From: Armatimonadota bacterium
Lineage (GTDB): Bacteria > Armatimonadota > SYMT01
Reading direction: 5' to 3'
DNA: 64,000 nucleotides
Assembly: GCA_046292385.1 (NCBI GenBank)
Contig: JBKBRF010000019.1
Span: 53,249 to 117,248, forward strand
Made by a program: the position numbers and the translations under genes
Notes under the pieces: model-generated
The model's input: only the letters and a program-made list of their open reading frames with translations
Database searches by the model: none
Told to the model about the DNA's origin: nothing
In this document: positions 1-64,000 of the stretch, one piece after another
Numbering within the stretch: the stretch's first letter is position 1
How the letters are laid out: each line of letters opens with the position of its first letter

Positions 1-790
1 CGGGGTGGTCCGCATCCCGGCGAACGTGGAGGGAGTCGAAGCCGGAGAGGAGGTCCGCCTGGAGCCGCTGCGCCCGCTGGAGGAGATCGAAAGCGCGCTG
101 CTGGCGGTCGGCAGCCACGACCTGCTCCTCGACCTGATCTCCGACTTCCTCCACCAGCGCGCCGCCGGCTTCGGGCTCTCCAGCGCGCACGTCGGCAGCC
201 TGACCGGACTGGTGGCGCTCCGCCGCGGCGAGTGCCACCTCGCCGGGACGCACCTGATCGACGAGGAAACCGGCGAGTACAACCTCTCCTGGCTGCGCCG
301 CTACTTCCAGGAGGGGGAGGTAGCGCTGATCCACCTCGCCTACCGGGAGCAGGGGCTGCTCGTTCCCCCGGGCAATCCCCGCGGCCTCCGGGGCCTGGCC
401 GACCTGACCGGCGGCGAGCTCCTCTTTATCAACCGCCAGCGCGGCTCCGGCACCCGCCAGCTCCTCGACTTCCTGCTGCAGCGGGAGGGGCTGGAGCCCG
501 CGTCGATCCGCGGCTACGACCGGGAGTTGTATACGCACCTGGCGGTCGCCGCCGCGGTCCAGACCGGAGCCGCGGACACCGGTCTCGGAATCCGCGCCGC
601 TGCCAAGGCGCTCGATCTGGATTTCGTCCCGGTGGCCCCGGAGCGGTACGATCTGGCCGTGCGGCCGGACGCCCTGGGGCTGCCGCAGATGCAGGAGCTG
701 CTGCGGATCGTGCGCTCGGAGGCGTTCCAGACGAAGGTTCAGGAGTTGGGCGGCTACGACGCGTCCCGGGCGGGAGAGCGATTGGTTTAG
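1..790 (+). CDS. Molybdopterin biosynthesis MoeA / periplasmic-binding-protein (PBP, LysR substrate-like) fusion, C-terminal part; 5' truncated by window edge
   Basis: GSHDLLLD, HVGSLTGLVAL, INRQRGSGTR, ERYDL motifs typical of the PBP domain fused to MoeA; frame open to window start. Confidence 0.85.
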   Translation, partial: GVVRIPANVEGVEAGEEVRLEPLRPLEEIESALLAVGSHDLLLDLISDFLHQRAAGFGLSSAHVGSLTGLVALRRGECHLAGTHLIDEETGEYNLSWLRRYFQEGEVALIHLAYREQGLLVPPGNPRGLRGLADLTGGELLFINRQRGSGTRQLLDFLLQREGLEPASIRGYDRELYTHLAVAAAVQTGAADTGLGIRAAAKALDLDFVPVAPERYDLAVRPDALGLPQMQELLRIVRSEAFQTKVQELGGYDASRAGERLV

Positions 791-797
791 GGCTGGA

Positions 798-946
798 GTA
801 TTCCGTGTTGCGTATTGCGTAGCGGATCGCCCTCTCCGCTTCCCAAGACGTGGTGCCGGGCGATACGCTCCCTCAGCGCCCCGTCCGGCACTACGCCGTC
901 TCAAGCGGAGAGAGCCTACCGCTACGGAATACGCGACACGCAATAC
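798..946. repeat. Heptamer-repeat inverted pair (GTATTGC-like units / GCAATAC-like units)
   Basis: gtattccgtgttgcgtattgcgta (798-821) pairs with tacggaatacgcgacacgcaatac (923-946), 3 mismatches in 24. Confidence 0.75.
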
Positions 947-964
947 GAACGAAGGAGATCAGAC

Positions 965-2014
965 TTGGCATTGAAGACCGAAAGCCACATGCTCCGGGAG
1001 ATCCGGGAGCAGCCCGCCGCCCTGGAGCGGCTCCTGGAGGGAGAGCTCGGCCGCGCGGAGGCGCTCGCGAACGCGGCAAAGGAGCGGGAGATCGACCTCC
1101 TCTTCCTCGCGGCGCGGGGAACGAGCGACCACGCCGCCATCTACGCGAAGTACCTGATGGAGATCGAGACAGGGCTGCCGGTCTCGCTGGCGGCGCCGAG
1201 CGTCTTCACGCTCTACCGGGCGCCGGTCCGGCTCGACCGCTCCCTGGTGCTCGGGATCAGCCAGAGCGGCAAGGCGGCCGACGCGATCGAGGTGCTGCGG
1301 CAGGCGCGGGAAGGGGGACAGCTCACCGGCTGCATCACCAACGACCAGCAGTCGCCCATGGCGCAGTGCGCCGAGCACCCGCTCTACTGCCACGCCGGCC
1401 CGGAGCAGAGCCTGCCGGCCACGAAGACCTACACCACGTCGCTGGCGCTGGTCACCGCGCTGACGGCGTACCTCTCCGGGAAGACGGAGCTGCTCGACGG
1501 CCTCCGCGGCGCGCCGGACCTGGTTCGGCAGGCGCTGGCGCTGGAGGAGAGCATCGCCGCGGGAACGGAGCGGTACCGCTACATGGAGGAGTGCGTGGTG
1601 CTGGCGCGCGGGATCAACCAGTGCAGCGCGCTGGAGACGGCGCTCAAGCTCTCCGAGACGAGCTACCTGCGCGCGCACCCGTACAGCTCCGCCGACTTCC
1701 TCCACGGGCCGATCGCCATTGTGGACGAAGGCTACCCGTGCTTCCTCTTCGCGCCGGACGGTCTCGGCTACCCGTCGATGGTCGAGGTCGCGGACGAGCT
1801 GTCGAAGCGCGGCGCCGAGCTGATCGTCCTCTCCAACCGGGAAGAGCTGCTCGCCCGTGCCACCACCCCCCTCCGTATCCCGGAGGCGCCGGAGTACCTC
1901 TCGCCCCTCGTCGGCATCGTCGCCGCCCAGCTCTTCGCGTACCACCTCGCCGTGGTGAAGGGCCGCGACCCCGACAGCCCGAGAGGCCTGAAAAAGGTCA
2001 CGCACACGTTCTGA
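965..2014 (+). CDS. SIS-domain sugar-phosphate isomerase/deaminase (GlmS C-terminal-like, no glutaminase domain)
   Basis: MLREIREQP, ARGTSDHA, GISQSG, ATKTYT, ALKLSET, FLHGP, PRGLKKVT; AAGGAG RBS upstream of in-frame TTG 965 (alternative ATG 989). Confidence 0.9.
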   Translation: MALKTESHMLREIREQPAALERLLEGELGRAEALANAAKEREIDLLFLAARGTSDHAAIYAKYLMEIETGLPVSLAAPSVFTLYRAPVRLDRSLVLGISQSGKAADAIEVLRQAREGGQLTGCITNDQQSPMAQCAEHPLYCHAGPEQSLPATKTYTTSLALVTALTAYLSGKTELLDGLRGAPDLVRQALALEESIAAGTERYRYMEECVVLARGINQCSALETALKLSETSYLRAHPYSSADFLHGPIAIVDEGYPCFLFAPDGLGYPSMVEVADELSKRGAELIVLSNREELLARATTPLRIPEAPEYLSPLVGIVAAQLFAYHLAVVKGRDPDSPRGLKKVTHTF

Positions 2015-2022
2015 CGGACCGG

Positions 2023-2247
2023 ATTTACCGCCAGCGCCAGGCACGCAAATTCCGAACCGGAATTCACCGCAGAGACGCGGAGAGCGCAGAGAGAACCGGA
2101 ACATGAGGGCAGGGCCGGGTCCGTTTAACCAATTCCGTACAGCGGCTCCGGGGTTCGTCTCTTCTGGTTCCTCTTTGCGTCCTTTGCGTTCTTGGCGGTG
2201 AATCAGGTTCGGGTTCTCTCCGCGTCCTCTGCGTCTCTGCGGTGAAT
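2023..2247. repeat. Two interleaved inverted-repeat pairs made of ~9-nt units (REP-like)
   Basis: attcaccgcagagacgcggagagcgcagagagaacc (2062-2097) vs ggttctctccgcgtcctctgcgtctctgcggtgaat (2212-2247); weaker pair ~2023-2049 vs ~2173-2203. Confidence 0.8.
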
Positions 2248-2266
2248 CTTCAAACGGGCAGCCGAG

Positions 2267-3373
2267 ATGATCAACGAAGCACGCGTTCGGGAGACGTTTC
2301 TAGACCTGGTCCGCTTCAACAGCCCGCCGGGGCAGGAGGGGGAGGTCGCCCGGTACTGCGCGGAGGCGCTGCGGGACGCGGGGTTCCTCTGCCAGAAGGA
2401 TGCGGCGGGGAACCTGATCGCGCAGAAGGCGGGGACCGTCTCCGGCGCGCCGCGGATCTTCTTCTCCGCGCACATGGACACCGTCCAGCCGACGGAGGGC
2501 CTCGAGGTGCGAGAAGAGGACGGGATCTTCCGCACGGGCGGCACCACGATCCTCGGCGCGGATGACAAGGCGGGCCTGACGCAGATCCTGGAAGGCGTGC
2601 GCGTGCTGGAAGAGCACGGCATCCCGCACGGCGACCTGCAGGTCGTCTTCACCACCGGCGAGGAGGTGGGGCTGCTCGGTGCCCGGGCCCTGGCGATCGA
2701 GGTGGTGGCGGGGAGCATCGGCTTCGTCTTCGACGCCAGCGGTCCTACCGGCACGGTCATCACCGGCGCGCCGACGCACGACAAGCTCGAGGTGCGCTTG
2801 CAGGGCCGGGCTTCCCACGCGGGGTTCGTGCCGGAGAAGGGGATCAGCGCCATCCGGATGGCGGCGCGGGCGCTCGACCGCATGCGCCTGGGGCGGATCG
2901 ACCCGGAGACGACGGCGAACATCGGCACTATCAGCGGCGGTACCGCGGACAACATCGTCGCCGAGGAAGCAATCCTCACCCTGGAGGCGCGCAGCCGGAA
3001 CCGGGAGAAGCTCGACGCGCAGGTCGCGCACATGCGGGAGTGCCTGGAAGAGGCGGCGGCGCACTACGGCGGCTCCGTGGAGATCCGGCACGAGCGGGAG
3101 TACCAGGGCTACACCTGGGAGCGGGGCGACCTCCCGCTGAGCCTCGCCGCGGCGGCCTGGCGGAACGTACCGGCGAGCCGGGGCGAGGAGCCGACCTTCC
3201 GCCCCACCGGCGGCGGCAGCGACGCCAACGTCTTCAACGCGCGAGGCGTGCCGGCGGTCGTCTGCACCTGCGGCTACGCCGATGCCCACTCCGTGAAGGA
3301 GCACATCCCGGTGGCGGACCTCCTCGCCGGCGCCGAATGGGTCGTCCGCATCGCCGAAGCCGCCGCGGTTTAG
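2267..3373 (+). CDS. M20/M25/M40 family metallo-hydrolase (peptidase T-like)
   Basis: SAHMDTV, LGADDKAG, GEEVGLLG, GGGSDAN, DAHSVKE metal-binding motifs. Confidence 0.9.
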   Translation: MINEARVRETFLDLVRFNSPPGQEGEVARYCAEALRDAGFLCQKDAAGNLIAQKAGTVSGAPRIFFSAHMDTVQPTEGLEVREEDGIFRTGGTTILGADDKAGLTQILEGVRVLEEHGIPHGDLQVVFTTGEEVGLLGARALAIEVVAGSIGFVFDASGPTGTVITGAPTHDKLEVRLQGRASHAGFVPEKGISAIRMAARALDRMRLGRIDPETTANIGTISGGTADNIVAEEAILTLEARSRNREKLDAQVAHMRECLEEAAAHYGGSVEIRHEREYQGYTWERGDLPLSLAAAAWRNVPASRGEEPTFRPTGGGSDANVFNARGVPAVVCTCGYADAHSVKEHIPVADLLAGAEWVVRIAEAAAV

Positions 3374-3383
3374 GTAGTAGGGG

Positions 3384-3474
3384 TCAGGTTCCAGGGGCCA
3401 GAGAGTGGGGTTGGATGACAGGACCTTGGCCGCACAACCTGGAACCTGGAACCTGAAACTGGAAAACCTGAAAC
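3384..3474. repeat. Heptamer-repeat palindrome (CAGGTT / AACCTG[G/A])n between convergent genes
   Basis: tcaggttccagg ... aacctggaacctggaacctgaaactggaaaacctgaaac. Confidence 0.7.
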
Positions 3475-3486
3475 GGACAGGCAGCG

Positions 3487-4341
3487 CTACGGGGCGGGGT
3501 CGAGGACCAGCATGTCGTAGACCTGCTGTCCTGGGATGGTGAACTGACGGCGCGGCTTCCAGGTGGCGGGGTCTAACTCCACGATCCCGCACTCCATCCG
3601 AGAGCGGGTGAGCAGCTTCTGGAGCGGCGTCTGCTTCTTCTTCCAGCCGCTGATGCCCACGTAGGCCATGCCCTCTGTGAAAACGAGGGCGCGGACGAAG
3701 CCGTGGAGGCGGCAGACGACCTCCTTCGACTTCTCCCGCAGGTTCAGCAGCGTCACCTCGGAGGTGTACGACTCGCAGCAGTAGAGCTGCTCCTCGTGCC
3801 AGACGAGGCTGTGCGGCTGGGCGAGCGGCTCGTAGAGCACCTGGTAGCCGCCGGTCTCCCAGTCGAGCCGCAGCACCTTACCTTCGTAGGCCCAGGCGTC
3901 GGTCTCGTTCTTCTCCTGGCGCCGTCCGGGGGAGAGGGTGAAGATCGTCAGCAGGAGCTGTCCGTTCACCTGCGCCAGGCAGTTGGCGTGGCAGACGTCG
4001 TCTTCCTGGCGGATGATCTGCAGGTCGTCGACCGGCCGCAGCTCGCGGTCGAAGCGCGCGATCCGGTTCGAGTCGCTTGCCACCAGGTAGAAGTGGTCGT
4101 CGATCCAGCGGAAGTCGTGGGCGCCGTGGAGCGCGGTATCGCCGATCGGCGTCACTTCCCAGCTCTCCGGCGCCAGGCGCCAGACGAAGCCGCGCGTGCC
4201 GACCACGTAATAACCGTCCGGCCCCCGGGTGATGCCGCGGCTCGGCTGCTCGGTGAGGCGGGTCAGCTCGGAGGTGTCGGCGTCGAGGAGGTAGACGCCG
4301 CCCTCGTCCGGGGTGAAATTGGTGATGAGCAGTCGCGCCAT
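3487..4341 (-). CDS. DUF4915/TIGR03032-like beta-propeller protein, paralog 1
   Basis: AHDF, DVCHANCLA, QPHSL, CCES, GFVRAL, VYD motifs; no signal peptide. Confidence 0.75.
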   Translation of the reverse strand: MARLLITNFTPDEGGVYLLDADTSELTRLTEQPSRGITRGPDGYYVVGTRGFVWRLAPESWEVTPIGDTALHGAHDFRWIDDHFYLVASDSNRIARFDRELRPVDDLQIIRQEDDVCHANCLAQVNGQLLLTIFTLSPGRRQEKNETDAWAYEGKVLRLDWETGGYQVLYEPLAQPHSLVWHEEQLYCCESYTSEVTLLNLREKSKEVVCRLHGFVRALVFTEGMAYVGISGWKKKQTPLQKLLTRSRMECGIVELDPATWKPRRQFTIPGQQVYDMLVLDPAP

Positions 4342-4344
4342 CCG

Positions 4345-5202
4345 CTACGCCTCGTCCACGATCAGCAGCTCGTAGACCTGCCGGCCGGGGATGCGGAAGT
4401 CGCGGCGCGGCTTCCAGGTGCGGGCGTCCAGCTCCACCACGCCGCAGGGGATGCGGAAGCGGGCGAGGAGACGGTCGAGCAGCGGGCCTTCGTTGTTCTT
4501 GCGCTGGCTGATGCCAATGAAGACGCTGTCGCCGTGGAAGGCGATGCCGCGGGCGAACCCGTGCATCCGGCGCAGGAGCTTCTTCGTCTTCGACTTCAGG
4601 TCGAGGATCGAGACCTCGGAGGTGAGCGACTCGCAGCAGTAGAGCTGCTCCCCGTGCCAGACCAGGCTGTGCGGCTGGCAGAGCGGCTCGTACACGATCT
4701 CGAAGCTCTTCGTCTCCCAGTCGAGCCGGAGCACCTTGCCCTCGCGGAACCAGACCGGCGTGGTGTTCTTCTCCTGCCGCCGCCCCGGGGAGAGGGTGAA
4801 GATGCTCAGGAGCAGGTGACCGTTCGCCGCCTCGATGCAGTTGGCGTGGCAGATGTCGTCATCGCTCTGCACCACCCGCAGCTCGTCCAGCACGTTCAGG
4901 CTGCTGTCCAGCCGCACCACCCGGTTGCCGGTGCTCGCCACCAGGTAGAACTCGTCGCCTACCGCGCGGAGGTCGTGGCACGCCTGGTACGGGGTGGCAC
5001 AGCGCTGGGTCACTTTCCACGTGGCGGGATCGAGGTGGCAGATGATGCCGTCCGGCTCGATGAAGTAGATCCCGTCCCGCCCGCGGGTGATGCCGTTCAC
5101 GCGGCGGTCGTAGAGCCGGCGCAGGCCGCCGGTCTCGGTCTCGAGCAGGTAGACCCCCGCCTCGGAGCCGCGGGTGTGGTTCGTCACCAGGATGCGTGGC
5201 AT
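4345..5202 (-). CDS. DUF4915/TIGR03032-like beta-propeller protein, paralog 2
   Basis: CHDL, DICHANCIE, QPHSL, CCES, GFARGI, VYE motifs. Confidence 0.75.
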   Translation of the reverse strand: MPRILVTNHTRGSEAGVYLLETETGGLRRLYDRRVNGITRGRDGIYFIEPDGIICHLDPATWKVTQRCATPYQACHDLRAVGDEFYLVASTGNRVVRLDSSLNVLDELRVVQSDDDICHANCIEAANGHLLLSIFTLSPGRRQEKNTTPVWFREGKVLRLDWETKSFEIVYEPLCQPHSLVWHGEQLYCCESLTSEVSILDLKSKTKKLLRRMHGFARGIAFHGDSVFIGISQRKNNEGPLLDRLLARFRIPCGVVELDARTWKPRRDFRIPGRQVYELLIVDEA

Positions 5203-5215
5203 GTGGGGCTGTGGG

Positions 5216-6121
5216 TCAGGCGGAGGGGGCGCCGTCGAGGAGGCGCACGTCGTAGATGTCCGAGCCGGGGATCGGGATCTTGCGCTTCACCTTCCAGGTG
5301 CGGGAGTCGAGCACCAGCAGCCCGGAGAAGGGGAAGAACTTGTCGTAGATCCGGCGGAAGAGGGGGAGGGTCTTCAGCCGCGCGCGGTCGCGGATCTGGA
5401 GAAGGCAGGCGCCGACCGCCAGCTCGTCCGGACCGAAGGCCAGGCCGCGAAGGAAGCCGCGGTACTGGCCCAGGTGCTTCGCCTTATGGTTCTGGAGGTC
5501 GACCCAGGTGAGGCTGGAGGTGTGGGACTCCACCAGGTAGATGCCGCCGTCCCGCGGGATCAGGCTGTGCGGCTGCGCGAGCGGCTCGAAGCGGACTTCC
5601 CACTTCTTGCGCTCCCAGTCCAGCTTCAGGATCTTGCCGGAGCGGTGCCAGGCACCGGTGAACCGCTTTTCCTTCCGCTCGCCGGGGCTCAGGGTGAAGA
5701 TCGAAAGGTAGATCTCGCCGTCGATCACCGTCAGGCAGTTCGGGTGACAGACGTCGCGGTCGTCCTCGATCACCTGGAAGCGGTCGACCATTCGGCACTG
5801 CTCGTCCAGGCGCACCACCTGGTTGCCGACGCTCGCCACCAGGTAGAAATAGCCGTCGTGCCACATCAGGTCGTGGCAGTCGCCCAGCGGGTAGCGGGCT
5901 ACCTCTTCGGTCTTCCAGGTCTGCAGGTCAAGGCGGTGGACCACCGACTCGCCCTCTTGCGGATCCCGGTAGCCGGAAACCACGTAGTAGCAGCCGTCCG
6001 GTCCCAGGGTCATCCCCCGGAAGGAGCCGCTCATGACGCGCTTGACGTGACCGGTGCTCGAGTCGGCGAGGTAGACTCCGCCTTCTTCCCGGTTGGAGCT
6101 GGTAATGAGATAGCGGGGCAT
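5216..6121 (-). CDS. DUF4915/TIGR03032-like beta-propeller protein, paralog 3
   Basis: ATG at 6121 (MPRYLITS) matches paralog N-termini; CHDL, DVCHPNCLT, QPHSL, GFLRGL. Confidence 0.75.
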   Translation of the reverse strand: MPRYLITSSNREEGGVYLADSSTGHVKRVMSGSFRGMTLGPDGCYYVVSGYRDPQEGESVVHRLDLQTWKTEEVARYPLGDCHDLMWHDGYFYLVASVGNQVVRLDEQCRMVDRFQVIEDDRDVCHPNCLTVIDGEIYLSIFTLSPGERKEKRFTGAWHRSGKILKLDWERKKWEVRFEPLAQPHSLIPRDGGIYLVESHTSSLTWVDLQNHKAKHLGQYRGFLRGLAFGPDELAVGACLLQIRDRARLKTLPLFRRIYDKFFPFSGLLVLDSRTWKVKRKIPIPGSDIYDVRLLDGAPSA

Positions 6122-6206
6122 TCTAAACCAGGGCTCCCGACCGCCGCGACCTGGCACGCGTTGAGCGTACCGGTCGCCGGACTGCGCGGGGGGTAGCGAA
6201 CGACCA

Positions 6207-6235
6207 ATTATAAGAGCTGAGCCGGGCCGGAGCAA
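6207..6235 (-). promoter_or_regulatory. Putative sigma70 promoter for the three minus-strand propeller genes
   Basis: Minus strand TTGCTC-N17-TATAAT (perfect -10) about 85 nt upstream of ATG 6121. Confidence 0.55.
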
Positions 6236-6398
6236 GCAAACTGCGGCTTCCGTGCCGCTTGCGCTGGAGACCTTCCCTTCGGCTACAATAGGGAGCGTCG
6301 GCCGGCAAGACGGTAAAGCTCAGCGCCTTCCACCGCTTTCCGCGGCGAGGGGCACGCGATCTCTTGTCGGAGACCGCCAGCTCTCCGAGACGCCATTC

Positions 6399-6484
6399 GA
6401 GTAAGAGTAGGAGAACGAGTAGGAGTAGGAGTGCCCGTACCGGGAGGTTCGGATTCATCCCTCATCGTTCATCCTTCATCCCTT
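6399..6484. repeat. (GAGTAG)n hexamer tract followed by (TTCATCC)n heptamer tract
   Basis: gagtaagagtaggagaacgagtaggagtaggagt (6399-6432); ttcatccctcatcgttcatccttcatccctt (6454-6484). Confidence 0.75.
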
Positions 6485-6533
6485 TACGGCTTACGAACGA
6501 AGTAGCTGAAAGCACCCGTAGTCCCCCCCGCCC

Positions 6534-7382
6534 ATGCCCTCTCTGCTCACTACCAGCCACACGCCGGCGCACGGCGGGGTCTTTCTGCTGAACACGGAGA
6601 CCGCAGAGACCCGCAAGATCCTCGACGTGCCGTGCCGGGGCATCACGCGGGGACCGGACGGCTACTACACCGTCGAGAACTTCGGCGTGGTCCACTACCT
6701 CGACCCGAAGACCTGGCAGCCGGTGCGCCGGGCGGAGACCGGGTACGCCTGGTGCCACGATCTCAAGTGGTTCGGCGGCTACTTCTACCTGGTGGCCAGC
6801 AAGGGCAACTGGGTGGTACGGCTCGACAGCGACTTCCGCGAGCTCGACCGGATGCAGATCGTGGAGAGCGACGACGACGTCTGCCACGCCAACTGCATCG
6901 AGGAGATGGACGGCGAGCTGATCCTGAGCATCTTCACCCTGGTGCCCGGGAAGCGGGAGGAGAAGAACGGCTCCCACCCGTGGCGGCACGACGGCAAGGT
7001 GCTCCGGCTCGACTGGCAGCGCCGCGGCTACGAGGTGCTCCACGAGCCGCTCTCCCAGCCGCACAGCCTGAACTGGCGGGACGGGCAGATCTACTGCTGC
7101 GAGTCCTACACGTCGAAGCTCTCCGTCATTCCCGGCGGGGGCCAGCGCCACCGCACGCTGCGGAAGCTGAACGGCTTCGTGCGCGGCCTCACCTTCGACG
7201 GAGACCGGGCCTTCGTCGGCGTGACCCGCCGCCGGCTGGAGCACTACCACCCCATGGTGCGCTGGTGGGCCCGCCTCACTCGCTGGTGCGGGGTGCTGGA
7301 GATGGACGCCAACACCTGGAAGCCGCTCCGACGCTACCCGCTGCCGAGCCGGCAGGTCTATGACCTGACCGTCGTGCGCTAG
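6534..7382 (+). CDS. DUF4915/TIGR03032-like beta-propeller protein, paralog 4
   Basis: CHDL, DVCHANCIE, QPHSL, CCES, GFVRGL, VYD; first gene of the + strand glycan operon. Confidence 0.75.
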   Translation: MPSLLTTSHTPAHGGVFLLNTETAETRKILDVPCRGITRGPDGYYTVENFGVVHYLDPKTWQPVRRAETGYAWCHDLKWFGGYFYLVASKGNWVVRLDSDFRELDRMQIVESDDDVCHANCIEEMDGELILSIFTLVPGKREEKNGSHPWRHDGKVLRLDWQRRGYEVLHEPLSQPHSLNWRDGQIYCCESYTSKLSVIPGGGQRHRTLRKLNGFVRGLTFDGDRAFVGVTRRRLEHYHPMVRWWARLTRWCGVLEMDANTWKPLRRYPLPSRQVYDLTVVR

Positions 7383-7396
7383 CCGAGACGACTCCG

Positions 7397-8221
7397 ATGC
7401 GCCCTGTCGAGAAGCAGCAAGACCTGCGGACCGTGGTCCACACCACGTGGGAGAAGTTCGCGTTCCGGTACGGCATCCGGTCGCGGGCCAAGCTGCACCT
7501 GCCGGACTTCCTGGGGATCGGCGCGCAGAAAGCGGGCACCACCTGGCTGGACCGGAACATGCGCGCGCACCCGGACCTGTTCCTCACCAGCCCCAAGGAG
7601 CTCCACTACTTCGACCTCCACTTCCACGAGAGCCTGAAGGAGTACTCGCGGAAGCTGCGGCCGGGGCTGGGGAAGGTCCGCGGCGAGATCACCCCCGGTT
7701 ACAGCACCCTCACCCGCTCCCGCGTGCGCTTCATCCGCGCGCTGATGCCGGACCTGCGCCTCCTGTTCCTGATGCGGAACCCGGTAGACCGGGCGTGGTC
7801 GCAGGCGATGATGACGCTGGTCAGCAAGCCGGGCCGGCCGTTCGAGAGCGTGAAGGAGGCGGAGCTGCTGGAGTTCTTCCGCTCCCCCGCCTGCCGGCTC
7901 CGCGGCAACTACCTGCGGACGCTGCGGATCTGGGAGAGCACCTTCCCCAAGGACCAGCTCTACGTCGGCTTCTACGAAGACATCAAGCAGCGCCCCCAGG
8001 AGCTGCTGCGGGAGGTCTTCCGCCACGTCGGCGTGCGTGAGGAGGTCGATTGGGACTCGATGCCGTACCGGGAGGTAATCCACCGCGGCGCCGGCATCCC
8101 GATGCCTCCGCGCATCCGGGAGGCGCTGGGGGCGCTCTACGCGCCGGAGATCGAGCGGCTCTACCAGCGCTTCGGCGACCGGGTGGCGGGATGGCGGGTG
8201 CGGACTCCCGCCGGGCGCTAA
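7397..8221 (+). CDS. PAPS-dependent sulfotransferase (heparan-sulfate 3-O/N-sulfotransferase-like fold)
   Basis: 5'-PSB loop PDFLGIGAQKAGTTWL, KELHYF, EITPGY, 3'-PB motif MRNPVDRAWS. Confidence 0.92.
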   Translation: MRPVEKQQDLRTVVHTTWEKFAFRYGIRSRAKLHLPDFLGIGAQKAGTTWLDRNMRAHPDLFLTSPKELHYFDLHFHESLKEYSRKLRPGLGKVRGEITPGYSTLTRSRVRFIRALMPDLRLLFLMRNPVDRAWSQAMMTLVSKPGRPFESVKEAELLEFFRSPACRLRGNYLRTLRIWESTFPKDQLYVGFYEDIKQRPQELLREVFRHVGVREEVDWDSMPYREVIHRGAGIPMPPRIREALGALYAPEIERLYQRFGDRVAGWRVRTPAGR

Positions 8222-8227
8222 CGAGTC

Positions 8228-9298
8228 ATGGACGTTCGCCCAGATACCTCCGGGGCGGTCGACACGCCGGTTCACCGGGACCGCGTCACCGTCGTGCTGC
8301 CTACCTACAACCGGCGCGCCAGCCTGCTGCGCTGCCTGGAGGCGCTGCTCGCCTGCGACCGGCGCGGGGTCGAAGTGACGGTGCGGATCGTCGACGACGG
8401 CTCCACGGACGGCACCGAGGCGGCCGTCCAGGAGCTGCGGGAGCGGTGCCCGGAAGGGTTTACGCTGGTCTACCACCGGCAGCGCAACCAGGGGCCGAGC
8501 GCGGCCCGGAACCTGGCGATCCGCGAGTCGGAGACCGACCTGATCCTCTTCATCGATGACGACTGCATCCCGGAGCCGGGCTGGATTTCCGCGCTGGTAG
8601 GAGTGGACTGGGACGCCGGCGTGGGCGCCGCGGCGGGACGCATCGTCTCGCCGGAGCAGTCGTCGTGGGTCTCCCGCTACTGCCGCCACATCGGGTTCAA
8701 CGATTTCCCGCCCCGGAGCGGCGTGGTGACCTTTGCGAACACTGCCAACTGCGCCTACCGGCGAGCTGCGCTGTTGGAGGTGGAGGGCCTGGAGGAGCGG
8801 GTCTCCGGCGGCGGGGAGGACCAGGACCTCACCCATCGGGTGGTGCTGCTCGGCTACCGCCTGGCCTACGCTCCGAACGCGGTGGTGCGGCACTTCCACC
8901 GGGAAAGTTTTCGGGTGCTGGCGCGCACCTTCTACCACCGCGGCTACCGGATGACGATGCGGAAGATCCTGTGGGGACGGCAGGCGCATCCCTCGTGGAA
9001 GTGGCTGAAGAAGGAGCTGATCTCGCTCGGACAGGTCGTCGGCACCGTCCGGAGCGTCCGCGCGGAGGCGCGCCGGCTGCGGGGTGAGGGGATCGAGGCG
9101 GGAGACGCGCTCCGCTTTGCCTGGATGGACTGGCTCCGCGAGACTCTCCTGCAGGCCGGGAAGATCCGGATGATGCTCCACATTCTCCGCGGCAAGCAGC
9201 AGGTTGCGCGGACGAGCCGCGGAGTGGCCGGCGACCTGGAGGCGGCGCTGGCGGCGCGCGCGCCGGGGCAGCTGGTCTCCGGAGAGTCTCATCCATGA
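8228..9298 (+). CDS. Glycosyltransferase family 2
   Basis: VVLPTYNR, VDDGSTD, GPSAARN, FIDDDC, GEDQDL. Confidence 0.92.
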   Translation: MDVRPDTSGAVDTPVHRDRVTVVLPTYNRRASLLRCLEALLACDRRGVEVTVRIVDDGSTDGTEAAVQELRERCPEGFTLVYHRQRNQGPSAARNLAIRESETDLILFIDDDCIPEPGWISALVGVDWDAGVGAAAGRIVSPEQSSWVSRYCRHIGFNDFPPRSGVVTFANTANCAYRRAALLEVEGLEERVSGGGEDQDLTHRVVLLGYRLAYAPNAVVRHFHRESFRVLARTFYHRGYRMTMRKILWGRQAHPSWKWLKKELISLGQVVGTVRSVRAEARRLRGEGIEAGDALRFAWMDWLRETLLQAGKIRMMLHILRGKQQVARTSRGVAGDLEAALAARAPGQLVSGESHP

Positions 9299-10296
9299 GC
9301 AGCCTCGACCTCTCCCGCGTCACGGTGATCGTGCCGACCTACAACCGCGCGGCGAGCCTCCGCCGCTGCGTGGAAGCGCTGCTCCGGTGCGATCCCGGCG
9401 GGGCACAGGTGGAGCTGCGGGTCTCCGACGATGGCTCGACGGACGACACGGAGGCGGTGGTCGCCGATTTGAAAAGGGCCGCACCTCCCGCGTTCCGGGT
9501 TCACTACCACCGGGGGGAGAACGGCGGCCAGTCGGCGGCGCGGAACCGTGCCATCGCCGCCTCCGATACCGACGTGCTGCTCTTCACCGACGACGACTGC
9601 GAGCCGGACCGCGGCTGGATCGCCGCGATGCTCCGCGCCGGCTGGCACCCGGGCCTGGGGGCGGTCGGCGGCCACCTGGTGGCGGCGGCGCGCGGCAACC
9701 GGGTCTCCCGCTACTGCCGGTACATGCGCTACAACGAGTACCCGCCGGACGACGCGCCGCCCCGGTTCGTGAACAGCGCCAACTGCGCCTACCTGCGCAG
9801 CGCGCTGGTGGAGCTGGGCGGCTACGAGCAGCTCCTGCCGCGGCTGGTGGACCAGGACCTCGGCCGCCGCATCGCCCTGGCGGGGTACGAGCTGCGCTAC
9901 CAGCCGGAAGCACGGGTGGACCACCACCACCGGGAGAGCGTGCGCGTGCTGGCGCGCGACTACTGGCGCCGCGGCTATTCCAGCATCCTGCGCAACGTAA
10001 TCTGGGACGCCGAGCTGCCGATTACCCCGGCGCGGATCCGCAGCGAGCGCCGGACCCTCTACCGCCGCGGCGCGCGGATGCTCCTCGCGCTGCCATTCGA
10101 GGTGGTCAAGCTGCCGTTCCAGGGGGTCGCGGTGGGGGACGCGCCGCTCTTCGCCTACCTGAACTGGCTGCAGTGGGTGCAGGGCCGCGCGGGCCAGATC
10201 GCGGTGATGGAGGCGATCCTGGCGGGGGAGCAGTCGACCACCCGCACCGCGCGCGTGGCGGTTGCGGCAGAATCGGCGGGAGCGGCGTCCTCATGA
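9295..10296 (+). CDS. Glycosyltransferase family 2
   Basis: IVPTYNR, DDGSTD, FTDDDC, NSANCAY; ATGA overlap with upstream gene. Confidence 0.92.
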   Translation: MSSLDLSRVTVIVPTYNRAASLRRCVEALLRCDPGGAQVELRVSDDGSTDDTEAVVADLKRAAPPAFRVHYHRGENGGQSAARNRAIAASDTDVLLFTDDDCEPDRGWIAAMLRAGWHPGLGAVGGHLVAAARGNRVSRYCRYMRYNEYPPDDAPPRFVNSANCAYLRSALVELGGYEQLLPRLVDQDLGRRIALAGYELRYQPEARVDHHHRESVRVLARDYWRRGYSSILRNVIWDAELPITPARIRSERRTLYRRGARMLLALPFEVVKLPFQGVAVGDAPLFAYLNWLQWVQGRAGQIAVMEAILAGEQSTTRTARVAVAAESAGAASS

Positions 10297-11351
10297 ACAG
10301 CGTACCCGTCCAGGACGCGGAGGGGCTCCGGGCAGAAGTCCCGGACCTCCGGCGGATCACCGTCGTCCTCCCTACCTACAACCGCGCGGAGAGCGTGCGG
10401 CGCTGCGTGCTCGGCATCCTCGCCTGCGACGTCGAGGGGCTGGAGGTCGAGCTGCGGGTGGTGGACGACGGCTCACCGGACAACACCGCGGAGGTGATCG
10501 AAGAGGTGCGGCGGCGCTACGACGGCCCGATCCGCCTGGTCTACGACCGCCAGCCGAACGCGGGCCAGTCGTCCGCGCGCAACCGCGCGATCCGCGCGGC
10601 GGAGACCGACGTGCTGCTCTTCATCGACGACGACTGCGTTCCGGATCCCGGCTGGATCCGCGGGCTGGTGAGCGCGGACTGGTCGCCCGGCGTCGGCGCG
10701 GTCGGCGGCAGGCTCGTCGCCGCGCAGAAGGGCAACTGGATCTCCGACTACTGCCGCTACATCCGCTACAACGAGTTCCCGCCGGACGACGGGCCGCTCA
10801 CCTTCGTCAACAGCGCCAACTGTGCCTACCTGGCCCGCGCCCTGCAGGAAGTCGACGGCTACGAGTGCTCTCTCCCACGCGGAGTCGACCACGATCTCGG
10901 CTGGCGGGTGATGCTCGCCGGCTACCGGATGCTCTACCAGCCGGAGGCCGTGGTGCATCATTTCCACCGGGAGAGCCTGCGAGTGGTGCTCAAAGACTGC
11001 TGGACCCGCGGCGCTTCCAACACGGTGCGGTCGCAGCTCTGGGCCAGCGGCAAGCCGGTGACGCCGCTGCGCCTATTGCGGGAGTACTGGGTGCTGGCGC
11101 TCTCGCTGCTCGACCTGCTGGCGCTGCCGTGGCAGATGGCGCAGATCGCGCGGGAAGGCGTGGCGCCGCGCAACTGGCTGCCGTACGCGCTGCTGGGATG
11201 GACCCGCCGCGCAGCCGGCCGCTGTGGCAAGATATCGATGCTGCGCCGCATCCTCAAAGGGCGCCAGCCGCTCCAGCGCTCCTCCCGGGTCGTCAAGCGT
11301 GTCCCGCCGCCACCCCACGCGCCGCACTGGGTCCGCGCCAGCCGGGAGTAA
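10293..11351 (+). CDS. Glycosyltransferase family 2
   Basis: ATG 10293 overlapping upstream TGA; LPTYNR, VDDGSPD, FIDDDC, NSANCAY. Confidence 0.92.
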   Translation: MNSVPVQDAEGLRAEVPDLRRITVVLPTYNRAESVRRCVLGILACDVEGLEVELRVVDDGSPDNTAEVIEEVRRRYDGPIRLVYDRQPNAGQSSARNRAIRAAETDVLLFIDDDCVPDPGWIRGLVSADWSPGVGAVGGRLVAAQKGNWISDYCRYIRYNEFPPDDGPLTFVNSANCAYLARALQEVDGYECSLPRGVDHDLGWRVMLAGYRMLYQPEAVVHHFHRESLRVVLKDCWTRGASNTVRSQLWASGKPVTPLRLLREYWVLALSLLDLLALPWQMAQIAREGVAPRNWLPYALLGWTRRAAGRCGKISMLRRILKGRQPLQRSSRVVKRVPPPPHAPHWVRASRE

Positions 11352-11376
11352 CCGGCCCGCGGATGAGTGGGAGCGT

Positions 11377-11464
11377 CCAGGTTCCAGCTTGCAGGTTGGC
11401 AGGTTGCAAGTCAGCTCCCCGTGGGGCGGGGTTCCAAACCTGCAACCTGCCAACCTGCAACCTG
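11377..11464. repeat. Heptamer-repeat palindrome (GCAGGTT)n ... (AACCTGC)n
   Basis: ttgcaggttggcaggttgcaag ... aaacctgcaacctgccaacctgcaacctg. Confidence 0.8.
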
Positions 11465-11530
11465 TTAACACCCGCGAGAGTTAACACCCGCTAGAGGCAG
11501 CGTGGTGCGTCAGTAAGATCAGACTATCGA

Positions 11531-12595
11531 ATGCGAATCCTCTACGTCGGACGGAACGCCAGCATCGGCGGCGGCAGCACCTTCCGCCTCAACATGGGGC
11601 GCGGAATGAAGGCCCTGGGGCACGAGGTGTCCATCGCGACCTTTGGCGGGCCGATGGCGGCTCGCTGGGTGAAGGCCGGGCTCCGCTTCTACTGGGTGCC
11701 GCCGTTCCGGATCTTCTCGGGCATGGTCGAGCGGGTAATGCGGCGGGAGCGGATCGAGGTGGTGCACGCCTCCAACACCACCGCCGGCGACCGCGCCCTG
11801 CTGGCCTGCCGCCGCGCCGGCCTGCCGCTGGTGCTCTCGCTGCATAACACGATCAGCAACGAGGAGGCGAAGCACCAGTGCCTCAAAGAGGCGCGGCGGA
11901 TCGTGGTCTTCGACGACGGCGCCGCCCAGAGCGCGGGGAAGTTCACCTCGGAGTTCGACACCAGCAAGATCATCCGGCTGCCCCGGCCGGTGGAGCATCG
12001 TCCGCTCGACCCGGAGCGCCTGTCGCCGCACCACGTCGCCTACGTGGCGCGGATGAGCAGCCGGAAGGGCCGCGTGGCGCTGAGCCTGCTGGAAGGTTTC
12101 CGCGCCTACGCGAAGGAGTACCCGCAGGCCCGGATGACCCTGATCGGAGACGGCTCGCTGCGCGGGGAGGTGACCCGGCGCGCGGGGGAGATCTCCCGAG
12201 AGACCGGCTGCCGCATCGACGTCCACGGTCCCGTCCTCGACCCCGCGCCGCTGCTCGCCGGCGCGGGCCTGCTGGTGGGCGCGGGCTACGCGGCGCTGGA
12301 GGCGGCGATGCAGGGCCGCGCGGTGCTGGGGGCGGGCTTCAACGGGTACGGCCTGGTGACCGCCGACGCGGTGGAGGAGGCGGTCGCGGCCAACTTCGGG
12401 GACACCGTCGGCGGGTGGGAGATGACGCCGGAGAACATGCGGCAGGCGCTCCTGACGGTGACGAGAGCGTGGGACCAGCCCGCCGAGCGCGCCCGTTATT
12501 GGGGACTCGACCGGGTGCTGGCGCCGATCCACGCGATCGAGAACGTGGCGCCGCGCCTGGAGGCGGTCTACCGGGAGGTGCTGGAGCGCGCATGA
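11531..12595 (+). CDS. Glycosyltransferase family 4 (GT-B)
   Basis: N-terminal IGGG, GHEV, IEVVHA; C-terminal RMSSRKG, IGDG, ALEAAMQG. Confidence 0.8.
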   Translation: MRILYVGRNASIGGGSTFRLNMGRGMKALGHEVSIATFGGPMAARWVKAGLRFYWVPPFRIFSGMVERVMRRERIEVVHASNTTAGDRALLACRRAGLPLVLSLHNTISNEEAKHQCLKEARRIVVFDDGAAQSAGKFTSEFDTSKIIRLPRPVEHRPLDPERLSPHHVAYVARMSSRKGRVALSLLEGFRAYAKEYPQARMTLIGDGSLRGEVTRRAGEISRETGCRIDVHGPVLDPAPLLAGAGLLVGAGYAALEAAMQGRAVLGAGFNGYGLVTADAVEEAVAANFGDTVGGWEMTPENMRQALLTVTRAWDQPAERARYWGLDRVLAPIHAIENVAPRLEAVYREVLERA

Positions 12596-13821
12596 ACCAG
12601 CCGAGCGGCTCGGACGGCGACGCGCCCCGCGTCTTGATGGTCCTGAAGCGCGCCGGCGGCTACGGCGGGCTCCAGATGCAGGCGCGGCGGGTGGCGGTTC
12701 GGATGGCGGAGCGGGAACTGCCGGTCTCGATCGTGGCCCACACCCGGCGGCCGCTGACGCGGTCGCCCCGCTGGGCACGGCAGGTCTCCACGACCTTTCT
12801 CCAGGCACCGGAGCAGTGGAGCTTCGCCTGGAGGCTCTACCGCTACCTGTGCAGTCACCGGGAGAGCTACGACCTGGTCCACGTCCACGGCTTTGGGCTC
12901 GAGACGTTTGCGGCGATGGCCGCCCGGCAGCAGACCGGCCGGCCGCTGGTGGTGAAGCCGAGCGTGGCCGGCCCCGGCACCAAGCTCCACACCTACCGCC
13001 GCTTCTTCAAGCAGCTTCCCGTGCTGCAGCGCTGCTGGTCGCCGGTCGACCGCTGGGTCAGCATCAGCGAGGAGACTGCGGGCGATCTCCTGGGAATGGG
13101 GGTGCCGGAGAGCCGCATCGCGCGGGTGCCGAATGGCGTCGATACGGAGCGCTTCCGTCCCGCCGGCGAGGAGGAGCGCGCCCGGCTCCGGCGGCGATTC
13201 GGGGTGGGGGAGGGGGAGCGGGTACTCTGCACCGTGTCCCGCCTCCGGGGGCACAAGCGGGTCGACACGCTCCTCGGTGCCTTCGCGGAGGTCAGCCGGA
13301 ACGCCGGCCCGGCCCGCCTCTGGATCATCGGTAAGGGGCCGGAGCGCGGGCGGCTGGAGGCGCAGATCGCAGCCTCCGGGCTTTCGAGGCGCGTGGAGCT
13401 TCTCGGAGACTGCCCGCCGCGCCAGGTGGCCAGGCGGCTGCGGGCCTCCGACGCGTTCGGCCTGCTCTCCGACTGGGAAGGCCTTCCCAACGCGCTGCTG
13501 GAGGCGATGGCCTGCGGTCTGCCGGTGCTCGCGACACCGGTGAGCGGCAGCGTGGACGTGGTGGAGGATGGCGTGACGGGGCGGCTCGCGGCGCGCGACG
13601 ATGAGCCGGCGCTCCGCGCCGCGCTCCGCGAGGTGCTGTACGACGAGGAGGCGCGGCGCCTGGGGAAGTCGGCTGCCGCGATGATCCAGGAGCGCTATTC
13701 GCTCGACGCCACTGTCGACCGCCTCCAGCGCCTCTACGCGGCGTGTCTCCCTGCCGGCTCCCTCTCGTCGGCGCGGCAGGAGAGCGGAGAGCGGTGTGCA
13801 CTCGACCGGAGAGCCGGATAG
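12592..13821 (+). CDS. Glycosyltransferase family 4
   Basis: ATG 12592 (ATGA overlap); VPNGVDTERF, RLRGHKR, EGLPNALLEAMACGLPV. Confidence 0.93.
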   Translation: MNQPSGSDGDAPRVLMVLKRAGGYGGLQMQARRVAVRMAERELPVSIVAHTRRPLTRSPRWARQVSTTFLQAPEQWSFAWRLYRYLCSHRESYDLVHVHGFGLETFAAMAARQQTGRPLVVKPSVAGPGTKLHTYRRFFKQLPVLQRCWSPVDRWVSISEETAGDLLGMGVPESRIARVPNGVDTERFRPAGEEERARLRRRFGVGEGERVLCTVSRLRGHKRVDTLLGAFAEVSRNAGPARLWIIGKGPERGRLEAQIAASGLSRRVELLGDCPPRQVARRLRASDAFGLLSDWEGLPNALLEAMACGLPVLATPVSGSVDVVEDGVTGRLAARDDEPALRAALREVLYDEEARRLGKSAAAMIQERYSLDATVDRLQRLYAACLPAGSLSSARQESGERCALDRRAG

Positions 13822-14010
13822 ACTTACACCGCCCTGCACTCGCACCGAAGGCCGTACTGCGTCTCACTTTTTGAGTGGGCGCAAGGGAGAGCGGGGGAGC
13901 GAGAGAGAGCCTTGGCGGGACCGCGGTCGCCCACTCTCCATTGCTCCCATTCTCCCACTCAGTCAAGCTGCCGGCCCCACGGATCGCAGGGGCCGTTGTA
14001 TCAGTCCAGC

Positions 14011-14514
14011 ATGCCCCGCTCCACCGCCCAGAAGCTCGTCTCGCGCGAGCAGCTCTCGTCCCTCGGAGACCGGCTCCGCGCCGAAGGCCGGCGAGTGGTC
14101 TTCACTAACGGCTGCTTCGACCTGCTTCACGTGGGGCACCTGCGCTACCTGGCGCAGGCGCGGGAGCTGGGCGACGCGCTGGTGGTCGGCGTCAACACCG
14201 ATGCCGGCGTGCGGCGGCTCAAGGGCCCGTCCCGCCCCCTCGTCAGCGAGGAAGAGCGCGCCGAGCTGCTGGCGGGGCTCGAATGCGTCGACTGGGTGAC
14301 GCTCTTCGATGAGCCGACCCCGGTAGCGACGATCGCCGCGCTGCGGCCGCACCTCCACGTGAAGGGCGGCGACTACCGGCCGGACGACCTACCCGAGGCG
14401 GAAGTGGTCCGGTCGTACGGCGGAGAGATCGCCATTATGCCGCTGGTGCCGGGGCGGTCCACCACCAGCCTCGCGGAGAAGATCCGGGAGACGGGGGAGA
14501 ACGAGCAGAAATGA
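14011..14514 (+). CDS. rfaE2: D-glycero-beta-D-manno-heptose 1-phosphate adenylyltransferase (RfaE domain II, stand-alone)
   Basis: VFTNGCFDLLHVGH, KGPSRP, VKGGDY, GRSTT; ATG 14011. Confidence 0.9.
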   Translation: MPRSTAQKLVSREQLSSLGDRLRAEGRRVVFTNGCFDLLHVGHLRYLAQARELGDALVVGVNTDAGVRRLKGPSRPLVSEEERAELLAGLECVDWVTLFDEPTPVATIAALRPHLHVKGGDYRPDDLPEAEVVRSYGGEIAIMPLVPGRSTTSLAEKIRETGENEQK

Positions 14515-15227
14515 AGGTGATGGGAGTCGTTCCCGCCCGGTATGCTTCCAGCCGGTTCCCGGGCAAGCCGCTCGCGGTGATCGCCGGAAAGACGATGATC
14601 GAGCACGTCTACCGGCGCGCCAGCGAGGCGAAGTCGCTCCAGGAGCTGTGGGTCGCCACCGACGACGAGCGGATCTTCGCCGCGGTGGAGGCGTTCGGCG
14701 GGAACGTGGTAATGACGCGCCCGGACCACCCGACCGGCACCGACCGGATCGCGGAGGCGGCCAGCGGCCTCGACGCGGAGGTGATCGTCAACATCCAGGG
14801 CGACGAGCCGCTGCTCGACCCGGGCGAGATCGACGCCGTGGTGGAGCCGTTCACGACGGAGCCGGACGTGGTGATGTCGACCGCCGCCACGCCGATCAAA
14901 GACCCGCGCGACGTACAGGACCCCGGGGTGGTGAAGGTGGTGCTCGATCGCCGCGGCTTCGCGCTCTACTTCTCCCGCCTGCCGATCCCGTACTACCGCG
15001 CCGCCTCGGACGGCCGCTGGCTCAAGCACCTGGGGCTCTACGCCTACCGCCGCGACTTCCTGTTCACCTACGCCGCGCTGCCGCCCACCCCGCTGGAAGC
15101 GGCCGAGCGCCTGGAGCAGCTCCGCGCGCTGGAGCACGGGCACCGCATCCGGGTGGTGCTGACGGACCACGACGCGGTGAGCGTCGACACGCCGCAGGAC
15201 CTGGAGCGGGTCCGGGCGCTCTTCTAA
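14511..15227 (+). CDS. kdsB: 3-deoxy-manno-octulosonate cytidylyltransferase (CMP-Kdo synthetase)
   Basis: PARYASSRFPGKPL, TGTDR, NIQGDEP, LYFSR, HLGLYAY, LEQLRALE, VDT. Confidence 0.96.
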   Translation: MKVMGVVPARYASSRFPGKPLAVIAGKTMIEHVYRRASEAKSLQELWVATDDERIFAAVEAFGGNVVMTRPDHPTGTDRIAEAASGLDAEVIVNIQGDEPLLDPGEIDAVVEPFTTEPDVVMSTAATPIKDPRDVQDPGVVKVVLDRRGFALYFSRLPIPYYRAASDGRWLKHLGLYAYRRDFLFTYAALPPTPLEAAERLEQLRALEHGHRIRVVLTDHDAVSVDTPQDLERVRALF

Positions 15228-15237
15228 GGAACTCCCC

Positions 15238-16065
15238 ATGACTCCGTTTCAGATCGGCGCGGTTGAAGTTGGCGGCCCCTCGCTCTGCGTCATCGCCGGG
15301 CCGTGCGTGATCGAAGACGAGGAGACCTGCCTGGAAGTCGGGCGGGCGATGCGCGACACCTGCGCGGAGCTCGGCTTCGGCTACGTCTTCAAGGCGAGCT
15401 ACGACAAGGCGAACCGCACCAGCATCCAGTCCTTCCGCGGTCCCGGCCTGGAGCGCGGCACGGAGATCCTGGGCCGCGTGCGCGAGGCGCTCGGCACTCC
15501 CGCGCTGACCGACTTCCACGAGGCCGGGCAGGCGGCCCGCATCGCTCCGGCGGTCGACATTCTTCAGGTCCCCGCCTTCCTGGCCCGCCAGACCGATCTG
15601 CTGGTCGCCGCGGCGGAGACCGGCCGCGCCGTCAACGTCAAGAAGGCGCAGTTCATGGCGCCGTGGGACATGGGGCAGGTGGTCGGAAAGCTCCGGGAGG
15701 CCGGCTGCGACCGGATCCTGCTGACCGAGCGGGGGGTCTCGTTCGGGTACAACACCCTGGTGGTCGACTTCCGCAGCCTCCCCCAGATGCGCGCCCTCGG
15801 GCACCCGGTCTGTTTCGATGTGACGCACAGCATGCAGCAGCCGAGCGGCCAGGGGAGCCAGTCCGGCGCGACCCGGGAATACGCGGGACACCTGGCGCGC
15901 GCCGCGGTAGCGGTGGGGATCGACGCGCTGTTCCTGGAAGTCCACCCGGAGCCCGCCCGCGCGAAGAGCGACGCCGCCGCCCAGCTCAACATCGAGGAGG
16001 CCCGCACGCTGCTCCGCCAGATCGCGAAGCTGCGGCAGGTGATGGGGGAGATGCCGAACCTTTAA
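15238..16065 (+). CDS. kdsA: Kdo-8-phosphate synthase
   Basis: IAGPCVIE, FKASYDKANRTS, QVPAFLARQTDL, NVKKAQF, TERG, FDVTHS, FLEVHP. Confidence 0.97.
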   Translation: MTPFQIGAVEVGGPSLCVIAGPCVIEDEETCLEVGRAMRDTCAELGFGYVFKASYDKANRTSIQSFRGPGLERGTEILGRVREALGTPALTDFHEAGQAARIAPAVDILQVPAFLARQTDLLVAAAETGRAVNVKKAQFMAPWDMGQVVGKLREAGCDRILLTERGVSFGYNTLVVDFRSLPQMRALGHPVCFDVTHSMQQPSGQGSQSGATREYAGHLARAAVAVGIDALFLEVHPEPARAKSDAAAQLNIEEARTLLRQIAKLRQVMGEMPNL

Positions 16066-16265
16066 GGGGATGAGGGGAGGGAACTGGGGATGGTGGGGAT
16101 GGGCAGCCTTCCGAACCCAGAGTCCGACTCCTTCTCTTTCTCTTCCTCCGGCTCGGAGCCACACGGTACTCCACACCCCCGCGCGCAGCAACCGCCCTCG
16201 GCCTTGCGCTGCCCAGCCGTCAACGTCGGCATCACCCATCGCATGACTGAGACCGGGATACGACC

Positions 16266-17249
16266 ATGCAGCCTGAATCGCGAGAAGAGCTGATTGCCGC
16301 CGGGCGCGAGGTGCTTCGCCAAGAGGCGGAGGCGATCTCCTCGCTCTCCGCCCGGCTGGGCGGCGCGTTCGCCGACGCGGTCTCGCTGATCGTCGAGGCG
16401 GGGGGCCGCGTGGTGGTGACCGGGATCGGGAAGTCGGGCGCGGTGGCGCGGAAGTCGGCCGCCACGCTCGCCAGCACCGGGACCCCGGCGCTCTACCTTC
16501 ACCCGGCGGAGGGCGTCCACGGCGACCTCGGCATGGTGACCCGTCATGACGTGGCGGTCGCCCTCTCCTACAGCGGCGAGACCGACGAGATCCTGGCGAT
16601 CCTGCCGGTGCTGAAGCGGCTGGGAGTGGGACTGATCGCCGTGACCGGCAAGCCGGGCTCCACCCTGGCGGAAGCGGCCGACGTGGTGCTCGACGTCTCC
16701 GTCGAGCGGGAAGCCTGCCCGCTCAACCTGGCGCCGACCACCTCCACCACCGCGATGCTGGCGCTGATGGACGCCCTCGCGGTGGCGGCGATGAGCGTGC
16801 GGCGGTTCACGAAAGACGACTACGCCCTCTTCCACCCCGCCGGCTCGCTGGGGCGCCGGCTGCTGCTGCGGGTGGGGGACCTGATGCGCCGCGGGGAGCG
16901 GGTGGCAGTCTGCTCTCCGGAAAGCTCCATCCGGGACGCGCTCTTCACCATCACCAGCGCGCAGTCCGGCTGCGTCTTCGCGGTCGACGCGGACGGCGCC
17001 TACCTCGGCCTGCTCACCGACGGCGACATCCGCCGCCTGCTGCTGCGGGACGCCGCGGCGCTCGATCGGACCGTCTCCGAGGTGCTGAACCGGCGGGGCC
17101 GGTCCACCTCGCCGGAGCGGCTCGTCACGGAGGCGCTGGAGGTGATGCAGCAGCCGCCGGAGTGCTCCGAGCTGCCGGTGCTGGACGAGTGCGGGGTGCC
17201 GGTCGGGGTACTCAATCTCAAAGATATTGCACGCGCCGGCATATTCTAA
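16266..17249 (+). CDS. kdsD: Arabinose-5-phosphate isomerase, KpsF/GutQ family (SIS + CBS)
   Basis: TGIGKSG, LASTGTP, HGDLG, SYSGET, EACPLNLAPTTST, FHPAGSLG, TDGDIRR. Confidence 0.95.
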   Translation: MQPESREELIAAGREVLRQEAEAISSLSARLGGAFADAVSLIVEAGGRVVVTGIGKSGAVARKSAATLASTGTPALYLHPAEGVHGDLGMVTRHDVAVALSYSGETDEILAILPVLKRLGVGLIAVTGKPGSTLAEAADVVLDVSVEREACPLNLAPTTSTTAMLALMDALAVAAMSVRRFTKDDYALFHPAGSLGRRLLLRVGDLMRRGERVAVCSPESSIRDALFTITSAQSGCVFAVDADGAYLGLLTDGDIRRLLLRDAAALDRTVSEVLNRRGRSTSPERLVTEALEVMQQPPECSELPVLDECGVPVGVLNLKDIARAGIF

Positions 17250-17365
17250 GTGGGAGACTCGGCTGCCGCGCGGGCCACGGCGAGCGACCCCGGGAACGAC
17301 TGCCGACCGGGTCTTTCCAGGCGTGGCGAGCGGGCTTGCGGCGCCCCGGGGACGGCCGCGCTTGG

Positions 17366-17394
17366 TTGTAAGCAGGGGGGTCGCGTGGTATACT
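17366..17394 (+). promoter_or_regulatory. Putative sigma70 promoter of ilvE(-clpC)
   Basis: TTGTAA-N17-TATACT with TG extension, followed by GGAGGAG RBS. Confidence 0.6.
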
Positions 17395-17428
17395 CAGGCA
17401 AGTTTCCCGGCCCCTGGGAGGAGCCTGA

Positions 17429-18349
17429 ATGAGCCTGTTGGTCTACCTGAATGGAGCCTTCGTGGAGAAGGACCAGGCACGAGTCTCGGTTTGGGATCAC
17501 GGCTTCCTCTACGGGGACGGCGTCTTTGAAGGGATCCGCGCCTACAGCGGCCGCATCTTTCGCCTGGACGAGCACGTGGAGCGGCTCTACCGCTCCGCGC
17601 GGGCGATCATGCTCGACGTGCCGCTCACGCCGGACCAGATGCGCCAGGCGATCCTGGAGACCTGCGCCCGCAACGAGATCACCAGCGGCTACATCCGGGT
17701 GGTGATCTCCCGCGGCGCGGGCGACCTGGGCATCGATCCGCGGAACTGTCGGGTGGGACCGACAGTCGTGATCATCGCGGATAAACTGACGATGTATCCG
17801 CCTTCCATGTATGAGAACGGGATGGCGGTGATCACCACCAGCACGCGGAGGAATTCCCCCGCGGCGCTGGATCCGAATATCAAGTCGCTCAACTACCTGA
17901 ACAACATCCTCGCGAAGATCGAGGTGAACCGGGCAGCGCGGGCGGCGGGCGAGATCCCGGTAGGGGAAGGCTTGATGCTCAACCTGGACGGGTACGTCGC
18001 GGAAGCCACGGGGGACAACATCTTCGTGGTAGACCGCGGGATCCTCGTGACGCCGCCGGTGCACGTGGGCATCCTGGAAGGGATCACCCGCAACGCCGTG
18101 CTGGACCTGGCTCGTGGAATGGGGATTCCGACGGAAGAGCGTGTGTTTACCATGACCACGGTCTACGGCGCCGAGGAGATCTTCCTCACCGGCACCGGGG
18201 CCGAGGTGATCCCGGTGGTCCAGGTGGACGACCGCACCATCGGGGACGGCAGGCCGGGTCCCACTACCCGCCGGCTGATCGAAGCCTTCCGGGAACTAGT
18301 CAACCGGGAGGGCGTGGAGATCGCGGCGAGGGAACCTGCGCTGCATTAG
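17429..18349 (+). CDS. ilvE: Branched-chain amino acid aminotransferase (class IV PLP)
   Basis: DHGFLYGDGVFEGIRAY, IKSLNYLNN, EATGDNIF, LEGITR, EIFLTGT. Confidence 0.95.
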   Translation: MSLLVYLNGAFVEKDQARVSVWDHGFLYGDGVFEGIRAYSGRIFRLDEHVERLYRSARAIMLDVPLTPDQMRQAILETCARNEITSGYIRVVISRGAGDLGIDPRNCRVGPTVVIIADKLTMYPPSMYENGMAVITTSTRRNSPAALDPNIKSLNYLNNILAKIEVNRAARAAGEIPVGEGLMLNLDGYVAEATGDNIFVVDRGILVTPPVHVGILEGITRNAVLDLARGMGIPTEERVFTMTTVYGAEEIFLTGTGAEVIPVVQVDDRTIGDGRPGPTTRRLIEAFRELVNREGVEIAAREPALH

Positions 18350-18475
18350 CCGCTTCTGTATATAGGGAGCAATCGCTCCGATCTCGGGCGCCTGGTCGCT
18401 CGGGAAAAGAGCGCCCTATGGGGGTTTCGATCCCAGAGCGGAAGCGGTAGAGAGGACTAGGAGGAGTTAACCAGC

Positions 18476-20959
18476 ATGTGGCAGAGGTTCACAGAACGGG
18501 CCCGACGCGTGGTGTTCTTCGCACAGGAAGAGGCCGCTCGGCTCGGGGAAAACTATGTAGGGACCGAACATCTGCTACTGGGCCTCGTTCGCGAGAGCGA
18601 CAGTGTCGCCGCCCGGATTCTGGATCGCCTCGGCGTTCCGCTCGGCCGTATCCGCGCCGAGATCGAGCGCCAGGTGACTCGCGGGCACGGCAACCTGGGG
18701 CAGGATATGCAGCTGACGCCCCGCGCCAAGCGCGTCATTGACCTGGCGTATGAAGAGGCGCGGCAGCTTAACAATAACTACATCGGCACGGAGCACCTGC
18801 TGCTCGGCCTGATCCGAGAGGGCGACGGCCTGGCGGCGCGGGTGCTGGTGAAGCTCGGAGCGGACCTGGAGCGGACCCGCCGCGAAGTCTACGCGATGCA
18901 GGAAGGGGAGTCGCAGCAGACCCCCAACCGGCAGCGGAGCCGCACGCCCACGCTGGATGAGTTCGGCCGCGACCTGACGGAGCTGGCTCGCAACGAGAAG
19001 CTCGATCCGGTAGTCGGCCGGCACAAAGAGATCGAGCGGGTGATCCAGATCCTCTGCCGGCGGATCAAGAACAATCCGTGCCTGGTAGGTGAAGCGGGCG
19101 TGGGCAAGACCGCCATCGCCGAAGGTCTGGCACAGCGGATCATTCAGGAAGACATTCCGGAGCCGCTGAAGGACAAGCGGATCGTGGCGCTCGACCTGCC
19201 GGGTCTGGTGGCGGGCACCAAGTATCGTGGTGAGTTCGAAGAGCGCATGAAGCGCGTCATGGAAGAGGTGCGCCGCGCCGCAGGCGAGGTGATCCTCTTC
19301 GTCGACGAGCTTCACACCCTGGTCGGCGCCGGGGCGGCGGAGGGGGCGATCGACGCTTCCAACATCCTGAAGCCGGCCCTGGCCCGCGGCGAGCTCCAGT
19401 GCATCGGCGCGACCACCCAGGACGAGTTCCGCAAGTACATCGAGCGGGACGCGGCGCTGGCGCGGCGCTTCCAGCCGGTGCAGGTGCGCGAGCCGAGCGT
19501 GGACGAGACGATCGAGATCCTGCGCGGGCTGGTGGAGCGCTATGAGACGCACCACCAGGTGGAGATCCGCGAGGATGCCCTGATCGCCTCGGCGCGGCTG
19601 GCGGACCGGTACATCACGGACCGGTTCCTGCCGGACAAGGCGATCGACCTGATCGACGAGGCGTCCAGCCGGGTGCGGCTGCGCTACGCCATGCCGCCCG
19701 TGCAGCTCCGGGAGCTGAAGGGCGAGCTGGAGAAGGCGGAGCGGGAGTACCGCGCCCTGCCGGAACAGGACAACTACCTGCGAGCCTACCCGCTGCGCGA
19801 GCGGATCAAGGGTCTTCAGGAAGACATCGAGCGCATCGAGACGGAGTGGAAGGACCAGCGCGACAACGCGCAGATCCAGGTGACCGAAGATGAGGTCGCC
19901 CAGATCGTGCAGAGCTGGACCGGCATTCCGGTGACGCGCCTGGTGGAAGCCGAGACCACCAAGCTGCTCCGCATGGAAGATGAGCTGCACAAGCGGATCA
20001 TCGGCCAGGACGAGGCGATCGAGGCGGTCTCCCGAGCGGTGCGCCGCGCGCGCTCCGGCCTGAAGGACCCGAGGCGGCCTACCGGCAGCTTCGTCTTCCT
20101 CGGACCGACGGGCGTGGGTAAGACCGAGCTGGCGCGGGCGCTGGCGCAGTTCCTGTTCGACAACGAGGACGCGCTGATCCGGATCGACATGTCGGAGTAC
20201 CAGGAGCGGTTCAACGTGAGCCGGCTCGTGGGGGCTCCGCCTGGATACGTCGGTTACGAAGAGGGAGGCCAGCTCACCGAAGCGGTCCGGCGCAAGCCGT
20301 ACAGCGTGGTGCTGCTGGACGAGATCGAGAAGGCACACCCGGAGGTGTTCAACATCCTCCTGCAGGTGCTGGACGATGGCCGCCTGACCGACAGCCAGGG
20401 CCGCATCGTCGACTTCAAGAACGCGGTCATCATCATGACCAGCAACGTCGGCGCGCGGGAGATCCAGGAGCGGAGTGTGATCGGCTTCGCCGACCGCACC
20501 CAGCGCGGCGGCGAGATGACGGAGCGCCAGTACGAGAGCATGCGGAACCGGGTGATGGAGGAGATGAAGCGGACCTTCCGCCCCGAGTTCCTGAACCGGA
20601 TCGACGACGTGATCGTGTTCCACTCGCTGACGCACGATCAGATCCAGCAGATCGTCGACATGATGCTCAACGTGGTGCGCCGCCAGCTTGCCGCGCAGGG
20701 GATGGAGCTGGAAGTGAGCCAGTCGGCTCGCGACGTTCTCGGCAACGAGGGCTGGGACCCGAACTACGGGGCCCGTCCGCTGCGCCGGGCGATCCAGCGC
20801 CTGATCGAGGACCCGCTGTCCGAGGAAGTGCTGCTGGGGCGGTTCAGCGCCGGCGACACGATCCTGGCCGACGCGGTGGATGGCAAGATCATCTTCCGCA
20901 AGGCGGACCTGCCGGAGCTTCCGGACGAGCCGCCGGCCCTCGCGGCCAGCGCGGGTTAA
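18476..20959 (+). CDS. clpC: ATP-dependent Clp protease ATP-binding subunit ClpC
   Basis: Two Clp-N repeats, GEAGVGKT and GPTGVGKT Walker A motifs, short middle coiled coil, [18 protein letters not shown]; strong RBS. Confidence 0.95.
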
Positions 20960-20983
20960 GCGAGCACACGGCGAAACGCAGCA

Positions 20984-21024
20984 CGGAGCCGGGGGAGATC
21001 TCTCCCCCGGCTCCGATCTTTTTC
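20984..21024 (+). terminator. Rho-independent terminator of clpC
   Basis: cggagccgggggaga / tctcccccggctccg stem followed by atctttttct. Confidence 0.85.
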
Positions 21025-21147
21025 TGCGGTGGCCGGCTCCAAACCGGGCAAGCTCTGAATGTTAATCGACAAGACTGCGCAGGAATGACGCAGCGCTTCA
21101 CGAAAACTGAATAGAGCGGGTCATTCGCTTCTTGAAGTGTTGACGCC

Positions 21148-22320
21148 ATGAAGCAACGAAAGAAATCCGCGCTCGTCGTGGGCGCGCTGCTGCTTGTCAC
21201 ACTCCTCGTCGTATGGGCCTCCCGGGGTGCCTGGGAGCCGGCGGTCGCGCGGAGCCTCCCGGACGGAGCGCTTCACAGACTGGTCCAGGCGTGGCCGGGC
21301 TCCGGGGCCGTGCAGCTGGAGGTAGGGCGCCGCGCCTGGGACGCGGGCCGGCTCGGCGAGGCCGAGTGGGCCATGGCGGCCGCCGTCGAGCTGCTTCCCG
21401 CCGACCCGGCGGCCCGGGCGGAGTACACCCTGGTCCTTGCCGACCGGCAGGACATGCGGAACGCCGAGGCTGCTTACCGCGAGCTCGGCGCCCGTTTCCC
21501 CGGCAGTCCCCACGAGCGGATCGTGGAGGCGAGGTATCGTCTCGCCAGCGAGGGGCCCGGCTCCGCGGCCCCCCTGCTGCGGGAGCTGACTGAGCGCGCG
21601 CCGGAGCTGGCGGAGGCCTGGTATCTTCTGGGCTACTGCGCGGCCGAGCGCGGCGCGACGGAAGAGGCGCTCTCCGCGTTCCGCCGCGCGGTACGGCTCC
21701 GGCCCCGCTCGGGGCGGTACCACCGGGAGCTGGGGCAGGTGCTTCACCGGGTCGGCCAGCTCGATGCGGCGGAAGCGAGCATCCGCCGGGCACTCGAGCT
21801 CGCACCTTCGGACGACGCGACGGCGCTGGCGCTGGCGGAGCTGCTCCTCGATCGAGACCTCTCGGAGCAAAAGCTCACCGAGGCGGAGTCACTGCTGCAG
21901 TCCGCGCGTACGAGCGAGACCCTCCGCCTGGCGGCGTGTAAGGCGCTGGGACGAGTTGCCCTCGCCCGGAACGACTGGGACGCGGCGGAGCGGGCCTACG
22001 CCGAGGCGGCTCAGTCCAACGGGCAGGATCCGGACGCGCTCTACGGCCTCGCGCAGGCGCTGCGGGCGAAACGCGACCCACGCTACTCGGGCGTCCTGCA
22101 GCGGTTCCGGGTCGCCGAAACGACGCAGCGCGAGGAGCGATACCTTCGGGGCGCGCTCAAGGAGCGGCCGAACGACCCCGAAACCCGCGCGCGCCTCGCC
22201 CGCTTCTACCACCGGCTGGGACGTGTTGCCGAGGCGAGGGCCGTGCTCACCGGCTCGAGCTCCGAGACCCCGCGGGAGGCGCTCTCCGACGCCTTCAATC
22301 CCCAGGAGGCGCGCCGGTGA
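21148..22320 (+). CDS. Membrane-anchored TPR protein (module TPR-1)
   Basis: N-terminal basic + hydrophobic helix; repeated TPR consensus (AWYLLG...A...P); GTGA overlap with CRTAC1 gene. Confidence 0.85.
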   Translation: MKQRKKSALVVGALLLVTLLVVWASRGAWEPAVARSLPDGALHRLVQAWPGSGAVQLEVGRRAWDAGRLGEAEWAMAAAVELLPADPAARAEYTLVLADRQDMRNAEAAYRELGARFPGSPHERIVEARYRLASEGPGSAAPLLRELTERAPELAEAWYLLGYCAAERGATEEALSAFRRAVRLRPRSGRYHRELGQVLHRVGQLDAAEASIRRALELAPSDDATALALAELLLDRDLSEQKLTEAESLLQSARTSETLRLAACKALGRVALARNDWDAAERAYAEAAQSNGQDPDALYGLAQALRAKRDPRYSGVLQRFRVAETTQREERYLRGALKERPNDPETRARLARFYHRLGRVAEARAVLTGSSSETPREALSDAFNPQEARR

Positions 22321-23978
22321 AGCGGCGCTCCGCCATGCTCGCCGCGGCAGTCTTGCTGCTGGGTCTTGGGGTCGCTCTCTCCAGCGGCTGCGATTCTCCG
22401 GAGCGGGCCGCCGACGCCGCGACCCCGGAGCGAGCGTCGCCGTTCAACCTGCAGGAGGTCGCCGGGGAGCTCGGACTCTCGTTCCAGTCCGGGCACGGGG
22501 GGCGCTCGCCGCTCAGCACCCTGGAGACTCTCGGGCACGGGGCCGCCGTCGTCGACCTGAACGGCGACCACTACCCGGACGTCTGGCTCTTGAGCAGTCG
22601 CGGCTCCACCTACTACCGGAGCGTCGAGGGTCGCCGCTTTGAGGACGCGACGGCCGAGGCGCGGGCCAACCTTCCCGGCTACTGGCACGGCGTGACCGCC
22701 GGCGACTTCGACGGGGACGGGGATACCGACCTGTGCCAGGTCGGCTACGGCTGCCTCGCCCTGATCCGGAACGACGGAGGGGTGTTTCGCGACGCGACCG
22801 CGGCCTCCGGACTGATGCAGCCGGAGTGGGGCAGTAGCTGCGCCTTCGCGGACCTGGACGGCGACGGGCGCCTCGACCTCCTGGTGGGGGAGTATCTCGA
22901 CTTCGACGCCGGGCCGCGGCTCTGCACCGTGGGCGAGATCGAGACGGCCTGCGGTCCCAAGATCTATCCGGCGCTTTACCCTCGGGTCTACCGGAACCTC
23001 GGCGAGGGCCGCTTCGAAGACGTAACGAAGCGCTGGGGCTTCGACACCGCCTCCGGTAAGGCGCTCGGCATCGCCCTGGGCGACTACAACGGGGACGGCC
23101 GGCTGGACGTGGCATTCGCCAACGACGAGATGCCCCAGGACCTGTTCATCCGCAAGCCGGGGCCGGAGGTCCGCTTCCAGAACCAGGCCGTGGAGCTCGG
23201 TTTTGCCTACCTCGGGACGGGCCGGGTGCAGAGCGGGATGGGAATCGACGCCGCCGATTTCGATGGGGACGGCCGCGAAGACCTGCTCGTGACGAACTTT
23301 CAGAATGAGCCGGCCGGCCTCTACCGCAATGAAGGCGGCTACTTCACGGAGCACAGCGGGCAGGCCGGCGTTGCCGAGGCGACTTTTCCGTACGTCGGGT
23401 GGGGATGCCGCTTCTTCGACGCGGACGGCGACGGCGACCTCGACCTCGCGATGGCGAACGGCCACATCGAGGACAACGTGGCGCGGGTCCGGGCGAACAC
23501 CAGCTATGCCCAGCCTCTGCTGCTCTTCGAGAACCGGGAGGGGCGGTTCCGCCGCGTCACTCCAGCGGCGGGAGATCCGTGGGAGGAGCCGTTCGTCGGC
23601 CGCGGCCTGGTGGTGGCGGACATCGACAACGATGGCGCGCCGGACCTGCTCGCCACCAACCTGGAAGGCCCGATAAAGCTCCTCAAGAGCGCCTCCCCGG
23701 GCTACGACTGGATGGGGCTGGAGGTGCTCTCCAGGGGCGGCGCGGCACTCGGCGCCCGGGTGGTGGCCGAGTGGGACCGGGGGCAGACCACCCGGCGAGT
23801 CCCGGCCGGCGGCAGTATCTTCTCGGCCCAGGATCCGCGCCTGCAGCTCGCCATCCCCGAGGGCAAAACGCTGCAGCGGCTGCGGGTCGACTGGCCGGAC
23901 GGGACGCGGGAAGCGTTCACGCCCCCGCCGCTCGGCCGCTACTCCCGCCTGGTGCAGGGTACCGGCGCGCGGCTCTAG
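22317..23978 (+). CDS. CRTAC1-family (FG-GAP/VCBS propeller + ASPIC/UnbV) lipoprotein 1
   Basis: Lipobox LSSGC; many DxDGDGxxDL repeats; SGMGID; C-terminal GARV...SAQDPRL...VDWPDG. Confidence 0.9.
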   Translation: MKRRSAMLAAAVLLLGLGVALSSGCDSPERAADAATPERASPFNLQEVAGELGLSFQSGHGGRSPLSTLETLGHGAAVVDLNGDHYPDVWLLSSRGSTYYRSVEGRRFEDATAEARANLPGYWHGVTAGDFDGDGDTDLCQVGYGCLALIRNDGGVFRDATAASGLMQPEWGSSCAFADLDGDGRLDLLVGEYLDFDAGPRLCTVGEIETACGPKIYPALYPRVYRNLGEGRFEDVTKRWGFDTASGKALGIALGDYNGDGRLDVAFANDEMPQDLFIRKPGPEVRFQNQAVELGFAYLGTGRVQSGMGIDAADFDGDGREDLLVTNFQNEPAGLYRNEGGYFTEHSGQAGVAEATFPYVGWGCRFFDADGDGDLDLAMANGHIEDNVARVRANTSYAQPLLLFENREGRFRRVTPAAGDPWEEPFVGRGLVVADIDNDGAPDLLATNLEGPIKLLKSASPGYDWMGLEVLSRGGAALGARVVAEWDRGQTTRRVPAGGSIFSAQDPRLQLAIPEGKTLQRLRVDWPDGTREAFTPPPLGRYSRLVQGTGARL

Positions 23979-24112
23979 CCGGGGAGTCACGCGCCGTCGC
24001 CGCGTGCCGTCGCGGGGGGCGGCCCCGCGGCGACAGCTCCGGAGGGAAGGCTTCTGCGGTTGGAGAACTGCCGTTCAACGGAGTGATCGACGCAGTACAC
24101 TGGAGGGTTTCT

Positions 24113-24712
24113 ATGCGTCTACTCGTCATTGGCGGGATCGTGGTGGTGCTGCTGGCGGCCGGAGTCCGGGCGGTCACCTGGTATCAGAAGGACGGCCAGT
24201 ACAGCAGCCGCGCGGCGAGCGAATTGTCGTCTCAGCAGGCCGAGATCGAAGAGTGCAAGGGGCGACTCGCGACGCTGCATGCTGCCTGGGAAAGCTATCG
24301 GAAGGCGAACGGGGGCGCCAGCCCGCCGAGCGTGGAGTCGATGGTGCCAAAGCACCTGAAAGACCCGAAGCTCCTGTTCTGTCCCACCGCCGAGCGCTGG
24401 AAGGGCAAGGCGATCATGGCCCAGGGCAACATCAAGGTCGGGGACAAGGAGTACCCCGTCACCTACGCCTTCAAGTGGATGGTGCCCGGTTACGACCGTT
24501 TCCTGGGCAGCCGCGGTGAGAACTCCGTCCTGGTCGTCTGCGAGACTCACCGGGAAGGCGTCTACCGCGCCGCCTACCAGAAGCCGCCGCAGCTCGGCAC
24601 GTTCGATCCGTCCGGCCGCGGCTCCATGGCGGACTCGGTCAACAAGGCGCCGATCCTGGCCCTCCGGCGCAGCGGAGCCGTCGACGTCATCGGCGCCGAA
24701 GAGCTCGATTAG
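24113..24712 (+). CDS. Pilin-like membrane-anchored protein (DUF1559-like body, no prepilin cleavage motif)
   Basis: GGAGG RBS then ATG 24113; N-terminal TM; ECKGRLATLHAAWESY...P...LKDPKLLFCPT resembles the C..NL.QL..A..MY...F.CP core of the neighbouring pilins. Confidence 0.6.
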   Translation: MRLLVIGGIVVVLLAAGVRAVTWYQKDGQYSSRAASELSSQQAEIEECKGRLATLHAAWESYRKANGGASPPSVESMVPKHLKDPKLLFCPTAERWKGKAIMAQGNIKVGDKEYPVTYAFKWMVPGYDRFLGSRGENSVLVVCETHREGVYRAAYQKPPQLGTFDPSGRGSMADSVNKAPILALRRSGAVDVIGAEELD

Positions 24713-24798
24713 GCGGCGGAAGAATGCTCGTCGGCCCGGGGGCGGGCCCCTGCCGCGGCGGCCCGGCGGTGGCCGCCGCCCCGCCGCGGGCGTGTCGT

Positions 24799-26439
24799 CT
24801 ACCGGCTCACTTCCAGGCTCCGGTTCAACTCGGTGACGTACTGGGTCCGGACGGTGCCGTCCGGCCAGCGGATGCGGAGCTGCACCGGTCCCTCGTGGTC
24901 CCCCAATCCGAAGTGGGCCGCCGTATCCAGACCGGAGAGCACGCTTCCGGAGGTCTTCACCTCTCGCGTCTGCTTTTGATCTCCTGCCTGCAGCTCGATC
25001 CGCGCGCCGAGGGCGAAGCGGTTCTCGCCGGGCATCCGGAGCCGCACGGAGAGCCACTGCCGGGCGGGCGATTGGTTCCGCAGCAGCAGCGCCTTCCCCT
25101 CCAGGTCGACCACCAGCAGGTCCAGGCGCCCGTCCCGGTCGTAGTCCGCGTAGCTCAGGCCGCGGCCGACGAGCGGAGAGCGTACCGCTTCGCCGGCCGA
25201 CGCGGTGCACTCCACGAACCGCCGTCCGTCGTTCCGGAATAGCTGCAGCGGCTGCCGGTAACTCTGCTGGGTGTCGAACTGCTCCACGCTGTCCCGGACG
25301 TGACCGTTGGCGATCACCACGTCGAGCCAGCCGTCGTTGTCCAGGTCGGCGAACGCGGTGCCAAATCCCACGTAGGGCATCGTGGCCGGGCCGATGCCGG
25401 TGGGGCCGCTGGTCACGGTGAACAGCCCGTTCCCGTCGTTGCGGTAGAGGCTCGTCTCCTGGGCGAAGAAGGTGGTGACGATCAGGTCCAGGCGCCCATC
25501 GTTGTCGTAGTCCCCGGTATCGACCCCCATCGCGCCCTGCATGTGCCCCTGGATGTCGTAGGCGGTTCCCGTGAGCGGCCCCACGTTCTTCCAGCGCTTC
25601 CCTTCCTGCGTCCAGAGATCGCAGGGCATCATGTCGTTGGCCAGGTAGATCGCCGGCTTCCCGCTCTCCAGCAGGTCCGAGACCACCACCCCCCAGGTCT
25701 TACCGGTGTCCCGCAGCTCTTCCGGCGGGAGCGCGCGGAAGCGGCCCCCGCCGGCGTTCAGGAGGAGCTTGCCCTGGAGCGGCTTGTAGAGCTCCGGTCC
25801 GCAGGCAAACTTCACGCCGCCGGCCTGGCAGATCTGCTGGGTGGTTTCGTCGAACTTCAGGTACTGCGGCACGTAGAGGTCGAGCCTGCCGTCACCGTTG
25901 ATATCCGCAAACGCGGCGCTCAGGGTCCAGTCGAGGCCGGTGATGCCGGCCTCGCGCGTCGCGTCGGCAAAGCGGCCGCCGCCCTGGTTCCGGTAGAGGG
26001 TGGAGCAGCGGTACCCGGTGAGGAACAGGTCCGGCCGGCCGTCGCCGTCGTAATCGCCGACGGCACAGCCCATCCAGTAGCGGTCGCTCCGGATGCCGCT
26101 CTTACGAGTCACGTCCTCAAACGTCCCGTCTCCGCGGTTCCGGTAGAGCGCGGCACGCTGCGGTCCGGCGAGGATCACGTCCGGCCAGCCGTCCTGGTCG
26201 AAGTCGAAGAACGCGCAGCCGCCGCCCGCGGTCTCCAGAATGGTGAGCGGCGAGCGCCCCTGGTGGCCGAGGCGGAAGTCGATCCCGGCCTCGTCGCCCG
26301 CGGAGACGAAGCGGATCGGCCCCGGCTCCGCAGCCTGCGTCTGGGCGCTGGCCGGGGTGGCCGGGATCACCCGCGCGGGCGAGTCGCAGCCGGCGAGCAG
26401 GGCCGCCGCGGCGCCCAGGAACAGGCCGCCCGCTCTCAT
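24799..26439 (-). CDS. CRTAC1-family (ASPIC/UnbV) lipoprotein 2
   Basis: ATG 26439 overlapping upstream TGA; lipobox LLAGC; FG-GAP repeats; GAMGVD; HFGLG...IRWPDG. Confidence 0.9.
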   Translation of the reverse strand: MRAGGLFLGAAAALLAGCDSPARVIPATPASAQTQAAEPGPIRFVSAGDEAGIDFRLGHQGRSPLTILETAGGGCAFFDFDQDGWPDVILAGPQRAALYRNRGDGTFEDVTRKSGIRSDRYWMGCAVGDYDGDGRPDLFLTGYRCSTLYRNQGGGRFADATREAGITGLDWTLSAAFADINGDGRLDLYVPQYLKFDETTQQICQAGGVKFACGPELYKPLQGKLLLNAGGGRFRALPPEELRDTGKTWGVVVSDLLESGKPAIYLANDMMPCDLWTQEGKRWKNVGPLTGTAYDIQGHMQGAMGVDTGDYDNDGRLDLIVTTFFAQETSLYRNDGNGLFTVTSGPTGIGPATMPYVGFGTAFADLDNDGWLDVVIANGHVRDSVEQFDTQQSYRQPLQLFRNDGRRFVECTASAGEAVRSPLVGRGLSYADYDRDGRLDLLVVDLEGKALLLRNQSPARQWLSVRLRMPGENRFALGARIELQAGDQKQTREVKTSGSVLSGLDTAAHFGLGDHEGPVQLRIRWPDGTVRTQYVTELNRSLEVSR

Positions 26440-27671
26440 GGCGACACCCCTTTCGGGCCGATCCGCTTCTCGAGCTGCTTCGCGCGGCGGCCGACCTCCC
26501 GGTCGTCCGGAGCAAGATCGACCGCATTGCGCGCGCTCGCCTGCGCGCCGCGGCGATCCCCCAGCTCCAGCTGGAGCTCCGCAAGCTCGAGATAGAGCTC
26601 CGCCTGTCCCGGCCGGTTGCCGAGATTGATCCGCAGCTCGTCGATCCGGCGCAGGAGGTCCTGGCGATGCCGATAGGTAGCGAGCAGCCGCTCCGCTTCC
26701 TCGCGGCGATCGAGGCGGAGCTGCACCTGGGCGAGGGCATAGTACGCCTCGTTCAAGTCCGGAGTGGTGCGCACCGCTTCCCGGAGGTGCTCGTCGGCGG
26801 CGTGCCACTGCTGGCGCTGTACGGCGACCTGACCATGCAGGAACGGCAGCAGCGGGTGCGTCGAGCTGAGCGCTTCCAGCCGCTCGACCGCCTGCTGCGC
26901 CAGCTCGGTATCGGATCCGCCCCGGCCGGTGGTCAGGAGCATCTTGGCCAGGTTCGCCTGGATCTGCACGTCGCCGGGCGCGCGGGTGGAGGCGAGCTGC
27001 AGGGCCTGGGTCGCCCCGGGGATGTTTCCGAGGGCGGCGTGAATGCTCGCCTGGATCGAGAGGTAGTTCGGGTCGTCCGGCACCTTCGCCAGCGCCTGGC
27101 TCACGGCGGCCTGTGCCCGGGCCACCTGCTGCAGCTGGAGGTAGCAGACTGCCTGCTCATAGAAGGCGTCGGAAAAGCCCGGGTCCCGCTCCGTCACGGC
27201 CCGGAACTGGTCGAGGGCATGGCCGTAGGAGCCCTGGCGTCGATAGAGGCGGCCGAGTGCCATGCGGGCCAGGGAGAATTCCGGGTGGTGATTCACCGCC
27301 GCCTTGAGCACCTGCTCGGCCTCCGGATACTCCTTCCGGGCCGTCAGGATCTCGCCGAGGCCGGTCGCCACCTCCGGGTCGCTCGGATCGAGCTCGAAGG
27401 CGTGCCGCAGCGCCGGCTCGGCCATGTCGCCGTCGCCGCTGCGAGCGAGGCGGAGTCCCAGTTGCCGCCAAGCCAGCCGATCGGTCCCGGCATCTTCCGC
27501 CAGGCGCTTCAGCGCCACCATGCCCATCCGGCTGTAGCGGAGCTCCGCGTTCCATGGACCGAACCACCAGACCAGGCCGGCTATCGCCACCGCCGCCAGC
27601 GCAAAGGCGAACGCCGGCGCCCGCCTCCGGCTGGCCGGCTGAACGGCCACTTCCACCGCAGTGTTCGACAT
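26436..27671 (-). CDS. Membrane-anchored TPR protein (TPR-2)
   Basis: N-terminal TM ending WWFGPW; multiple TPR repeats. Confidence 0.85.
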   Translation of the reverse strand: MSNTAVEVAVQPASRRRAPAFAFALAAVAIAGLVWWFGPWNAELRYSRMGMVALKRLAEDAGTDRLAWRQLGLRLARSGDGDMAEPALRHAFELDPSDPEVATGLGEILTARKEYPEAEQVLKAAVNHHPEFSLARMALGRLYRRQGSYGHALDQFRAVTERDPGFSDAFYEQAVCYLQLQQVARAQAAVSQALAKVPDDPNYLSIQASIHAALGNIPGATQALQLASTRAPGDVQIQANLAKMLLTTGRGGSDTELAQQAVERLEALSSTHPLLPFLHGQVAVQRQQWHAADEHLREAVRTTPDLNEAYYALAQVQLRLDRREEAERLLATYRHRQDLLRRIDELRINLGNRPGQAELYLELAELQLELGDRRGAQASARNAVDLAPDDREVGRRAKQLEKRIGPKGVSP

Positions 27672-28936
27672 CAGCTCTTCCCCGGTAATGCGTGAGGAGT
27701 AGATTGGATCTTATTCGCCAGTTGCTGCAGAGCTTGCTCCCGGCACTCGTTGAGTAACTTCGTGAACTGCGGATCGGCCGGCACGGTCTCCAGCGCGACC
27801 CAGCACTGCTCCGCCCCGTCGCCCGCCCGGCCGGACTTCTGCAGGGCCCGAACGAGGGCTGCCCGGACTTCCGTGTCGCCAGGATTCCCGGCGAGACGCT
27901 GCCGCAGGCGCTGAACCTCCGCGCTGTCGGGCACCCGGCTGTCTCGCGGTCTGCCGAGCCGCGACGCGACGTCGGCCAGGGTGGGGGACCGGTCCAGCAG
28001 CGCGAGCAGCTCTTCACAATCGGGATCCGCGCCGCGCTTTGCCTTCTCCCGCGCCAGCACCGACCGCGCCTCGTCGCGTCGGCCGGTAGCAATCAGGACT
28101 TCCGCCAGCGCGGCGGTAAACTGCGGCTTCGGAGCGGGGTCCCGCACCGCCTCCCGCGCCAGCTCCTCCGCCTCGGCCAGCGCCGCCGAGGTCCCGCGCC
28201 GCAGCATCAACCGCGCCAGCGGCGCGCGGACCATCCCGGTGGGGTACCCGCGCACGAGTCCGATCCGCCGACGCAGCTTCTTCTCCGCGTCCTCCTCGCG
28301 CCGGAGTCGCACTCCCAGCTCGGCAATCACCGGGTAGAGCGTGTCCTGCATCGGCTCGTGCTCGATCACCTGCATCGCCTTGTCCCAGGCCTCCTGATCT
28401 TTCCCCAGCGCAGCCAGGCATTCCGCCCAGGTTTCCAGGCTCACCATTGTGGGGGTCTTGTGCTGCGAGGCTTTCTCCAGCAGGGGAAGGGCATCCCGGT
28501 AAAGACCGGCGTCCGCGTAGACCTGCGCCAGGCTGTAAGCAGGGTCGGCGTCGTTCGGAGCCAGCTCGGCCGCCCGGCGGTAGGCATTCACCGCCCGGGC
28601 CACCTCGCCGGCGCCCGCCGCGGCCCGCGCGTAGCCGAGCCAGTAGAGCGAGGAGCGCGGCTCCTTCTTCACGAGCGATTCCATCCGCGCCGCCGCTTCC
28701 GGGTGCTCGCCCATCGTGACGAGCCGGAACGAAAGGCGATACGCGAGCTCGTGGTCGGCCGGATCGCGCTCGGACGCGGCGCGGAGCACCGGGATCGGCG
28801 CGGAGCTCAGCCACTCCTCGCGCTGGGCCAGGAACCACTGCCAGACACTCGCGACCAACGCCGCGGCTACGACCAGCGCAGCCAGCAGCCAGGATACCCG
28901 CCGCACGCGGCGATTCGAAGCAGCCGTCATCATCAC
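27671..28936 (-). CDS. Membrane-anchored TPR protein (TPR-3)
   Basis: RRVRR + TM; TPR repeats; overlaps both neighbours (start GTG 28936 or ATG 28933). Confidence 0.85.
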   Translation of the reverse strand: MMMTAASNRRVRRVSWLLAALVVAAALVASVWQWFLAQREEWLSSAPIPVLRAASERDPADHELAYRLSFRLVTMGEHPEAAARMESLVKKEPRSSLYWLGYARAAAGAGEVARAVNAYRRAAELAPNDADPAYSLAQVYADAGLYRDALPLLEKASQHKTPTMVSLETWAECLAALGKDQEAWDKAMQVIEHEPMQDTLYPVIAELGVRLRREEDAEKKLRRRIGLVRGYPTGMVRAPLARLMLRRGTSAALAEAEELAREAVRDPAPKPQFTAALAEVLIATGRRDEARSVLAREKAKRGADPDCEELLALLDRSPTLADVASRLGRPRDSRVPDSAEVQRLRQRLAGNPGDTEVRAALVRALQKSGRAGDGAEQCWVALETVPADPQFTKLLNECREQALQQLANKIQSTPHALPGKS

Positions 28937-30630
28937 TTCGACTCCACCACCAGCAAGTCACCGGGGACTTGCGGCGACTCCACCACCGTACGGCGTCCGC
29001 TCGGCCACCGTACCTCCACTCGATCGACCTGCCGGGTCGCTCCCAGGCCGACGTGCACCCGCGGATCGCTGGCGGAGAGATAGCTCCCGCAGGTGGCAGC
29101 CTGGGCCGTCCACCGCTGCTCCCCGGCGATCACCTGGATCCGCGCTCCAATCCCGTCCCGGTTGCTCCGGGTGCCTCGCAGCTTGACGCGCAGCCAGTTC
29201 CCAGGCTGCGGATGGCGGTTGATCAGCACCCGGGCGGTGCCTTCCAGATCGGTCGCCACCGCGTCCAGCAGACCATCGTCGTTCAGGTCGCCGGTCGCGA
29301 TTCCCCGAATGACTCCCGGCGTGGTCAAGGAGCTTCCCGCTTCCGCGGAGGCGTCGGAGAACCCGCCACCCTCCCGGCTGCGGAAGAGCTGCATCGGCTG
29401 CGCGTATTGCCCCAGCTTGTCGATCAGCGGCTGGTTATCGTGGATGTGCCCGTTCCCGACGAGGAGGTCGAGCCAGCCGTCGTTATCCGCGTCCAGAAAC
29501 TTGGTACCGAAGCCCACGTACGGACGCGTCAGCTGGTCCACTCCCAGCGCCAGGCTGCGGTTCTCGAACATCTCTCCGCCGCGGTTCAGGTAGACGCTGG
29601 TCGGCTCGAACTCGTAGGTGCTCACCACCAGGTCGAGCCGCTGATCCCGGTCGAGGTCGCCGAACTCCACCCCCATCGCCCCCTGCATCTTGCCATCGGC
29701 GCTGGTGGCGACTCCGGCCGCGAAGGCCTTGTTGACGAACCGCTTGCCTCCCTGGTTGAGGAAGAGGTCTCCCGGCATCTCGTCGTTGCCGAGATAGAGA
29801 TCGGGCCAGCCGTCGTCGTTCACGTCGGCAAACGCCGCCCCGAGGCACTTCCCGTGCTGCTTGTCCAGCCCGTACTCCCGGGTGACGTCCTGAAACCGGA
29901 AGTTGCCCCGGTTCAGGTAGAGGCTGCCGAACTGGGGGTCGTAGAACATCGGCCCGCACGAAGACTGGTACTCCCCGTAATCGCAGAGCCGGATCGTCTC
30001 CTCGTTGAAGACGACGTACCGGCCCACGTAGAGGTCCAGCAGCCCGTCGCCGTTGACGTCGGCCACGGCGACGCTGGTCTGCCACGAGGTGGGGGAGGGG
30101 GAGGTCAGGCCGGAGCCCGCGGTCCGATCAGCGAACCGGCCCTTGCCCAGGTTGCGATAGAGGCGGGACTCGCCGTAGCCGGTCAGGAGCAGATCGGGGA
30201 GGCCGTCGTTATCGAAGTCGCCGGAAGCGACCCCGAGATACATGCCCGGCGCCTCCAGTCCGCTGCCGGCGGTGACGTTCTCGAATCTCCCCGTCCCGTC
30301 GTTGCGGAAAAGGCCGCAGCGCCCGTCCCCCGCGCCGGTCTGGCCGACCAGAAAGAGGTCGGCATGTCCGTCTGCGTCGAAGTCGAGCACGGCGCACCCG
30401 GTGCCCATCGTCTCCAGGATCGTCAGGGGCGACCGGCCGCCGTGTCCGAGGCGAAACTCGACGCCTCGGGCCGCCGCCTCATCCACCAGCCAGCCCGGCG
30501 GCTCCTTCCGCGCCGGCGCCGCGCCGCCGGGGCGCGCCGGGGAAGAAGCTCCGTTTCCACGTGCCAGGGCGAAGGCGCCCAGCCCCAGGAGTGCCGGCAC
30601 GACTACCACCGCTGCAATCACTCGCCGCAT
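28933..30630 (-). CDS. CRTAC1-family (ASPIC/UnbV) secreted protein 3
   Basis: Signal peptide without lipobox; FG-GAP repeats; SNRDGIGARI, SYLSASDPRVHVGLG, VRWPSG. Confidence 0.9.
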   Translation of the reverse strand: MRRVIAAVVVVPALLGLGAFALARGNGASSPARPGGAAPARKEPPGWLVDEAAARGVEFRLGHGGRSPLTILETMGTGCAVLDFDADGHADLFLVGQTGAGDGRCGLFRNDGTGRFENVTAGSGLEAPGMYLGVASGDFDNDGLPDLLLTGYGESRLYRNLGKGRFADRTAGSGLTSPSPTSWQTSVAVADVNGDGLLDLYVGRYVVFNEETIRLCDYGEYQSSCGPMFYDPQFGSLYLNRGNFRFQDVTREYGLDKQHGKCLGAAFADVNDDGWPDLYLGNDEMPGDLFLNQGGKRFVNKAFAAGVATSADGKMQGAMGVEFGDLDRDQRLDLVVSTYEFEPTSVYLNRGGEMFENRSLALGVDQLTRPYVGFGTKFLDADNDGWLDLLVGNGHIHDNQPLIDKLGQYAQPMQLFRSREGGGFSDASAEAGSSLTTPGVIRGIATGDLNDDGLLDAVATDLEGTARVLINRHPQPGNWLRVKLRGTRSNRDGIGARIQVIAGEQRWTAQAATCGSYLSASDPRVHVGLGATRQVDRVEVRWPSGRRTVVESPQVPGDLLVVESK

Positions 30631-30639
30631 ACTGCGCCC

Positions 30640-31911
30640 CTACCGCTTGAAGGCGACGGCGGGATCCTGCGACTTCCGCAGTTCCGCCAGATAGTCGTTC
30701 AGCTCCCGCTCCACCGCCGGATCGGTGCCCTGGCCCAGGTAGACCTGATACTGGTTCACGGCTCCCTCGGTGTTTCCGTACTTCCGGTAGACGCGGGCCA
30801 TCCGGAGACGGAGCGACTGGCGCTTCGGCTCGGCGCGGATGCGGTTCTCCAGGTTCTCGATCTCCCGCTTGGCCGCCGCCAGCTGCTGGGACGCCGCGAT
30901 CAGCCGGGAGCCTTCCGCCGTCTTCCCGGAGCGCCGGAGCGAAAGGCCGTAGTGGTACAGCGCCTCGTCGTGCGAAGCGTCGAGCTCCAGCGCCTTCGCG
31001 TGCTGCGCGGCCGCCTGCTTCCACTCGCCGGCTCGCTCGTAGAGCTGACCGAGCTCGAAGTACGGCTCCGCCAGCTTCCCGTCGAGCTCAATCGCGGTCT
31101 TCAGCTCCGCCATCGCCTCCCGCCGGCGGTCCGGAGTGTCCTCTCGCTGCGCCAGGAGCTGGCCCAGCCAGTAGTGGCTCACCGGGTCCTTCGGGTTGAG
31201 CTGGATGGCCCGGCGAAGCTGCTGCTCCGACTCGTCCAGCTTTGAGTAGTGCCGGGAGAGCTGCCCCAGGTCGCGCCAGAAGTCGGCTTCCTGCGGGCGA
31301 AGCCGCACCGCGGTGTGCATCGCTTCCAGCGCGAGATCGGACTGCTTCGCGTCGCCGTACATCTTGCCGAGGTGGTACCAGGCGATCCCGTTCTTCGGCT
31401 CGATCTCGGTGATCTTCTTCAGCGGCTCCAGCGCGCCGCGGGGGCTCCCCATGCGGGAGAAGGTCTGCGCCAGGCCCACGTAGGCCGGCACCGAACGCGG
31501 CTGCAGCTCGATCGCCCTCGTGAACGATTCCTTCGCTCCCGGCAGATCACTGCGACGCAGCCGGATCGTCCCCATCCCCACGTGGGCCCGGTACATCTTC
31601 GGGTCGAGGGCGATTGCCTGGGAGAACGCCTTCTCACTCGGCTCCAGGCTCCCCACTTTGAGCAGGGCGGAGCCGTAGTAGGCGAGGGTGAGCGGATCGC
31701 GGGGCGAGTCGTGGATCGCCAGCGCGAGCTCTTCGGTGGTGAGGCGGGATAGATACCGCTCGCGCGCCCAGGCGCTGTTCCGGAGGGCGAGGCCCCCCGC
31801 GATCAGGACGAGCCCGCAGGCAACGATCACCGCCAGACGGCGGCGGCGGTAGTCCCAGGCACGAAAGCGCGCCGTGAGCCCGGCCGCGAAAGGTCGAGAC
31901 AGCTCTGACAT
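30640..31911 (-). CDS. Membrane-anchored TPR protein (TPR-4)
   Basis: RRRR + TM; canonical TPR repeats. Confidence 0.88.
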   Translation of the reverse strand: MSELSRPFAAGLTARFRAWDYRRRRLAVIVACGLVLIAGGLALRNSAWARERYLSRLTTEELALAIHDSPRDPLTLAYYGSALLKVGSLEPSEKAFSQAIALDPKMYRAHVGMGTIRLRRSDLPGAKESFTRAIELQPRSVPAYVGLAQTFSRMGSPRGALEPLKKITEIEPKNGIAWYHLGKMYGDAKQSDLALEAMHTAVRLRPQEADFWRDLGQLSRHYSKLDESEQQLRRAIQLNPKDPVSHYWLGQLLAQREDTPDRRREAMAELKTAIELDGKLAEPYFELGQLYERAGEWKQAAAQHAKALELDASHDEALYHYGLSLRRSGKTAEGSRLIAASQQLAAAKREIENLENRIRAEPKRQSLRLRMARVYRKYGNTEGAVNQYQVYLGQGTDPAVERELNDYLAELRKSQDPAVAFKR

Positions 31912-32031
31912 TGGCCTTCAAGAGAAATGCGGAAGACGAGTCGAGCGAGACAGGATTAGCTGCGCCGCAACGCGACTACGAAACCACTGCTGCTACGCCG
32001 CGGCTCGAGCCGGGGCCGAACCGGGAGAAGC

Positions 32032-32065
32032 GGCTCCGGGTGCGAAGCAACCCGCACCCGGAGCC
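32032..32065 (-). terminator. Hairpin terminator after prepilin 1
   Basis: ggctccgggtgcg / cgcacccggagcc 13-bp stem 20 nt past the stop; weak U-tract. Confidence 0.6.
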
Positions 32066-32084
32066 GGACGGAGAGGACTGGAGG

Positions 32085-32912
32085 TTAGTCGATCTTCCAG
32101 CGCCACCCCGGATCGTTCTGGCCCGGCTGCATGTGCTTGTTGCCGGGGAACGTCTTCTCGAACCAGCCCTGATCGCCCGGCGCGCCGTAGAGCGCGTTCC
32201 CGGCGGCAACGCTCGAGATCGTAGAGGTGGGAGTCACACGCACCCACTTGACGTGGCCGTCTACGAAGCAGACGTTCGCCCCGCCGTTGTGGCGCGGCAG
32301 ACCCCAGGTGAAGCCCTGCCAGCTCAACCAACCGGTAATCAGCGAGCCGGACATGCCCCACGTGGTGTCTTCCATCAGCCACTGCGTGTTCGGGCGCCCC
32401 ATCCAGTCGACCCCTTCGCGGCCGCCCCAGTCCTGGTGCCCGTCCATCAGCATGACGCAGTCGGCCGGAGCGTTCACCGCCGCCTCGTTCAGCGGGAAGC
32501 GGTCCCGAGCCAGCATGTTGTTGTAGAGGTAGCTGACCGGGTTCCGATTCCACGCCCATGCCTGGGGATTGTTCGGGTCCTCATCCAGGTCGGTGGAGCT
32601 GGGGCAGCGGAAGATCCCCTTGTTCTTCACGTAGGGAGCCACCGTGTTCTGCCATTCCCAGGTGCCGATGTTGTTCGGCATCCAGCCGCCGAACGGGTAG
32701 CGCTCATCGTAGTCCTGCGTGTACATCTTGATCGCCAGACCGAGCTGCCGCACGTTGCTCTGGCTGGAGGCCTGGCGCGCCTTCTCCCGGGCCTGTGCGA
32801 AGACCGGGAAGAGAATGGCTGCAAGGATAGCGATGATCGCGATAACCACAAGCAGCTCGATGAGGGTGAACCCGAGGGGATGCCCCCGGCCCTTCCACTT
32901 GAGAGTCATCAT
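32085..32912 (-). CDS. Prepilin-type N-terminal cleavage/methylation protein with DUF1559-like body and H-X9-DG motif (pilin 1)
   Basis: [62 protein letters not shown]. Confidence 0.93.
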
Positions 32913-32930
32913 ATGCCTTCCTTTCGTTAC

Positions 32931-33152
32931 TTAGCGCCCGCCGTTGGCGCCAGGCCCGCCCATTCCGGGAGGTCCGGCTCCGTTGGCACCGGCGGGGGGA
33001 CCGCCGTTCGAAGCCGCACCGGTGGCGGCATAGGGATTGTCGCTGCTGCTGGGTCCGGGCGCGTTGCTGCAGCCGGATACCACCAGCATCCCAACGAGGG
33101 TGGCGGCAAGGAGCGCCGCCATCGGCCTTGTGAGCCGAGTACACGGGTGCAT
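32931..33152 (-). CDS. Small Gly/Pro/Ala-rich lipoprotein A
   Basis: Hydrophobic signal with VVSGC lipobox; low-complexity tail ending GANGGR; RBS upstream; 18 nt before pilin 1. Confidence 0.7.
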   Translation of the reverse strand: MHPCTRLTRPMAALLAATLVGMLVVSGCSNAPGPSSSDNPYAATGAASNGGPPAGANGAGPPGMGGPGANGGR

Positions 33153-33265
33153 CTCTGCTTCCTGGCTCCTTTCTTGGCTCCTACTCAGTCCGCTCCACCA
33201 CAGACTCAGCGCCGGGAGCGAACTTCATGAAAAGTTAATTCGGAGTTGCGAAGTTGTTTCCTGCA

Positions 33266-33289
33266 TTTAGGGGCATTCCTGCCCCTAAA
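33266..33289. promoter_or_regulatory. Perfect inverted repeat in AT-richer divergent promoter region (candidate operator)
   Basis: TTTAGGGGCA-ttcc-TGCCCCTAAA. Confidence 0.45.
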
Positions 33290-33451
33290 AATGTAATGAA
33301 GACGGATGCTCCGGCGGCGGCGGCTCGCCGGCGTTGCCGGGGAGGCCGGAAGCGGGATAGAACTTAGCGGAGTGGCTTCCGCGCGTTTACCCGGCTGTTG
33401 GCGCGGGGCAGCCTTCCTCTGAACTATCCATTCCTTCTCGGAGGTCCACCT

Positions 33452-33655
33452 GTGAGCAAGAAGATCGTCTCTATGTTGCTGGCGCTCAGCGCCATGGCCG
33501 GCGCGGCCTCCCTGCTCGTCGGCTGCGATACCGCCGGCAGCGGTGGTGGCGAGCGGCCGACCCCGCCTCCCGGCGTCGAGTACGGCCCCGCCGGCAATTC
33601 CGCCGCCAGCCCTGGCGGCAACGCCGGCGGCGCGGGCGCAAACGGCGGCCAGTAG
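33452..33655 (+). CDS. Small Gly/Pro/Ala-rich lipoprotein B
   Basis: GGAGGT RBS then GTG 33452; MSKKIVSMLLALSAMAGAASLLVGC lipobox; tail ending GANGGQ. Confidence 0.75.
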   Translation: MSKKIVSMLLALSAMAGAASLLVGCDTAGSGGGERPTPPPGVEYGPAGNSAASPGGNAGGAGANGGQ

Positions 33656-33682
33656 GGACCGCGCGCCAGTAGGGCGAGCGGT

Positions 33683-33731
33683 AACAAAGCAGCCCCGGAG
33701 GTCCACTGTGACCTCCGGGGCTGTTGTTTTG
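33683..33731. terminator. Bidirectional intrinsic terminator
   Basis: aacaaa-gcagccccggaggtc / gacctccggggctgt-tgttttgt between convergent genes. Confidence 0.85.
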
Positions 33732-33763
33732 TCCATTCGGGGAATCGTCCGGCGCCGGGAGCG

Positions 33764-34933
33764 CTACCAGACTTTGATCCAGTGGGTGCGGAACTTCAGC
33801 CCGAACGGCATGTTCACGTCCTGCTTGGGCATGTGGCAGGAGACGCAGTCTCGCGTCGGCTCGATCGGGCAAACGGCGTGCGCGTCCTGCGGCGCCGCCG
33901 GAGCGGAGCTGTGGCACGAGATGCACTTCCCGTCGTACTCCGCCAGGGTCAGCTTGGTGTCGCCGTGCGCGTTGTGGCAGGTCAGGCAGGAGAGCCTGCC
34001 CTCGCTGTTCGTGAAGCAGGGGCTCTGCGGCAGCGCCAGGCCCTGCAGCCGCGGGAGCTGCGCCTTGTTGAACGGCTCGTTCAGATCGTCGCCCGCCGGA
34101 GAGCGGTGGCACTGGCCGCAAAGCTCGGTGCTCAGCCGCTCCCGCATCTGACCGAGACGGGCCATCTTGATATCGCGAGAGCCGGTGTTGATCGCCTCCA
34201 CGTGGGCCTTTCCCGGGCCGTGGCACGACTCGCAGCCCAGCCCCAGGAACGCCTTCTCCGGCTGAATGCGCTGCCCTTCCTTGACCAGGGCGGTGGTGTG
34301 GCAGTTGAAGCACTCTTCCATCACGTCCGCGGTTTTCACCAGCCCCGAAGGGAAGAGCATGCCGCCGCTGACCTCCTCCACCTTCTGCCCCGGGCTAAAG
34401 TGCCACCGGCCCACCTCCGGGTAGAAACTAAGGCGCAGCTCCAGCAGGCGGTTCTGGAACTCGCCCATGTAGGTGACGCCGTGCTTGCCGGAGCCGAAGC
34501 CGTACTTCGCCGCGATGGTGTCGGTGCCTTCCCTGGTGGTGACGGTCTGGATGCACTGGCCGTCCTTCACTCCGGTGACGTAGTGCAGTTCCCGCTTCGG
34601 ATCGGTGACGTCGCTGGGCTTCTGGAACCGCTCTCCGTGCGTCTCCGCCGTCACCAGGGAAAGCGTCTCCGCGTGGTGACTGCCGTCGTGCGCCGCGAAC
34701 TGCTCCGAGTGGCAGGAAGCGCATGCCTCACTGCCGAGATACGACTTGCGCTCCTCCGGAGTGACCGGTCGAATCTTCGGGATCTCCTGCACGGAGGAAA
34801 CCTTCGGCCCCTCCGGAGCGCAGCTCTGGAGCGCGGGCAGCAGCAGGAGGAGGAAGATCCCCGACACCAGCGACCCGGTCCGCACGCTGCGGGGGAGCCT
34901 TCGGGCCAGAGATGAGAGCGGGTAGGATGACAT
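33764..34933 (-). CDS. Multiheme c-type cytochrome (c554-like), 7 CxxCH, putative lipoprotein
   Basis: CASCH, CFNCH, CESCH, CGQCH, CLTCH, CISCH, CVSCH; LQSC lipobox; CESCHGPG and CVSCHMPK...THWI motifs. Confidence 0.9.
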   Translation of the reverse strand: MSSYPLSSLARRLPRSVRTGSLVSGIFLLLLLPALQSCAPEGPKVSSVQEIPKIRPVTPEERKSYLGSEACASCHSEQFAAHDGSHHAETLSLVTAETHGERFQKPSDVTDPKRELHYVTGVKDGQCIQTVTTREGTDTIAAKYGFGSGKHGVTYMGEFQNRLLELRLSFYPEVGRWHFSPGQKVEEVSGGMLFPSGLVKTADVMEECFNCHTTALVKEGQRIQPEKAFLGLGCESCHGPGKAHVEAINTGSRDIKMARLGQMRERLSTELCGQCHRSPAGDDLNEPFNKAQLPRLQGLALPQSPCFTNSEGRLSCLTCHNAHGDTKLTLAEYDGKCISCHSSAPAAPQDAHAVCPIEPTRDCVSCHMPKQDVNMPFGLKFRTHWIKVW

Positions 34934-35107
34934 GTTGCGAAAGAGCGATCTGCCGCGCCGGTCTTGGGCCGAACGAGCAGAATGATTTGGCGAACGATCA
35001 GTGACCCATCTGCGTAGTTCTAGTGGAGTATACGGACCAACTCTCGCGCACGTACTCCGGGCGTCGCCAAAGTTCTACATTTCCCTGCCGGCCGGTCCGC
35101 CGTTGAG

Positions 35108-36742
35108 GTGCCAGTGTTGCGTGGGCCCGCATTCGCTTTCGTCTTCTCCCTCTCCACTCTGATCCTGGCCGGGTGCGTCGGCGAACAGTCCGGTCGAGCG
35201 AGTGCCAAGACGCCGGATGAGCCGTTCGTAGACGTTACCGCCGCCGCCGGCATCGACTACCAGTTGACTCCGGCCAAGCGTCCCATGCGGATCCTGGAAT
35301 CGGTCGGGTCCGGCTGTGGCTTCGTCGACCTCAATGGCGACGGAAAGCTGGACGTGCTGCTGGTGGGGCAGCCCCGGTGCGCGGTCTACCGGAACGACGG
35401 CGGCGGCCGGTTCACCGACATCACCGCCGAGACCGGCCTGGGGGTCGAAGGCCCCTGGATCACCGCGGCCGTGGCGGATTACGACCGGGACGGGGACATC
35501 GACGTCCTGCTGGCGGGGTATCGCCGCTCGGCCCTGTTCCGCAACGACGGCGGCCGGTTTACAGACGTGACCGCCGAGGCCGGAGTTCAGGTGGGCCGCT
35601 GGTGCAATACCGCCGCCTTCGCGGACTTCGACCGGGACGGCTATCCGGACCTCTACATCGGCACCTACGTGAAGTTCGGCCCGGAATCGAAGCAGTACTG
35701 CCGGCTTCACGCGGGGGGCGCCCATACCTCGTGCCGGCCGGTCGACTACGACGGCGACGTCGGCGCCTGCTTCCGGAACCGGGGCGACGGCACCTTCGAG
35801 GACGTGACGCAAAAGTGGGGGCTGGACAAGGTCCACGGAAAGAATCTCGGGATTGCGGTCGCCGACTACGATGATGACGGCTGGCCGGATCTCTTCCTGG
35901 CGAACGACGAGATGGCGCAGGAGCTCTACCGGAATCAGGAGGGTAAGGGCTTTGTCAACGTCGCGATCGAGACCGGGTCCGCCTACCGGGGAGACGGCGG
36001 GATGATGGGCGGGATGGGCGTGGACTGGGGCGACTACGACAACGACGGCGCCCTGGACCTGCTGGTCGGCACCTACGAAGCCGAGCCGAAGGCGCTCTTC
36101 CGCAACCTGGGCGGATCGGGATTCGAGTGGGCGACCGCCCGCTCGCAGATCGAGGCGGCGTCGAACGTCTCCGTGGTGTGGGGGACGCTCTTGTTCGACT
36201 ACGACAACGACGGCCTCCTCGACATCGCGTTCGCCAATGGCCATGTCTTCGACAACGTGGAAGCAGTGAATCCGCAGTCGTCTTACCGGCAGCCGACCCA
36301 GCTCTTCCGGAACCAGGGCGACGGCAGCTTCTCCTTTATCGAGAGTCCCACGCTGGCGGTCCCGATGGCCGCGCGCGGTCTGGCGTGCGGGGACTACGAC
36401 GGGGATGGAGACCTCGACCTCCTGATCTCGGACATCGACGGCAAGGCGCGACTCCTGGAGAACCGGGCTGGAAACGGAAAGCACTGGCTGCTGGTCCAGA
36501 CCCGCGGGACCAAGAGCAACCGGGACGGCCTGGGCGCACGCGTGACGCTCCACCTGAAGGGTGGAAAGCGCGTCGGCGAGGTGCGGACCGCTCGCAGCTA
36601 CGCCACCGTCTGTGACGGGCGAGTGCACTTCGGGCTGGGCGACGTTACAGAGATCGAGCGCGTAGAGGTACGGTGGCCTTCCGGCGCGGTCAGCCGGGTT
36701 GACAACGTCCGGGCGAATCAGGTGTTGGTGGTGGAAGAATGA
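35108..36742 (+). CDS. CRTAC1-family (ASPIC/UnbV) lipoprotein 4
   Basis: ILAGC lipobox; FG-GAP repeats; GGMGVD; SNRDGLGARV, HFGLG, VRWPSG. Confidence 0.9.
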   Translation: MPVLRGPAFAFVFSLSTLILAGCVGEQSGRASAKTPDEPFVDVTAAAGIDYQLTPAKRPMRILESVGSGCGFVDLNGDGKLDVLLVGQPRCAVYRNDGGGRFTDITAETGLGVEGPWITAAVADYDRDGDIDVLLAGYRRSALFRNDGGRFTDVTAEAGVQVGRWCNTAAFADFDRDGYPDLYIGTYVKFGPESKQYCRLHAGGAHTSCRPVDYDGDVGACFRNRGDGTFEDVTQKWGLDKVHGKNLGIAVADYDDDGWPDLFLANDEMAQELYRNQEGKGFVNVAIETGSAYRGDGGMMGGMGVDWGDYDNDGALDLLVGTYEAEPKALFRNLGGSGFEWATARSQIEAASNVSVVWGTLLFDYDNDGLLDIAFANGHVFDNVEAVNPQSSYRQPTQLFRNQGDGSFSFIESPTLAVPMAARGLACGDYDGDGDLDLLISDIDGKARLLENRAGNGKHWLLVQTRGTKSNRDGLGARVTLHLKGGKRVGEVRTARSYATVCDGRVHFGLGDVTEIERVEVRWPSGAVSRVDNVRANQVLVVEE

Positions 36743-37953
36743 AGCGGCGAACTTCCCTCTATGCCGGGCTCGCCTGCCTGGCGCTCGTGCTCGCGGGGGT
36801 CGGGGCGTATGCCTGGCAGCTCCCGTCCGTGCAGATGGCGCTGCTGGAGCGCGCGTCGCTCGAACAACTGGAGCGAAGGGTCGAGGCGGAGCCGGACGAC
36901 TGGCGCGTCCAGTACTGGTTCGGCAAGCGAGCCGCGGAATCCGGCGATTTCCTCCGGGCGGAGCCGGCGCTCCGCCGGGTCCTCGGCACCGAGTGGGGCT
37001 TCACCCCCGCCGCGACCGAGCTGGGACGAGTGCTGCTGGCGAAGGGCGAGGTGAACGAGGCGTTCCAGCTCCTCCGCATGGCGGTGGGCCGCGAGGGGCA
37101 GCCGGACGCGCGCCTGGCGCTGGGGCAGCTCTACCGTTCCCAGGGCGCCCATCACCTCGCCATGGAGCAGCTCAAAGAGGCGCTGAAGGCCCGCCCGAAC
37201 GATGCGCAAGCGCTTTACGAGCTCGCGGCGGCGCACGCGCAGGTCCAGCAGTACGAGCAGGCGGAGGAGAACCTCCGGCGCGCGCTGAGCCTCGCCCCGA
37301 AGTCGCCGCTCTTCCTCACCGCGCTGAGCCGCATCCGCCGGGAGCGCGGCGACCTGGCCGAAGCCGAGTCTCTCGCGCGGGAAGCCGTCGCCCTGCAGCC
37401 GGACGCTCCCGACGCGCTGATGGAGCTCAGCCGCGCCCTGGCGATGAAGCTGCCGGCGGAAAAGCACCGGCCGGAGGCGATCGCTACCCTGGAGTCCGCC
37501 CTGACCCTGGCGCCGCGCCACCCCGGCCTGAGGCTCGAGCTCGCGAAGCTGCATGGGGAAGCGGAGAACTGGCCGGCTTCCGTGACGTTACTGGAGCAGG
37601 CGATCCAGCTCACCCCGGGCGAAACCCAGGCGTATTATCTGCTCTCGCGCGCGTACCGGGCCCTGGGCCGGACCGAAGACAGCCAGCGGATGGACGGCGT
37701 TTTCAAGCGCCGGCAGGCTTATGACCGGAAGGTCCAGGCCCTGGGAGCGAAGATCGGCGCCAATCCGGAGAACGCGAAGCTGCGGTTCGAGCTCGGCGAG
37801 CTGCACGCCAGCGAAGGAGAGCTGGACCAGGCGGCCCAGTCGTACCGGAACGGGCTCCAGTGGGATCCGAAGAACGAGACCGCCCGCCGCCGAATGGTAG
37901 AGCTGGTTCGCCAGGCAACCCAGCGGAGAGCCGACCGTGGCACGCCTCGCTAG
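36739..37953 (+). CDS. Membrane-anchored TPR protein (TPR-5)
   Basis: MKRR + TM; TPR repeats; overlaps both flanking CRTAC1 genes. Confidence 0.88.
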   Translation: MKRRTSLYAGLACLALVLAGVGAYAWQLPSVQMALLERASLEQLERRVEAEPDDWRVQYWFGKRAAESGDFLRAEPALRRVLGTEWGFTPAATELGRVLLAKGEVNEAFQLLRMAVGREGQPDARLALGQLYRSQGAHHLAMEQLKEALKARPNDAQALYELAAAHAQVQQYEQAEENLRRALSLAPKSPLFLTALSRIRRERGDLAEAESLAREAVALQPDAPDALMELSRALAMKLPAEKHRPEAIATLESALTLAPRHPGLRLELAKLHGEAENWPASVTLLEQAIQLTPGETQAYYLLSRAYRALGRTEDSQRMDGVFKRRQAYDRKVQALGAKIGANPENAKLRFELGELHASEGELDQAAQSYRNGLQWDPKNETARRRMVELVRQATQRRADRGTPR

Positions 37954-39607
37954 CTTCGGCCTCCGGATCGGCCTCGGCGCCCTCCTCGCGAGCGTCACGG
38001 CCGCCGGCTGCGTCGCGTCGGCCGCCCGCACTCCACGCCTGGGAGCCGGAGAGACCCAGCCCGCTGCGGTGGCGACCTTCCGGGACGTCGCCGCCGAGGC
38101 CGGGCTCGACTTCCGGCTGGGCCACGAAGGCCGCACGCCGCTCTCCATCCTGGAGACCGCCCCGGGCGGCGGTGCCTTCCTCGACTGGGACCAGGACGGC
38201 CGGCTCGACATCGTGCTGGCGGGAGAGTCAAAGTGCGCGCTCTACCGGAACAGCGGAGACGGCCGGTTTACGGACGTCACCCGCGCCGCCGGGCTGCCCA
38301 CCACCGGTCACTGGATGGGAGTGGCGGTGGGGGACTACGACGGCGACACCTACCCGGACCTCCTCCTCACCGGCTACCGCACCCTGGCGCTCCTGCGGAA
38401 TGTCCGGGGAACGCGGTTCCAGGACGTAACGGCGCACGCCGGCCTCAACACCTCCCTCTGGACCACGAGCGCCGCCTTCTTCGACTACGACCGCGACGGC
38501 GATCTCGATCTCTACGTCGGCGCCTACCTCGCCTACCACCGGGGAAAGGACGACCTCTGCCAGGTCGGCCCGATTACCGCCGCCTGCGGTCCGGAGCACT
38601 ACGAGGCGGAGAAGGGGCTGCTCTACCGCAACGAGGGCGGAGGCCGGTTCCGAGACGTGACCCAGGCTTTCGGACTGGCAGCGGCCACCGGAAAGACCTG
38701 GGGCGTGGCGGTCTGCGACTATGACCGGGATGGCTGGCCGGACCTCTATCTCGCCAACGACATGGTGCCGTGCGATCTCTTCCGCAACGAGAAGGGCCGG
38801 TTCCGGAATATTGGCGTGGAATCCGGCACCGCCCTCGATGGGAGCGGCAACGTGCTCGGCGGGATGGGGGCGGACTGGGGAGATGCCGACGGCGACGGGC
38901 GGCCCGACCTCTTCCTGGGAACCTACTTTCAGCAGCCGAACTGCCTGTTCAAGAACCAGGGAGACCACCTCTTCCGCGAAGTGAGCGACCAGGTGGGGCT
39001 GGGGCTGCCGACCCGAGCCTACGTCGCGTTCGGCTGCGGATTCCTGGATCTCGATCTCGACGGCGACCTGGATCTGTTCGTGACCAACGGTCACGTTCGG
39101 GACTCGATCTCCGGATTCGATCCGTCCCAGACCTACCCGCAGCCGATGCAGCTCCTGGAGAACCTGGGCACCGGCCAGTTCCGAGACGCGACCCGGGGAG
39201 CCGGAGAGCCGTTCAAGACGGGACTGGTGGGACGCGGCTGCGCCTTCGGCGACTACGACGGCGACGGCGACGAGGACATTCTGGTGGTCGACCTGGAAGG
39301 CCCGGTCCGTCTGCTGCAGAACCAGACCCCCGTGGAATCGAAGAACTGGCTGACGGTGCGCCTCCGCGGAAAAGGCGGCAACCGCGAGGCGATCGGGGCA
39401 CGAGTGGAGGTGTACCTGAAGGGCCGCACGCTCCACCGCGAGGTGCAGCGCTCCCGCGGCGTGCTCTCCTCCAGCGCGCCTGCTCTCCACTTCGGCCTGG
39501 GGGAGAGCCAGGAGGTCGAGCGGGTGCGCGCCCACTGGCCGGACGGCACGCGATCCGAGGTGATCCGGCCGCCGATTCGCGAGGTCTTGTCCCTGGTGCA
39601 GCGGTAG
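37937..39607 (+). CDS. CRTAC1-family (ASPIC/UnbV) lipoprotein 5
   Basis: TAAGC lipobox; FG-GAP repeats; GGMGAD; NREAIGARV, LHFGLG, HWPDG. Confidence 0.9.
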   Translation: MARLASFGLRIGLGALLASVTAAGCVASAARTPRLGAGETQPAAVATFRDVAAEAGLDFRLGHEGRTPLSILETAPGGGAFLDWDQDGRLDIVLAGESKCALYRNSGDGRFTDVTRAAGLPTTGHWMGVAVGDYDGDTYPDLLLTGYRTLALLRNVRGTRFQDVTAHAGLNTSLWTTSAAFFDYDRDGDLDLYVGAYLAYHRGKDDLCQVGPITAACGPEHYEAEKGLLYRNEGGGRFRDVTQAFGLAAATGKTWGVAVCDYDRDGWPDLYLANDMVPCDLFRNEKGRFRNIGVESGTALDGSGNVLGGMGADWGDADGDGRPDLFLGTYFQQPNCLFKNQGDHLFREVSDQVGLGLPTRAYVAFGCGFLDLDLDGDLDLFVTNGHVRDSISGFDPSQTYPQPMQLLENLGTGQFRDATRGAGEPFKTGLVGRGCAFGDYDGDGDEDILVVDLEGPVRLLQNQTPVESKNWLTVRLRGKGGNREAIGARVEVYLKGRTLHREVQRSRGVLSSSAPALHFGLGESQEVERVRAHWPDGTRSEVIRPPIREVLSLVQR

Positions 39608-39918
39608 GCCTTCGCGTAAGCCGGCAACGGCGCTCCGGCGCTAGTCACGCCTGAAAGCTTCGCAAGCAGCAATTCAGCCCCCACTCGAGATCGGCACGGC
39701 AATCCCTTCATTTGAAATATCAAGATCTATCTCCACATGTGCGCAACGCTTTTGCAACTCGGCTTTTCTAACAGCCGAAGGAAAGGTGAAGGATTTTTCA
39801 GGAGGCGCGGGGAATAGGTCGATCAAGAACTCTCTGGTTCGCGTCCGCGGTGAGGGTTCCGTCATCATCAGTATCCTGGGCGCTCCATCGACGGAGTGTG
39901 CCCGAAGGGAGTACCTGA

Positions 39919-40743
39919 ATGCTCGTAACAAAGAAGACGAAGCGCTTTGTCGGCTTCACCCTGATCGAACTGCTGGTAGTCATTGCCATCATCGCTATCC
40001 TGGCCGCGATCCTGTTCCCGGTGTTCGCACAGGCCCGTGAAGCCGCCCGTAAGGCGAGCTGCCAGAGCAACCTGAAGCAGCTCGGCACGGCGATGCAGAT
40101 GTATCGCGCAGACTACGACGGTCTGTTCCCGTTCGGTGGCTGGTACGGCAACAACGGCGGCAACGCCAACGTGGACCGCAGCAACGACTGGCACCTGTCG
40201 ACCTACCCGTACATCAAGAACACGGGCGTCTACCTCTGCCCCAGCAGCACCGACATCCACCAGCTGCCGAACGGCCCGGCGGACTGGAACCGCACCAGCA
40301 CCGACTACATCTACAACAACCACCTGGGCCCGAACCGCTCTCCCCTCAATGAGGCGGCGGTGAACGCCCCGGCGGACTGTGTGATGCTGGTGGAAGGCCA
40401 CAGCGACTGGGGCCGCGGCCCGTGCATCACGCCGTTCACCAACGGCCAGTTCGTGACGAACTCGTTCTGCCACGAGTACACCATCTTCGGCGACAACGGC
40501 TCCCTCGTGACCGGCGGCCTGTGGGCCACCGACCGCAAGCTCTGGGGTCTGCCTCGCCACAGCGGCGGTGGTAACGTGGCGTTCGTGGACGGTCACGTGA
40601 AGTTCTTCAACAACTGGGATGCCGTCGGCGCGCTGCAGAGCCGGCAGAAGCTCGAGGGAACGATTCCTTACCGGAAGCACATCGAGCCGAGCCAGAGCCG
40701 GATCAACGATCCGAACGTGGTCTGGCGCTCCGAAGGGCTCTAA
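39919..40743 (+). CDS. Prepilin-type N-terminal cleavage/methylation protein with DUF1559-like body and H-X9-DG motif (pilin 2)
   Basis: [60 protein letters not shown]. Confidence 0.93.
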
Positions 40744-40762
40744 GTCCGGCCGGATTACGTAG

Positions 40763-40805
40763 TATGGGGAGGGACGCGAATGCGTCCCTCCCCATTTTCT
40801 TTTTG
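40763..40805 (+). terminator. Rho-independent terminator after pilin 2
   Basis: atggggagggacgc-gaat-gcgtccctccccat followed by tttcttttt. Confidence 0.9.
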
Positions 40806-40823
40806 TCCGGTGAGTAGATCGCT

Positions 40824-42125
40824 ATGGCTGATTCTATTGAGACCGTCTCCGAAGCTGCAGTCAACGAGGCTCGCCGCCCGCCGCGGGGCCGCATCTGGCT
40901 CCTCCTCATCCTCGGCGTGGCGATCATCTGCGGCGCCCTCGTCTTCCGATCGAGCGCGTGGGCCAAGGAATACCCGCTGAAGCGCGCTTCGCTCGAAGTG
41001 CTGCGCTCCTGGGCAGAGCGGTCCCCACGCGATCCGCTGGTTCAGTACTACCTGGGCGTCAAGAGCTACGACAATGGCCTCTATCCGGAGGCCGTGCTGG
41101 CATTCCGCGCCGCGACCACGCAGGATCCGAAGATGACGCGGGCTTTCCTGGGATTGGCCGGCGCGCACCGCGTCCTGGGTCAGAACCCGGAGGCGTATGC
41201 GGCTGCCAAGCAAGCGGCGCTGCTGGAGCCCAAGAACGTCCCGGCGCAGTTTCTGATCGCGTCCCTGGTGGCCGAGGTCTCACTGCAGGATGCCCGGCCG
41301 GAGTACCAGAAGCTGACGCGTCTGGCGCCGGAGCGTGCGGATGCCTGGTACGGCCTCGGGATGTGCGAAGCGGGCCTGATCCAGCGCGGTGATGCGGTGG
41401 CGCCGCTCACGAAGGCGGTGGAGCTGGATCCGAAGAATGCCCTCTATCGCCGGGATCTCGGCCAGATCCTGATGCGGCTCAGCCGCTTCGAAGAGGCCCG
41501 GCCGCACCTGGAGGAAGCGGTTCGGCTCGGGCCTGAAGACGCGTCGAGCTGGTACTACGCCGGCAAGACCCTCGGGACCCTGGCGAAGACCGATGCGGAG
41601 CTGACCACAGCGGACGAGCATCTCCAGCGGGCGATCCAGCTCCTGGAGGCGGCCGAGGAGCGCAGCCCCGTGGGCGAAGCGGAGATCAAGTCGGTGCGTG
41701 CCGAGCTGATGCGCCGCCTGAATCGACTGGCTGACGCGGAGAAGCTGCTCCGCGAGGCGCGGCTGCAGGATCCCAAGACGGTCAACTACCTCCGCCAGTT
41801 GGCGGACGTGGTCCGGGCGCGGGGCAATCAGCAGCTCGCGGTGGAGCTGATGCGAGAGTACGCGGCGAAGCACGAGCTCGAAGAAGCGGTGGAGCAGATG
41901 AAGCAGCGCCTGAAGCAGGACCCGAACAACCCCGGGCAGCGGCTGCGCTTCGCGCGGCTCCTGGTGCAGGCCGGCGACATCCCCCAGGCGTACACGCAGT
42001 ACACTATCGTCCACAAGCTGAAGCCGCAGCAGCCGGCGGAGGTGCGCGCGGAGTTCAAGAAGGTAGAGGAAGACTTCAAGGCGCTTCAGAAGGTCTCCGT
42101 CGTCGCCCCGGCCGCCGCGAAGTAG
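40824..42125 (+). CDS. Membrane-anchored TPR protein (TPR-6)
   Basis: TM then SAWAKE...SPRDPL; TPR repeats; closest to TPR-4. Confidence 0.88.
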   Translation: MADSIETVSEAAVNEARRPPRGRIWLLLILGVAIICGALVFRSSAWAKEYPLKRASLEVLRSWAERSPRDPLVQYYLGVKSYDNGLYPEAVLAFRAATTQDPKMTRAFLGLAGAHRVLGQNPEAYAAAKQAALLEPKNVPAQFLIASLVAEVSLQDARPEYQKLTRLAPERADAWYGLGMCEAGLIQRGDAVAPLTKAVELDPKNALYRRDLGQILMRLSRFEEARPHLEEAVRLGPEDASSWYYAGKTLGTLAKTDAELTTADEHLQRAIQLLEAAEERSPVGEAEIKSVRAELMRRLNRLADAEKLLREARLQDPKTVNYLRQLADVVRARGNQQLAVELMREYAAKHELEEAVEQMKQRLKQDPNNPGQRLRFARLLVQAGDIPQAYTQYTIVHKLKPQQPAEVRAEFKKVEEDFKALQKVSVVAPAAAK

Positions 42126-42178
42126 TCACCCGACGGCAGCCGCGACCTGCGATAGAATAGAACAACAGTTCTATTCCC

Positions 42179-43594
<1,416 letters not shown>

Positions 43595-43643
43595 CCACCG
43601 TCCTGCAGGTGAGAGACGCGGCCTCGTTCTCTCCCGGCGGTCA

Positions 43644-43800
43644 CGAGGCATTGAAATACCTCGCTCGTCGGCCTCCGGCCACGCGTCCTCCGGACGCCCG
43701 GACTCTATTCAACGGTAGAGCTTCGCTGTCCGGCCGGTTCGACTTTAACCACCCGTTCGGGGGTGAACCTTTAGCCTTCTGCCTTTAGCCTTTTACCTTT
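43644..43800. repeat. REP-like palindrome plus (CCTTTAG)-like heptamer tract between convergent radA and sigma genes
   Basis: cgaggcattgaaatacctcgct resembles cgaggcgttgaaatacctggct at ~56392; gcgtcctccggacgc hairpin; cctttagccttctgcctttagccttttacctt. Confidence 0.6.
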
Positions 43801-44386
43801 ATCCGGCCGTCATCTCCGCGTAGACCCCCGTGGCGTGGCACTTCTTCCGGAGCGCCGTGACGGCGCGAAAGACGCGCAGCTTGGCGGCCATGGGGGAGCA
43901 GTCGAGCTGCCGCGCGATCTCCTCCAGGGAGCGGTCTTCCAGGTAGCGGAGCCGCAGCACCTGCTGGTGGCACGGCGCGAGCTGGCGGATCAGCACGGCC
44001 AGGGCGGTGTACCGCTCGTCGCGGTGCAGCCGCTCCACCGGGTCTTCCTCGCCGCTGTCCAGGAACCCAAAGCTCTCCAGCCCCACCGTCACCGGCCGCT
44101 GCTTGCGCAGGTGGTCGATCGAGACGTTCGACGCGATGCGATAGAGCCAGGCGCCCATGGAGAGCCCGCGAAAGCCGTCCAGGTGGGTGTAGGCGCGGAT
44201 CAGCGTCTCCTGGGTGAGGTCGTCCGCCTCTTCCGCGCTGAAACCCTTGCGACGAATGTAGCTGTAGATCCCGCTCCGGTAGCCGCAGAGCATCGCCTCC
44301 GCGTCCGCGAGGCCAAGGGTCGGCATGGCGTGGGTGAAACGGTCGACCGAGCTATCGGCTAGAGACTGGTACCCTGGGTTCATCAT
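43799..44386 (-). CDS. ECF sigma-70 factor
   Basis: ADDLTQETLIRAY, AWLYRIASN...DHLRK, region 4 LRYLEDRSLEEIA; ATG overlaps anti-sigma stop. Confidence 0.9.
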   Translation of the reverse strand: MMNPGYQSLADSSVDRFTHAMPTLGLADAEAMLCGYRSGIYSYIRRKGFSAEEADDLTQETLIRAYTHLDGFRGLSMGAWLYRIASNVSIDHLRKQRPVTVGLESFGFLDSGEEDPVERLHRDERYTALAVLIRQLAPCHQQVLRLRYLEDRSLEEIARQLDCSPMAAKLRVFRAVTALRKKCHATGVYAEMTAG

Positions 44387-44943
44387 CGGACTCCCTCCTG
44401 GAAGGAAGCGGGCTTCTCTTTCTGCTCCCGGACCGGCCGAGGGGCCGGGGTGTTGAACATCTCCGGACCGGCGGCACTGCCGGCGCCGCTCCAGGGGCTG
44501 GACCAGCCCAGGCCGCCTGCCGGCATGGCGGCGGGCGTTTGCGGCGCCATCCGCAGCGGGATGCCGGGTCCGGTTACGCTGGCGCCGGCGGGAGCGGGCC
44601 GGTTGGCGGCGTGGTTGAAGCCCCACCAGTAGGCGCCGGCGATCGCCATCAACTGCATCCCGGCCAGCGCGATCCCGGTGAGCACCGGGCGAGAGAGCGG
44701 CCGGGGTCGCCACGCCGGGGGCATCGCCGGCAGACGCCACATCACCGCGCCGGTGAGGTACTCCGGCGCCGGATCGGCCTCTGCCGCGCCGATCAGGCAG
44801 CGGTCCACCTCCTCCAGCTCCCGCAGCAGGCCGGCGCAGTCCCGGCAGCAGCGGAGGTGGTTCTGCACCTTCCACCGCTTCCAGTGGGAGAGCTCGCCGT
44901 CCAGGTAGGCGGAAAGCCGGAGCTGAAACTCGGAACAGGTCAT
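44383..44943 (-). CDS. Zinc-finger (zf-HC2/ZAS) transmembrane anti-sigma factor
   Basis: MTCSE...LSAYLDGEL...HLRCCRDC, single TM, low-complexity C-terminus. Confidence 0.88.
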   Translation of the reverse strand: MTCSEFQLRLSAYLDGELSHWKRWKVQNHLRCCRDCAGLLRELEEVDRCLIGAAEADPAPEYLTGAVMWRLPAMPPAWRPRPLSRPVLTGIALAGMQLMAIAGAYWWGFNHAANRPAPAGASVTGPGIPLRMAPQTPAAMPAGGLGWSSPWSGAGSAAGPEMFNTPAPRPVREQKEKPASFQEGVR

Positions 44944-45536
44944 CCCAGAATCCCTCCCCCCACGCTGCCCCGGGTCGGGGCCAGCTTCCCCGGGCCGCTC
45001 TCCGCGGCGGGGGCGAGCAGGCTGCGCATGCGGAGCCGCCCGCGGTGGATCCACGTCTCGATGGTGCTCTCCGGCACGGAGAGGAGCTGCGCGATCTCGC
45101 GATAGCTCAGGCCCTCTACCACTCGCAGCACCAGTGCCGTGCGGTGATGCGCCGGCAGCCGGCCCATCGCGCGCCGGATCCGCTCGACCTCAGTACCAGC
45201 CATGGTCAGCTCTTCCGGGCTGCGGTCGGCCGAGGCGGTCTCGCGGTCCAGCTCGTCCAGCGACAGGTAGCTGTGGCGCTGGCGCAGCAGCGAGAGGCAC
45301 TGGTTCACCAGGATGCGGCGGATCCAGGCGCCGAACATCCCGCGGCCCCGGTACTCCGAGAGCGCGCCGTACGCCTTCAGGAAGGCGTCCTGCACCGCGT
45401 CGGAGGCCTGGTCGCCGTCCTGCAGGATGCCGGACGCCACTGCGTGCAGGCGCGCCCGGTAGCGCTCGACAAGCTGCCGGAACGCATCTTCATCGCCGCG
45501 GAGGCACTCGGAAACCAGGGCGTCGTCGGTGGGCAT
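44940..45536 (-). CDS. ECF sigma-70 factor (SigW/RpoE-like)
   Basis: DDALV...GDEDAF, DAVQDAFLKAY, WIRRILVN, EGLSYREIA...IHRGR. Confidence 0.93.
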   Translation of the reverse strand: MPTDDALVSECLRGDEDAFRQLVERYRARLHAVASGILQDGDQASDAVQDAFLKAYGALSEYRGRGMFGAWIRRILVNQCLSLLRQRHSYLSLDELDRETASADRSPEELTMAGTEVERIRRAMGRLPAHHRTALVLRVVEGLSYREIAQLLSVPESTIETWIHRGRLRMRSLLAPAAESGPGKLAPTRGSVGGGILG

Positions 45537-45753
45537 GGAGATCGGCTCGAGGGCGAGGATGGTCCGAAAGCCGCGGCCATCGCTCTGCTACATTCACTAA
45601 CGCTCTCTGGGGGGAACGTTCTTGCAGGGTTTTTCAATCCCTTAGATGCGAATGCGCCGCCGATGGATAGTGGGCGGAGAAAGAGCCCAAGGAACAGCCG
45701 GCCGGGTGGCTGCTCGTCACGGACGAGCACCGTCGCCGTCCCGGCGGCGAAGG

Positions 45754-46200
45754 TCAGGCGCGGCGGTCGCGCCAGTCCATGGAGGCGTCGATCCAGCCGA
45801 CCGGCAGCAGCAGCGCCACGCAGTGACCGGTCCAGAGCGCCACCCAGGCCGGGCCCAGCAGCAGCCAGACGGCGCCGGCCACGCTCGCGCCGAGCGCCAG
45901 GGTGAGAAAGTAGCCGGCCCAGCGGCCGCGGACCGGCAGCAGCCCTTCGGGGAGCCCAAGCCGTAGCCGCCGCTCGAAGGCCCGGCGCGCCAGGGCGGCG
46001 GTGCCCGCCATGCCGAGCGACAGGGCCAGCGCCTGCGCCAGCGCGAACAGAACGTCGGCCGGCACGCCCGGCAGCGGGTTCCACCGGAGCACGTCGAACA
46101 GCCCGGCGAGCGTGGCCCAGAGAAGCGGCGGCAGCAGGAACGTGAGGCAGAGGCAGGTCTGCCACGGTGTCAGTTGAAACGAGCGTTCCCGGAAGAGCAC
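45754..46200 (-). CDS. Hypothetical integral membrane protein (~4 TM)
   Basis: Four hydrophobic segments; GTG start preceded by TATCCT (possibly leaderless). Confidence 0.6.
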   Translation of the reverse strand: MLFRERSFQLTPWQTCLCLTFLLPPLLWATLAGLFDVLRWNPLPGVPADVLFALAQALALSLGMAGTAALARRAFERRLRLGLPEGLLPVRGRWAGYFLTLALGASVAGAVWLLLGPAWVALWTGHCVALLLPVGWIDASMDWRDRRA

Positions 46201-46226
46201 GAGGATAGGATACCCCGGGTTCGTTC

Positions 46227-46305
46227 GCAGGTTTGCAGGTTGCAGGTTACAGGTTTGGAGCTCCGCCTTCGAGGGCCCAACCTGAAACCTGCGAACCTGC
46301 CAACC
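46227..46305. repeat. Heptamer-repeat palindrome (GCAGGTT)n ... (AACCTGC)n
   Basis: gcaggtttgcaggttgcaggttacaggtt ... aacctgaaacctgcgaacctgccaacc; same family as 11377-11464. Confidence 0.8.
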
Positions 46306-46318
46306 GGTGACCGCGGAG

Positions 46319-47233
46319 CTACTTCGGGACCACCCACGAGGCCTGGTAGGCGCTGACGCCTTCCGGCGTGAGACGCTTTTTCGTGCCGTCTTCTCCGATC
46401 AGGAAGAGACCCTGTCCCTTCTCGGTCTTGAGGGCCGCGACCACCCCTTTTCCATCCGGGCTCCAGCCGGCCATCGGCAGCGCGGCGAAGTTCCGCTCGT
46501 CCTCCACAGCCGTCTCGCCCAGGCTCGTCTCGCTCTTGTCCGAGAGGCCGCGGATGATCACCGTGCCGGTAGACCGCATGGTGTCCAGGCTCACGTACGC
46601 GAGCCGCTTTCCGTCCGCGGACATCGATCCCGGGCCGATCGCCGCCAGGCCGTCCTGCTTGAAGAGCTCCTGCTCACCGCCTCCGCTCGCGGGCATCATC
46701 ACGACGATCGAGCGCTGCTCGCCGCCGTCGAGCTTGGTGTAACCGATCGACTTTCCGTCGTGCGACCAGAACGGAAACACCGCCTCGCCTTCCGCCGGAC
46801 CGATCTTGCGCGCGTTGTTGCCGCTCGCATCGCACTCATGAATCTCGGGCCGCATACCCGCCACGAAGAGCAAGCGAGAGCCGTCCGGGCTCCAGGTGGG
46901 AAGCCCCGCGATTCCGGGCGAGTTCACCGAGACGGCATTCCCGCCGTCGGCATCGCAGATCCGGATCCGGTAGGTCTCCGGGCTCGGTCCCTCCGCGGTG
47001 GTGTAGGCAATCCGCTTTCCATCCGGCGACCATGCCGGAAAGGCGTTGTATTTGGCGGTCTGGCCGGGAAGCTCCCGGTCGCTGGTCCCGTCCGCGTTCA
47101 TCACGTGCAGCAGCACCCGGTCCCCGCTCTTGCGGGAGTAGACGATCTTTCCCATGTCCGCCGCGGAGACATGGTTCTGCCCCGGCATGCTCGCCGCCGC
47201 GGCCACCAGGGCAAGGGCACTCATCCAGCGCAT
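46319..47233 (-). CDS. TolB-like secreted beta-propeller (PD40 repeats)
   Basis: Signal peptide; PAWSPDGKRIAY, PTWSPDG, FWSHDG, WSPDG repeats. Confidence 0.88.
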   Translation of the reverse strand: MRWMSALALVAAAASMPGQNHVSAADMGKIVYSRKSGDRVLLHVMNADGTSDRELPGQTAKYNAFPAWSPDGKRIAYTTAEGPSPETYRIRICDADGGNAVSVNSPGIAGLPTWSPDGSRLLFVAGMRPEIHECDASGNNARKIGPAEGEAVFPFWSHDGKSIGYTKLDGGEQRSIVVMMPASGGGEQELFKQDGLAAIGPGSMSADGKRLAYVSLDTMRSTGTVIIRGLSDKSETSLGETAVEDERNFAALPMAGWSPDGKGVVAALKTEKGQGLFLIGEDGTKKRLTPEGVSAYQASWVVPK

Positions 47234-47310
47234 AGCAGTTCACCTCCTGCCACAGTTGAGACGGGCGTCTCACTGGAGGATAGCCGGCGGAGCACCGCTT
47301 TTGCGAATTT

Positions 47311-47631
47311 TTAGCGGCCCGGCGCCGGCGACCTGAGCGGCACGGTCGAAGGCGGCTGCGGCAGGATGACCGGCGTGAGGTACGCGCCCGGCCGCCCGCC
47401 GAAGATCGGCATCGTAAACCGCGCCGGATCGGCGGCGGCGATCGGCATCGGGAACCGCTCGCGCGGCGGAGAGCTCTCGATTGGAGCCACCGGGCTAACG
47501 ATCACTCGGAGCGGCACCGTTGTTGAGCGCTGGACCGGCTCCACCACGATATAGGTCGGGCTCTCCGCCGCCGCGGCAGCGGACGCGCACGCGGCGAGCG
47601 CGAGGGCCCCGAGCAGAAGGCGCGTTGACAT
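47311..47631 (-). CDS. Small secreted Pro-rich hypothetical protein
   Basis: GAGGAG RBS; signal peptide; internal RF(P/T)MPI duplication. Confidence 0.6.
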   Translation of the reverse strand: MSTRLLLGALALAACASAAAAAESPTYIVVEPVQRSTTVPLRVIVSPVAPIESSPPRERFPMPIAAADPARFTMPIFGGRPGAYLTPVILPQPPSTVPLRSPAPGR

Positions 47632-47726
47632 CGGTGTCTCCTCACTAACGTTGGAAGCTGCCTCCTGGTTTAGATGCGGGTAAGCTCCCCTGGGTCACCG
47701 TGGGGAGAGAGCAGGTAAAGACCGGA

Positions 47727-48770
47727 ATGGACGAGATCATTGAAATCGACGGCAGCTTCGGGGAGGGCGGGGGGCAGATCATCCGCACCAGCCTGTCGCT
47801 CGCGGCGCTCACCGGACGCGGGCTGCTGGTGACGAACGTGCGCGCGCGCCGCTCCCGGCCCGGGCTCCAGCCGCAGCACCTGGCGGCGGTTCGCGCCGCG
47901 GCGGAGCTGTGCGACGCGCGGCTCGACGGCGCGTTCGCCGGTTCGAAAAGCTTCTCGTTCCTGCCCCAGCGAGGGGTGCAGGCCTCCAGCTATCGCTTCG
48001 AGATCGGCACCGCGGGCGCCGCCAACCTGGTGCTCCAGACGGTGCTGATATCGCTCTCCCGGCAGAAGGCCGCGTCCGAAGTGGTGGTGGTCGGCGGCAC
48101 GCACGTCCCGCACTCGCCCTCGGCGGAGTACGTGGAGCAGGTCTATCTCCCCGCGCTGCGGCTGGCGGGCCTGGAGAGCCGCTACAGCTACCCTCGGGCT
48201 GGCTTCTTTCCCAAGGGCGGGGGGCAGCTCCACGCCAGCGTCGAGCCCTCCCGCTCCCTAGCGCCGCTGCGGCTGGTCGAGCGCGGCAAGCTGGTGTCGC
48301 TCACCGCCTACGTCGTCACGGCGGAGCTGCCCGACCACGTCGCGGAGCGCGGCGTGGCGGCAGTGACGCGCTGGGCGCGCGGGGTGGGGCGGACGCTGCG
48401 GACGGAGGTCCGCCGCCTGCCTTCCCTCGGCGCCGGGGCCGCGGTGGTGCTGATCGCGGAGTGCGAGGAGGGACTCGCCGGCTTCAGCGCCGTCGGCGAG
48501 CGTGGGAAGCCGATGGAGCGAGTCGCCCAGGAGCCGTGCGACGCCTTCATGGAGTGGTGGAAGACCGGCGCCGCCTGCGACGACCACCTGGCCGACCAGC
48601 TCGTCCTGCCGATGGCGTTCGCGGCCGGCGAGAGCCAGTGGACCACCCCGGTAGTGACGGAGCATCTGCGCACCGTCCTCGCCGTCACGCAGAAGTTCCT
48701 ACCGATCGAGTACCGCCTGGACGAGCCGACGGATGGCCCCGCGGTGGTGACGCTGCGGGGGGTGGGTTAG
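47727..48770 (+). CDS. rtcA: RNA 3'-terminal phosphate cyclase
   Basis: IDGSFGEGGGQIIR, RPGLQPQH, GGTHV, GFFPKGGG, DDHLADQL, TEHLRT. Confidence 0.95.
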   Translation: MDEIIEIDGSFGEGGGQIIRTSLSLAALTGRGLLVTNVRARRSRPGLQPQHLAAVRAAAELCDARLDGAFAGSKSFSFLPQRGVQASSYRFEIGTAGAANLVLQTVLISLSRQKAASEVVVVGGTHVPHSPSAEYVEQVYLPALRLAGLESRYSYPRAGFFPKGGGQLHASVEPSRSLAPLRLVERGKLVSLTAYVVTAELPDHVAERGVAAVTRWARGVGRTLRTEVRRLPSLGAGAAVVLIAECEEGLAGFSAVGERGKPMERVAQEPCDAFMEWWKTGAACDDHLADQLVLPMAFAAGESQWTTPVVTEHLRTVLAVTQKFLPIEYRLDEPTDGPAVVTLRGVG

Positions 48771-48978
48771 TCTGCCCCCCAAGGGGCAAGGCGCATTAGT
48801 GTTGCATTCGGCAAGTCATCGCCGCTATCCGGAAGCAGGAATCAGCTCGCTCGGCCCTTCCTGCGGGGTGAAGTCGCGTCCGTCCAGCCGCCTGGGCTCG
48901 ACGGACGCGCATGCGAGCACGGGATCGCGCGCCCGGTTGGGATCAGCAGATCCTCTCACCACCTACCGGCTACACCAT

Positions 48979-49398
48979 TTAGCGTCGAAGCTCGATCGCG
49001 TCGCGGAGGGCCTGCGGCTCGTCGGTGCCGATGCGATAGACCTTACCGTTCTTCATGTCGAGCTGGACGGCGTCGAGGCCGGAGACGTTGAAGAGCCAGC
49101 CATTCCCGATCCAGCGGATGCCCCAGCCGGCGATCCACGGGTTCCGCACCGTCTCGCACGCCTGGATCTCGGAGAGCGGGAAGTGGAACTGGATGAAGCC
49201 GGGTCCGTAGGCGACGTGGACGTACTTATCGTCGACGATCACCGTCAGCGAGGCGAAGAGGACGCCAATCGCTCCCAGAAGCAGGTAAGCGGGCCAGAGC
49301 ACCGCCGCGGAGCCGCCGGAGGCCAGCATCATCAGGATCGCCGCTCCCACGGTGAGGAGGATTACCCAGCCGGGCTGGGTGTGCCGGTAGTGAGTCAT
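48979..49398 (-). CDS. Small membrane protein with bacterial PH-like domain
   Basis: Two TMs then GWGIRW...YRIGTDEP motif. Confidence 0.75.
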   Translation of the reverse strand: MTHYRHTQPGWVILLTVGAAILMMLASGGSAAVLWPAYLLLGAIGVLFASLTVIVDDKYVHVAYGPGFIQFHFPLSEIQACETVRNPWIAGWGIRWIGNGWLFNVSGLDAVQLDMKNGKVYRIGTDEPQALRDAIELRR

Positions 49399-49515
49399 CT
49401 CGCAACCCCGCTCTCTCTCGTAAGAAGATCTGGGCGAAACCAGGGGCAGCAGCGGTGGTCGGTCTTCCGGTACGGACGCCGGGCCCTGAAGGACCCGGCT
49501 GCCTCATGAGAAAGC

Positions 49516-49573
49516 ACGCTGAAGCGCGCTCTACCTACGAGCACCCCGGCGTGAGCGCAGGGCGCTTCAGCGT
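49516..49573. repeat. 58-nt hairpin element, copy 1
   Basis: 46/58 identical to 56315-56372; followed by (CTCCGTCC/CTCTGTCC)n tract at ~49628-49662. Confidence 0.8.
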
Positions 49574-49723
49574 CCTTCCCCAGCAGACAGGGTGCTCCTT
49601 CAGGGGCACCCGCGCGTGTGGCAGCGCTCTCCGTCCCTCTGTCCCTCTGTCTCTCCGTCTCCGACAGTCGCCCACTCAGTTCCATTTAACGGGAGACAGC
49701 TCGGGCACGGTGCGATAGTGCCG

Positions 49724-50638
49724 TTACACGATCCAGTTTCGGAGGTAGCGGCCGGACTGGACCAGGGAGCGCTTGCGGTCGTCCAGCGAGCCCTCGTAGG
49801 CGCGGTCTTCCACCTCGATGCAGACCGGGCCGCGGTAGCCGACGTCGGTGAGCGCGGCGAAGAAGGCGGACCAGTCGACGTCGCCCATGCCGGGGAGCTT
49901 GGGGGTATGGAACGCCAGTGGGTAGGCGAGGATGCCGGCCTGGTTCAGCCGGTCGCGGTGCACCCGCACGTCCTTGGCATGGACGTGGAAGATCCGGTCG
50001 GCGAAGTCGCGGATCGGCTGGATCTCGTCCATCTGCTGCCACACCAGGTGCGACGGGTCATAGTTGAGGCCGAAGTGGTCGCTCGGGATTGCCTCGAACA
50101 TCCGGCGCCAGATCGCGGGGCTCTGCGCCAGGTTCTTACCGCCCGGCCACTCATCCCGGCTGAAGAGCATCGGGCAGTTCTCGATGCCGATCCGCACCCC
50201 GTGGTCCTCCGCGAACCGGATCAGCGGCTGCCACACCTCCAGGAAGCGGGGCCAGTTCTCGTCGACCGACTTCACCGGATCCCGCCCGATGAAGGTGTTC
50301 ACCCGGTCGAGCCCCAGCAGCTCCGCCGCCACGATGATCTTCCGGAGGTGCTCGATATAGACCGCCGCCTCGTCGTGGTCCGCCGTCAGCGGGTTCGGGT
50401 AGTAGCCCAGGCCGCTGATCGAGACCCCCGCGGAGACCATCAGGTCGTTCACGCGGGCGGCGTCGGCCGCGGTGAAGCCGGTGACGTCCAGGTGGGTCAC
50501 CCCCGCGTAGCGCCGCTCCGCCTTTCCGGGCGGCCAGCACATCACCTCCACGCAGTCGAACCCCTGCTCCGCGGCGAACGCCGCCACCCCTTCCAGCGAC
50601 AGGTCGGGCAAGATCGCGCTTACGAACCCCAGCTTCAT
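49724..50638 (-). CDS. Sugar phosphate isomerase/epimerase (xylose-isomerase-like TIM barrel)
   Basis: [10 protein letters not shown] start; [30 protein letters not shown]. Confidence 0.9.
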
Positions 50639-50782
50639 CGTCTCTCTCCCGTAGAACGGACCGGCCCTCCCTCGTTCGGCCGGCTGCCGTCGCAATCCTG
50701 TCGTGGAGCGGCTGCTGCGAGCGCGCGGCGAAGGTGCGCCGCTGCTCCTATTCCGCAAGGCTTGTTTTCTCTAGAAATGACC

Positions 50783-50820
50783 GTAAGAGTAGGAGTGGGA
50801 GAACGAGTAGGAGTAGGAGT
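50783..50820. repeat. (GAGTAG)n hexamer tract, second copy
   Basis: gtaagagtaggagtgggagaacgagtaggagtaggagt, nearly identical to 6401-6432. Confidence 0.75.
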
Positions 50821-50901
50821 CCGAGGCGGTGAAAGGGAACCTCCCTTACACCTTCTGTCTTGCGACGACGGCACCTGCTGCCGGCCTCGCGTGGAGCCCC
50901 G

Positions 50902-51771
50902 ATGTCGCTGTTGAACGCCTCTCTGCCCGCCGGCCCTCGCGCGCTTGCCGCCGCGCTCTGCGGCGCGGCGCTGCTGCTCGGCCCGCCGCTCTCCGCCGCC
51001 GGGGAGCGCTTCCAGTACAAGCTCCGGCCGGGCCAGGTGCTGGAGTACCGCACCCATGTCGCCGGCGCCGGGATTATGGGTCAGCCCGGCGGCGAGATGA
51101 TGAAGATGCAGATGCGGACCGCCCAGCGGGTGGTGCAGCGGGTCCGCTCCGTCTCCGGCGGTGCGATCACGCTGGAAGTGGCGGAGACCCCGATCTCCGG
51201 CAAGATGACCGCTTTCGGGCAGACGCAGGAGTACAAGCCGACGGCCACGCGCACCGTCTATCGCCTCGATACTCGTGGAAAGGTGCTGTCCCGGAAGTCC
51301 TCGGCGCCGGCGGGAGAGGGGGGCGGTCTCACCGAGATGGGCGGGCTGGACGCGATGTGGGGCGTGCAGTTCCCCAACCGGGAGCTGAAGCCGGGGGACT
51401 CCTGGGAAGACCGGATCGGCGCTCCGGACGATCCGGAGAACCCGCCGGTGAAGGTGACGACCCGCTTTGTGGGGCGCGAGAAAGTGCGGGGGCGGAACTG
51501 CGCCAAGTTTACCAGCGTCTTTTCCATGCCGATGGGCGGCGGCGAAGAGGCGGAGGAGCTGGAGGGGCCGACGAGCACCGGCTCGGTCTCCGGCACGCTC
51601 ACCACCTATTTCGATCCGGCCGCCGGTTACGAGGTTTACAGCAGCGGGTCGATCGTGATCCGCATGAAGGCCGATCTCAGCAGCGTCTCCCCGGACGCCG
51701 GGGAGCTGGCCAACGTGACCAAGCTCAACTACGTGACGAGTCTCGTCCCGGGCACCCCGAGCCGGAAGTAA
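50902..51771 (+). CDS. Secreted beta-rich hypothetical protein
   Basis: Signal peptide; YKLRPGQVLEY, FPNRELKPGDSW, TYFDPAAG motifs; clean high-GC codon usage. Confidence 0.7.
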   Translation: MSLLNASLPAGPRALAAALCGAALLLGPPLSAAGERFQYKLRPGQVLEYRTHVAGAGIMGQPGGEMMKMQMRTAQRVVQRVRSVSGGAITLEVAETPISGKMTAFGQTQEYKPTATRTVYRLDTRGKVLSRKSSAPAGEGGGLTEMGGLDAMWGVQFPNRELKPGDSWEDRIGAPDDPENPPVKVTTRFVGREKVRGRNCAKFTSVFSMPMGGGEEAEELEGPTSTGSVSGTLTTYFDPAAGYEVYSSGSIVIRMKADLSSVSPDAGELANVTKLNYVTSLVPGTPSRK

Positions 51772-51877
51772 CCGCCGGGTTCGGTGCCCGTTTCCAGTTT
51801 CGCGGCGGCGCGCCATCCCCCGCGCCGCCGCACCTTCCTTGTAGAGTCGAGCCGCTCCGGGAGCGGTCGGAGGCAGT

Positions 51878-54800
51878 ATGAAAGCGAGTCGAGGCTGGGG
51901 AGCGGCGCTGCTGCTCGCGCTGGCGCTGATGCCGTGGATGGTGGTCGGCGCGCGGGCGGAGCAGGGCAGCGCCGGGGCGGAGCCCCTGATTTCTCCGGAG
52001 GAGATGCTGGCGGTCGATCAGGTCCGCCCCGGCATGAAGGGCTACGGCCGGAGCGTCTTCGCGGGGACGAAGATCGAAAACTTCAACGTCACCGTGTTGG
52101 GCGTGCTGAAGAAGATCGACTTCGGCGGCGACCTGATCCTGATCCGGATCGACGACGGCTATCCGGTCACCTCCGGCTCCGGCGTGAGCCAGGGGATGAG
52201 CGGCAGCCCGATCTACGTAGAGGGGAAGCTGCTGGGGGCGCTCGCCTTCGCCTGGCCGTTCGCCAAGGACCCGGTGGCCGGCGTCACGCCGATCTCCCAG
52301 ATGCTGGAGAACTACCGGCCCGGCTCCGCACCCGCCGCGCCGGTGCGCGCCGCCTCCGGCGACCTCCGGCCGGAAGGCGGGCCGCTGCAGCTCGATGGGC
52401 AGCTCTTCGCCAAAGCGACCGTGGTGCCGGACGAGGCGCAGGCGGTCCGCGGCCCCGGCACGCTCTACCTGGCGCCGGTGGCGACCCCGGTGATGATCGC
52501 CGGCATGGGACGCCCGGGCCAGGAAGAGCTGAAGCGCCGCTTCGGACGCTACTCCGTGATGGTGGCGCCGGGGCCGGGTAAGACGGAGCTTCCCCCGGGC
52601 GAGCGCCCGAAGATCGAGCCCGGCTCCGCGGTCGGCGTGCAGCTCCTCGGCGGCGACATCGACGCGACCGCCATCGGCACCGTCACCTACGTGAAGGGCA
52701 ACCACGTGGTGGCGTTCGGTCACCCGATGTTCGGTCTCGGCACGATCGACATGCCGATGACCACCGCCTACATCCACGGCATCATCTCCTCGCAGGAAGT
52801 CTCCTTCAAGATGGGCTCCCCGGTGGAGACCGTCGGCAAGGTGTCGCAGGACCGCAACTGGAGCATCGGCGGCGCGCTGGGCGACCCCTCGCGGGTGGTG
52901 CGGGCGGAATTCGCGGTGAACGACACGGACCGGAAGGTGCACCGCGACTACAAGGTCGAGGCGGCGGTCCACCGGGACCTGACCCCGTCGCTGCTCTACA
53001 GCTCGCTCATGAGCGCCGTCGGCAGCGTCTCCCCGCCCGATTCCGGCACCACGCGCGGCGTGGTGGAGGTCTGGCCGAAGGGGATGCCGGTGATCCGGCG
53101 GGAGAACATCTTCGCCACGGGCGAGCGGCGCTCCCAGCTCGAGCAGCTGTTCGGCGACCCGTTCGCCGGCATGCCGCTGGTCGAGCTGCTCCAGATCCTC
53201 GACACGCTGGAGAACAACCCGTTCGGCACGGTGCCGGTCGAGCGGATCCGGGTGGCGGTCGACGTCTCCGAGACCCGCAAGACGGCGGTGATCGAGCGCG
53301 CCTACGCGGACCGCAAGAGCGTGAAGCCGGGTGAAAAGGTGAAGCTCGGCGTGGTGATCCGCACCAGCACCGGCGAGCGGGAGACGAAGGAATACGAGGT
53401 GGAGATTCCGCGGAACATCCCGGGCGGCCGCCTCGCCTTCGGCGTCTCCGGCGGCAGCTCCGCGGAGACCGTCCGCCGCTACCTTCAGGTGACGCGCCCC
53501 CCGGCGAAGACGCTGGCGCAGCTCCTGGCGCAGATCCAGGAGCGGGAGCAGAACAACCAGCTCACGCTGGAGATGGCGCAGCCGGTGGTCGGCGTCGCCG
53601 TCGCCGGGCGCGAGTTCCCGAACCTGCCGAACCTGGTGGTGGAGGTGCTCACCGGCGCCAACCCCTCCGGGATCCGGATGGTGCGCAGCCACGCCCGGCA
53701 GACGCACCCGATGCCGTGGGTGCTCAGCGGCGGCCAGCTCCTCTCGCTGGAGGTGGAGTCGGATGAGAAGGACAAGTCCGGCCCGCCGCTCAACCCGGCG
53801 CTCGGCGGGATGGGGGGCCTCGGCTCGCTGATGGATCTCTTCCGCTTCGGCCTCGGCGGCGACGGCGAGCTGGGCGGTGACGAGGGACTCTTCGGCACGG
53901 AGGGCGACCTCTTCGGGGAGACGGCGTTCAGCGTCCGGCCGCATCCGCCGGCGAACCACCCGCTCGCCCGGCGGCTGGCGAAGGACCTGCCGACCGAGCC
54001 GAAGCTGCCGACCTTCGAGGAGCTGGAGGAGCTGCTGGACGAGGACGGCACCGGCTCCGACCCGATCAGCTCCGAGGGCGGGGAGGCGACGTCGGTCCGC
54101 AAGGGCCTGACGCGCGCGCCGGGGGTCTGGCGCCTCGACGCGCAGAAGGAGCTGCAGGCCGGCAAGCTGGACGGCGTGCTGATCTCCAGCCGCGGCGAGC
54201 TGGCGCTGGCACCTCGCGCCGATACCCTGCTGCAGTCGCCCGACCGCTTCTTCTGGGCGACCGCGTCGGACCGCCAGGGCCGCGTCTTCGTCGGCGGCTG
54301 GCTCGAAGGCGCCGTGCAGCGGATCGATCCGGACGGCAAGGTCTCCGAGCACTTCCAGGGCCAGGGGGAGGTGGCGATCTCCGCGCTGACCTGCGGTGAG
54401 GACGGCACCCTCTACGCGGCGGCGGAGCCGAGCGGCACGATCTACAAGATCTCGCCGGACGGCAAGGGCTCCCCGCTCTGCCGCCTGGAGGGCCAGCGGG
54501 TCTGGGCGCTCCGGAAGACGAAAGAGGGCCTCTTCGCCGGCACCGGCAGCGAAGGACGGCTCTACCGGATCGACGACTCCGGCGCCGCGACGGTGCTCTT
54601 TACCGCGCCGGATCGCCATGTCTTCGCCCTGGCGGACGACGGTAAGGGCGCCCTCTACGCCGGCACCTATCCGCGCGGCAAGGTCTTCCGCGTGACCGGC
54701 GACCGCGTGGAGCCGCTCTACGAGCTGTCCAACTCGACGGTGAGCTCCCTCGCCTGCGACGCGAGCGGCAGCCTCTACATCGGCACCTCGCCCCGCGCGA

Positions 54801-56296
54801 CGGTGGTGAAGCTCGACCGGAGCGGCGATGCGAGCGTGCTGTTCCAGTCGCGCGAGCGGCACGTCCACTCGATGCTGGTGGATGAGCAGGGGAACGTCTT
54901 CGCCGCCGTCGGCCGCCCCGCGCGCGTCTACCGCATCGCGCCGGATAAGACGGTGAGCACCGTGTGGGATCCGCAGTCGGCCTACGTCCTCTCGCTCTCG
55001 CGGGACGGCGCGGGCAACTTCTACGCCACCACCGCGGGCCCCACCCAGGTGGTGCGGCTCAGCGCCGCTCCCTCGCCGAGCGGCACCTACACCTCGCCGG
55101 TGCTCAACGCGAAGAACCTGGCGCGGTGGGGGGTGGTGCGGTGGATCGGCTCCGGCGAAGGCGTGCAGGTGCAGACCCGCAGCGGTAATACCGCCTATCC
55201 GGACTCGACCTGGAGCGACTGGTCCGCGCCGATCACCACGCCGGCCGGGCAGCCGGTCGCCTCCCCGGGCGGCCAGTACCTCCAGTACCGCGTGCGCCTG
55301 AGCGGGAACGGCGGGACCGGCAGCCCCTCGGTCCGCAGCCTGGAGCTCTTCTACCGCACGCGCAACCGCGCGCCGGAGATCACGGTTCGCGGCCCGTCGG
55401 CCGGGGAGACGCTCTCCGGCACGCGGCCGATCCGCTGGACCGGGAAGGATCCGGACGGCGACCGCCTCTCCTACGACATCTACTACGCGCCCGAGGGCAG
55501 CGAGGAGTGGGTGAAGATCGGCACCCGCTCTCCCAAGGGCGGGGAGGAGGAGATCGGCGATCTCGGCGAGCCGGATGCCGCACCGGAAGTCCCCGGCGCC
55601 TCCGCCCGCGCGGTGCCGTCGCAGCGGCCGGGTCGCCAGGCGGCAGTGGCCGGGAAGAAGCCGCCCGCCGCCTCCCGGCGGGTCCCCGCGGCAGCCAAGC
55701 CGCGGCCGGTGCAGTTCGGCGGCCCGCAAGAGGGGCTCGCGCTCTCCGACGACGACGAGGCCTCGATCATCGGGCTCGGAGGCGAGGAGGGCGGCGGAGC
55801 CGGACTCGGCGTCAGCGCGGGGGGCGGCGGCAGCGCGGCCTCGATCAACTGGGACACGCGGAAGGTGAAGGATGGCCGCTATCGCCTGCGGATCGTCGCC
55901 TCGGACGCCTTCACCAGCCCGGACGAGCCGACCACCGGCGAGGCCGTCTCCGAGGTGATCCAGGTCGACAACACCGGCCCCCGCATCCTCGCGCAGACCG
56001 CCAAGCGCGTGGGCCCCGCGCCTCCGGAAGAGGTGCTGGTGCGGGACGCCGGCACCTACGTCGCCTCGGCGGAATACCGGGTCGACGGGGGTGAGTGGAT
56101 CCCCGCGGCGGCCGCGGACGGCATCTTCGACTCCGCCGAAGAGACGATCCGGATCGACCGCAAGCGGCTGCCTCCGGGCCGGCACACGCTGGAGATCCGC
56201 ACGCGCGACGCCGCCGGAAACGAGGCGGTGGAGAAGCTCACCTACGTGCTGACGGCAGCACCCAAGGCGCCGGCGGGAGCCGCACCGAAGCCGTAA
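51878..56296 (+). CDS. SpoIVB-like S55 serine peptidase fused to C-terminal beta-propeller and Ig/FN3-like domains
   Basis: Signal peptide; QGMSGSPIY, GTVT...AFGHP; repeated D..G.lY.gT...G.vY blades; YLQYR; beta-sandwich-like C-terminus. Confidence 0.85.
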   Translation: MKASRGWGAALLLALALMPWMVVGARAEQGSAGAEPLISPEEMLAVDQVRPGMKGYGRSVFAGTKIENFNVTVLGVLKKIDFGGDLILIRIDDGYPVTSGSGVSQGMSGSPIYVEGKLLGALAFAWPFAKDPVAGVTPISQMLENYRPGSAPAAPVRAASGDLRPEGGPLQLDGQLFAKATVVPDEAQAVRGPGTLYLAPVATPVMIAGMGRPGQEELKRRFGRYSVMVAPGPGKTELPPGERPKIEPGSAVGVQLLGGDIDATAIGTVTYVKGNHVVAFGHPMFGLGTIDMPMTTAYIHGIISSQEVSFKMGSPVETVGKVSQDRNWSIGGALGDPSRVVRAEFAVNDTDRKVHRDYKVEAAVHRDLTPSLLYSSLMSAVGSVSPPDSGTTRGVVEVWPKGMPVIRRENIFATGERRSQLEQLFGDPFAGMPLVELLQILDTLENNPFGTVPVERIRVAVDVSETRKTAVIERAYADRKSVKPGEKVKLGVVIRTSTGERETKEYEVEIPRNIPGGRLAFGVSGGSSAETVRRYLQVTRPPAKTLAQLLAQIQEREQNNQLTLEMAQPVVGVAVAGREFPNLPNLVVEVLTGANPSGIRMVRSHARQTHPMPWVLSGGQLLSLEVESDEKDKSGPPLNPALGGMGGLGSLMDLFRFGLGGDGELGGDEGLFGTEGDLFGETAFSVRPHPPANHPLARRLAKDLPTEPKLPTFEELEELLDEDGTGSDPISSEGGEATSVRKGLTRAPGVWRLDAQKELQAGKLDGVLISSRGELALAPRADTLLQSPDRFFWATASDRQGRVFVGGWLEGAVQRIDPDGKVSEHFQGQGEVAISALTCGEDGTLYAAAEPSGTIYKISPDGKGSPLCRLEGQRVWALRKTKEGLFAGTGSEGRLYRIDDSGAATVLFTAPDRHVFALADDGKGALYAGTYPRGKVFRVTGDRVEPLYELSNSTVSSLACDASGSLYIGTSPRATVVKLDRSGDASVLFQSRERHVHSMLVDEQGNVFAAVGRPARVYRIAPDKTVSTVWDPQSAYVLSLSRDGAGNFYATTAGPTQVVRLSAAPSPSGTYTSPVLNAKNLARWGVVRWIGSGEGVQVQTRSGNTAYPDSTWSDWSAPITTPAGQPVASPGGQYLQYRVRLSGNGGTGSPSVRSLELFYRTRNRAPEITVRGPSAGETLSGTRPIRWTGKDPDGDRLSYDIYYAPEGSEEWVKIGTRSPKGGEEEIGDLGEPDAAPEVPGASARAVPSQRPGRQAAVAGKKPPAASRRVPAAAKPRPVQFGGPQEGLALSDDDEASIIGLGGEEGGGAGLGVSAGGGGSAASINWDTRKVKDGRYRLRIVASDAFTSPDEPTTGEAVSEVIQVDNTGPRILAQTAKRVGPAPPEEVLVRDAGTYVASAEYRVDGGEWIPAAAADGIFDSAEETIRIDRKRLPPGRHTLEIRTRDAAGNEAVEKLTYVLTAAPKAPAGAAPKP

Positions 56297-56314
56297 CGAG
56301 CGAGGTCCGCAAGA

Positions 56315-56372
56315 ACGCGGAAGCGCCCTGTACTTACGAGAACCATCCCGTGAGTACAGGGCGCTTCCGCGT
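56315..56372. repeat. 58-nt hairpin element, copy 2
   Basis: 24-bp stem acgcggaagcgccctgtacttacg / cgtgagtacagggcgcttccgcgt (one G-U), 18 nt after stop. Confidence 0.85.
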
Positions 56373-56390
56373 CGTTACTAAAGAAGGGCC

Positions 56391-56765
56391 GCGAGGCGTT
56401 GAAATACCTGGCTAGGAGTAGGCGAAAAGTACTGCCGGAGTCGCGTCCCGAAGGTTTTCGGGGCTCAGACCTGCCGCCCCTCCAGGGCGCCGCCGCACCC
56501 CAAGATGGATCGCCGGCAGTTGACTGCCGGCGGAGCCAACCCGCGGAGTTCACTCCGCACCGCCTCGGCTTCCGAACACGCAGAGTTCTCTCGCCCCTCC
56601 AGGGCGGGAACGTGGTGGCGGCTCCGAGTCCGGGGGCTGCGCTGCGCTGACCCCCGGCTATCCTCTCGCGCCCCTCCGGGGCGCCAGCCCCGCCGCGCTC
56701 CGTCCTTCTGTCTCTCCGTCCCTCTGTCTCTCCGTCCCTCCGTCCCGGAAAGTCTCTCCGTCCCC
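56391..56765. repeat. Cluster of REP-like palindromes and octamer tract
   Basis: gcccctccagggcg twice, ccgggggctgcgctgcgctgacccccggcta, cgcccctccggggcg, (CTCCGTCC/CTCTGTCT)n. Confidence 0.7.
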
Positions 56766-56778
56766 GAAGGTCCCGCGG

Positions 56779-57282
56779 CTACGCGGCCCTGGCCTCCCGC
56801 TCGGCCGGCGCGACGTCGTCGGACACGATGATCGCGTCCTTACCGAAGGTCCGTACCGCGGCGTGCGGGAAAGTGAACTCCTTCGCGCCCAGGGAGCCGA
56901 GCCAGCCGTCGGTGGCGGCGCGGTACTGCGCGATCTGGCCGGTCTCCTCGTTGAAGTCGTAGCTCGTGACGCGGCCCAGCTTCTTGCCGCTCTCGGAGAT
57001 GAGCGGCCGATCGCCCACGTACCGGCTGAGCCGGGTCTGCTCCGTCTCCGGGACGCGGTCCATCGCCTGGTTGGCCGAGACGATGGTGACCACATCCGCG
57101 CCCACCGTCCGCACCGCCTCCCACGGCACTACGCCCGGCGGGCGGCCGTGGGCCCCGCTGAAGCTCAGGTACCGGATGATGCCGGCGCTGTCCTCCAGCT
57201 CCACCCCGTTGATGCGGCCGAGCTCCATGCCTTCCTCGACCGTCACCAGCGTCATCCCGTGTAACTCTTCGATCCGCCGCAA
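56779..57282 (-). CDS. PRC-barrel domain protein (two barrels)
   Basis: AAGGAGG RBS + TTG; G..v.t.eG..lG.v twice; VRTVGADVV / VRTFGKDAII. Confidence 0.85.
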   Translation of the reverse strand: MRRIEELHGMTLVTVEEGMELGRINGVELEDSAGIIRYLSFSGAHGRPPGVVPWEAVRTVGADVVTIVSANQAMDRVPETEQTRLSRYVGDRPLISESGKKLGRVTSYDFNEETGQIAQYRAATDGWLGSLGAKEFTFPHAAVRTFGKDAIIVSDDVAPAEREARAA

Positions 57283-57427
57283 CTCGCCCTCCTTACTCCA
57301 TCTCCCGTCTCCGGTTCGCCGGCAGACGTGTCCCTATCCACCCTCTACCCGCGCCGGGTGGGAGACAGTCGTCCGGCGCGGGAGCGATTCCCGCGCCGGC
57401 TTGGAGTGGAGCGGCCGCCGGTGCGGA

Positions 57428-57703
57428 CTACAGGGTGGCGGCTTCTACCTCGTAGTCGGCCCGGAGCTCGTGAACGTAGCCATCCGCCTCCGGCAGCCAC
57501 TGCTCCTCCAGGTTCCGCAGGCGAAGCTCTCCCGCACTCTCCCGCAGGGCGCGGACGATCGCCTCGCCGAAGCTGCGCTCCGTCTGTGCCGCCTGGTAGG
57601 CGCGCGCGGCGGGGCTGTCGGCGACGTCGGAATGGCTCTTGGTGCGGGCGGTGAGCTGCTGCTTGCCCCCGTTCTTCTGGGGCTGCTTGACGATGTCGGA
57701 CAT
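57428..57703 (-). CDS. Small hypothetical protein
   Basis: AGGAGGAG RBS, ATG, typical codon usage. Confidence 0.6.
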   Translation of the reverse strand: MSDIVKQPQKNGGKQQLTARTKSHSDVADSPAARAYQAAQTERSFGEAIVRALRESAGELRLRNLEEQWLPEADGYVHELRADYEVEAATL

Positions 57704-57863
57704 GTCCTGGCTCCTCCTACCGGGCTGCGCCGGATCAACTGTTCCGGGTTGTATATATGACCACGAACGGCGCTCTCCACACCGGATCCGGGCCCGCTGC
57801 CGAAGCTGAGCAGGGCTCCGGGCGTCTCGCGCGGAAGCGAGAAGGCAGAAGGATCACCCGACC

Positions 57864-58811
57864 ATGCATTCACTCCACCCGTTTAGCCGGCGCCGGCTGC
57901 TCGCTCTCGGCGCGGGGGCGGCGCTCACCGCCGCCGCGCGCGCTGCATCCGCGAAGGAGCTGCCGCCGACCGATTTCCAGATCGGCTGCATGACCTACGT
58001 CTACCGCGACTTCCCCCTCCAGCGGGCGCTGGAAGGCATCGCGCGCTCCGGCTACCGCTACGTGGCGTGGGGGACGGAGCACCAGGAAGAGCCGGGGCGG
58101 CGCGTGCCGGTGATCGCGAAGGACGCTCCGGCGGAGGCGGCCCGGCGGCTGGCGGCGCGCTGCCGCGGCCTGGGGCTGGAGCCGGTGATGATGTTCTCCA
58201 TGGTCTACCCGGAGCACCGGGACGCGGTGGAGGTCTTCAAGCGGCGGATCGAGCAGGCGCACGCGGCGGGGATGCCGCAGGTGCTCACGTTCGGGCACAC
58301 GGAGAACGGGGCTCGTCCCGTGTGGATGGAGCGCTTCCGGACCCTGGCGCCGATCGCCCAGGAAGCGGGCGTCACGCTGGTGATCAAGCAGCACGGCGGC
58401 GAGACCGGCACCGGCGAGGCGTGCGCACGGATCACCCGGGAGCTGGCGCACCCGCACGTGAAGGTGAACTTCGACGCGGGAAACGTGATGGACTACCTCG
58501 ACGTCGACCCGATCCCCGACCTCCGCCGCTGCGCGGACGAAGTCCGGAGCTTCTGCATCAAAGACCACCGCAACTTCCCCAAGGACCAGGACTGCGGCCC
58601 CGGCTTCGGCGAGATCGACCACTACCGGCTGCTCGCGGCGGTCGCCCACACCGGGCGGAAGCTGCCGCTCTGCTGCGAGAACATCTCCGCGCCGCTGCTG
58701 CCCCCGGCGCGCACGCCGGAAGAGGTCGACGCGCTGGCGCGGAGGGCCCGCGAGTTTCTGGAGCTGGTGACCCGCGGCCTTCACGCGGCCGGACCACTGG
58801 AGCCGCAGTGA
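57864..58811 (+). CDS. Tat-exported sugar phosphate isomerase/epimerase-like TIM barrel
   Basis: SRRRLL Tat motif; KQHGG, NFDAGN, IKDH, GFGEID, CCEN. Confidence 0.82.
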   Translation: MHSLHPFSRRRLLALGAGAALTAAARAASAKELPPTDFQIGCMTYVYRDFPLQRALEGIARSGYRYVAWGTEHQEEPGRRVPVIAKDAPAEAARRLAARCRGLGLEPVMMFSMVYPEHRDAVEVFKRRIEQAHAAGMPQVLTFGHTENGARPVWMERFRTLAPIAQEAGVTLVIKQHGGETGTGEACARITRELAHPHVKVNFDAGNVMDYLDVDPIPDLRRCADEVRSFCIKDHRNFPKDQDCGPGFGEIDHYRLLAAVAHTGRKLPLCCENISAPLLPPARTPEEVDALARRAREFLELVTRGLHAAGPLEPQ

Positions 58812-59590
58812 TGCCGCGGATCTTACTGGAGACGATCGTCACCTCGCTCGACGACGCCCGCGCCGCGGCGGCGGGGAGCGCGGACCGGTTCGAGCTCTGC
58901 AGCGCGATGCCGCTGGGGGGCCTCACGCCGACCCTGGGGACTCTCGGCGCGATCAAGGCCGAGCTCGACGTACCGGTGATGTGTATGATCCGCCCCCGCG
59001 AAGGCGGGATGGCCTACAGCGAGGGCGAGCTCGCCGCGATGGAGCGGGACCTGGAGCACGCGCTGGCCGCCGGCGCGGACGGCATCGTCTTCGGCATCCT
59101 GACCGAGGCGGCGCAGGTCGACCTGCCTCGCTGCCGGCGCTTCCTGGCCCGGGTGGAGCGGGCGGCGGGCGGGCGAGCGGTCCAGACCGTCTTCCACCGC
59201 GCGTTCGACATCACCGCGGACCCTGCCCGCGCGCTGGAGGAGCTGATCGATCTCGGCGTCACCCGTGTGCTCACCTCCGGCCGCGCGCCCGATGCGATCG
59301 ACGGGCTGGACGAGATCCGCTGCACCGTCGAACAGGCCGCCGGCCGGATCCAGGTGCTCCCCGGCGGCGGCATCCGCCTGGACAACGTGGCGGAGGTGGT
59401 CCGCCGCACCGGCGTGGACCAGGTCCACCTCTACGTGACGCGTGACCGGGAGGACCGGTCCGCGCTGGCGAATCCGCGCATCCGGTTCGGGATGGACGCG
59501 CCCCCGGACGAAGTGCGGCTCCGCCTGGCCGACGAAGCGGCGATCCGCGCGCTCCGGGCCCGGCTGGACGTCCTCGGGGACAACGCCTGA
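58811..59590 (+). CDS. cutC: Copper homeostasis protein CutC family
   Basis: DRFELCS..LGGLTP, MIRPREG, DGIVFG, FHRAFD, RVLTSG, PGGGI. Confidence 0.93.
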   Translation: MPRILLETIVTSLDDARAAAAGSADRFELCSAMPLGGLTPTLGTLGAIKAELDVPVMCMIRPREGGMAYSEGELAAMERDLEHALAAGADGIVFGILTEAAQVDLPRCRRFLARVERAAGGRAVQTVFHRAFDITADPARALEELIDLGVTRVLTSGRAPDAIDGLDEIRCTVEQAAGRIQVLPGGGIRLDNVAEVVRRTGVDQVHLYVTRDREDRSALANPRIRFGMDAPPDEVRLRLADEAAIRALRARLDVLGDNA

Positions 59591-59788
59591 CAGGCAACTG
59601 CAGGGTCGCAAATGGTGGAACATTCCCACCTAAGAAAAGTCTAATTCTGGAATACCCTTGCAGCCGCCCTTGCCCTCGGCGGCGCACCAGGCGACCGGAG
59701 GCAGGACGGGATGGCCCACCGGTTCAAGCGGATCGGATTGGATCTGCTCGCCGTTCCGGTGCGCCTCGGATCGGCTGCACGCTGTCTG

Positions 59789-59876
59789 TTGCAAGTTAGC
59801 AAGTCCGCAGGTTACCGCCTACCGCCCGGATAAGTGAGGTTCGGCGCCTGCCAACCGGCAGCCTGTCAACCTGGCA
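59789..59876. repeat. Degenerate heptamer-repeat palindrome (GCAAGTT/GCAGGTT ... CCTGCCAA/AACCTG)
   Basis: ttgcaagttagcaagtccgcaggtta ... cctgccaaccggcagcctgtcaacctggca. Confidence 0.55.
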
Positions 59877-60177
59877 GCGTAGGCGGCGCCCCATCCAACC
59901 CACGAGAGGCCGCTGGAGACACTACCAGCGTTTGAGCGTGGGGAGGCCGGGCAATCTCTGGACACATAGAGCCGATCCAGAGAGGCTCGGTTGCCAGCGA
60001 AGCCGAGCAAGAGGCGGGCAGGCTAGGAGGGAGCAGGGGTGCGGCCTCGAAGCATGGCCGGACCCCTGCTCCGGACGACGCATGGTCGCCTCGCAGCCGG
60101 CTGCAGCCAAGCAGGCCTGTTCGGATCGGCTCATAGGCAGCAGTGGCTCCGGCGGAGCCGAAGGAATGGAGCGGTAA

Positions 60178-60705
60178 GTGGAATACCTGGTCCTCACCGC
60201 GGTCGGCACCGACCGACCCGGCATCGTAGCGGAGCTGACGGAGCTGCTCGCCTCTCGCGGCGCCAGCGTGGCGGACAGCCGCATGGCGCTGCTGGGTGGG
60301 GAGTTTGCGGTGATGATGCTGCTCTCCGTCCCCGCGGACGGCGGGCAGTCGCTGCGGGAAGAGGTTTCCCGGGCCGGAGAGACACTGGGGCTCCAGACGG
60401 TCCTGAAGGAGACGCGCAGTCCCGCCGCGCACCGGGCGGGCAACGTCCGCTCCTACGAGATCCAGGTCCACGCGCTCGACCACCCGGGCATCGTCCACGC
60501 CTTCACCACGGCGGTCCGCGGGCTCGGCGGCAACGTGGTGAGCCTGGACACCAGCGCCTACCAGGCGGCGGTCACCGGCGCGCCGCTCTTCCGGATGTCG
60601 CTCGCCGCCGATTTCCCGCCGGAAGTCACCGCCGGCCGCCTGCGCGAGCGGCTGGAAGAGGTCTCCGACGCCGCCAACGCGGACGTCGACGTGCGGCCGC
60701 TCTGA
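60178..60705 (+). CDS. Tandem ACT-domain protein (GcvR-like)
   Basis: LTAVGTDRPGIV, DSRMALLGGEFA, ALDHPGIV. Confidence 0.88.
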   Translation: MEYLVLTAVGTDRPGIVAELTELLASRGASVADSRMALLGGEFAVMMLLSVPADGGQSLREEVSRAGETLGLQTVLKETRSPAAHRAGNVRSYEIQVHALDHPGIVHAFTTAVRGLGGNVVSLDTSAYQAAVTGAPLFRMSLAADFPPEVTAGRLRERLEEVSDAANADVDVRPL

Positions 60706-60830
60706 AGCTCGGACAGGATCGTGAGCTCACTCTCGCCTGGAGCTACCCCGGCGAGTCGATATAGCAGCTGGGAGATACGGGCTGGCGGCGGCAGCACCGC
60801 CGGACGGCCCCAAACGCAGGAGGTGCAGCG

Positions 60831-63458
60831 ATGCCGCCTTCGCTCCGCCTGCTGGGCGCGCTCTGCGGCAGCGCCCTCGCGCTCGTCTCCGTCGGCGCGC
60901 GCGCAGACGACTGGAGCCAGTACCGGAAGGACTCCTGGAGGACCGGACTCAGCTCCGATCCAATCCGGGCGCCGCTGGCCGAAATCTGGTCCCACCTCCT
61001 GATCAATCCCGACACCAAGATCATCGGCCCCAAGACGCCGGCGCTGATGCTGTCGGCGGTCGCGCTCTGGAAAGGGCGAGCGTTCTTCACCGTTTCGAGG
61101 CCGGGACAGTACTCGCTCCACTGCCTGGACCAGCGCACCGGGCGTACGGTCTGGAAGCAGGCGTTGAACCCCACGTCCGACAGTTACCTGGCCCCTTCGG
61201 TGACCGCGTCCGGGACGGTGTACGTCTACAGCTCGCGGGTGCGGACCTCGCAAGTGGTGGTGCGGGATGACGAGGGGATCCCGCGGGTGGTGACTCAGCG
61301 CACGCCCCAGTTCGGCGCCGCCGCCTACTCCGCCGTGACCGGCCATCCCGTCGGCTTCTTGCCGTACGACGTTCAAACCGACGTGGAGGGGAGCCTCCTC
61401 ACGCGGCTGGGCCTCACGCATACCCCCCGGGGAGAACACCTGTACCACGAGCCGCTGCAGGTGAGCGAAGGCGATCCGTACGTGATGCTGTTCGGAGGGG
61501 ACTGCCCGTTACTACTGGGCGATCAACTCCTCACCTTTACGCTCGAGGGGAACTGCGCACACATCTTCACTCGTCTCGTCCCACCCGGCCGGGCGCAGCA
61601 TCTCTGGATCGAGCACCTTCGTCACGATCACCCGGTCCCCGGTCACAATCTCCCCCAGATCCGCCTCCCGATGGCGAGTGCCGGGACGGACGTGGTGATT
61701 GGCAGTAACGGACCTCAGCCGTTTCTGATGATGCTCGACCCGAGTGGTGAGATCGGCCGCTACACCCGCTGGCACCGGGACTTCCTGCATACCCTCGGCA
61801 CGCCGGTCGTTTCCAACGGGATGGTCTACGTAGGCGCAGGGGGGATCCAGGCGTCATCGGCCATTTTCGCTCTTGACGCGCACACCGGCGCGACGCGCTG
61901 GACCCACGCGCCCTCCGGATCGCCGCGAGACAAGTTCGCGGCCAAGTACATCTCGAAGGACTTCGAGAACTGCCGCTGCAGGAACGTGCCGCCGCGGGTT
62001 GAGATCGATTACGAGATGAAGCCGTTGGAGACCTATCCGGGCCTGGTGGTCTCCGGCCAGCACGTCTACGGCGTGGTGAACCGCGGCATCGTGGCGCTCG
62101 ACGCCGGCACCGGAAGACAGCTCTGGCGCTTTCCACTCGGGCTGCTGCACACCGTGACGTCGCTGGCCGGCTCGCCGGACTATCTCTTCGCCAGCATTGC
62201 CGCCAACACGCCGGACCCGCACGACGCGCCGGGTCTGCTGCTCGCCCTGCGCCGGGAAGACGGCAAGCCGGTCTGGCTGGAGCCGGGACCGGAGCCGGGC
62301 GAGCTGGCGCTCTCCAACGGCATGCTCTTCCTCACCAACGGGAACGGCATTCACGCCTACGGTCCGGCGGAGCGGGTCTATCGGGTAGCGGTCGACAGCA
62401 GCAACCCCGCCGAGTACCGGCGCGACCCGCAGCCGAACGACGCGGAGAGTCCGGCCGGCGAGGAGCCACCGGCGCCGGAGATTGCCCTGCCGCCGGAGGC
62501 CGGCGGCGCGGACGTGAAGGGCGAACAACCGGCCGCCGCTCCGGCCACGCCGCCGCTCGCCGACGCCACCGTGCTGCGGCTGCGGTGGGGGAGCGGCCTG
62601 GAGCCGATGCTGGCGGCGGTGCGCGAGCGCTCGAAGACCGCCGCGGGAGTCCCCCTGCTCCTCAGCCTCGACTGGCTCAGTCCCACCCGGGAGGCGCTCT
62701 CCACCGGCGAGGCGCGCCTGCGGCCGGAGCTGGAGGAGCGCCTGGTGGAGACCGCCGCCCGCCTGGCGGCCGAGAGCCGCGCCGCCTACTTCGAGATCGC
62801 ACCCGAAATCAATGCCTACCTGATGCGCGCGCCGGGCGAGCTGGAGCGAGTGCGGGAGCTGCTCCGCAACCTCGCCGCCGCGGTGCGGGAGGCGTCTCCG
62901 GAGACCAGGGTCGTCGTGTCGCTCAACGCCGAAGTGCTGCTCGGGCGCTACGGCCGAGGGGTGGTGCACCTGTTCGGAAAGCCGGTGCTGGTCCGGCCGC
63001 AGGACTCGGCCGGGGCGATCTCGCTGCTGGAGGTGGCGGACGTGGCCGGGTTGACCACGCACCCGCAGTCGCTCTTCACCACCATCGGCAACCTCCCGAA
63101 CACCTACTTGATGGAAGTGCGCGCGCTGCTGCCGGACAAGCCGCTGGTGGTGACGCGCCTGGGAGTGCACTGCGACGACGCGCCGATCACGGGCGAGCGC
63201 AGTCAATATCGCTATCTGCACCGGATCCTGCAGGCGCTCTACTGGCTGCAGCCGGAGCTGATCGCCTATCCCGATCTCGACAGCAGCCGGGGCGCGGCCG
63301 ACCTGGCGCTCCGCAAGGAGGGGAAGGCGCGCAGCGGCCTGGCGCTCTGGCAGGCGGTGGCGTCCTGGCCGCGGGTGAAGAAGCTCTCGCTGCTCGGCCG
63401 GGGTCCCGCCGTGGTCTTCCCCGACGATCCGGAGCCGGAGGAAGAGCAGCCCGAATGA
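60831..63458 (+). CDS. Secreted PQQ-like (BamB-type) beta-propeller with C-terminal glycoside-hydrolase-like domain
   Basis: Signal peptide; DWSQYRKD..RTG; ALDAHTGATRW, ALDAGTGRQLW repeats; Pro/Ala linker; alpha/beta C-terminal domain. Confidence 0.75.
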   Translation: MPPSLRLLGALCGSALALVSVGARADDWSQYRKDSWRTGLSSDPIRAPLAEIWSHLLINPDTKIIGPKTPALMLSAVALWKGRAFFTVSRPGQYSLHCLDQRTGRTVWKQALNPTSDSYLAPSVTASGTVYVYSSRVRTSQVVVRDDEGIPRVVTQRTPQFGAAAYSAVTGHPVGFLPYDVQTDVEGSLLTRLGLTHTPRGEHLYHEPLQVSEGDPYVMLFGGDCPLLLGDQLLTFTLEGNCAHIFTRLVPPGRAQHLWIEHLRHDHPVPGHNLPQIRLPMASAGTDVVIGSNGPQPFLMMLDPSGEIGRYTRWHRDFLHTLGTPVVSNGMVYVGAGGIQASSAIFALDAHTGATRWTHAPSGSPRDKFAAKYISKDFENCRCRNVPPRVEIDYEMKPLETYPGLVVSGQHVYGVVNRGIVALDAGTGRQLWRFPLGLLHTVTSLAGSPDYLFASIAANTPDPHDAPGLLLALRREDGKPVWLEPGPEPGELALSNGMLFLTNGNGIHAYGPAERVYRVAVDSSNPAEYRRDPQPNDAESPAGEEPPAPEIALPPEAGGADVKGEQPAAAPATPPLADATVLRLRWGSGLEPMLAAVRERSKTAAGVPLLLSLDWLSPTREALSTGEARLRPELEERLVETAARLAAESRAAYFEIAPEINAYLMRAPGELERVRELLRNLAAAVREASPETRVVVSLNAEVLLGRYGRGVVHLFGKPVLVRPQDSAGAISLLEVADVAGLTTHPQSLFTTIGNLPNTYLMEVRALLPDKPLVVTRLGVHCDDAPITGERSQYRYLHRILQALYWLQPELIAYPDLDSSRGAADLALRKEGKARSGLALWQAVASWPRVKKLSLLGRGPAVVFPDDPEPEEEQPE

Positions 63459-63511
63459 CGCCAGTTCAGCGGAACGCCGCGCGGTGAGGTGAAGCAGCTG
63501 ACCCGCTGCCG

Positions 63512-63940
63512 TTAGCGGCGGGCCGCCGCCTGCGCTGCCGCGACGGTGGTCAGCGCGCGGGCCCGCGACTCGGCGATCTCGATCTGGCGGGCGAGCTGCA
63601 GCGCACGCTCGAGGCGGCCCGCCGCCGCCAGCGCGGAGACGAGACTCTCCCTCTGCGCAGACCGGCCATGCAGCTCGGTCAGCATCCGGGCAGCGGCCTC
63701 GGCTTCGTCGAAGTCGCCCGCCCCGGCCAGGCCGGAGATGAGACTGCCCACCGGGTCTGGGATCGCCCGGAATCCCTGCACCTCATCCCAGTTCACCTGC
63801 TGCAGGGCCTTCGCGGCCGCCCGCAGCGCTTCCACCGCCTCCCGCTTGCTTTCCGCTTTGAACCACCCGCTGCCGATGAGCGTTAGCCCAAGTTCCGCAG
63901 TTTGTAAGAAAGATTCAGCCTCGCGGTGGCTGCGAAGCAT
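63512..63940 (-). CDS. Helical-repeat hypothetical protein (start uncertain; may continue beyond window)
   Basis: LAGAGDFDEAEAAAR / LAAAGRLERALQLAR repeat; ATG 63940 overlaps a TGA of another frame. Confidence 0.55.
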   Translation of the reverse strand: MLRSHREAESFLQTAELGLTLIGSGWFKAESKREAVEALRAAAKALQQVNWDEVQGFRAIPDPVGSLISGLAGAGDFDEAEAAARMLTELHGRSAQRESLVSALAAAGRLERALQLARQIEIAESRARALTTVAAAQAAARR

Positions 63941-64000
63941 CAAGCGAGGCTGAATCTTTCCACTACACTTCGTACATCGGCATGGTTTCTGGCAGGTGCA

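Follow-up and report, generated by a model that had tools for sequence, protein, structure and literature searches.

The four DUF4915 paralogs (P1-P4) encoded beside a PAPS-type sulfotransferase in the window, the whole 64,000-nucleotide stretch of DNA analysed here, probably act as enzymes on sugars of the cell surface, which they would decorate, since their always-conserved residues are placed where the PAPS-independent aryl-sulfate sulfotransferase (ASST) keeps its catalytic ones. The preferred reading, held tentatively and at somewhat less than even confidence, is that P1-P4 would be His-dependent sulfuryl (or phosphoryl) transferases tailoring glycans.

The propeller genes and the glycan operon

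The features of the locus are as follows; the hexad refers to the conserved H/H/N/H/S/R residues.

3487..4341, minus strand: DUF4915 paralog P1, 284 aa, six-bladed propeller in the AF2 model
4117-4119, 3988-3990, 3982-3984, 3811-3813, 3769-3771 and 3691-3693, minus strand: P1 hexad codons H75, H118, N120, H177, S191 and R217, respectively
4345..5202, minus strand: DUF4915 paralog P2, 285 aa, putative nucleophile H178 at 4669-4671
5216..6121, minus strand: DUF4915 paralog P3, 301 aa from the ATG at 6121, H185 at 5567-5569
6122..6533: divergent intergenic region of 412 bp between the P3-P2-P1 operon and the P4-sulfotransferase-glycosyltransferase operon, presumed to hold promoters
6534..7382, plus strand: DUF4915 paralog P4, 282 aa, opening the plus-strand operon
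6756-6758, 6885-6887, 6891-6893, 7062-7064, 7104-7106 and 7182-7184, plus strand: P4 hexad codons H75, H118, N120, H177, S191 and R217, respectively
7397..8221, plus strand: PAPS-type sulfotransferase, 274 aa, Sulfotransfer_3 and Sulfotransfer_1
8228-9298, 9295-10296 and 10293-11351, plus strand: three tandem GT2 glycosyltransferase paralogs with 4-nt overlaps
11531-12595 and 12592-13821, plus strand: two GT4 (GT-B) glycosyltransferases
13912-14514, plus strand: cytidylyltransferase-like protein, sugar activation
14511-15227, plus strand: KdsB-like CTP_transf_3 protein, sugar activation
15238-16065, plus strand: KdsA-like DAHP_synth_1 protein, sugar activation
16266-17249, plus strand: SIS+CBS KdsD/KpsF-like isomerase, sugar activation

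P3, P2 and P1 form a tight minus-strand operon with gaps of 13 and 3 nt, and P2, P3 and P4 share 54, 41 and 45% identity with P1, respectively. P3 belongs to a separate clade within the DUF4915 subfamily of the window; its start was taken as the ATG aligning with the other paralogs, the open frame reaching back to a TTG at 6235 (339 aa). A fifth paralog is located on another contig (L005:929-1780), beside a GT9-like gene.

The original prediction described the locus accurately. The four open reading frames of about 285-300 aa were recovered where it had placed them, the gap between P4 and the sulfotransferase is 14 nt, and the motifs H-D, C-H-x-N-C, IFTLxPGxRxEK, Q-P-H-S, E-S and G-F-x-R are each invariant in the alignment of the four paralogs. 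The absence of a signal peptide was likewise borne out. No hydrophobic signal-like stretch was seen on inspection of the four N-termini (P1 MARLLITNF..., P2 MPRILVTNH..., P3 MPRYLITSS..., P4 MPSLLTTSH...), and residues 3-8 form a strand of the last blade in the AF2 model.

The sulfotransferase scores 59 bits against PF13469 and 48.6 bits against PF00685. Its motifs G-x-Q-K-x-G-T and R-x-P-x-x-R-A-x-S, the two PAPS phosphate-binding motifs, are invariant in seven homologues. The closest of its homologues (50% identity) is found in a relative, G005, which has no DUF4915. The genome encodes an APS kinase, which favours sulfation; the 46 stretches examined contain none, which speaks against it. 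Together with P4 and the sulfotransferase, the plus-strand operon carries the five glycosyltransferases and the Kdo/heptose genes, the product of 13912-14514 resembling the C-terminal half of HldE.

Conserved residues, fold and the ASST active site

All four paralogs exceed the gathering cut-off of 35 bits for Pfam DUF4915 (PF16261), P1-P4 reaching 63.9, 60.0, 55.6 and 56.9 bits, respectively; in a genome scan, 48.9 bits were obtained for the fifth paralog. Canonical members score above 400 bits, whereas the window paralogs, at 55.6-63.9 bits, constitute a rare divergent subfamily. Against TIGR03032 they reach 49.4-58.5 bits, far under the equivalog cut-off of 251.5, and by these scores are relatives of that group rather than members. 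Only 48 relatives with E <= 0.001 were obtained among 678 candidates from 5.8 billion proteins, and within 251 genomes of the phylum the subfamily is confined to one family, with 4-5 copies per genome. The wider DUF4915 family was detected above the Pfam cut-off in 38/401 and 9/301 sampled genomes of two other phyla. The literature searched yielded no paper on DUF4915, TIGR03032 or PF16261, in line with the earlier description of the family as uncharacterised.

Seven residues, H75, H118, N120, P176, H177, S191 and R217 (P1 numbering), are invariant across 97 diverse members, all five paralogs included. The hexad is kept in 180 of the 181 relatives of at least 230 aa (among P0001-P0197), including all 35 of those longer than 600 aa. 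Such retention fits an enzyme with one chemistry across all contexts.

The AF2 model of P1 (pLDDT 96.7, pTM 0.93) contains six four-stranded blades, in agreement with the predicted beta-propeller fold. A fold search returned 744 chains with Z >= 8. ASST (3elq) was ranked 37th with Z 20.0 and Cpz4 (PDB 9KF6) 34th with Z 20.1, against Z 25.6 for YWTD receptor propellers; peptidyl-alpha-hydroxyglycine lyase (PAL, 3fw0) scored Z 20.7 and several lactonases about 21. On this model, the overall likeness to ASST is generic and no better than that of hundreds of other propellers. The top matches, ligand-binding YWTD and kelch propellers, would suit non-catalytic subunits which bind the acceptor or act as a scaffold, holding a glycan or its sulfated or phosphorylated end for the transferases. 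This role is very improbable, as the seven residues stay invariant at about 20-28% identity and the hexad persists whatever the partner domains and, presumably, the glycans, which fits catalysis and not varied ligand binding.

The structural alignment with 3elq_A (VIA-align; 255 residues, Z 20.0, rmsd 3.0) spans model residues 1-284 and chain residues 130-568, so that blade n pairs with blade n. The ASST active site is reported, in the excerpt of PMC13426309, to comprise His252, His356, Asn358, Arg374, His436 (the sulfo-His) and Thr501. These residues were confirmed on the E. coli CFT073 sequence with a numbering offset of +27, and the two sources agree on the ordered His, H-x-N, Arg and Q-H catalytic residues cited in the original prediction. 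In a second ASST, a preprint (10.64898/2026.10.08.757636, in excerpt) describes His220, His283, Asn285, Arg301 and His350 as contacting sulfate at 2.6-3.1 A from the bottom of the propeller cavity.

The register between ASST and P1 was read from DSSP maps of two AF2 models and compares sequence and secondary structure only. Blade 6 is closed alike in both, by three N-terminal strands and a C-terminal strand A. On strand A of blade 2, ASST His252 corresponds to P1 H75; one residue ahead of strand A of blade 3, His356 corresponds to H118; one residue into that strand, Asn358 corresponds to N120; and on strand A of blade 4, His436 corresponds to H177. Strand B begins at a distance of 10, 12 and 10 from the respective His in ASST and of 8, 10 and 8 in P1. 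From these models we infer that in DUF4915 the three His cluster with the Asn in three dimensions as they do in ASST.

The likeness does not extend to the whole active site. The catalytic Arg, which had been expected to match, is not conserved in place. P1 has F134/T135 at the position of Arg374, which in ASST immediately follows strand B of blade 3; R141 lies in the blade-3 loop seven residues beyond it. At the position of Thr501, where strand A of blade 5 begins, P1 has about V216, with the invariant R217 adjoining the position but not in place. A profile search of P1-P4 with PF05935 (ASST) gave no match at E <= 0.01, and hhalign against ASST gave probabilities of 1.6% (single sequence) and 16.9% (30-sequence alignment) in a different register. 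ASST was also absent from the 35 PDB sequences with E <= 10. The proposed resemblance to ASST is retained for the three His and the Asn, which share blades and strands, but not as sequence homology or as a specific fold match.

Three His on adjacent inner strands would equally fit a metal site. P1-P4 would then be metal-dependent hydrolases or lyases, with a catalytic metal held at the hub by the three His together with D76, D115, N120 or Y275, as in PAL and SGL/lactonase propellers. Their task would be trimming or rearrangement of the glycan, or else cleavage or elimination of a sulfate or phosphate ester that a partner enzyme has made. PAL has a His3-Zn site with Tyr and Arg; in distant DUF4915 members Y275 is conserved at 93% and R217 at 100% (R141 at 67%), and PAL and the lactonases match the fold as well as ASST does. 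This alternative is nevertheless considered unlikely. A blade-3 H-x-N between single His residues of blades 2 and 4 is the pattern of ASST, which is metal-free.

Partner genes and fusions across lineages

Linkage to sulfotransferases varies with lineage. In a 301-genome sample from another phylum, a sulfotransferase is fused or at most three genes away in 7/9 DUF4915 loci, two of these being polysaccharide loci (L084 and L085) that contain 2 and 3 sulfotransferases, respectively. In the planctomycete family of the window the linkage occurs in 2/8 loci and is absent from 6/8, among them that of the fifth paralog, for which only a short flank was available; in a second genome of the family (L023), a sulfotransferase and two sulfatases lie beside the DUF4915 gene. 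Two proteins (P0196, P0197) are fusions of an Asp/Asn-hydroxylase, a sulfotransferase and DUF4915, and Sulfotransfer_3 is present in 100% of the 150 members of one ESM Atlas cluster and in 62% of the 68 members of another. The hydroxylase fusions would also suit a metal enzyme acting on an ester formed by hydroxylation and then sulfation. The linkage expected from the original prediction thus recurs as fusions and neighbours, but most contexts hold glycosyltransferases, GT41 or giant secreted proteins. In a different phylum, none of the 28 DUF4915 loci showed sulfotransferase linkage, the neighbours being GT41, type I secretion parts and giant FG-GAP/RTX proteins. Nothing in the evidence favours the PAPS recycling which had also been proposed.

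Among the 35 relatives exceeding 600 aa, 27 carry glycosyltransferase domains. In 26/27 of these fusions the propeller is N-terminal and is followed by a stretch which a crude in-house heptad heuristic called as coiled-coil-like; in three (P0151, P0165, P0190) a GT1-like domain precedes GT25. An N-terminal place before a coiled coil is that of a cap-adding domain, where the trimming envisaged for a metal enzyme would be unexpected.

These contexts also bear on the nature of the group transferred. Phosphoryl rather than sulfuryl transfer, by a kinase-like capping enzyme, a phosphatase or a phosphotransferase acting through phospho-His, would make the adjacent sulfotransferase merely a further tailoring enzyme of the same glycan. 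Most contexts lack a sulfotransferase (0/28 loci; 27 glycosyltransferase fusions vs 2 with sulfotransferase), phosphate and methyl-phosphate are among the chain caps described in the excerpt of PMC11231755, and oxyanion-binding residues cannot tell sulfate from phosphate. However, the fused or adjacent partners other than glycosyltransferases are repeatedly sulfotransferases and not kinases, and the only solved enzymes with the ASST residue pattern transfer sulfuryl. Phosphoryl transfer is accordingly given a low probability.

A change of substrate with the same chemistry would follow if the acceptor were a secreted protein or its glycan instead of LPS or polysaccharide, with the FG-GAP/ASPIC proteins encoded 15-32 kb downstream being modified before export. 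Giant FG-GAP+RTX proteins lie beside canonical DUF4915 in 7/28 loci, TPR-GT41 protein glycosyltransferases are adjacent or fused in 7/28, and Chlam_PMP/beta-helix proteins accompany the hydroxylase-sulfotransferase-propeller fusions in 6/6 loci. The window holds five of the 15 UnbV_ASPIC genes of the genome, GT9-like genes flank DUF4915 paralogs, and a relative (G001, L019) has a DUF4915 pair with an FG-GAP/ASPIC gene 2.4 kb away. Such an acceptor is still improbable for the window. P4 is co-operonic with Kdo/heptose activation and GT2/GT4 genes of LPS-core or polysaccharide appearance, genes for ClpB and an aminotransferase stand between this cluster and the FG-GAP array, and ASPIC genes are common in the genome.

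Proposed chemistry and known systems

Under the preferred reading of P1-P4 as His-dependent transferases, the invariant residues would be arranged as a ring of polar groups around the entrance to the central channel, copying the core of PAPS-independent ASST. The most likely mechanism would be group transfer via a covalent intermediate on H177, which corresponds to His436 of ASST, with H118 as acid/base and the tetrahedral oxyanion bound by N120, R217, S191 and the third His. For this locus we infer that the group would most probably be sulfuryl and that the acceptor would be a glycan which the adjacent GT2/GT4 enzymes build from precursors of the Kdo/heptose type. The paralogs, which are old and diverged, may serve different acceptor positions. 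The PAPS-type sulfotransferase may charge a donor for the propellers in a two-step relay, or may sulfate a further position. His-dependent transfer serving glycan sulfation, as first proposed, finds support in the residue register and the sulfotransferase links; the unmatched Arg374 and Thr501, the lack of detectable sequence homology and most contexts speak against it.

A broader proposal, possible but doubtful, is that DUF4915 is a distant or convergent counterpart of ASST and represents widespread, unrecognised cytoplasmic His-dependent sulfotransferases capping or decorating polysaccharides and adhesin glycans, with the window encoding a relay. If true, one PAPS-type sulfotransferase would feed four to five specialised propellers, so that a single envelope glycan would be sulfated at several positions.

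The model for such a relay is caprazamycin biosynthesis, in which, according to the excerpt of PMC4257720, sulfation takes two steps, by the PAPS sulfotransferase Cpz8 and then by the ASST Cpz4. Both systems co-encode a PAPS-dependent sulfotransferase and a propeller-type enzyme in a cytoplasmic pathway. They differ in that the window shows neither a type III polyketide synthase nor any other enzyme that would make a phenolic carrier, and its relay is hypothetical.

The DUF4915-glycosyltransferase fusions may be compared with chain terminators. The excerpt of PMC11231755 describes a terminator, molecular-ruler and polymerase layout in which the cap is added by a distal domain. WbbB, WbdD and K. 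pneumoniae O7 ORF6 share this layout with 26/27 of the fusions, which bears on the role of the domain and not on the class of the four genes in the window. The terminators known so far, either GT99/GT137 Kdo transferases or methyltransferase-kinases, are not propellers. Unlike the WbbB/WbdD-type proteins, the window paralogs stand alone, without a coiled coil, and the glycan cluster has no ABC transporter.

E. coli ASST is exported with a 27-residue leader, whereas the window paralogs are without a signal peptide and cytoplasmic. It also has an extra PF17425 domain. ASSTs are larger and include an additional beta-sandwich domain, N-terminal in the E. coli type, while the paralogs, at 282-301 aa, consist of the propeller only. 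The ASST active site contains Arg374 and Thr501, which DUF4915 does not match in place; its R217, S191 and S231 are invariant instead. Both ASST and the window subfamily have a Gln preceding the blade-4 His.

The DUF4915 paralogs and their family

The original prediction of four paralogous genes is borne out by four open reading frames, P1-P4, which match the Pfam DUF4915 profile (PF16261) at 55.6-63.9 bits, all above the cut-off of 35. P2-P4 are 41-54% identical to P1. Against the TIGR03032 equivalog the four reach only 49-58 bits, compared with a cut-off of 251.5. Each predicted motif is invariant across P1-P4. The absence of a signal peptide also holds, as none of the four has such an N-terminus and residues 3-8 form a strand of the last blade in the structural model.

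DUF4915 paralogs in the window (open reading frames)
3487-4341, minus strand, P1, 284 aa
4345-5202, minus strand, P2, 285 aa
5216-6121, minus strand, P3, 301 aa from the paralog-aligned ATG; the open frame continues to 6235
6534-7382, plus strand, P4, 282 aa

P3, P2 and P1 form a single tight operon in that order. P4 is the first gene of a divergent operon and is separated from the sulfotransferase gene at 7397-8221 by 14 nt, the spacing originally described. Three GT2 paralogs, two GT4 genes, a cytidylyltransferase-like gene and then KdsB-, KdsA- and KdsD/KpsF-like genes follow the sulfotransferase, ending at 17249. The GT2 triplet (8228-11351) consists of tandem paralogs with 4-nt overlaps; in NCBIfam they match the mycofactocin glycosyltransferase MftF best, under the cut-off (158 versus 280 bits). 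Such a triplet also adjoins DUF4915 genes in the related genome G001 (L018:6596-9740). A fifth paralog, P5, lies on a separate contig next to a GT9-like gene. DUF1559/N_methyl families occur in the window and in relatives, and DUF1549, DUF1553 and DUF1501 in G001; as hallmark families they identify the source organism as a planctomycete.

DUF4915/TIGR03032 is a large family, and no mention of DUF4915, TIGR03032 or PF16261 was found in the literature searched. A profile of the four paralogs retrieved 1598 representative clusters at E<=0.001, just 20 of them at E<=1e-30. Of 678 candidates from a word-indexed search over 5.8 billion proteins, just 48 were relatives at E<=0.001, the nearest non-self match being 60% identical. 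Within the phylum, DUF4915 exceeds the cut-off in 4 of 251 genomes, all in the window's own family, with one to five copies each. The ESM Atlas feature cluster nearest to P1 (287 aa, 55 members) is 95% DUF4915 and 83% viral (Uroviricota), and stand-alone DUF4915 genes are thus carried by phages.

The subfamily tree contains two supported clades, P3-like and P1/P2/P4/P5-like, and its long branches indicate that the paralogs are old and maintained. P4 clusters with copies from the related genomes G001 and G006, none of which has an adjoining sulfotransferase. The copy from a third relative, G004, does adjoin one and is placed elsewhere, in a clade lacking resolution. Sulfotransferase adjacency does not track a single orthologue group in this tree.

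Propeller fold and conserved residues

The AlphaFold model, built from a 97-sequence alignment (pLDDT 96.7, pTM 0.93), has six predicted blades of four strands each, and three N-terminal strands together with the C-terminal strand close the propeller. The predicted resemblance to PAPS-independent aryl-sulfate sulfotransferase (ASST, PF05935; E. coli structure 3ELQ) fared less well at the level of fold, where ASST is just one of many generic matches. Foldseek returned only generic propellers from the PDB (designed SAKe proteins, kelch, LRP6; TM ~0.7). VIA-align, run against 48,161 chains, gave Z>=8 for 744, led by YWTD receptors (3v65_B, Z 25.6). Peptidyl-alpha-hydroxyglycine lyase ranked 24th (Z 20.7), the ASST Cpz4 34th (Z 20.1) and E. 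coli ASST 37th (Z 20.0, rmsd 3.0, 255 residues aligned). As these searches return generic six-bladed propellers, ASST is not singled out by fold alone. YWTD receptors were also best in a sequence-profile search of the PDB (2.2e-6), with soluble glucose dehydrogenase at 5.8e-3 and no enzyme match with residue-level meaning.

H75, H118, N120, P176, H177, S191 and R217 (P1 numbering) are invariant in 97 members, the farthest of which are ~20-28% identical to P1. The hexad of H75, H118, N120, H177, S191 and R217 is present in 180 of the 181 proteins of at least 230 aa (from 197 collected), the sole exception having Cys in place of H75, and in all 35 proteins longer than 600 aa. In the model, the invariant residues are predicted to occupy equivalent places in successive blades.

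Predicted positions of conserved residues (DSSP map of the P1 model)
G36: at strand A, blade 1
H75: strand A, blade 2
H118 and N120: one residue ahead of, and one residue inside, strand A, blade 3
H177: strand A, blade 4
R217: strand A, blade 5
S191 and S231: immediately past strand B, blades 4 and 5 respectively
Y275: ahead of strand A, blade 6

From this topology and the geometry of propellers, we infer that the conserved residues form a ring where the central channel opens on one side. The ring would lie under two inserted loops, 134-153 (the IFTLxPGxRxEK motif) and 232-251.

Sulfotransferases and other partners

The product of 7397-8221 is a PAPS-type sulfotransferase matching PF13469 and PF00685, with both phosphate-binding motifs invariant across seven homologues. 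The source genome encodes an APS kinase; a tblastn search with it found no APS kinase or sulfate-activation gene in the window and 45 fetched loci. The genome has eight Sulfotransfer_3 matches, and DUF4915 adjoins only the one in the window. Two paralogs of this sulfotransferase (51% identity) lie on contigs C38 (~48276-50094) and C26 (59825-60577), neither of which carries a DUF4915 gene; one is in tandem with another Sulfotransfer_3 gene. Complex prediction for the sulfotransferase (7-row alignment) and P4 scored 0.00 and gave no answer.

The survey of linkage with sulfotransferases, proposed as a check, gave support in some lineages and none in another. A sulfotransferase adjoins DUF4915 in two of eight loci of the window's family (the window and G004), the P5 locus having little flank. 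The G004 locus also contains two sulfatases, and the remaining loci GT2 triplets, GT9, an epimerase or nothing telling. DUF4915 occurs in nine genomes of a 301-genome sample (phylum of a fusion-bearing MAG labelled Acidobacteriota), and a sulfotransferase is fused or within three genes in seven of the nine fetched loci. Among these seven are two Wzx/Wzy-type polysaccharide loci, in which two to three sulfotransferases accompany a divergent, low-scoring DUF4915 like that of the window. In a second phylum (centre MAGs labelled Alphaproteobacteria, Cryomorphaceae), 38 of 401 genomes are above the cut-off and none of 28 DUF4915 loci has a sulfotransferase. In three of 40 fetched loci (L064, L089, L093) the DUF4915 gene escaped the ORF caller, and these loci were left out of neighbour counts. 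These contrasting counts indicate that the linkage is real but lineage-dependent, and the three small samples (28, 9 and 8 loci) show this and nothing beyond.

Fusions of an Asp/Asn-hydroxylase, a sulfotransferase and DUF4915 exist, and the ESM Atlas holds a 150-member cluster of these tri-domain proteins and a 68-member cluster with Sulfotransfer_3 in 62%. One to four large Chlam_PMP-repeat/right-handed beta-helix proteins adjoin the tri-domain fusions (relatives of protein P0196) in all six complete loci (L026, L027, L028, L030, L031, L032). Eleven more loci contain the hydroxylase and sulfotransferase part alone, with no DUF4915 within 8 kb. The flanks of fusion loci L077-L080 encode LemA, an M48 peptidase, CarD, an AMP-binding enzyme and a flavin monooxygenase.

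Among the collected relatives, all 35 that exceed 600 aa were scanned for domains; 27 carry glycosyltransferase domains (GT2, GT4/GT1, GT25, WbsX), one also with a methyltransferase and one with a weak Sulfotransfer_4 match. The rest comprise two sulfotransferase fusions and six proteins without a further Pfam domain. In the glycosyltransferase fusions the propeller is N-terminal and, by a crude heptad heuristic of our own, is followed directly by a coiled-coil-like stretch in 26 of 27. This is the position of a cap-adding enzyme in the terminator, coiled-coil ruler and polymerase layout outlined in PMC11231755, and it speaks for a transferase more than for a hydrolase or a module that binds. 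We consider a His3-metal hydrolase or lyase unlikely, the hydrolase in particular sitting poorly with that position, and for a non-catalytic role, such as binding, the likelihood is very small.

The partner enzymes use varied donors (NDP-sugars, PAPS, SAM, 2-oxoglutarate, acetyl-CoA), and GNAT occurs in 44% of one ESM Atlas cluster. Such diversity is at odds with a function specific to a single by-product, PAP recycling included. The PAPS-recycling idea of the original prediction, with a PAP-phosphatase role, was set aside since the majority of fusion partners depend on other donors, namely NDP-sugars, SAM and acetyl-CoA.

DUF4915 domains are found within polysaccharide polymerases, in sulfation loci and in adhesin-modification loci. 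Among the 28 second-phylum loci, seven have an adjacent or fused TPR-GT41 and seven have giant FG-GAP+RTX proteins, and type I secretion parts are frequent neighbours. Canonical TIGR03032 genes (>400 bits) stand beside giant FG-GAP and RTX-repeat proteins and type I secretion genes in L047, L048, L054, L056, L057, L058 and L090, and beside or fused to TPR-GT41 in L048, L057, L058, L059, L087, L090 and L092. This context looks like an adhesin-modification module.

In the window, 21148-42125 encodes five FG-GAP_3 + UnbV_ASPIC proteins (22317-23978, 24799-26439, 28933-30630, 35108-36742, 37937-39607) with TPR proteins interleaved; the stretch also contains two DUF1559 genes and, at 33764-34933, a multihaem cytochrome-like gene. 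Since DUF4915 genes adjoin FG-GAP proteins elsewhere, the five proteins are possible clients of the tailoring cluster. Of the 15 UnbV_ASPIC matches in the genome, five belong to this array, 15-32 kb downstream, which speaks for a secreted FG-GAP/ASPIC protein as acceptor instead of LPS or polysaccharide; this alternative, orthogonal to the chemistry, has roughly a one-in-five standing in our judgement. A 1472-aa protein at 51878-56296, with an S55 (SpoIVB-type) peptidase domain and propeller repeats (Reg_prop, SGL), appears unrelated to the DUF4915 finding.

Active-site comparison with ASST

The E. coli ASST site comprises His436, which is transiently sulfated, His252, His356, Asn358, Arg374 and Thr501, according to a 2026 review (PMC13426309). 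A 2026 preprint (10.64898/2026.10.08.757636) describes a second ASST with His220, His283, Asn285, Arg301 and His350, its three His lying at the base of the propeller cavity with sulfate contacts of 2.6-3.1 A. All six site residues of the CFT073 ASST sequence, minus its 27-residue leader, match the positions in that review. ASST was modelled from a database protein identical to that of CFT073, with 29 homologues (pLDDT 82), and propeller closure is predicted to be the same as in the DUF4915 model. Blade n pairs with blade n, as the structural alignment covers the whole of both propellers (model 1-284, chain 130-568).

ASST site residues (mature numbering) and predicted P1 counterparts
His252: strand A, blade 2; H75
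His356: one residue ahead of strand A, blade 3; H118
Asn358: one residue inside strand A, blade 3; N120
His436: strand A, blade 4; H177
Thr501: one residue ahead of strand A, blade 5; ~V216 (R217 adjacent)
Arg374: immediately past strand B, blade 3; F134/T135

Blade and strand placement in the two models suggests that four of the six ASST site residues, the three His and Asn, are reproduced in register, whereas Arg and Thr are unmatched. R141 sits in a loop farther along, and just 67% of distant members conserve it. The spacing from His to the next strand is 10, 12 and 10 in ASST and 8, 10 and 8 in P1. The PF05935 profile did not match the paralogs and was not found in the source genome, and ASST is absent from the 35 PDB sequences retrieved at E<=10. 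Alignment of the family to ASST by hhalign gave a probability of 1.6% with a single sequence and 16.9% with a 30-sequence alignment, in another register and not significant. The ASST-like claim finds support in the register of the three His and Asn, and not in Arg374/Thr501, in detectable sequence homology or in the generic fold match.

The observation in the original prediction stands and its interpretation is supported in part. The favoured reading, held tentatively, is His-mediated ping-pong transfer of a sulfuryl (or chemically similar phosphoryl) group to glycan hydroxyls. H177 would carry the group, H118 would shuttle the proton, and H75, N120, R217 and S191 would hold the oxyanion. The acceptor would be hydroxyls on the glycan built by the neighbouring glycosyltransferases, with specificity supplied by the different paralogs. 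The adjacent sulfotransferase might supply a charged donor, the part that Cpz8 plays for the ASST Cpz4 (PMC4257720), or work in parallel. That the chemistry is phosphoryl and not sulfuryl is improbable, somewhat more so than the hydrolase or lyase. If sulfuryl transfer to glycans is correct, it would be a second bacterial glycan-sulfation route, independent of PAPS sulfotransferases, and possibly a novel type of polysaccharide chain cap; the small soluble sulfotransferase scaffolds would be of interest for biocatalysis.

An orphan domain, probably an uncharacterised enzyme family, gains a concrete and testable residue-level hypothesis of an ASST-like active site, with H177 as putative carrier and H118/N120/H75/R217 as candidate oxyanion and proton-shuttle site. 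The blade-by-blade correspondence with the ASST catalytic core is new in the present analysis. From the two models, DUF4915 and ASST are read as having a common catalytic core, through very distant descent or convergence. On this reading the likeness is one of mechanism, not of membership in the ASST family.

Follow-up and report, generated by a model that had tools for sequence, protein, structure and literature searches.

The question raised by this locus, which lies within a 64,000-nucleotide window of an Armatimonadota genome (the source genome), is whether the 17 genes between 18476-20959 and 42179-43594, which we take to be clpC and radA, form one system, and what this system would do. 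The initial annotation described them as a single 21-kb surface apparatus built from a few protein families. All 17 genes show coding-type codon bias or a signal peptide, and the family counts were borne out: five CRTAC1-type proteins, six TPR proteins, two prepilins, one pilin-like protein (PILX), two tiny lipoproteins and one cytochrome. That no enzyme, transporter or regulator family is mixed in was likewise confirmed by two family scans covering 16 and 9 ORFs, neither of which gave such a match. There were no transporter, glycosidase or regulator genes within the locus, and no Rfam family matched within 20500-42500.

Unit A, on the plus strand, comprises TPR1 (21148..22320, 390 aa, N-terminally anchored) and CR1 (22317..23978, 553 aa), a CRTAC1-type propeller with an UnbV domain whose start overlaps TPR1 by 4 nt. 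Nothing in the compared loci is similar enough to CR1 to be a close orthologue (best match 39-40%). It is followed on the same strand by PILX (24113..24712, 199 aa), an uncleaved protein called pilin-like on the basis of its fold: its Atlas model resembles DUF1559 pilins (TM 0.59), and it has no GFxxxE motif and no NCBIfam match and does not qualify as an H-X9-DG/DUF1559 prepilin. PILX has an orthologue in L212 (42% identity), two genes past that of CR2, one in L216 (32%), next to those of CR2 and CYT, and one in L044 (38%) that follows a CRTAC1 gene; PILX therefore belongs with block B.

Block B, on the minus strand, is headed by PIL1 (32085..32912, 275 aa), an H-X9-DG/DUF1559 prepilin with the signal G|FTLIE. 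The tiny Gly/Pro-rich lipoprotein gene LP1 (32931..33152, minus strand) lies 18 nt upstream and is joined to PIL1 by contigs from RNA-library runs. Directly 3' of the PIL1 stop, a strong hairpin on the minus strand (approximately 32030..32065; z -4.2 versus shuffles) is a putative terminator or attenuator. The block continues with TPR4 (30640..31911, 423 aa, pilin-adjacent, nearest paralogue TPR6), CR3 (28933..30630, 565 aa, CRTAC1-type with a signal peptide and no lipobox), TPR3 (27671..28936, 421 aa), TPR2 (26436..27671, 411 aa, translationally coupled to CR2) and the CRTAC1-type lipoprotein CR2 (24799..26439, 546 aa when read from the ATG at 26439, with the lipobox LAGC). LP2 (33452..33655, plus strand), the other tiny Gly/Pro-rich lipoprotein, probably starts at the GTG at 33452 after GGAGG, its longest ORF beginning at 33398; the lipoboxes of the two tiny proteins are VSGC and LVGC. 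A bidirectional terminator-like hairpin (33688..33725) separates LP2 from the convergent CYT (33764..34933, minus strand, 389 aa), an exported heptahaem c-type cytochrome with C554 and paired-CXXCH matches. Block C, on the plus strand, consists of the CRTAC1-type lipoprotein CR4 (35108..36742, 544 aa), TPR5 (36739..37953, 404 aa, coupled to CR5, nearest paralogue TPR2), the CRTAC1-type lipoprotein CR5 (37937..39607, 556 aa), the H-X9-DG/DUF1559 prepilin PIL2 (39919..40743, 274 aa, 51% identical to PIL1), a terminator-like hairpin with a T-run (40764..40795, plus strand) and the pilin-adjacent TPR6 (40824..42125, 433 aa).

The 17 genes fall into five strand runs (+ - + - +) and are therefore not one operon. 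The 21-kb stretch is made up of at least three stacked units and is not one system; its cassettes are paralogous, and the basic unit has 3-7 genes and is present at six loci of the source genome. CRTAC1 paralogues in the locus are 38-51% identical and TPR paralogues 22-33%, which marks them as old. In genome G005 a different cassette set is found between the same flanking genes (locus L037), so that the site of landing may by itself account for the stacking. What stands of the single apparatus is thus a coherent, conserved envelope module; it is apparently undescribed, as our literature search found no description of a pilin-TPR-CRTAC1 cassette.

All six genes of block B (PIL1>TPR4>CR3>TPR3>TPR2>CR2) reappear in the same order in four genomes that belong to another family: in L045, with identities of 64, 44, 57, 26, 42 and 58%, in L213 and, with a cytochrome inserted, in L211 and L212. 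The order of block C (CR4>TPR5>CR5>PIL2>TPR6) is kept in one genome of the same family (L105; 57, 39, 57, 60 and 38%). A pilin lies within 3 kb at 44 of the 79 CRTAC1 loci in 16 relatives against 7.0 expected from GFxxxE density, a linkage about six-fold enriched above chance, with the qualification that the compared genomes are kin and locus counts overstate independence. An adjacent TPR gene was present at 61 of the 79 loci, and the strict co-directional order PIL>TPR>CR at 24, in nine genomes of four families. In the source genome a pilin is found within 3 kb at six of eight CRTAC1 loci, while 20,000 random placements of 45 pilin-like ORFs reached a maximum of five (once). The chance clustering without conserved linkage that the initial annotation had named as the outcome that would speak against it is contradicted by these results.

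Among 25 triplets, pilin and CRTAC1 shared the same nearest neighbour in 13, pilin and TPR in 12, and TPR and CRTAC1 in 17 (chance about 1), and cassette partners appear to be inherited together. Mantel correlation was not significant between pilin head and TPR (rho 0.08, p 0.19) and weak between pilin and CRTAC1 (0.20). A pilin is missing at 35 of the 79 CRTAC1 loci, including all five of G009 and all three of G007, and 14 of 31 genomes contain many pilins and no UnbV match; neither part therefore needs the other.

All five CRTAC1-type proteins exceed the Pfam cut-offs for FG-GAP_3 (PF13517) and UnbV_ASPIC (PF07593), and each carries 6-7 Dx[DN]xDG motifs. The CR5 model (pLDDT 95.7) is a seven-bladed propeller with a beta-sandwich, the same two-domain fold as mouse CRTAC1/ASPIC (9ETN; Z 43.6, rmsd 2.1 A over 450 residues; Foldseek E 3.9e-31), and calcium-blade motifs are common to both. 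However, the bacterial proteins are 20-24% identical to mouse CRTAC1, they are lipoproteins with cassette partners, and they carry a Cys-hairpin insertion and an NGH loop, both lacking from the mouse sequence in the HMM alignment. The nearest solved folds are non-enzymes or lectins. Across 78 pilin-linked propellers, the pocket residues Y173, N250, D251, M286, N360, H362 and R409 and the C184/C193 pair are 89-100% conserved.

PIL1 and PIL2 pass TIGR02532, TIGR04294 (H-X9-DG) and PF07596, and PIL1 orthologues in six other genomes are 61-70% identical. Both resemble type IV filament subunits (PilA, GspG, Geobacter PilA-N 9egp/7tgg) in the class III signal G|FTLIE, E5 and the long N-terminal helix. 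Unlike classic type IV filament systems, they belong to dozens of paralogues (39 H-X9-DG pilins in the source genome) with cargo genes of their own, and the machinery is absent from the locus: one prepilin peptidase, 15 T2SSE-family matches including seven PilT, and six secretins are all encoded elsewhere in the source genome. Identification as type II pseudopilins or as the type IVa major pilin PilA was rejected, as both proteins score below the GspG-J and PilA equivalog cut-offs, with best values of 41.8 bits versus 88.85 (GspG) and 41.9 versus 400 (PilA) that reflect a match of the N-terminal helix only. The head domain had no solved structural match (Foldseek, E<=0.001). A hairpin follows the pilin gene in 24 of 29 cassettes, compared with 3/29 after the TPR gene and 21/120 after control genes. 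At 20 sampled pilin loci of the source genome lacking CRTAC1, the neighbours are mostly unrelated to uptake. The six TPR proteins have one N-terminal hydrophobic segment each, and full TPR-CRTAC1 fusions exist in L112, L172, L176 and L189.

The composition of CRTAC1 loci differs among phyla. Pilins were found in Armatimonadota (3/3 loci), Planctomycetota (10/17) and Verrucomicrobiota (1/4), and at none of the 37 Acidobacteriota and 8 Pseudomonadota loci. TonB-type receptor genes are present at 11 of the 37 Acidobacteriota loci (nine with a barrel family, two with the N-terminal CarboxypepD_reg domain only), in the order receptor>TPR>CRTAC1 in L121, L138, L152 and L182. The receptor scan covered the 49 untagged ORFs of at least 750 aa; in the 17 Planctomycetota loci it turned up no receptor among the large ORFs. 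TonB-type receptors are numerous in Acidobacteriota, so that 11/37 may be only a modest enrichment. Searches of the source genome, which is 98% complete, with PF00593, PF25183 and PF07715 gave no match; G027 encodes four TonB receptors besides pilins. PepSY-TM genes usually accompany TonB receptors, and all three of the source genome abut an H-X9-DG pilin. Among the neighbours inspected at other cassettes, PIL>TPR>CR is directly preceded by a LacI gene in L043 and in L059, and L065 has the gene of a solute-binding protein downstream. In this comparison the pilin occupies the place of the TonB-dependent receptor in the Acidobacteriota cassette, a position that would favour import over the export of CRTAC1 adhesins initially proposed.

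TonB-receptor or SusC-SusD polysaccharide utilisation loci occur as many paralogous, substrate-specific cassettes per genome with the receptor gene first. The cassettes described here are likewise numerous and paralogous, with the pilin first, followed by a TPR partner and exported lipoproteins, and with LacI-type regulators at some copies. In contrast, a type IV pilin replaces the beta-barrel receptor, a glycosidase is absent from the locus, and the TPR protein is anchored by an uncleaved N-terminal helix where SusD is a lipoprotein. They were not classed as SusC/SusD or TonB-receptor loci, since neither in the locus nor in the source genome was a TonB-dependent barrel detected.

We posit, with about an even chance of being right, that the cassette is a pilus-fed capture module consisting of an abundant pilin receptor, a membrane-anchored TPR adaptor, a pocketed propeller and an optional electron carrier. 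If so, it would represent a previously undescribed pilus-fed uptake and processing unit. The locus would then be a stack of cassettes, each specific for a substrate, that share an H-X9-DG pilin, a membrane-anchored TPR protein and a CRTAC1 propeller, in this order, and vary in having further TPR/CRTAC1 genes, a tiny lipoprotein and a heptahaem cytochrome. Given the observed motif and machinery, the prepilin peptidase of the genome would cleave the prepilin at G|F, and assembly proteins from outside the locus would probably polymerise it into a type IV filament. With a terminator-like hairpin behind its gene, the pilin may be produced in larger amounts than the proteins encoded downstream. The variable pilin head would bind a specific outside substrate, and PilT retraction through a secretin would bring it into the periplasm; gene position suggests this step, and likewise that TonB-dependent receptors may fill the import role in the Acidobacteriota version. 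Coupling, co-inheritance and fusions are consistent with an anchored TPR protein holding the propeller near the filament base, where the propeller may receive or chemically act on the substrate in its conserved top-face pocket. Where present, the heptahaem cytochrome might move electrons to or from this step. Our leading guess for the substrate is a glycan or another polymer-derived organic molecule. Binding of dextran by pili-like fibres of planctomycetes is described in the available part of PMC5394234.

The same components could instead form an export or adhesion apparatus: CRTAC1 would be a secreted or pilus-tip adhesin or lectin similar to PilY1, the TPR protein a chaperone, and the pilin a pseudopilin or minor pilin specific for the cargo. 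The six secretins of the source genome would suit such a role, and Tat-like motifs occur in 37 of 104 CRTAC1 N-termini under a loose pattern; Tat-exported folded proteins fit type II secretion cargo. GlcNAc lectins are the next Foldseek matches after CRTAC1, and both PilY1 and fungal lectins belong to the calcium-blade propellers (PMC3123361, available part). We nevertheless consider this reading unlikely, as the TPR-CRTAC1 pair stands without a pilin behind importer TonB-type receptors in Acidobacteriota, the hairpin behind the pilin gene points to a subunit made in quantity and not to a minor adaptor, and the TPR proteins are membrane-anchored and in some genomes fused to CRTAC1.

It is distinctly unlikely that the cassette is at heart an extracytoplasmic redox enzyme module. 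In such a module CRTAC1 would act as catalytic or substrate-binding subunit in a haem-linked oxidoreductase, to which the pilin would secondarily deliver substrate or electrons. CYT has exactly seven CxxCH motifs and scores below all NCBIfam cut-offs (e.g., 32 versus 400 for CycA and 42 versus 192 for DmsE); on haem number and scores, cytochrome c554/CycA, DmsE/MtrA decahaem and OmcA/MtrC identities were rejected. A heptahaem cytochrome lies inside block B, after the TPR3 orthologue, in two of four full orthologous blocks (L211, L212), and three of the five heptahaem genes of the source genome sit in CRTAC1 loci. Haem proteins occur within 3 kb at 15 of the 79 loci of relatives and at 7 of 8 Pseudomonadota loci, Acidobacteriota clusters contain fusions of a cytochrome domain with TPR, and L106 contains a redoxin gene. 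However, at 64 of the 79 loci haem proteins are lacking within 3 kb, the propeller yielded no cofactor motif, and the whole block is kept without a cytochrome in L045 and L213; a query search of the single-contig G027 found no heptahaem cytochrome although the six-gene block is complete. The redox partner of the initial annotation is thus a real yet optional member of block B. A redox function is compatible with the capture module as its electron-transfer step. The available part of PMC12758564 places CRTAC1 genes beside hydrazine-synthase homologues; these loci resemble the locus studied here in having a CRTAC1 gene amid haem c protein genes, but the haem proteins are different, and pilins and TPR proteins are unmentioned in that part.

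An envelope module for sensing or cell-contact recognition, with a ligand bound by the pilin and the propeller and a signal passed on by the TPR protein, would be in line with the top structural matches, the protein-interaction propellers CRTAC1 and LGI1, and with a pair of genes, presumably ECF-sigma-like and anti-sigma-like, about 2.3 kb beyond the cluster. It is nonetheless very improbable: no more than a short N-terminal segment precedes the anchor of the TPR proteins, and no signalling gene recurs in the inspected locus maps. That abundant families without a joint function merely accumulated at a site prone to insertions has next to no chance of explaining the cassette, despite 15 CRTAC1 genes and 39 such pilins in one genome and the exchanged cassettes of L037, as gene order conserved across families, the permutation test and the six-fold enrichment reject it, and it may bear only on the adjacency of the three units.

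The UnbV_ASPIC domain is shared with a further known system. Enediyne PKS cassettes contain pksE, TE, UnbL, UnbU (E5) and UnbV (E4), and E4 has this domain in common with the CRTAC1 proteins of the locus. An enediyne identity was rejected, as no PKS, thioesterase or UnbU/UnbL-like gene accompanies the UnbV domain among the 17 genes. The UnbV-like copy of the source genome, C23, adjoins a membrane protein gene, belongs to a separate clade and lacks several pocket residues.

The 17 genes between clpC (18476-20959) and radA (42179-43594), flanking genes that we take to be these from their sequences, encode five CRTAC1-type propellers (CR1-5), six TPR proteins with an N-terminal anchor (TPR1-6), two H-X9-DG/DUF1559 prepilins (PIL1, PIL2), one uncleaved pilin-like protein (PILX, 24113..24712, + strand), two tiny lipoproteins (LP1, LP2) and a cytochrome with seven CxxCH motifs (CYT, 33764..34933, - strand). 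This bears out the inventory of the initial annotation, and the CRTAC1, H-X9-DG prepilin and TPR parts belong to known families. Named relatives and Atlas clusters place the organism in Armatimonadota. The genes are arranged as TPR1-CR1-PILX (+), CR2-TPR2-TPR3-CR3-TPR4-PIL1-LP1 (-), LP2 (+), CYT (-) and CR4-TPR5-CR5-PIL2-TPR6 (+), and these five strand runs rule out a single operon for the whole region. TPR and CRTAC1 genes overlap or almost touch (spacing -17 to +9 nt), while a gap of 80-173 nt separates each pilin from its downstream TPR. Because the GC content (64-71%) is unremarkable and paralogues within the window are only 22-51% identical, there is no sign of recent duplication or import. 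No homologues of LP1 and LP2 were detected in the window's own genome or the compared loci, no Rfam family matched the region searched, and no sigma-70-like promoter was found in 31800-40900.

The region had been proposed to form a single 21-kb system. Its families are indeed coherent and conserved, but the 21-kb scale results from the stacking of cassettes, and the unit is the cassette, i.e., pilin > TPR > CRTAC1 with or without additional genes. The own genome holds 15 UnbV_ASPIC genes at eight loci, six of which have a pilin within 3 kb plus a TPR. On contig C16 a pentahaem-TPR gene precedes a separate CRTAC1 gene, and at the remaining locus (C23:65674-68303, partly in locus L004) a UnbV-like CRTAC1 gene is followed by a gene for a membrane protein, presumably similar to UnbU/RnfD, with ABC-importer genes upstream. 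This UnbV-like CRTAC1 belongs to a clade of its own, whose genes are often preceded by TPR genes of 1,100-1,200 aa. Four tandem H-X9-DG pilin genes (C13:5624-10298) have no CRTAC1 close by.

Random placement of 45 pilin-like ORFs reached six of eight loci in 0 of 20,000 trials, and the linkage recurs in other genomes: a pilin lies within 3 kb at 44 of 79 CRTAC1 loci of 16 relatives vs 7.0 expected, although the compared genomes are kin and the counts therefore overstate independence. A TPR is adjacent at 61 of these 79 loci, a multihaem protein at 15 and the strict order PIL > TPR > CR at 24; the loci derive from 80 chosen by hand among 150 matches listed of 185, with longer contigs favoured, and one (L050) was left out since it holds no full CRTAC1. 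UnbV matches occur in 17 of the 31 genomes searched and GFxxxE pilins in all 31 (13-132 genes per genome). No pilin lies within 3 kb of CRTAC1 at the five loci of genome G009 or the three of G007. The UnbV match of L050 (G027:C1 near 2673000) sits inside a 177-aa frame, and L046:8856-10496, also in G027, carries a TAG within its UnbV match; both are possibly decayed or truncated copies.

Block B of the window (PIL1 > TPR4 > CR3 > TPR3 > TPR2 > CR2) recurs in another family (L045) with every gene present and in order, at identities of 64% (PIL1), 44% (TPR4), 57% (CR3), 26% (TPR3), 42% (TPR2) and 58% (CR2). A search with the PIL1 head over 301 genomes, scoring nine candidates per genome, found at least six others. 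Genomes G027 and G298 carry the six genes alone, while in G198 and G246 a heptahaem cytochrome lies between the TPR3 and TPR2 orthologues, with a PILX orthologue two genes past the CR2 orthologue in G246. The G230 contig ends past the TPR4 orthologue, G236 has PIL1 > TPR4 > TPR plus two divergent CRTAC1 genes, and a short G004 contig (L216) joins orthologues of CR2, PILX and CYT. Given these matches across genomes, eight of the 17 window genes are one ancient unit, of which the cytochrome is a real yet optional member: 10 of 31 genomes have it, and it was not found in the single-contig G027. Block C (CR4 > TPR5 > CR5 > PIL2 > TPR6) is matched by L105. Each of PIL1/PIL2, TPR4/TPR6, TPR2/TPR5 and CR2/CR5 is a pair of mutual closest paralogues, which gives block C the look of a duplicate of block B with altered gene order. 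A third set is the pair TPR1 > CR1. In genome G005 (contig C6, L037) the corresponding interval between clpC-like and radA-like genes holds other pilin, TPR and CRTAC1 paralogues, which suggests that it is a shared landing site for cassettes in the family.

The partners are inherited together. Over 25 triplets, nearest neighbours agreed in 17 cases for TPR and CRTAC1, 13 for pilin and CRTAC1 and 12 for pilin and TPR, with about one expected by chance. Mantel correlations were 0.43 (TPR/CRTAC1), 0.20 (pilin/CRTAC1) and a non-significant 0.08 (pilin/TPR). Within orthologous cassettes, pilin heads share 55-76% identity, and outside them mostly 25-34%, as would be expected of specificity modules. 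The pilin-linked CRTAC1s do not form one clade, which 21 state changes rule out (FastTree, 120 rows).

A strong hairpin lies 3' of the pilin in 24 of 29 cassettes vs 3 of 29 3' of the TPR; the controls gave 21 of 120 for co-directional genes and 11 of 31 for the remaining pilins of the own genome (15 mononucleotide shuffles each, heuristic gene calls). Since the hairpin follows the pilin gene, more pilin than partner protein may be produced. Two studies supplied three RNA-library runs, which share 5-9% of words with the region. A single 1,158-nt contig in X1 bridges LP1 and PIL1 (32059-33195, 21 differences; 85% likeness), and among the matches listed all three runs cover PIL2 and matches to other genes are short; these contigs are from relatives and carry neither level nor strand, DNA carry-over is possible, and genes are not ranked by them.

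The CR5 model (pLDDT 95.7) is a seven-bladed propeller with a C-terminal beta-sandwich. Its closest fold is mouse CRTAC1 (9ETN, Z 43.6), followed by LGI1 and aldos-2-ulose dehydratase (Z about 30) and fungal GlcNAc lectins. Judged by secondary structure and strand order rather than coordinates, the DxDxDG loops would occupy one propeller face and a conserved ring the opposite one. The ring comprises E49, Y173, K/R229, N250, D251, M286, E309, N360, H362 and R409, plus a C184-C193 hairpin. Among 78 pilin-linked propellers conservation is 94-100% for Y173, N250, D251, M286, N360, H362 and R409 and 89-91% for the cysteines; Y173, D251, M286 and R409 reach at least 88% in every other group, where H362 and the cysteines vary. 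This conservation makes the ring resemble a pocket with a lid, for ligand binding or catalysis. A loose twin-arginine-like pattern is found in 37 of 104 CRTAC1 N-termini. Many CRTAC1 lipoproteins of family f7 (L042-L047, L057-L061) begin with such signal peptides (SRRE, TRRE, SRRK), unlike most CRTAC1s of the window.

The N-terminal helix of the pilin is of the type IV kind, and the pilin head in the partly confident PIL2 model (pLDDT 66.4) matched no solved fold at E<=0.001. CYT fits no named cytochrome family, and its solved relatives are partial only (6i5b ranks first, E 4.9e-13 over 73 residues). Acidobacteriota clusters contain fusions of the CYT domain to TPR. In L215:1334-4213, L220:8343-10658 and L221:3186-7506 a heptahaem cytochrome adjoins an H-X9-DG pilin, with no CRTAC1 in the stretch examined and, in L215 and L221, also a tiny lipoprotein; a direct cytochrome-pilin link is possible there. 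Within cytochrome-rich CRTAC1 clusters, L106:1559-2269 is a redoxin (AhpC-TSA match) and L035:4594-5292 is a similar ORF without a family match.

Across phyla, the pilin's place can be taken by a TonB-type receptor. Among the best 79 of at least 600 loci, a sample biased toward CR5-like sequences, pilins were found at 3/3 Armatimonadota, 10/17 Planctomycetota and 1/4 Verrucomicrobiota loci, and at none of the 37 Acidobacteriota, eight Pseudomonadota, six Latescibacterota and four other loci. In the same sample TonB-type receptors occur in 11 of the 37 Acidobacteriota loci (nine with a barrel family, two with the N-terminal domain only), a share that may be only modestly above background, and in no other phylum's loci (49 large untagged ORFs scanned). 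In L121, L138, L152 and L182 the order is receptor > TPR > CRTAC1, so that the receptor occupies the pilin's slot. Four of these best 79 loci encode full TPR-CRTAC1 fusions, and at three a pilin lies one or two genes further on.

None of three TonB-receptor families is matched in the own genome, which encodes six secretins, seven PilT and a prepilin peptidase. The place beside a PepSY-TM gene is usually taken by TonB receptors. All three PepSY-TM genes of the own genome (L190:2173-3357, L191:3824-5008, L198:5503-6771) adjoin an H-X9-DG pilin, as does one in G005 (L041:15830-17245). Other own-genome pilins lie near FeoB, ABC importer, MFS transporter and GH39/GH32 genes; at 20 sampled pilin loci most neighbours are unrelated. 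At two cassettes in relatives, a LacI gene comes first.

The best reading, to which we give an even chance, is a module for capture and processing that is fed by a pilus. A retractable filament would carry the pilin as an interchangeable receptor, the TPR protein would be a membrane-anchored adaptor, the CRTAC1 protein a periplasmic subunit for binding or catalysis, and the cytochrome an optional electron carrier; we infer filament assembly, all contacts, the direction of transport, the substrate and the chemistry. Use of the filament for export or adhesion is unlikely beside the receptors found in the pilin's slot. Rather doubtful, too, is a module that is primarily a redox enzyme: the single-contig G027 has the whole of block B, with no heptahaem cytochrome found. 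Sensing is improbable, and chance is hardly credible after the placement trials. Extending the capture and processing reading, we tentatively posit that Armatimonadota and Planctomycetota may import large solutes via retractable type IV filaments with interchangeable, substrate-specific H-X9-DG pilins that replace TonB receptors. The pilin-TPR-CRTAC1(-heptahaem) cassette would then be receptor and periplasmic processing station, with CRTAC1 as its enzyme or binding subunit and a chemistry that is possibly haem-coupled. If true, outer-membrane uptake systems would gain a new class and the CRTAC1 fold its first biochemical function.

The feature is real and conserved, and no description of the cassette was found in the main texts of the literature searched; supplements, e.g., that of PMC11535203, may annotate pili in the phylum. 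That literature likewise yielded no described function for bacterial CRTAC1 proteins: PMC12758564 places a CRTAC1 gene among hydrazine-synthase homologues, and PMC3174227 lists ASPIC/UnbV as a paralogue family. Pili-like fibres have been described to bind dextran (PMC5394234). Calcium blades (PMC3123361) and a diderm envelope in Armatimonadota (PMC11535203) have been described. Planctopirus has 68 DUF1559 paralogues of unknown function (PMC10632474), DUF1559 has been termed solute-binding (PMC2754498), and the polymer uptake route in Planctomycetes is stated to be unknown (PMC6474216). Compared with known systems (PMC5352709 among the papers used), the cassette works most like TonB-receptor/SusCD loci, but it is not a member because it has no barrel; nor is it a GspG-K/PilA locus or an enediyne cassette. 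Our preferred classification is as a type IV pilin-based variant of receptor-led uptake loci.

Few paralogue families in these phyla are as large as the DUF1559/H-X9-DG pilins, which have no assigned function. The family-spanning cassette supplies cognate sets of pilin, TPR, propeller and cytochrome, and its conservation also yields defined pocket residues and a natural comparison with and without cytochrome. The swap of receptor and pilin between phyla allows a direct test of whether pilins replace TonB receptors.

Elsewhere in the window, an ECF-sigma-like gene with a zinc-finger anti-sigma-like gene, as we presume them to be, lies just past radA (44383-45536), with no evidence tying this pair to the cassettes. 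Three genes at 14511-17249, which we take to be similar to kdsB, kdsA and kdsD of Kdo synthesis, are consistent with an outer membrane. At 3487-7382, four paralogous ORFs of ~280-340 aa with similar beta-rich N-termini adjoin genes that are presumably sulfotransferase-like and glycosyltransferase-like.
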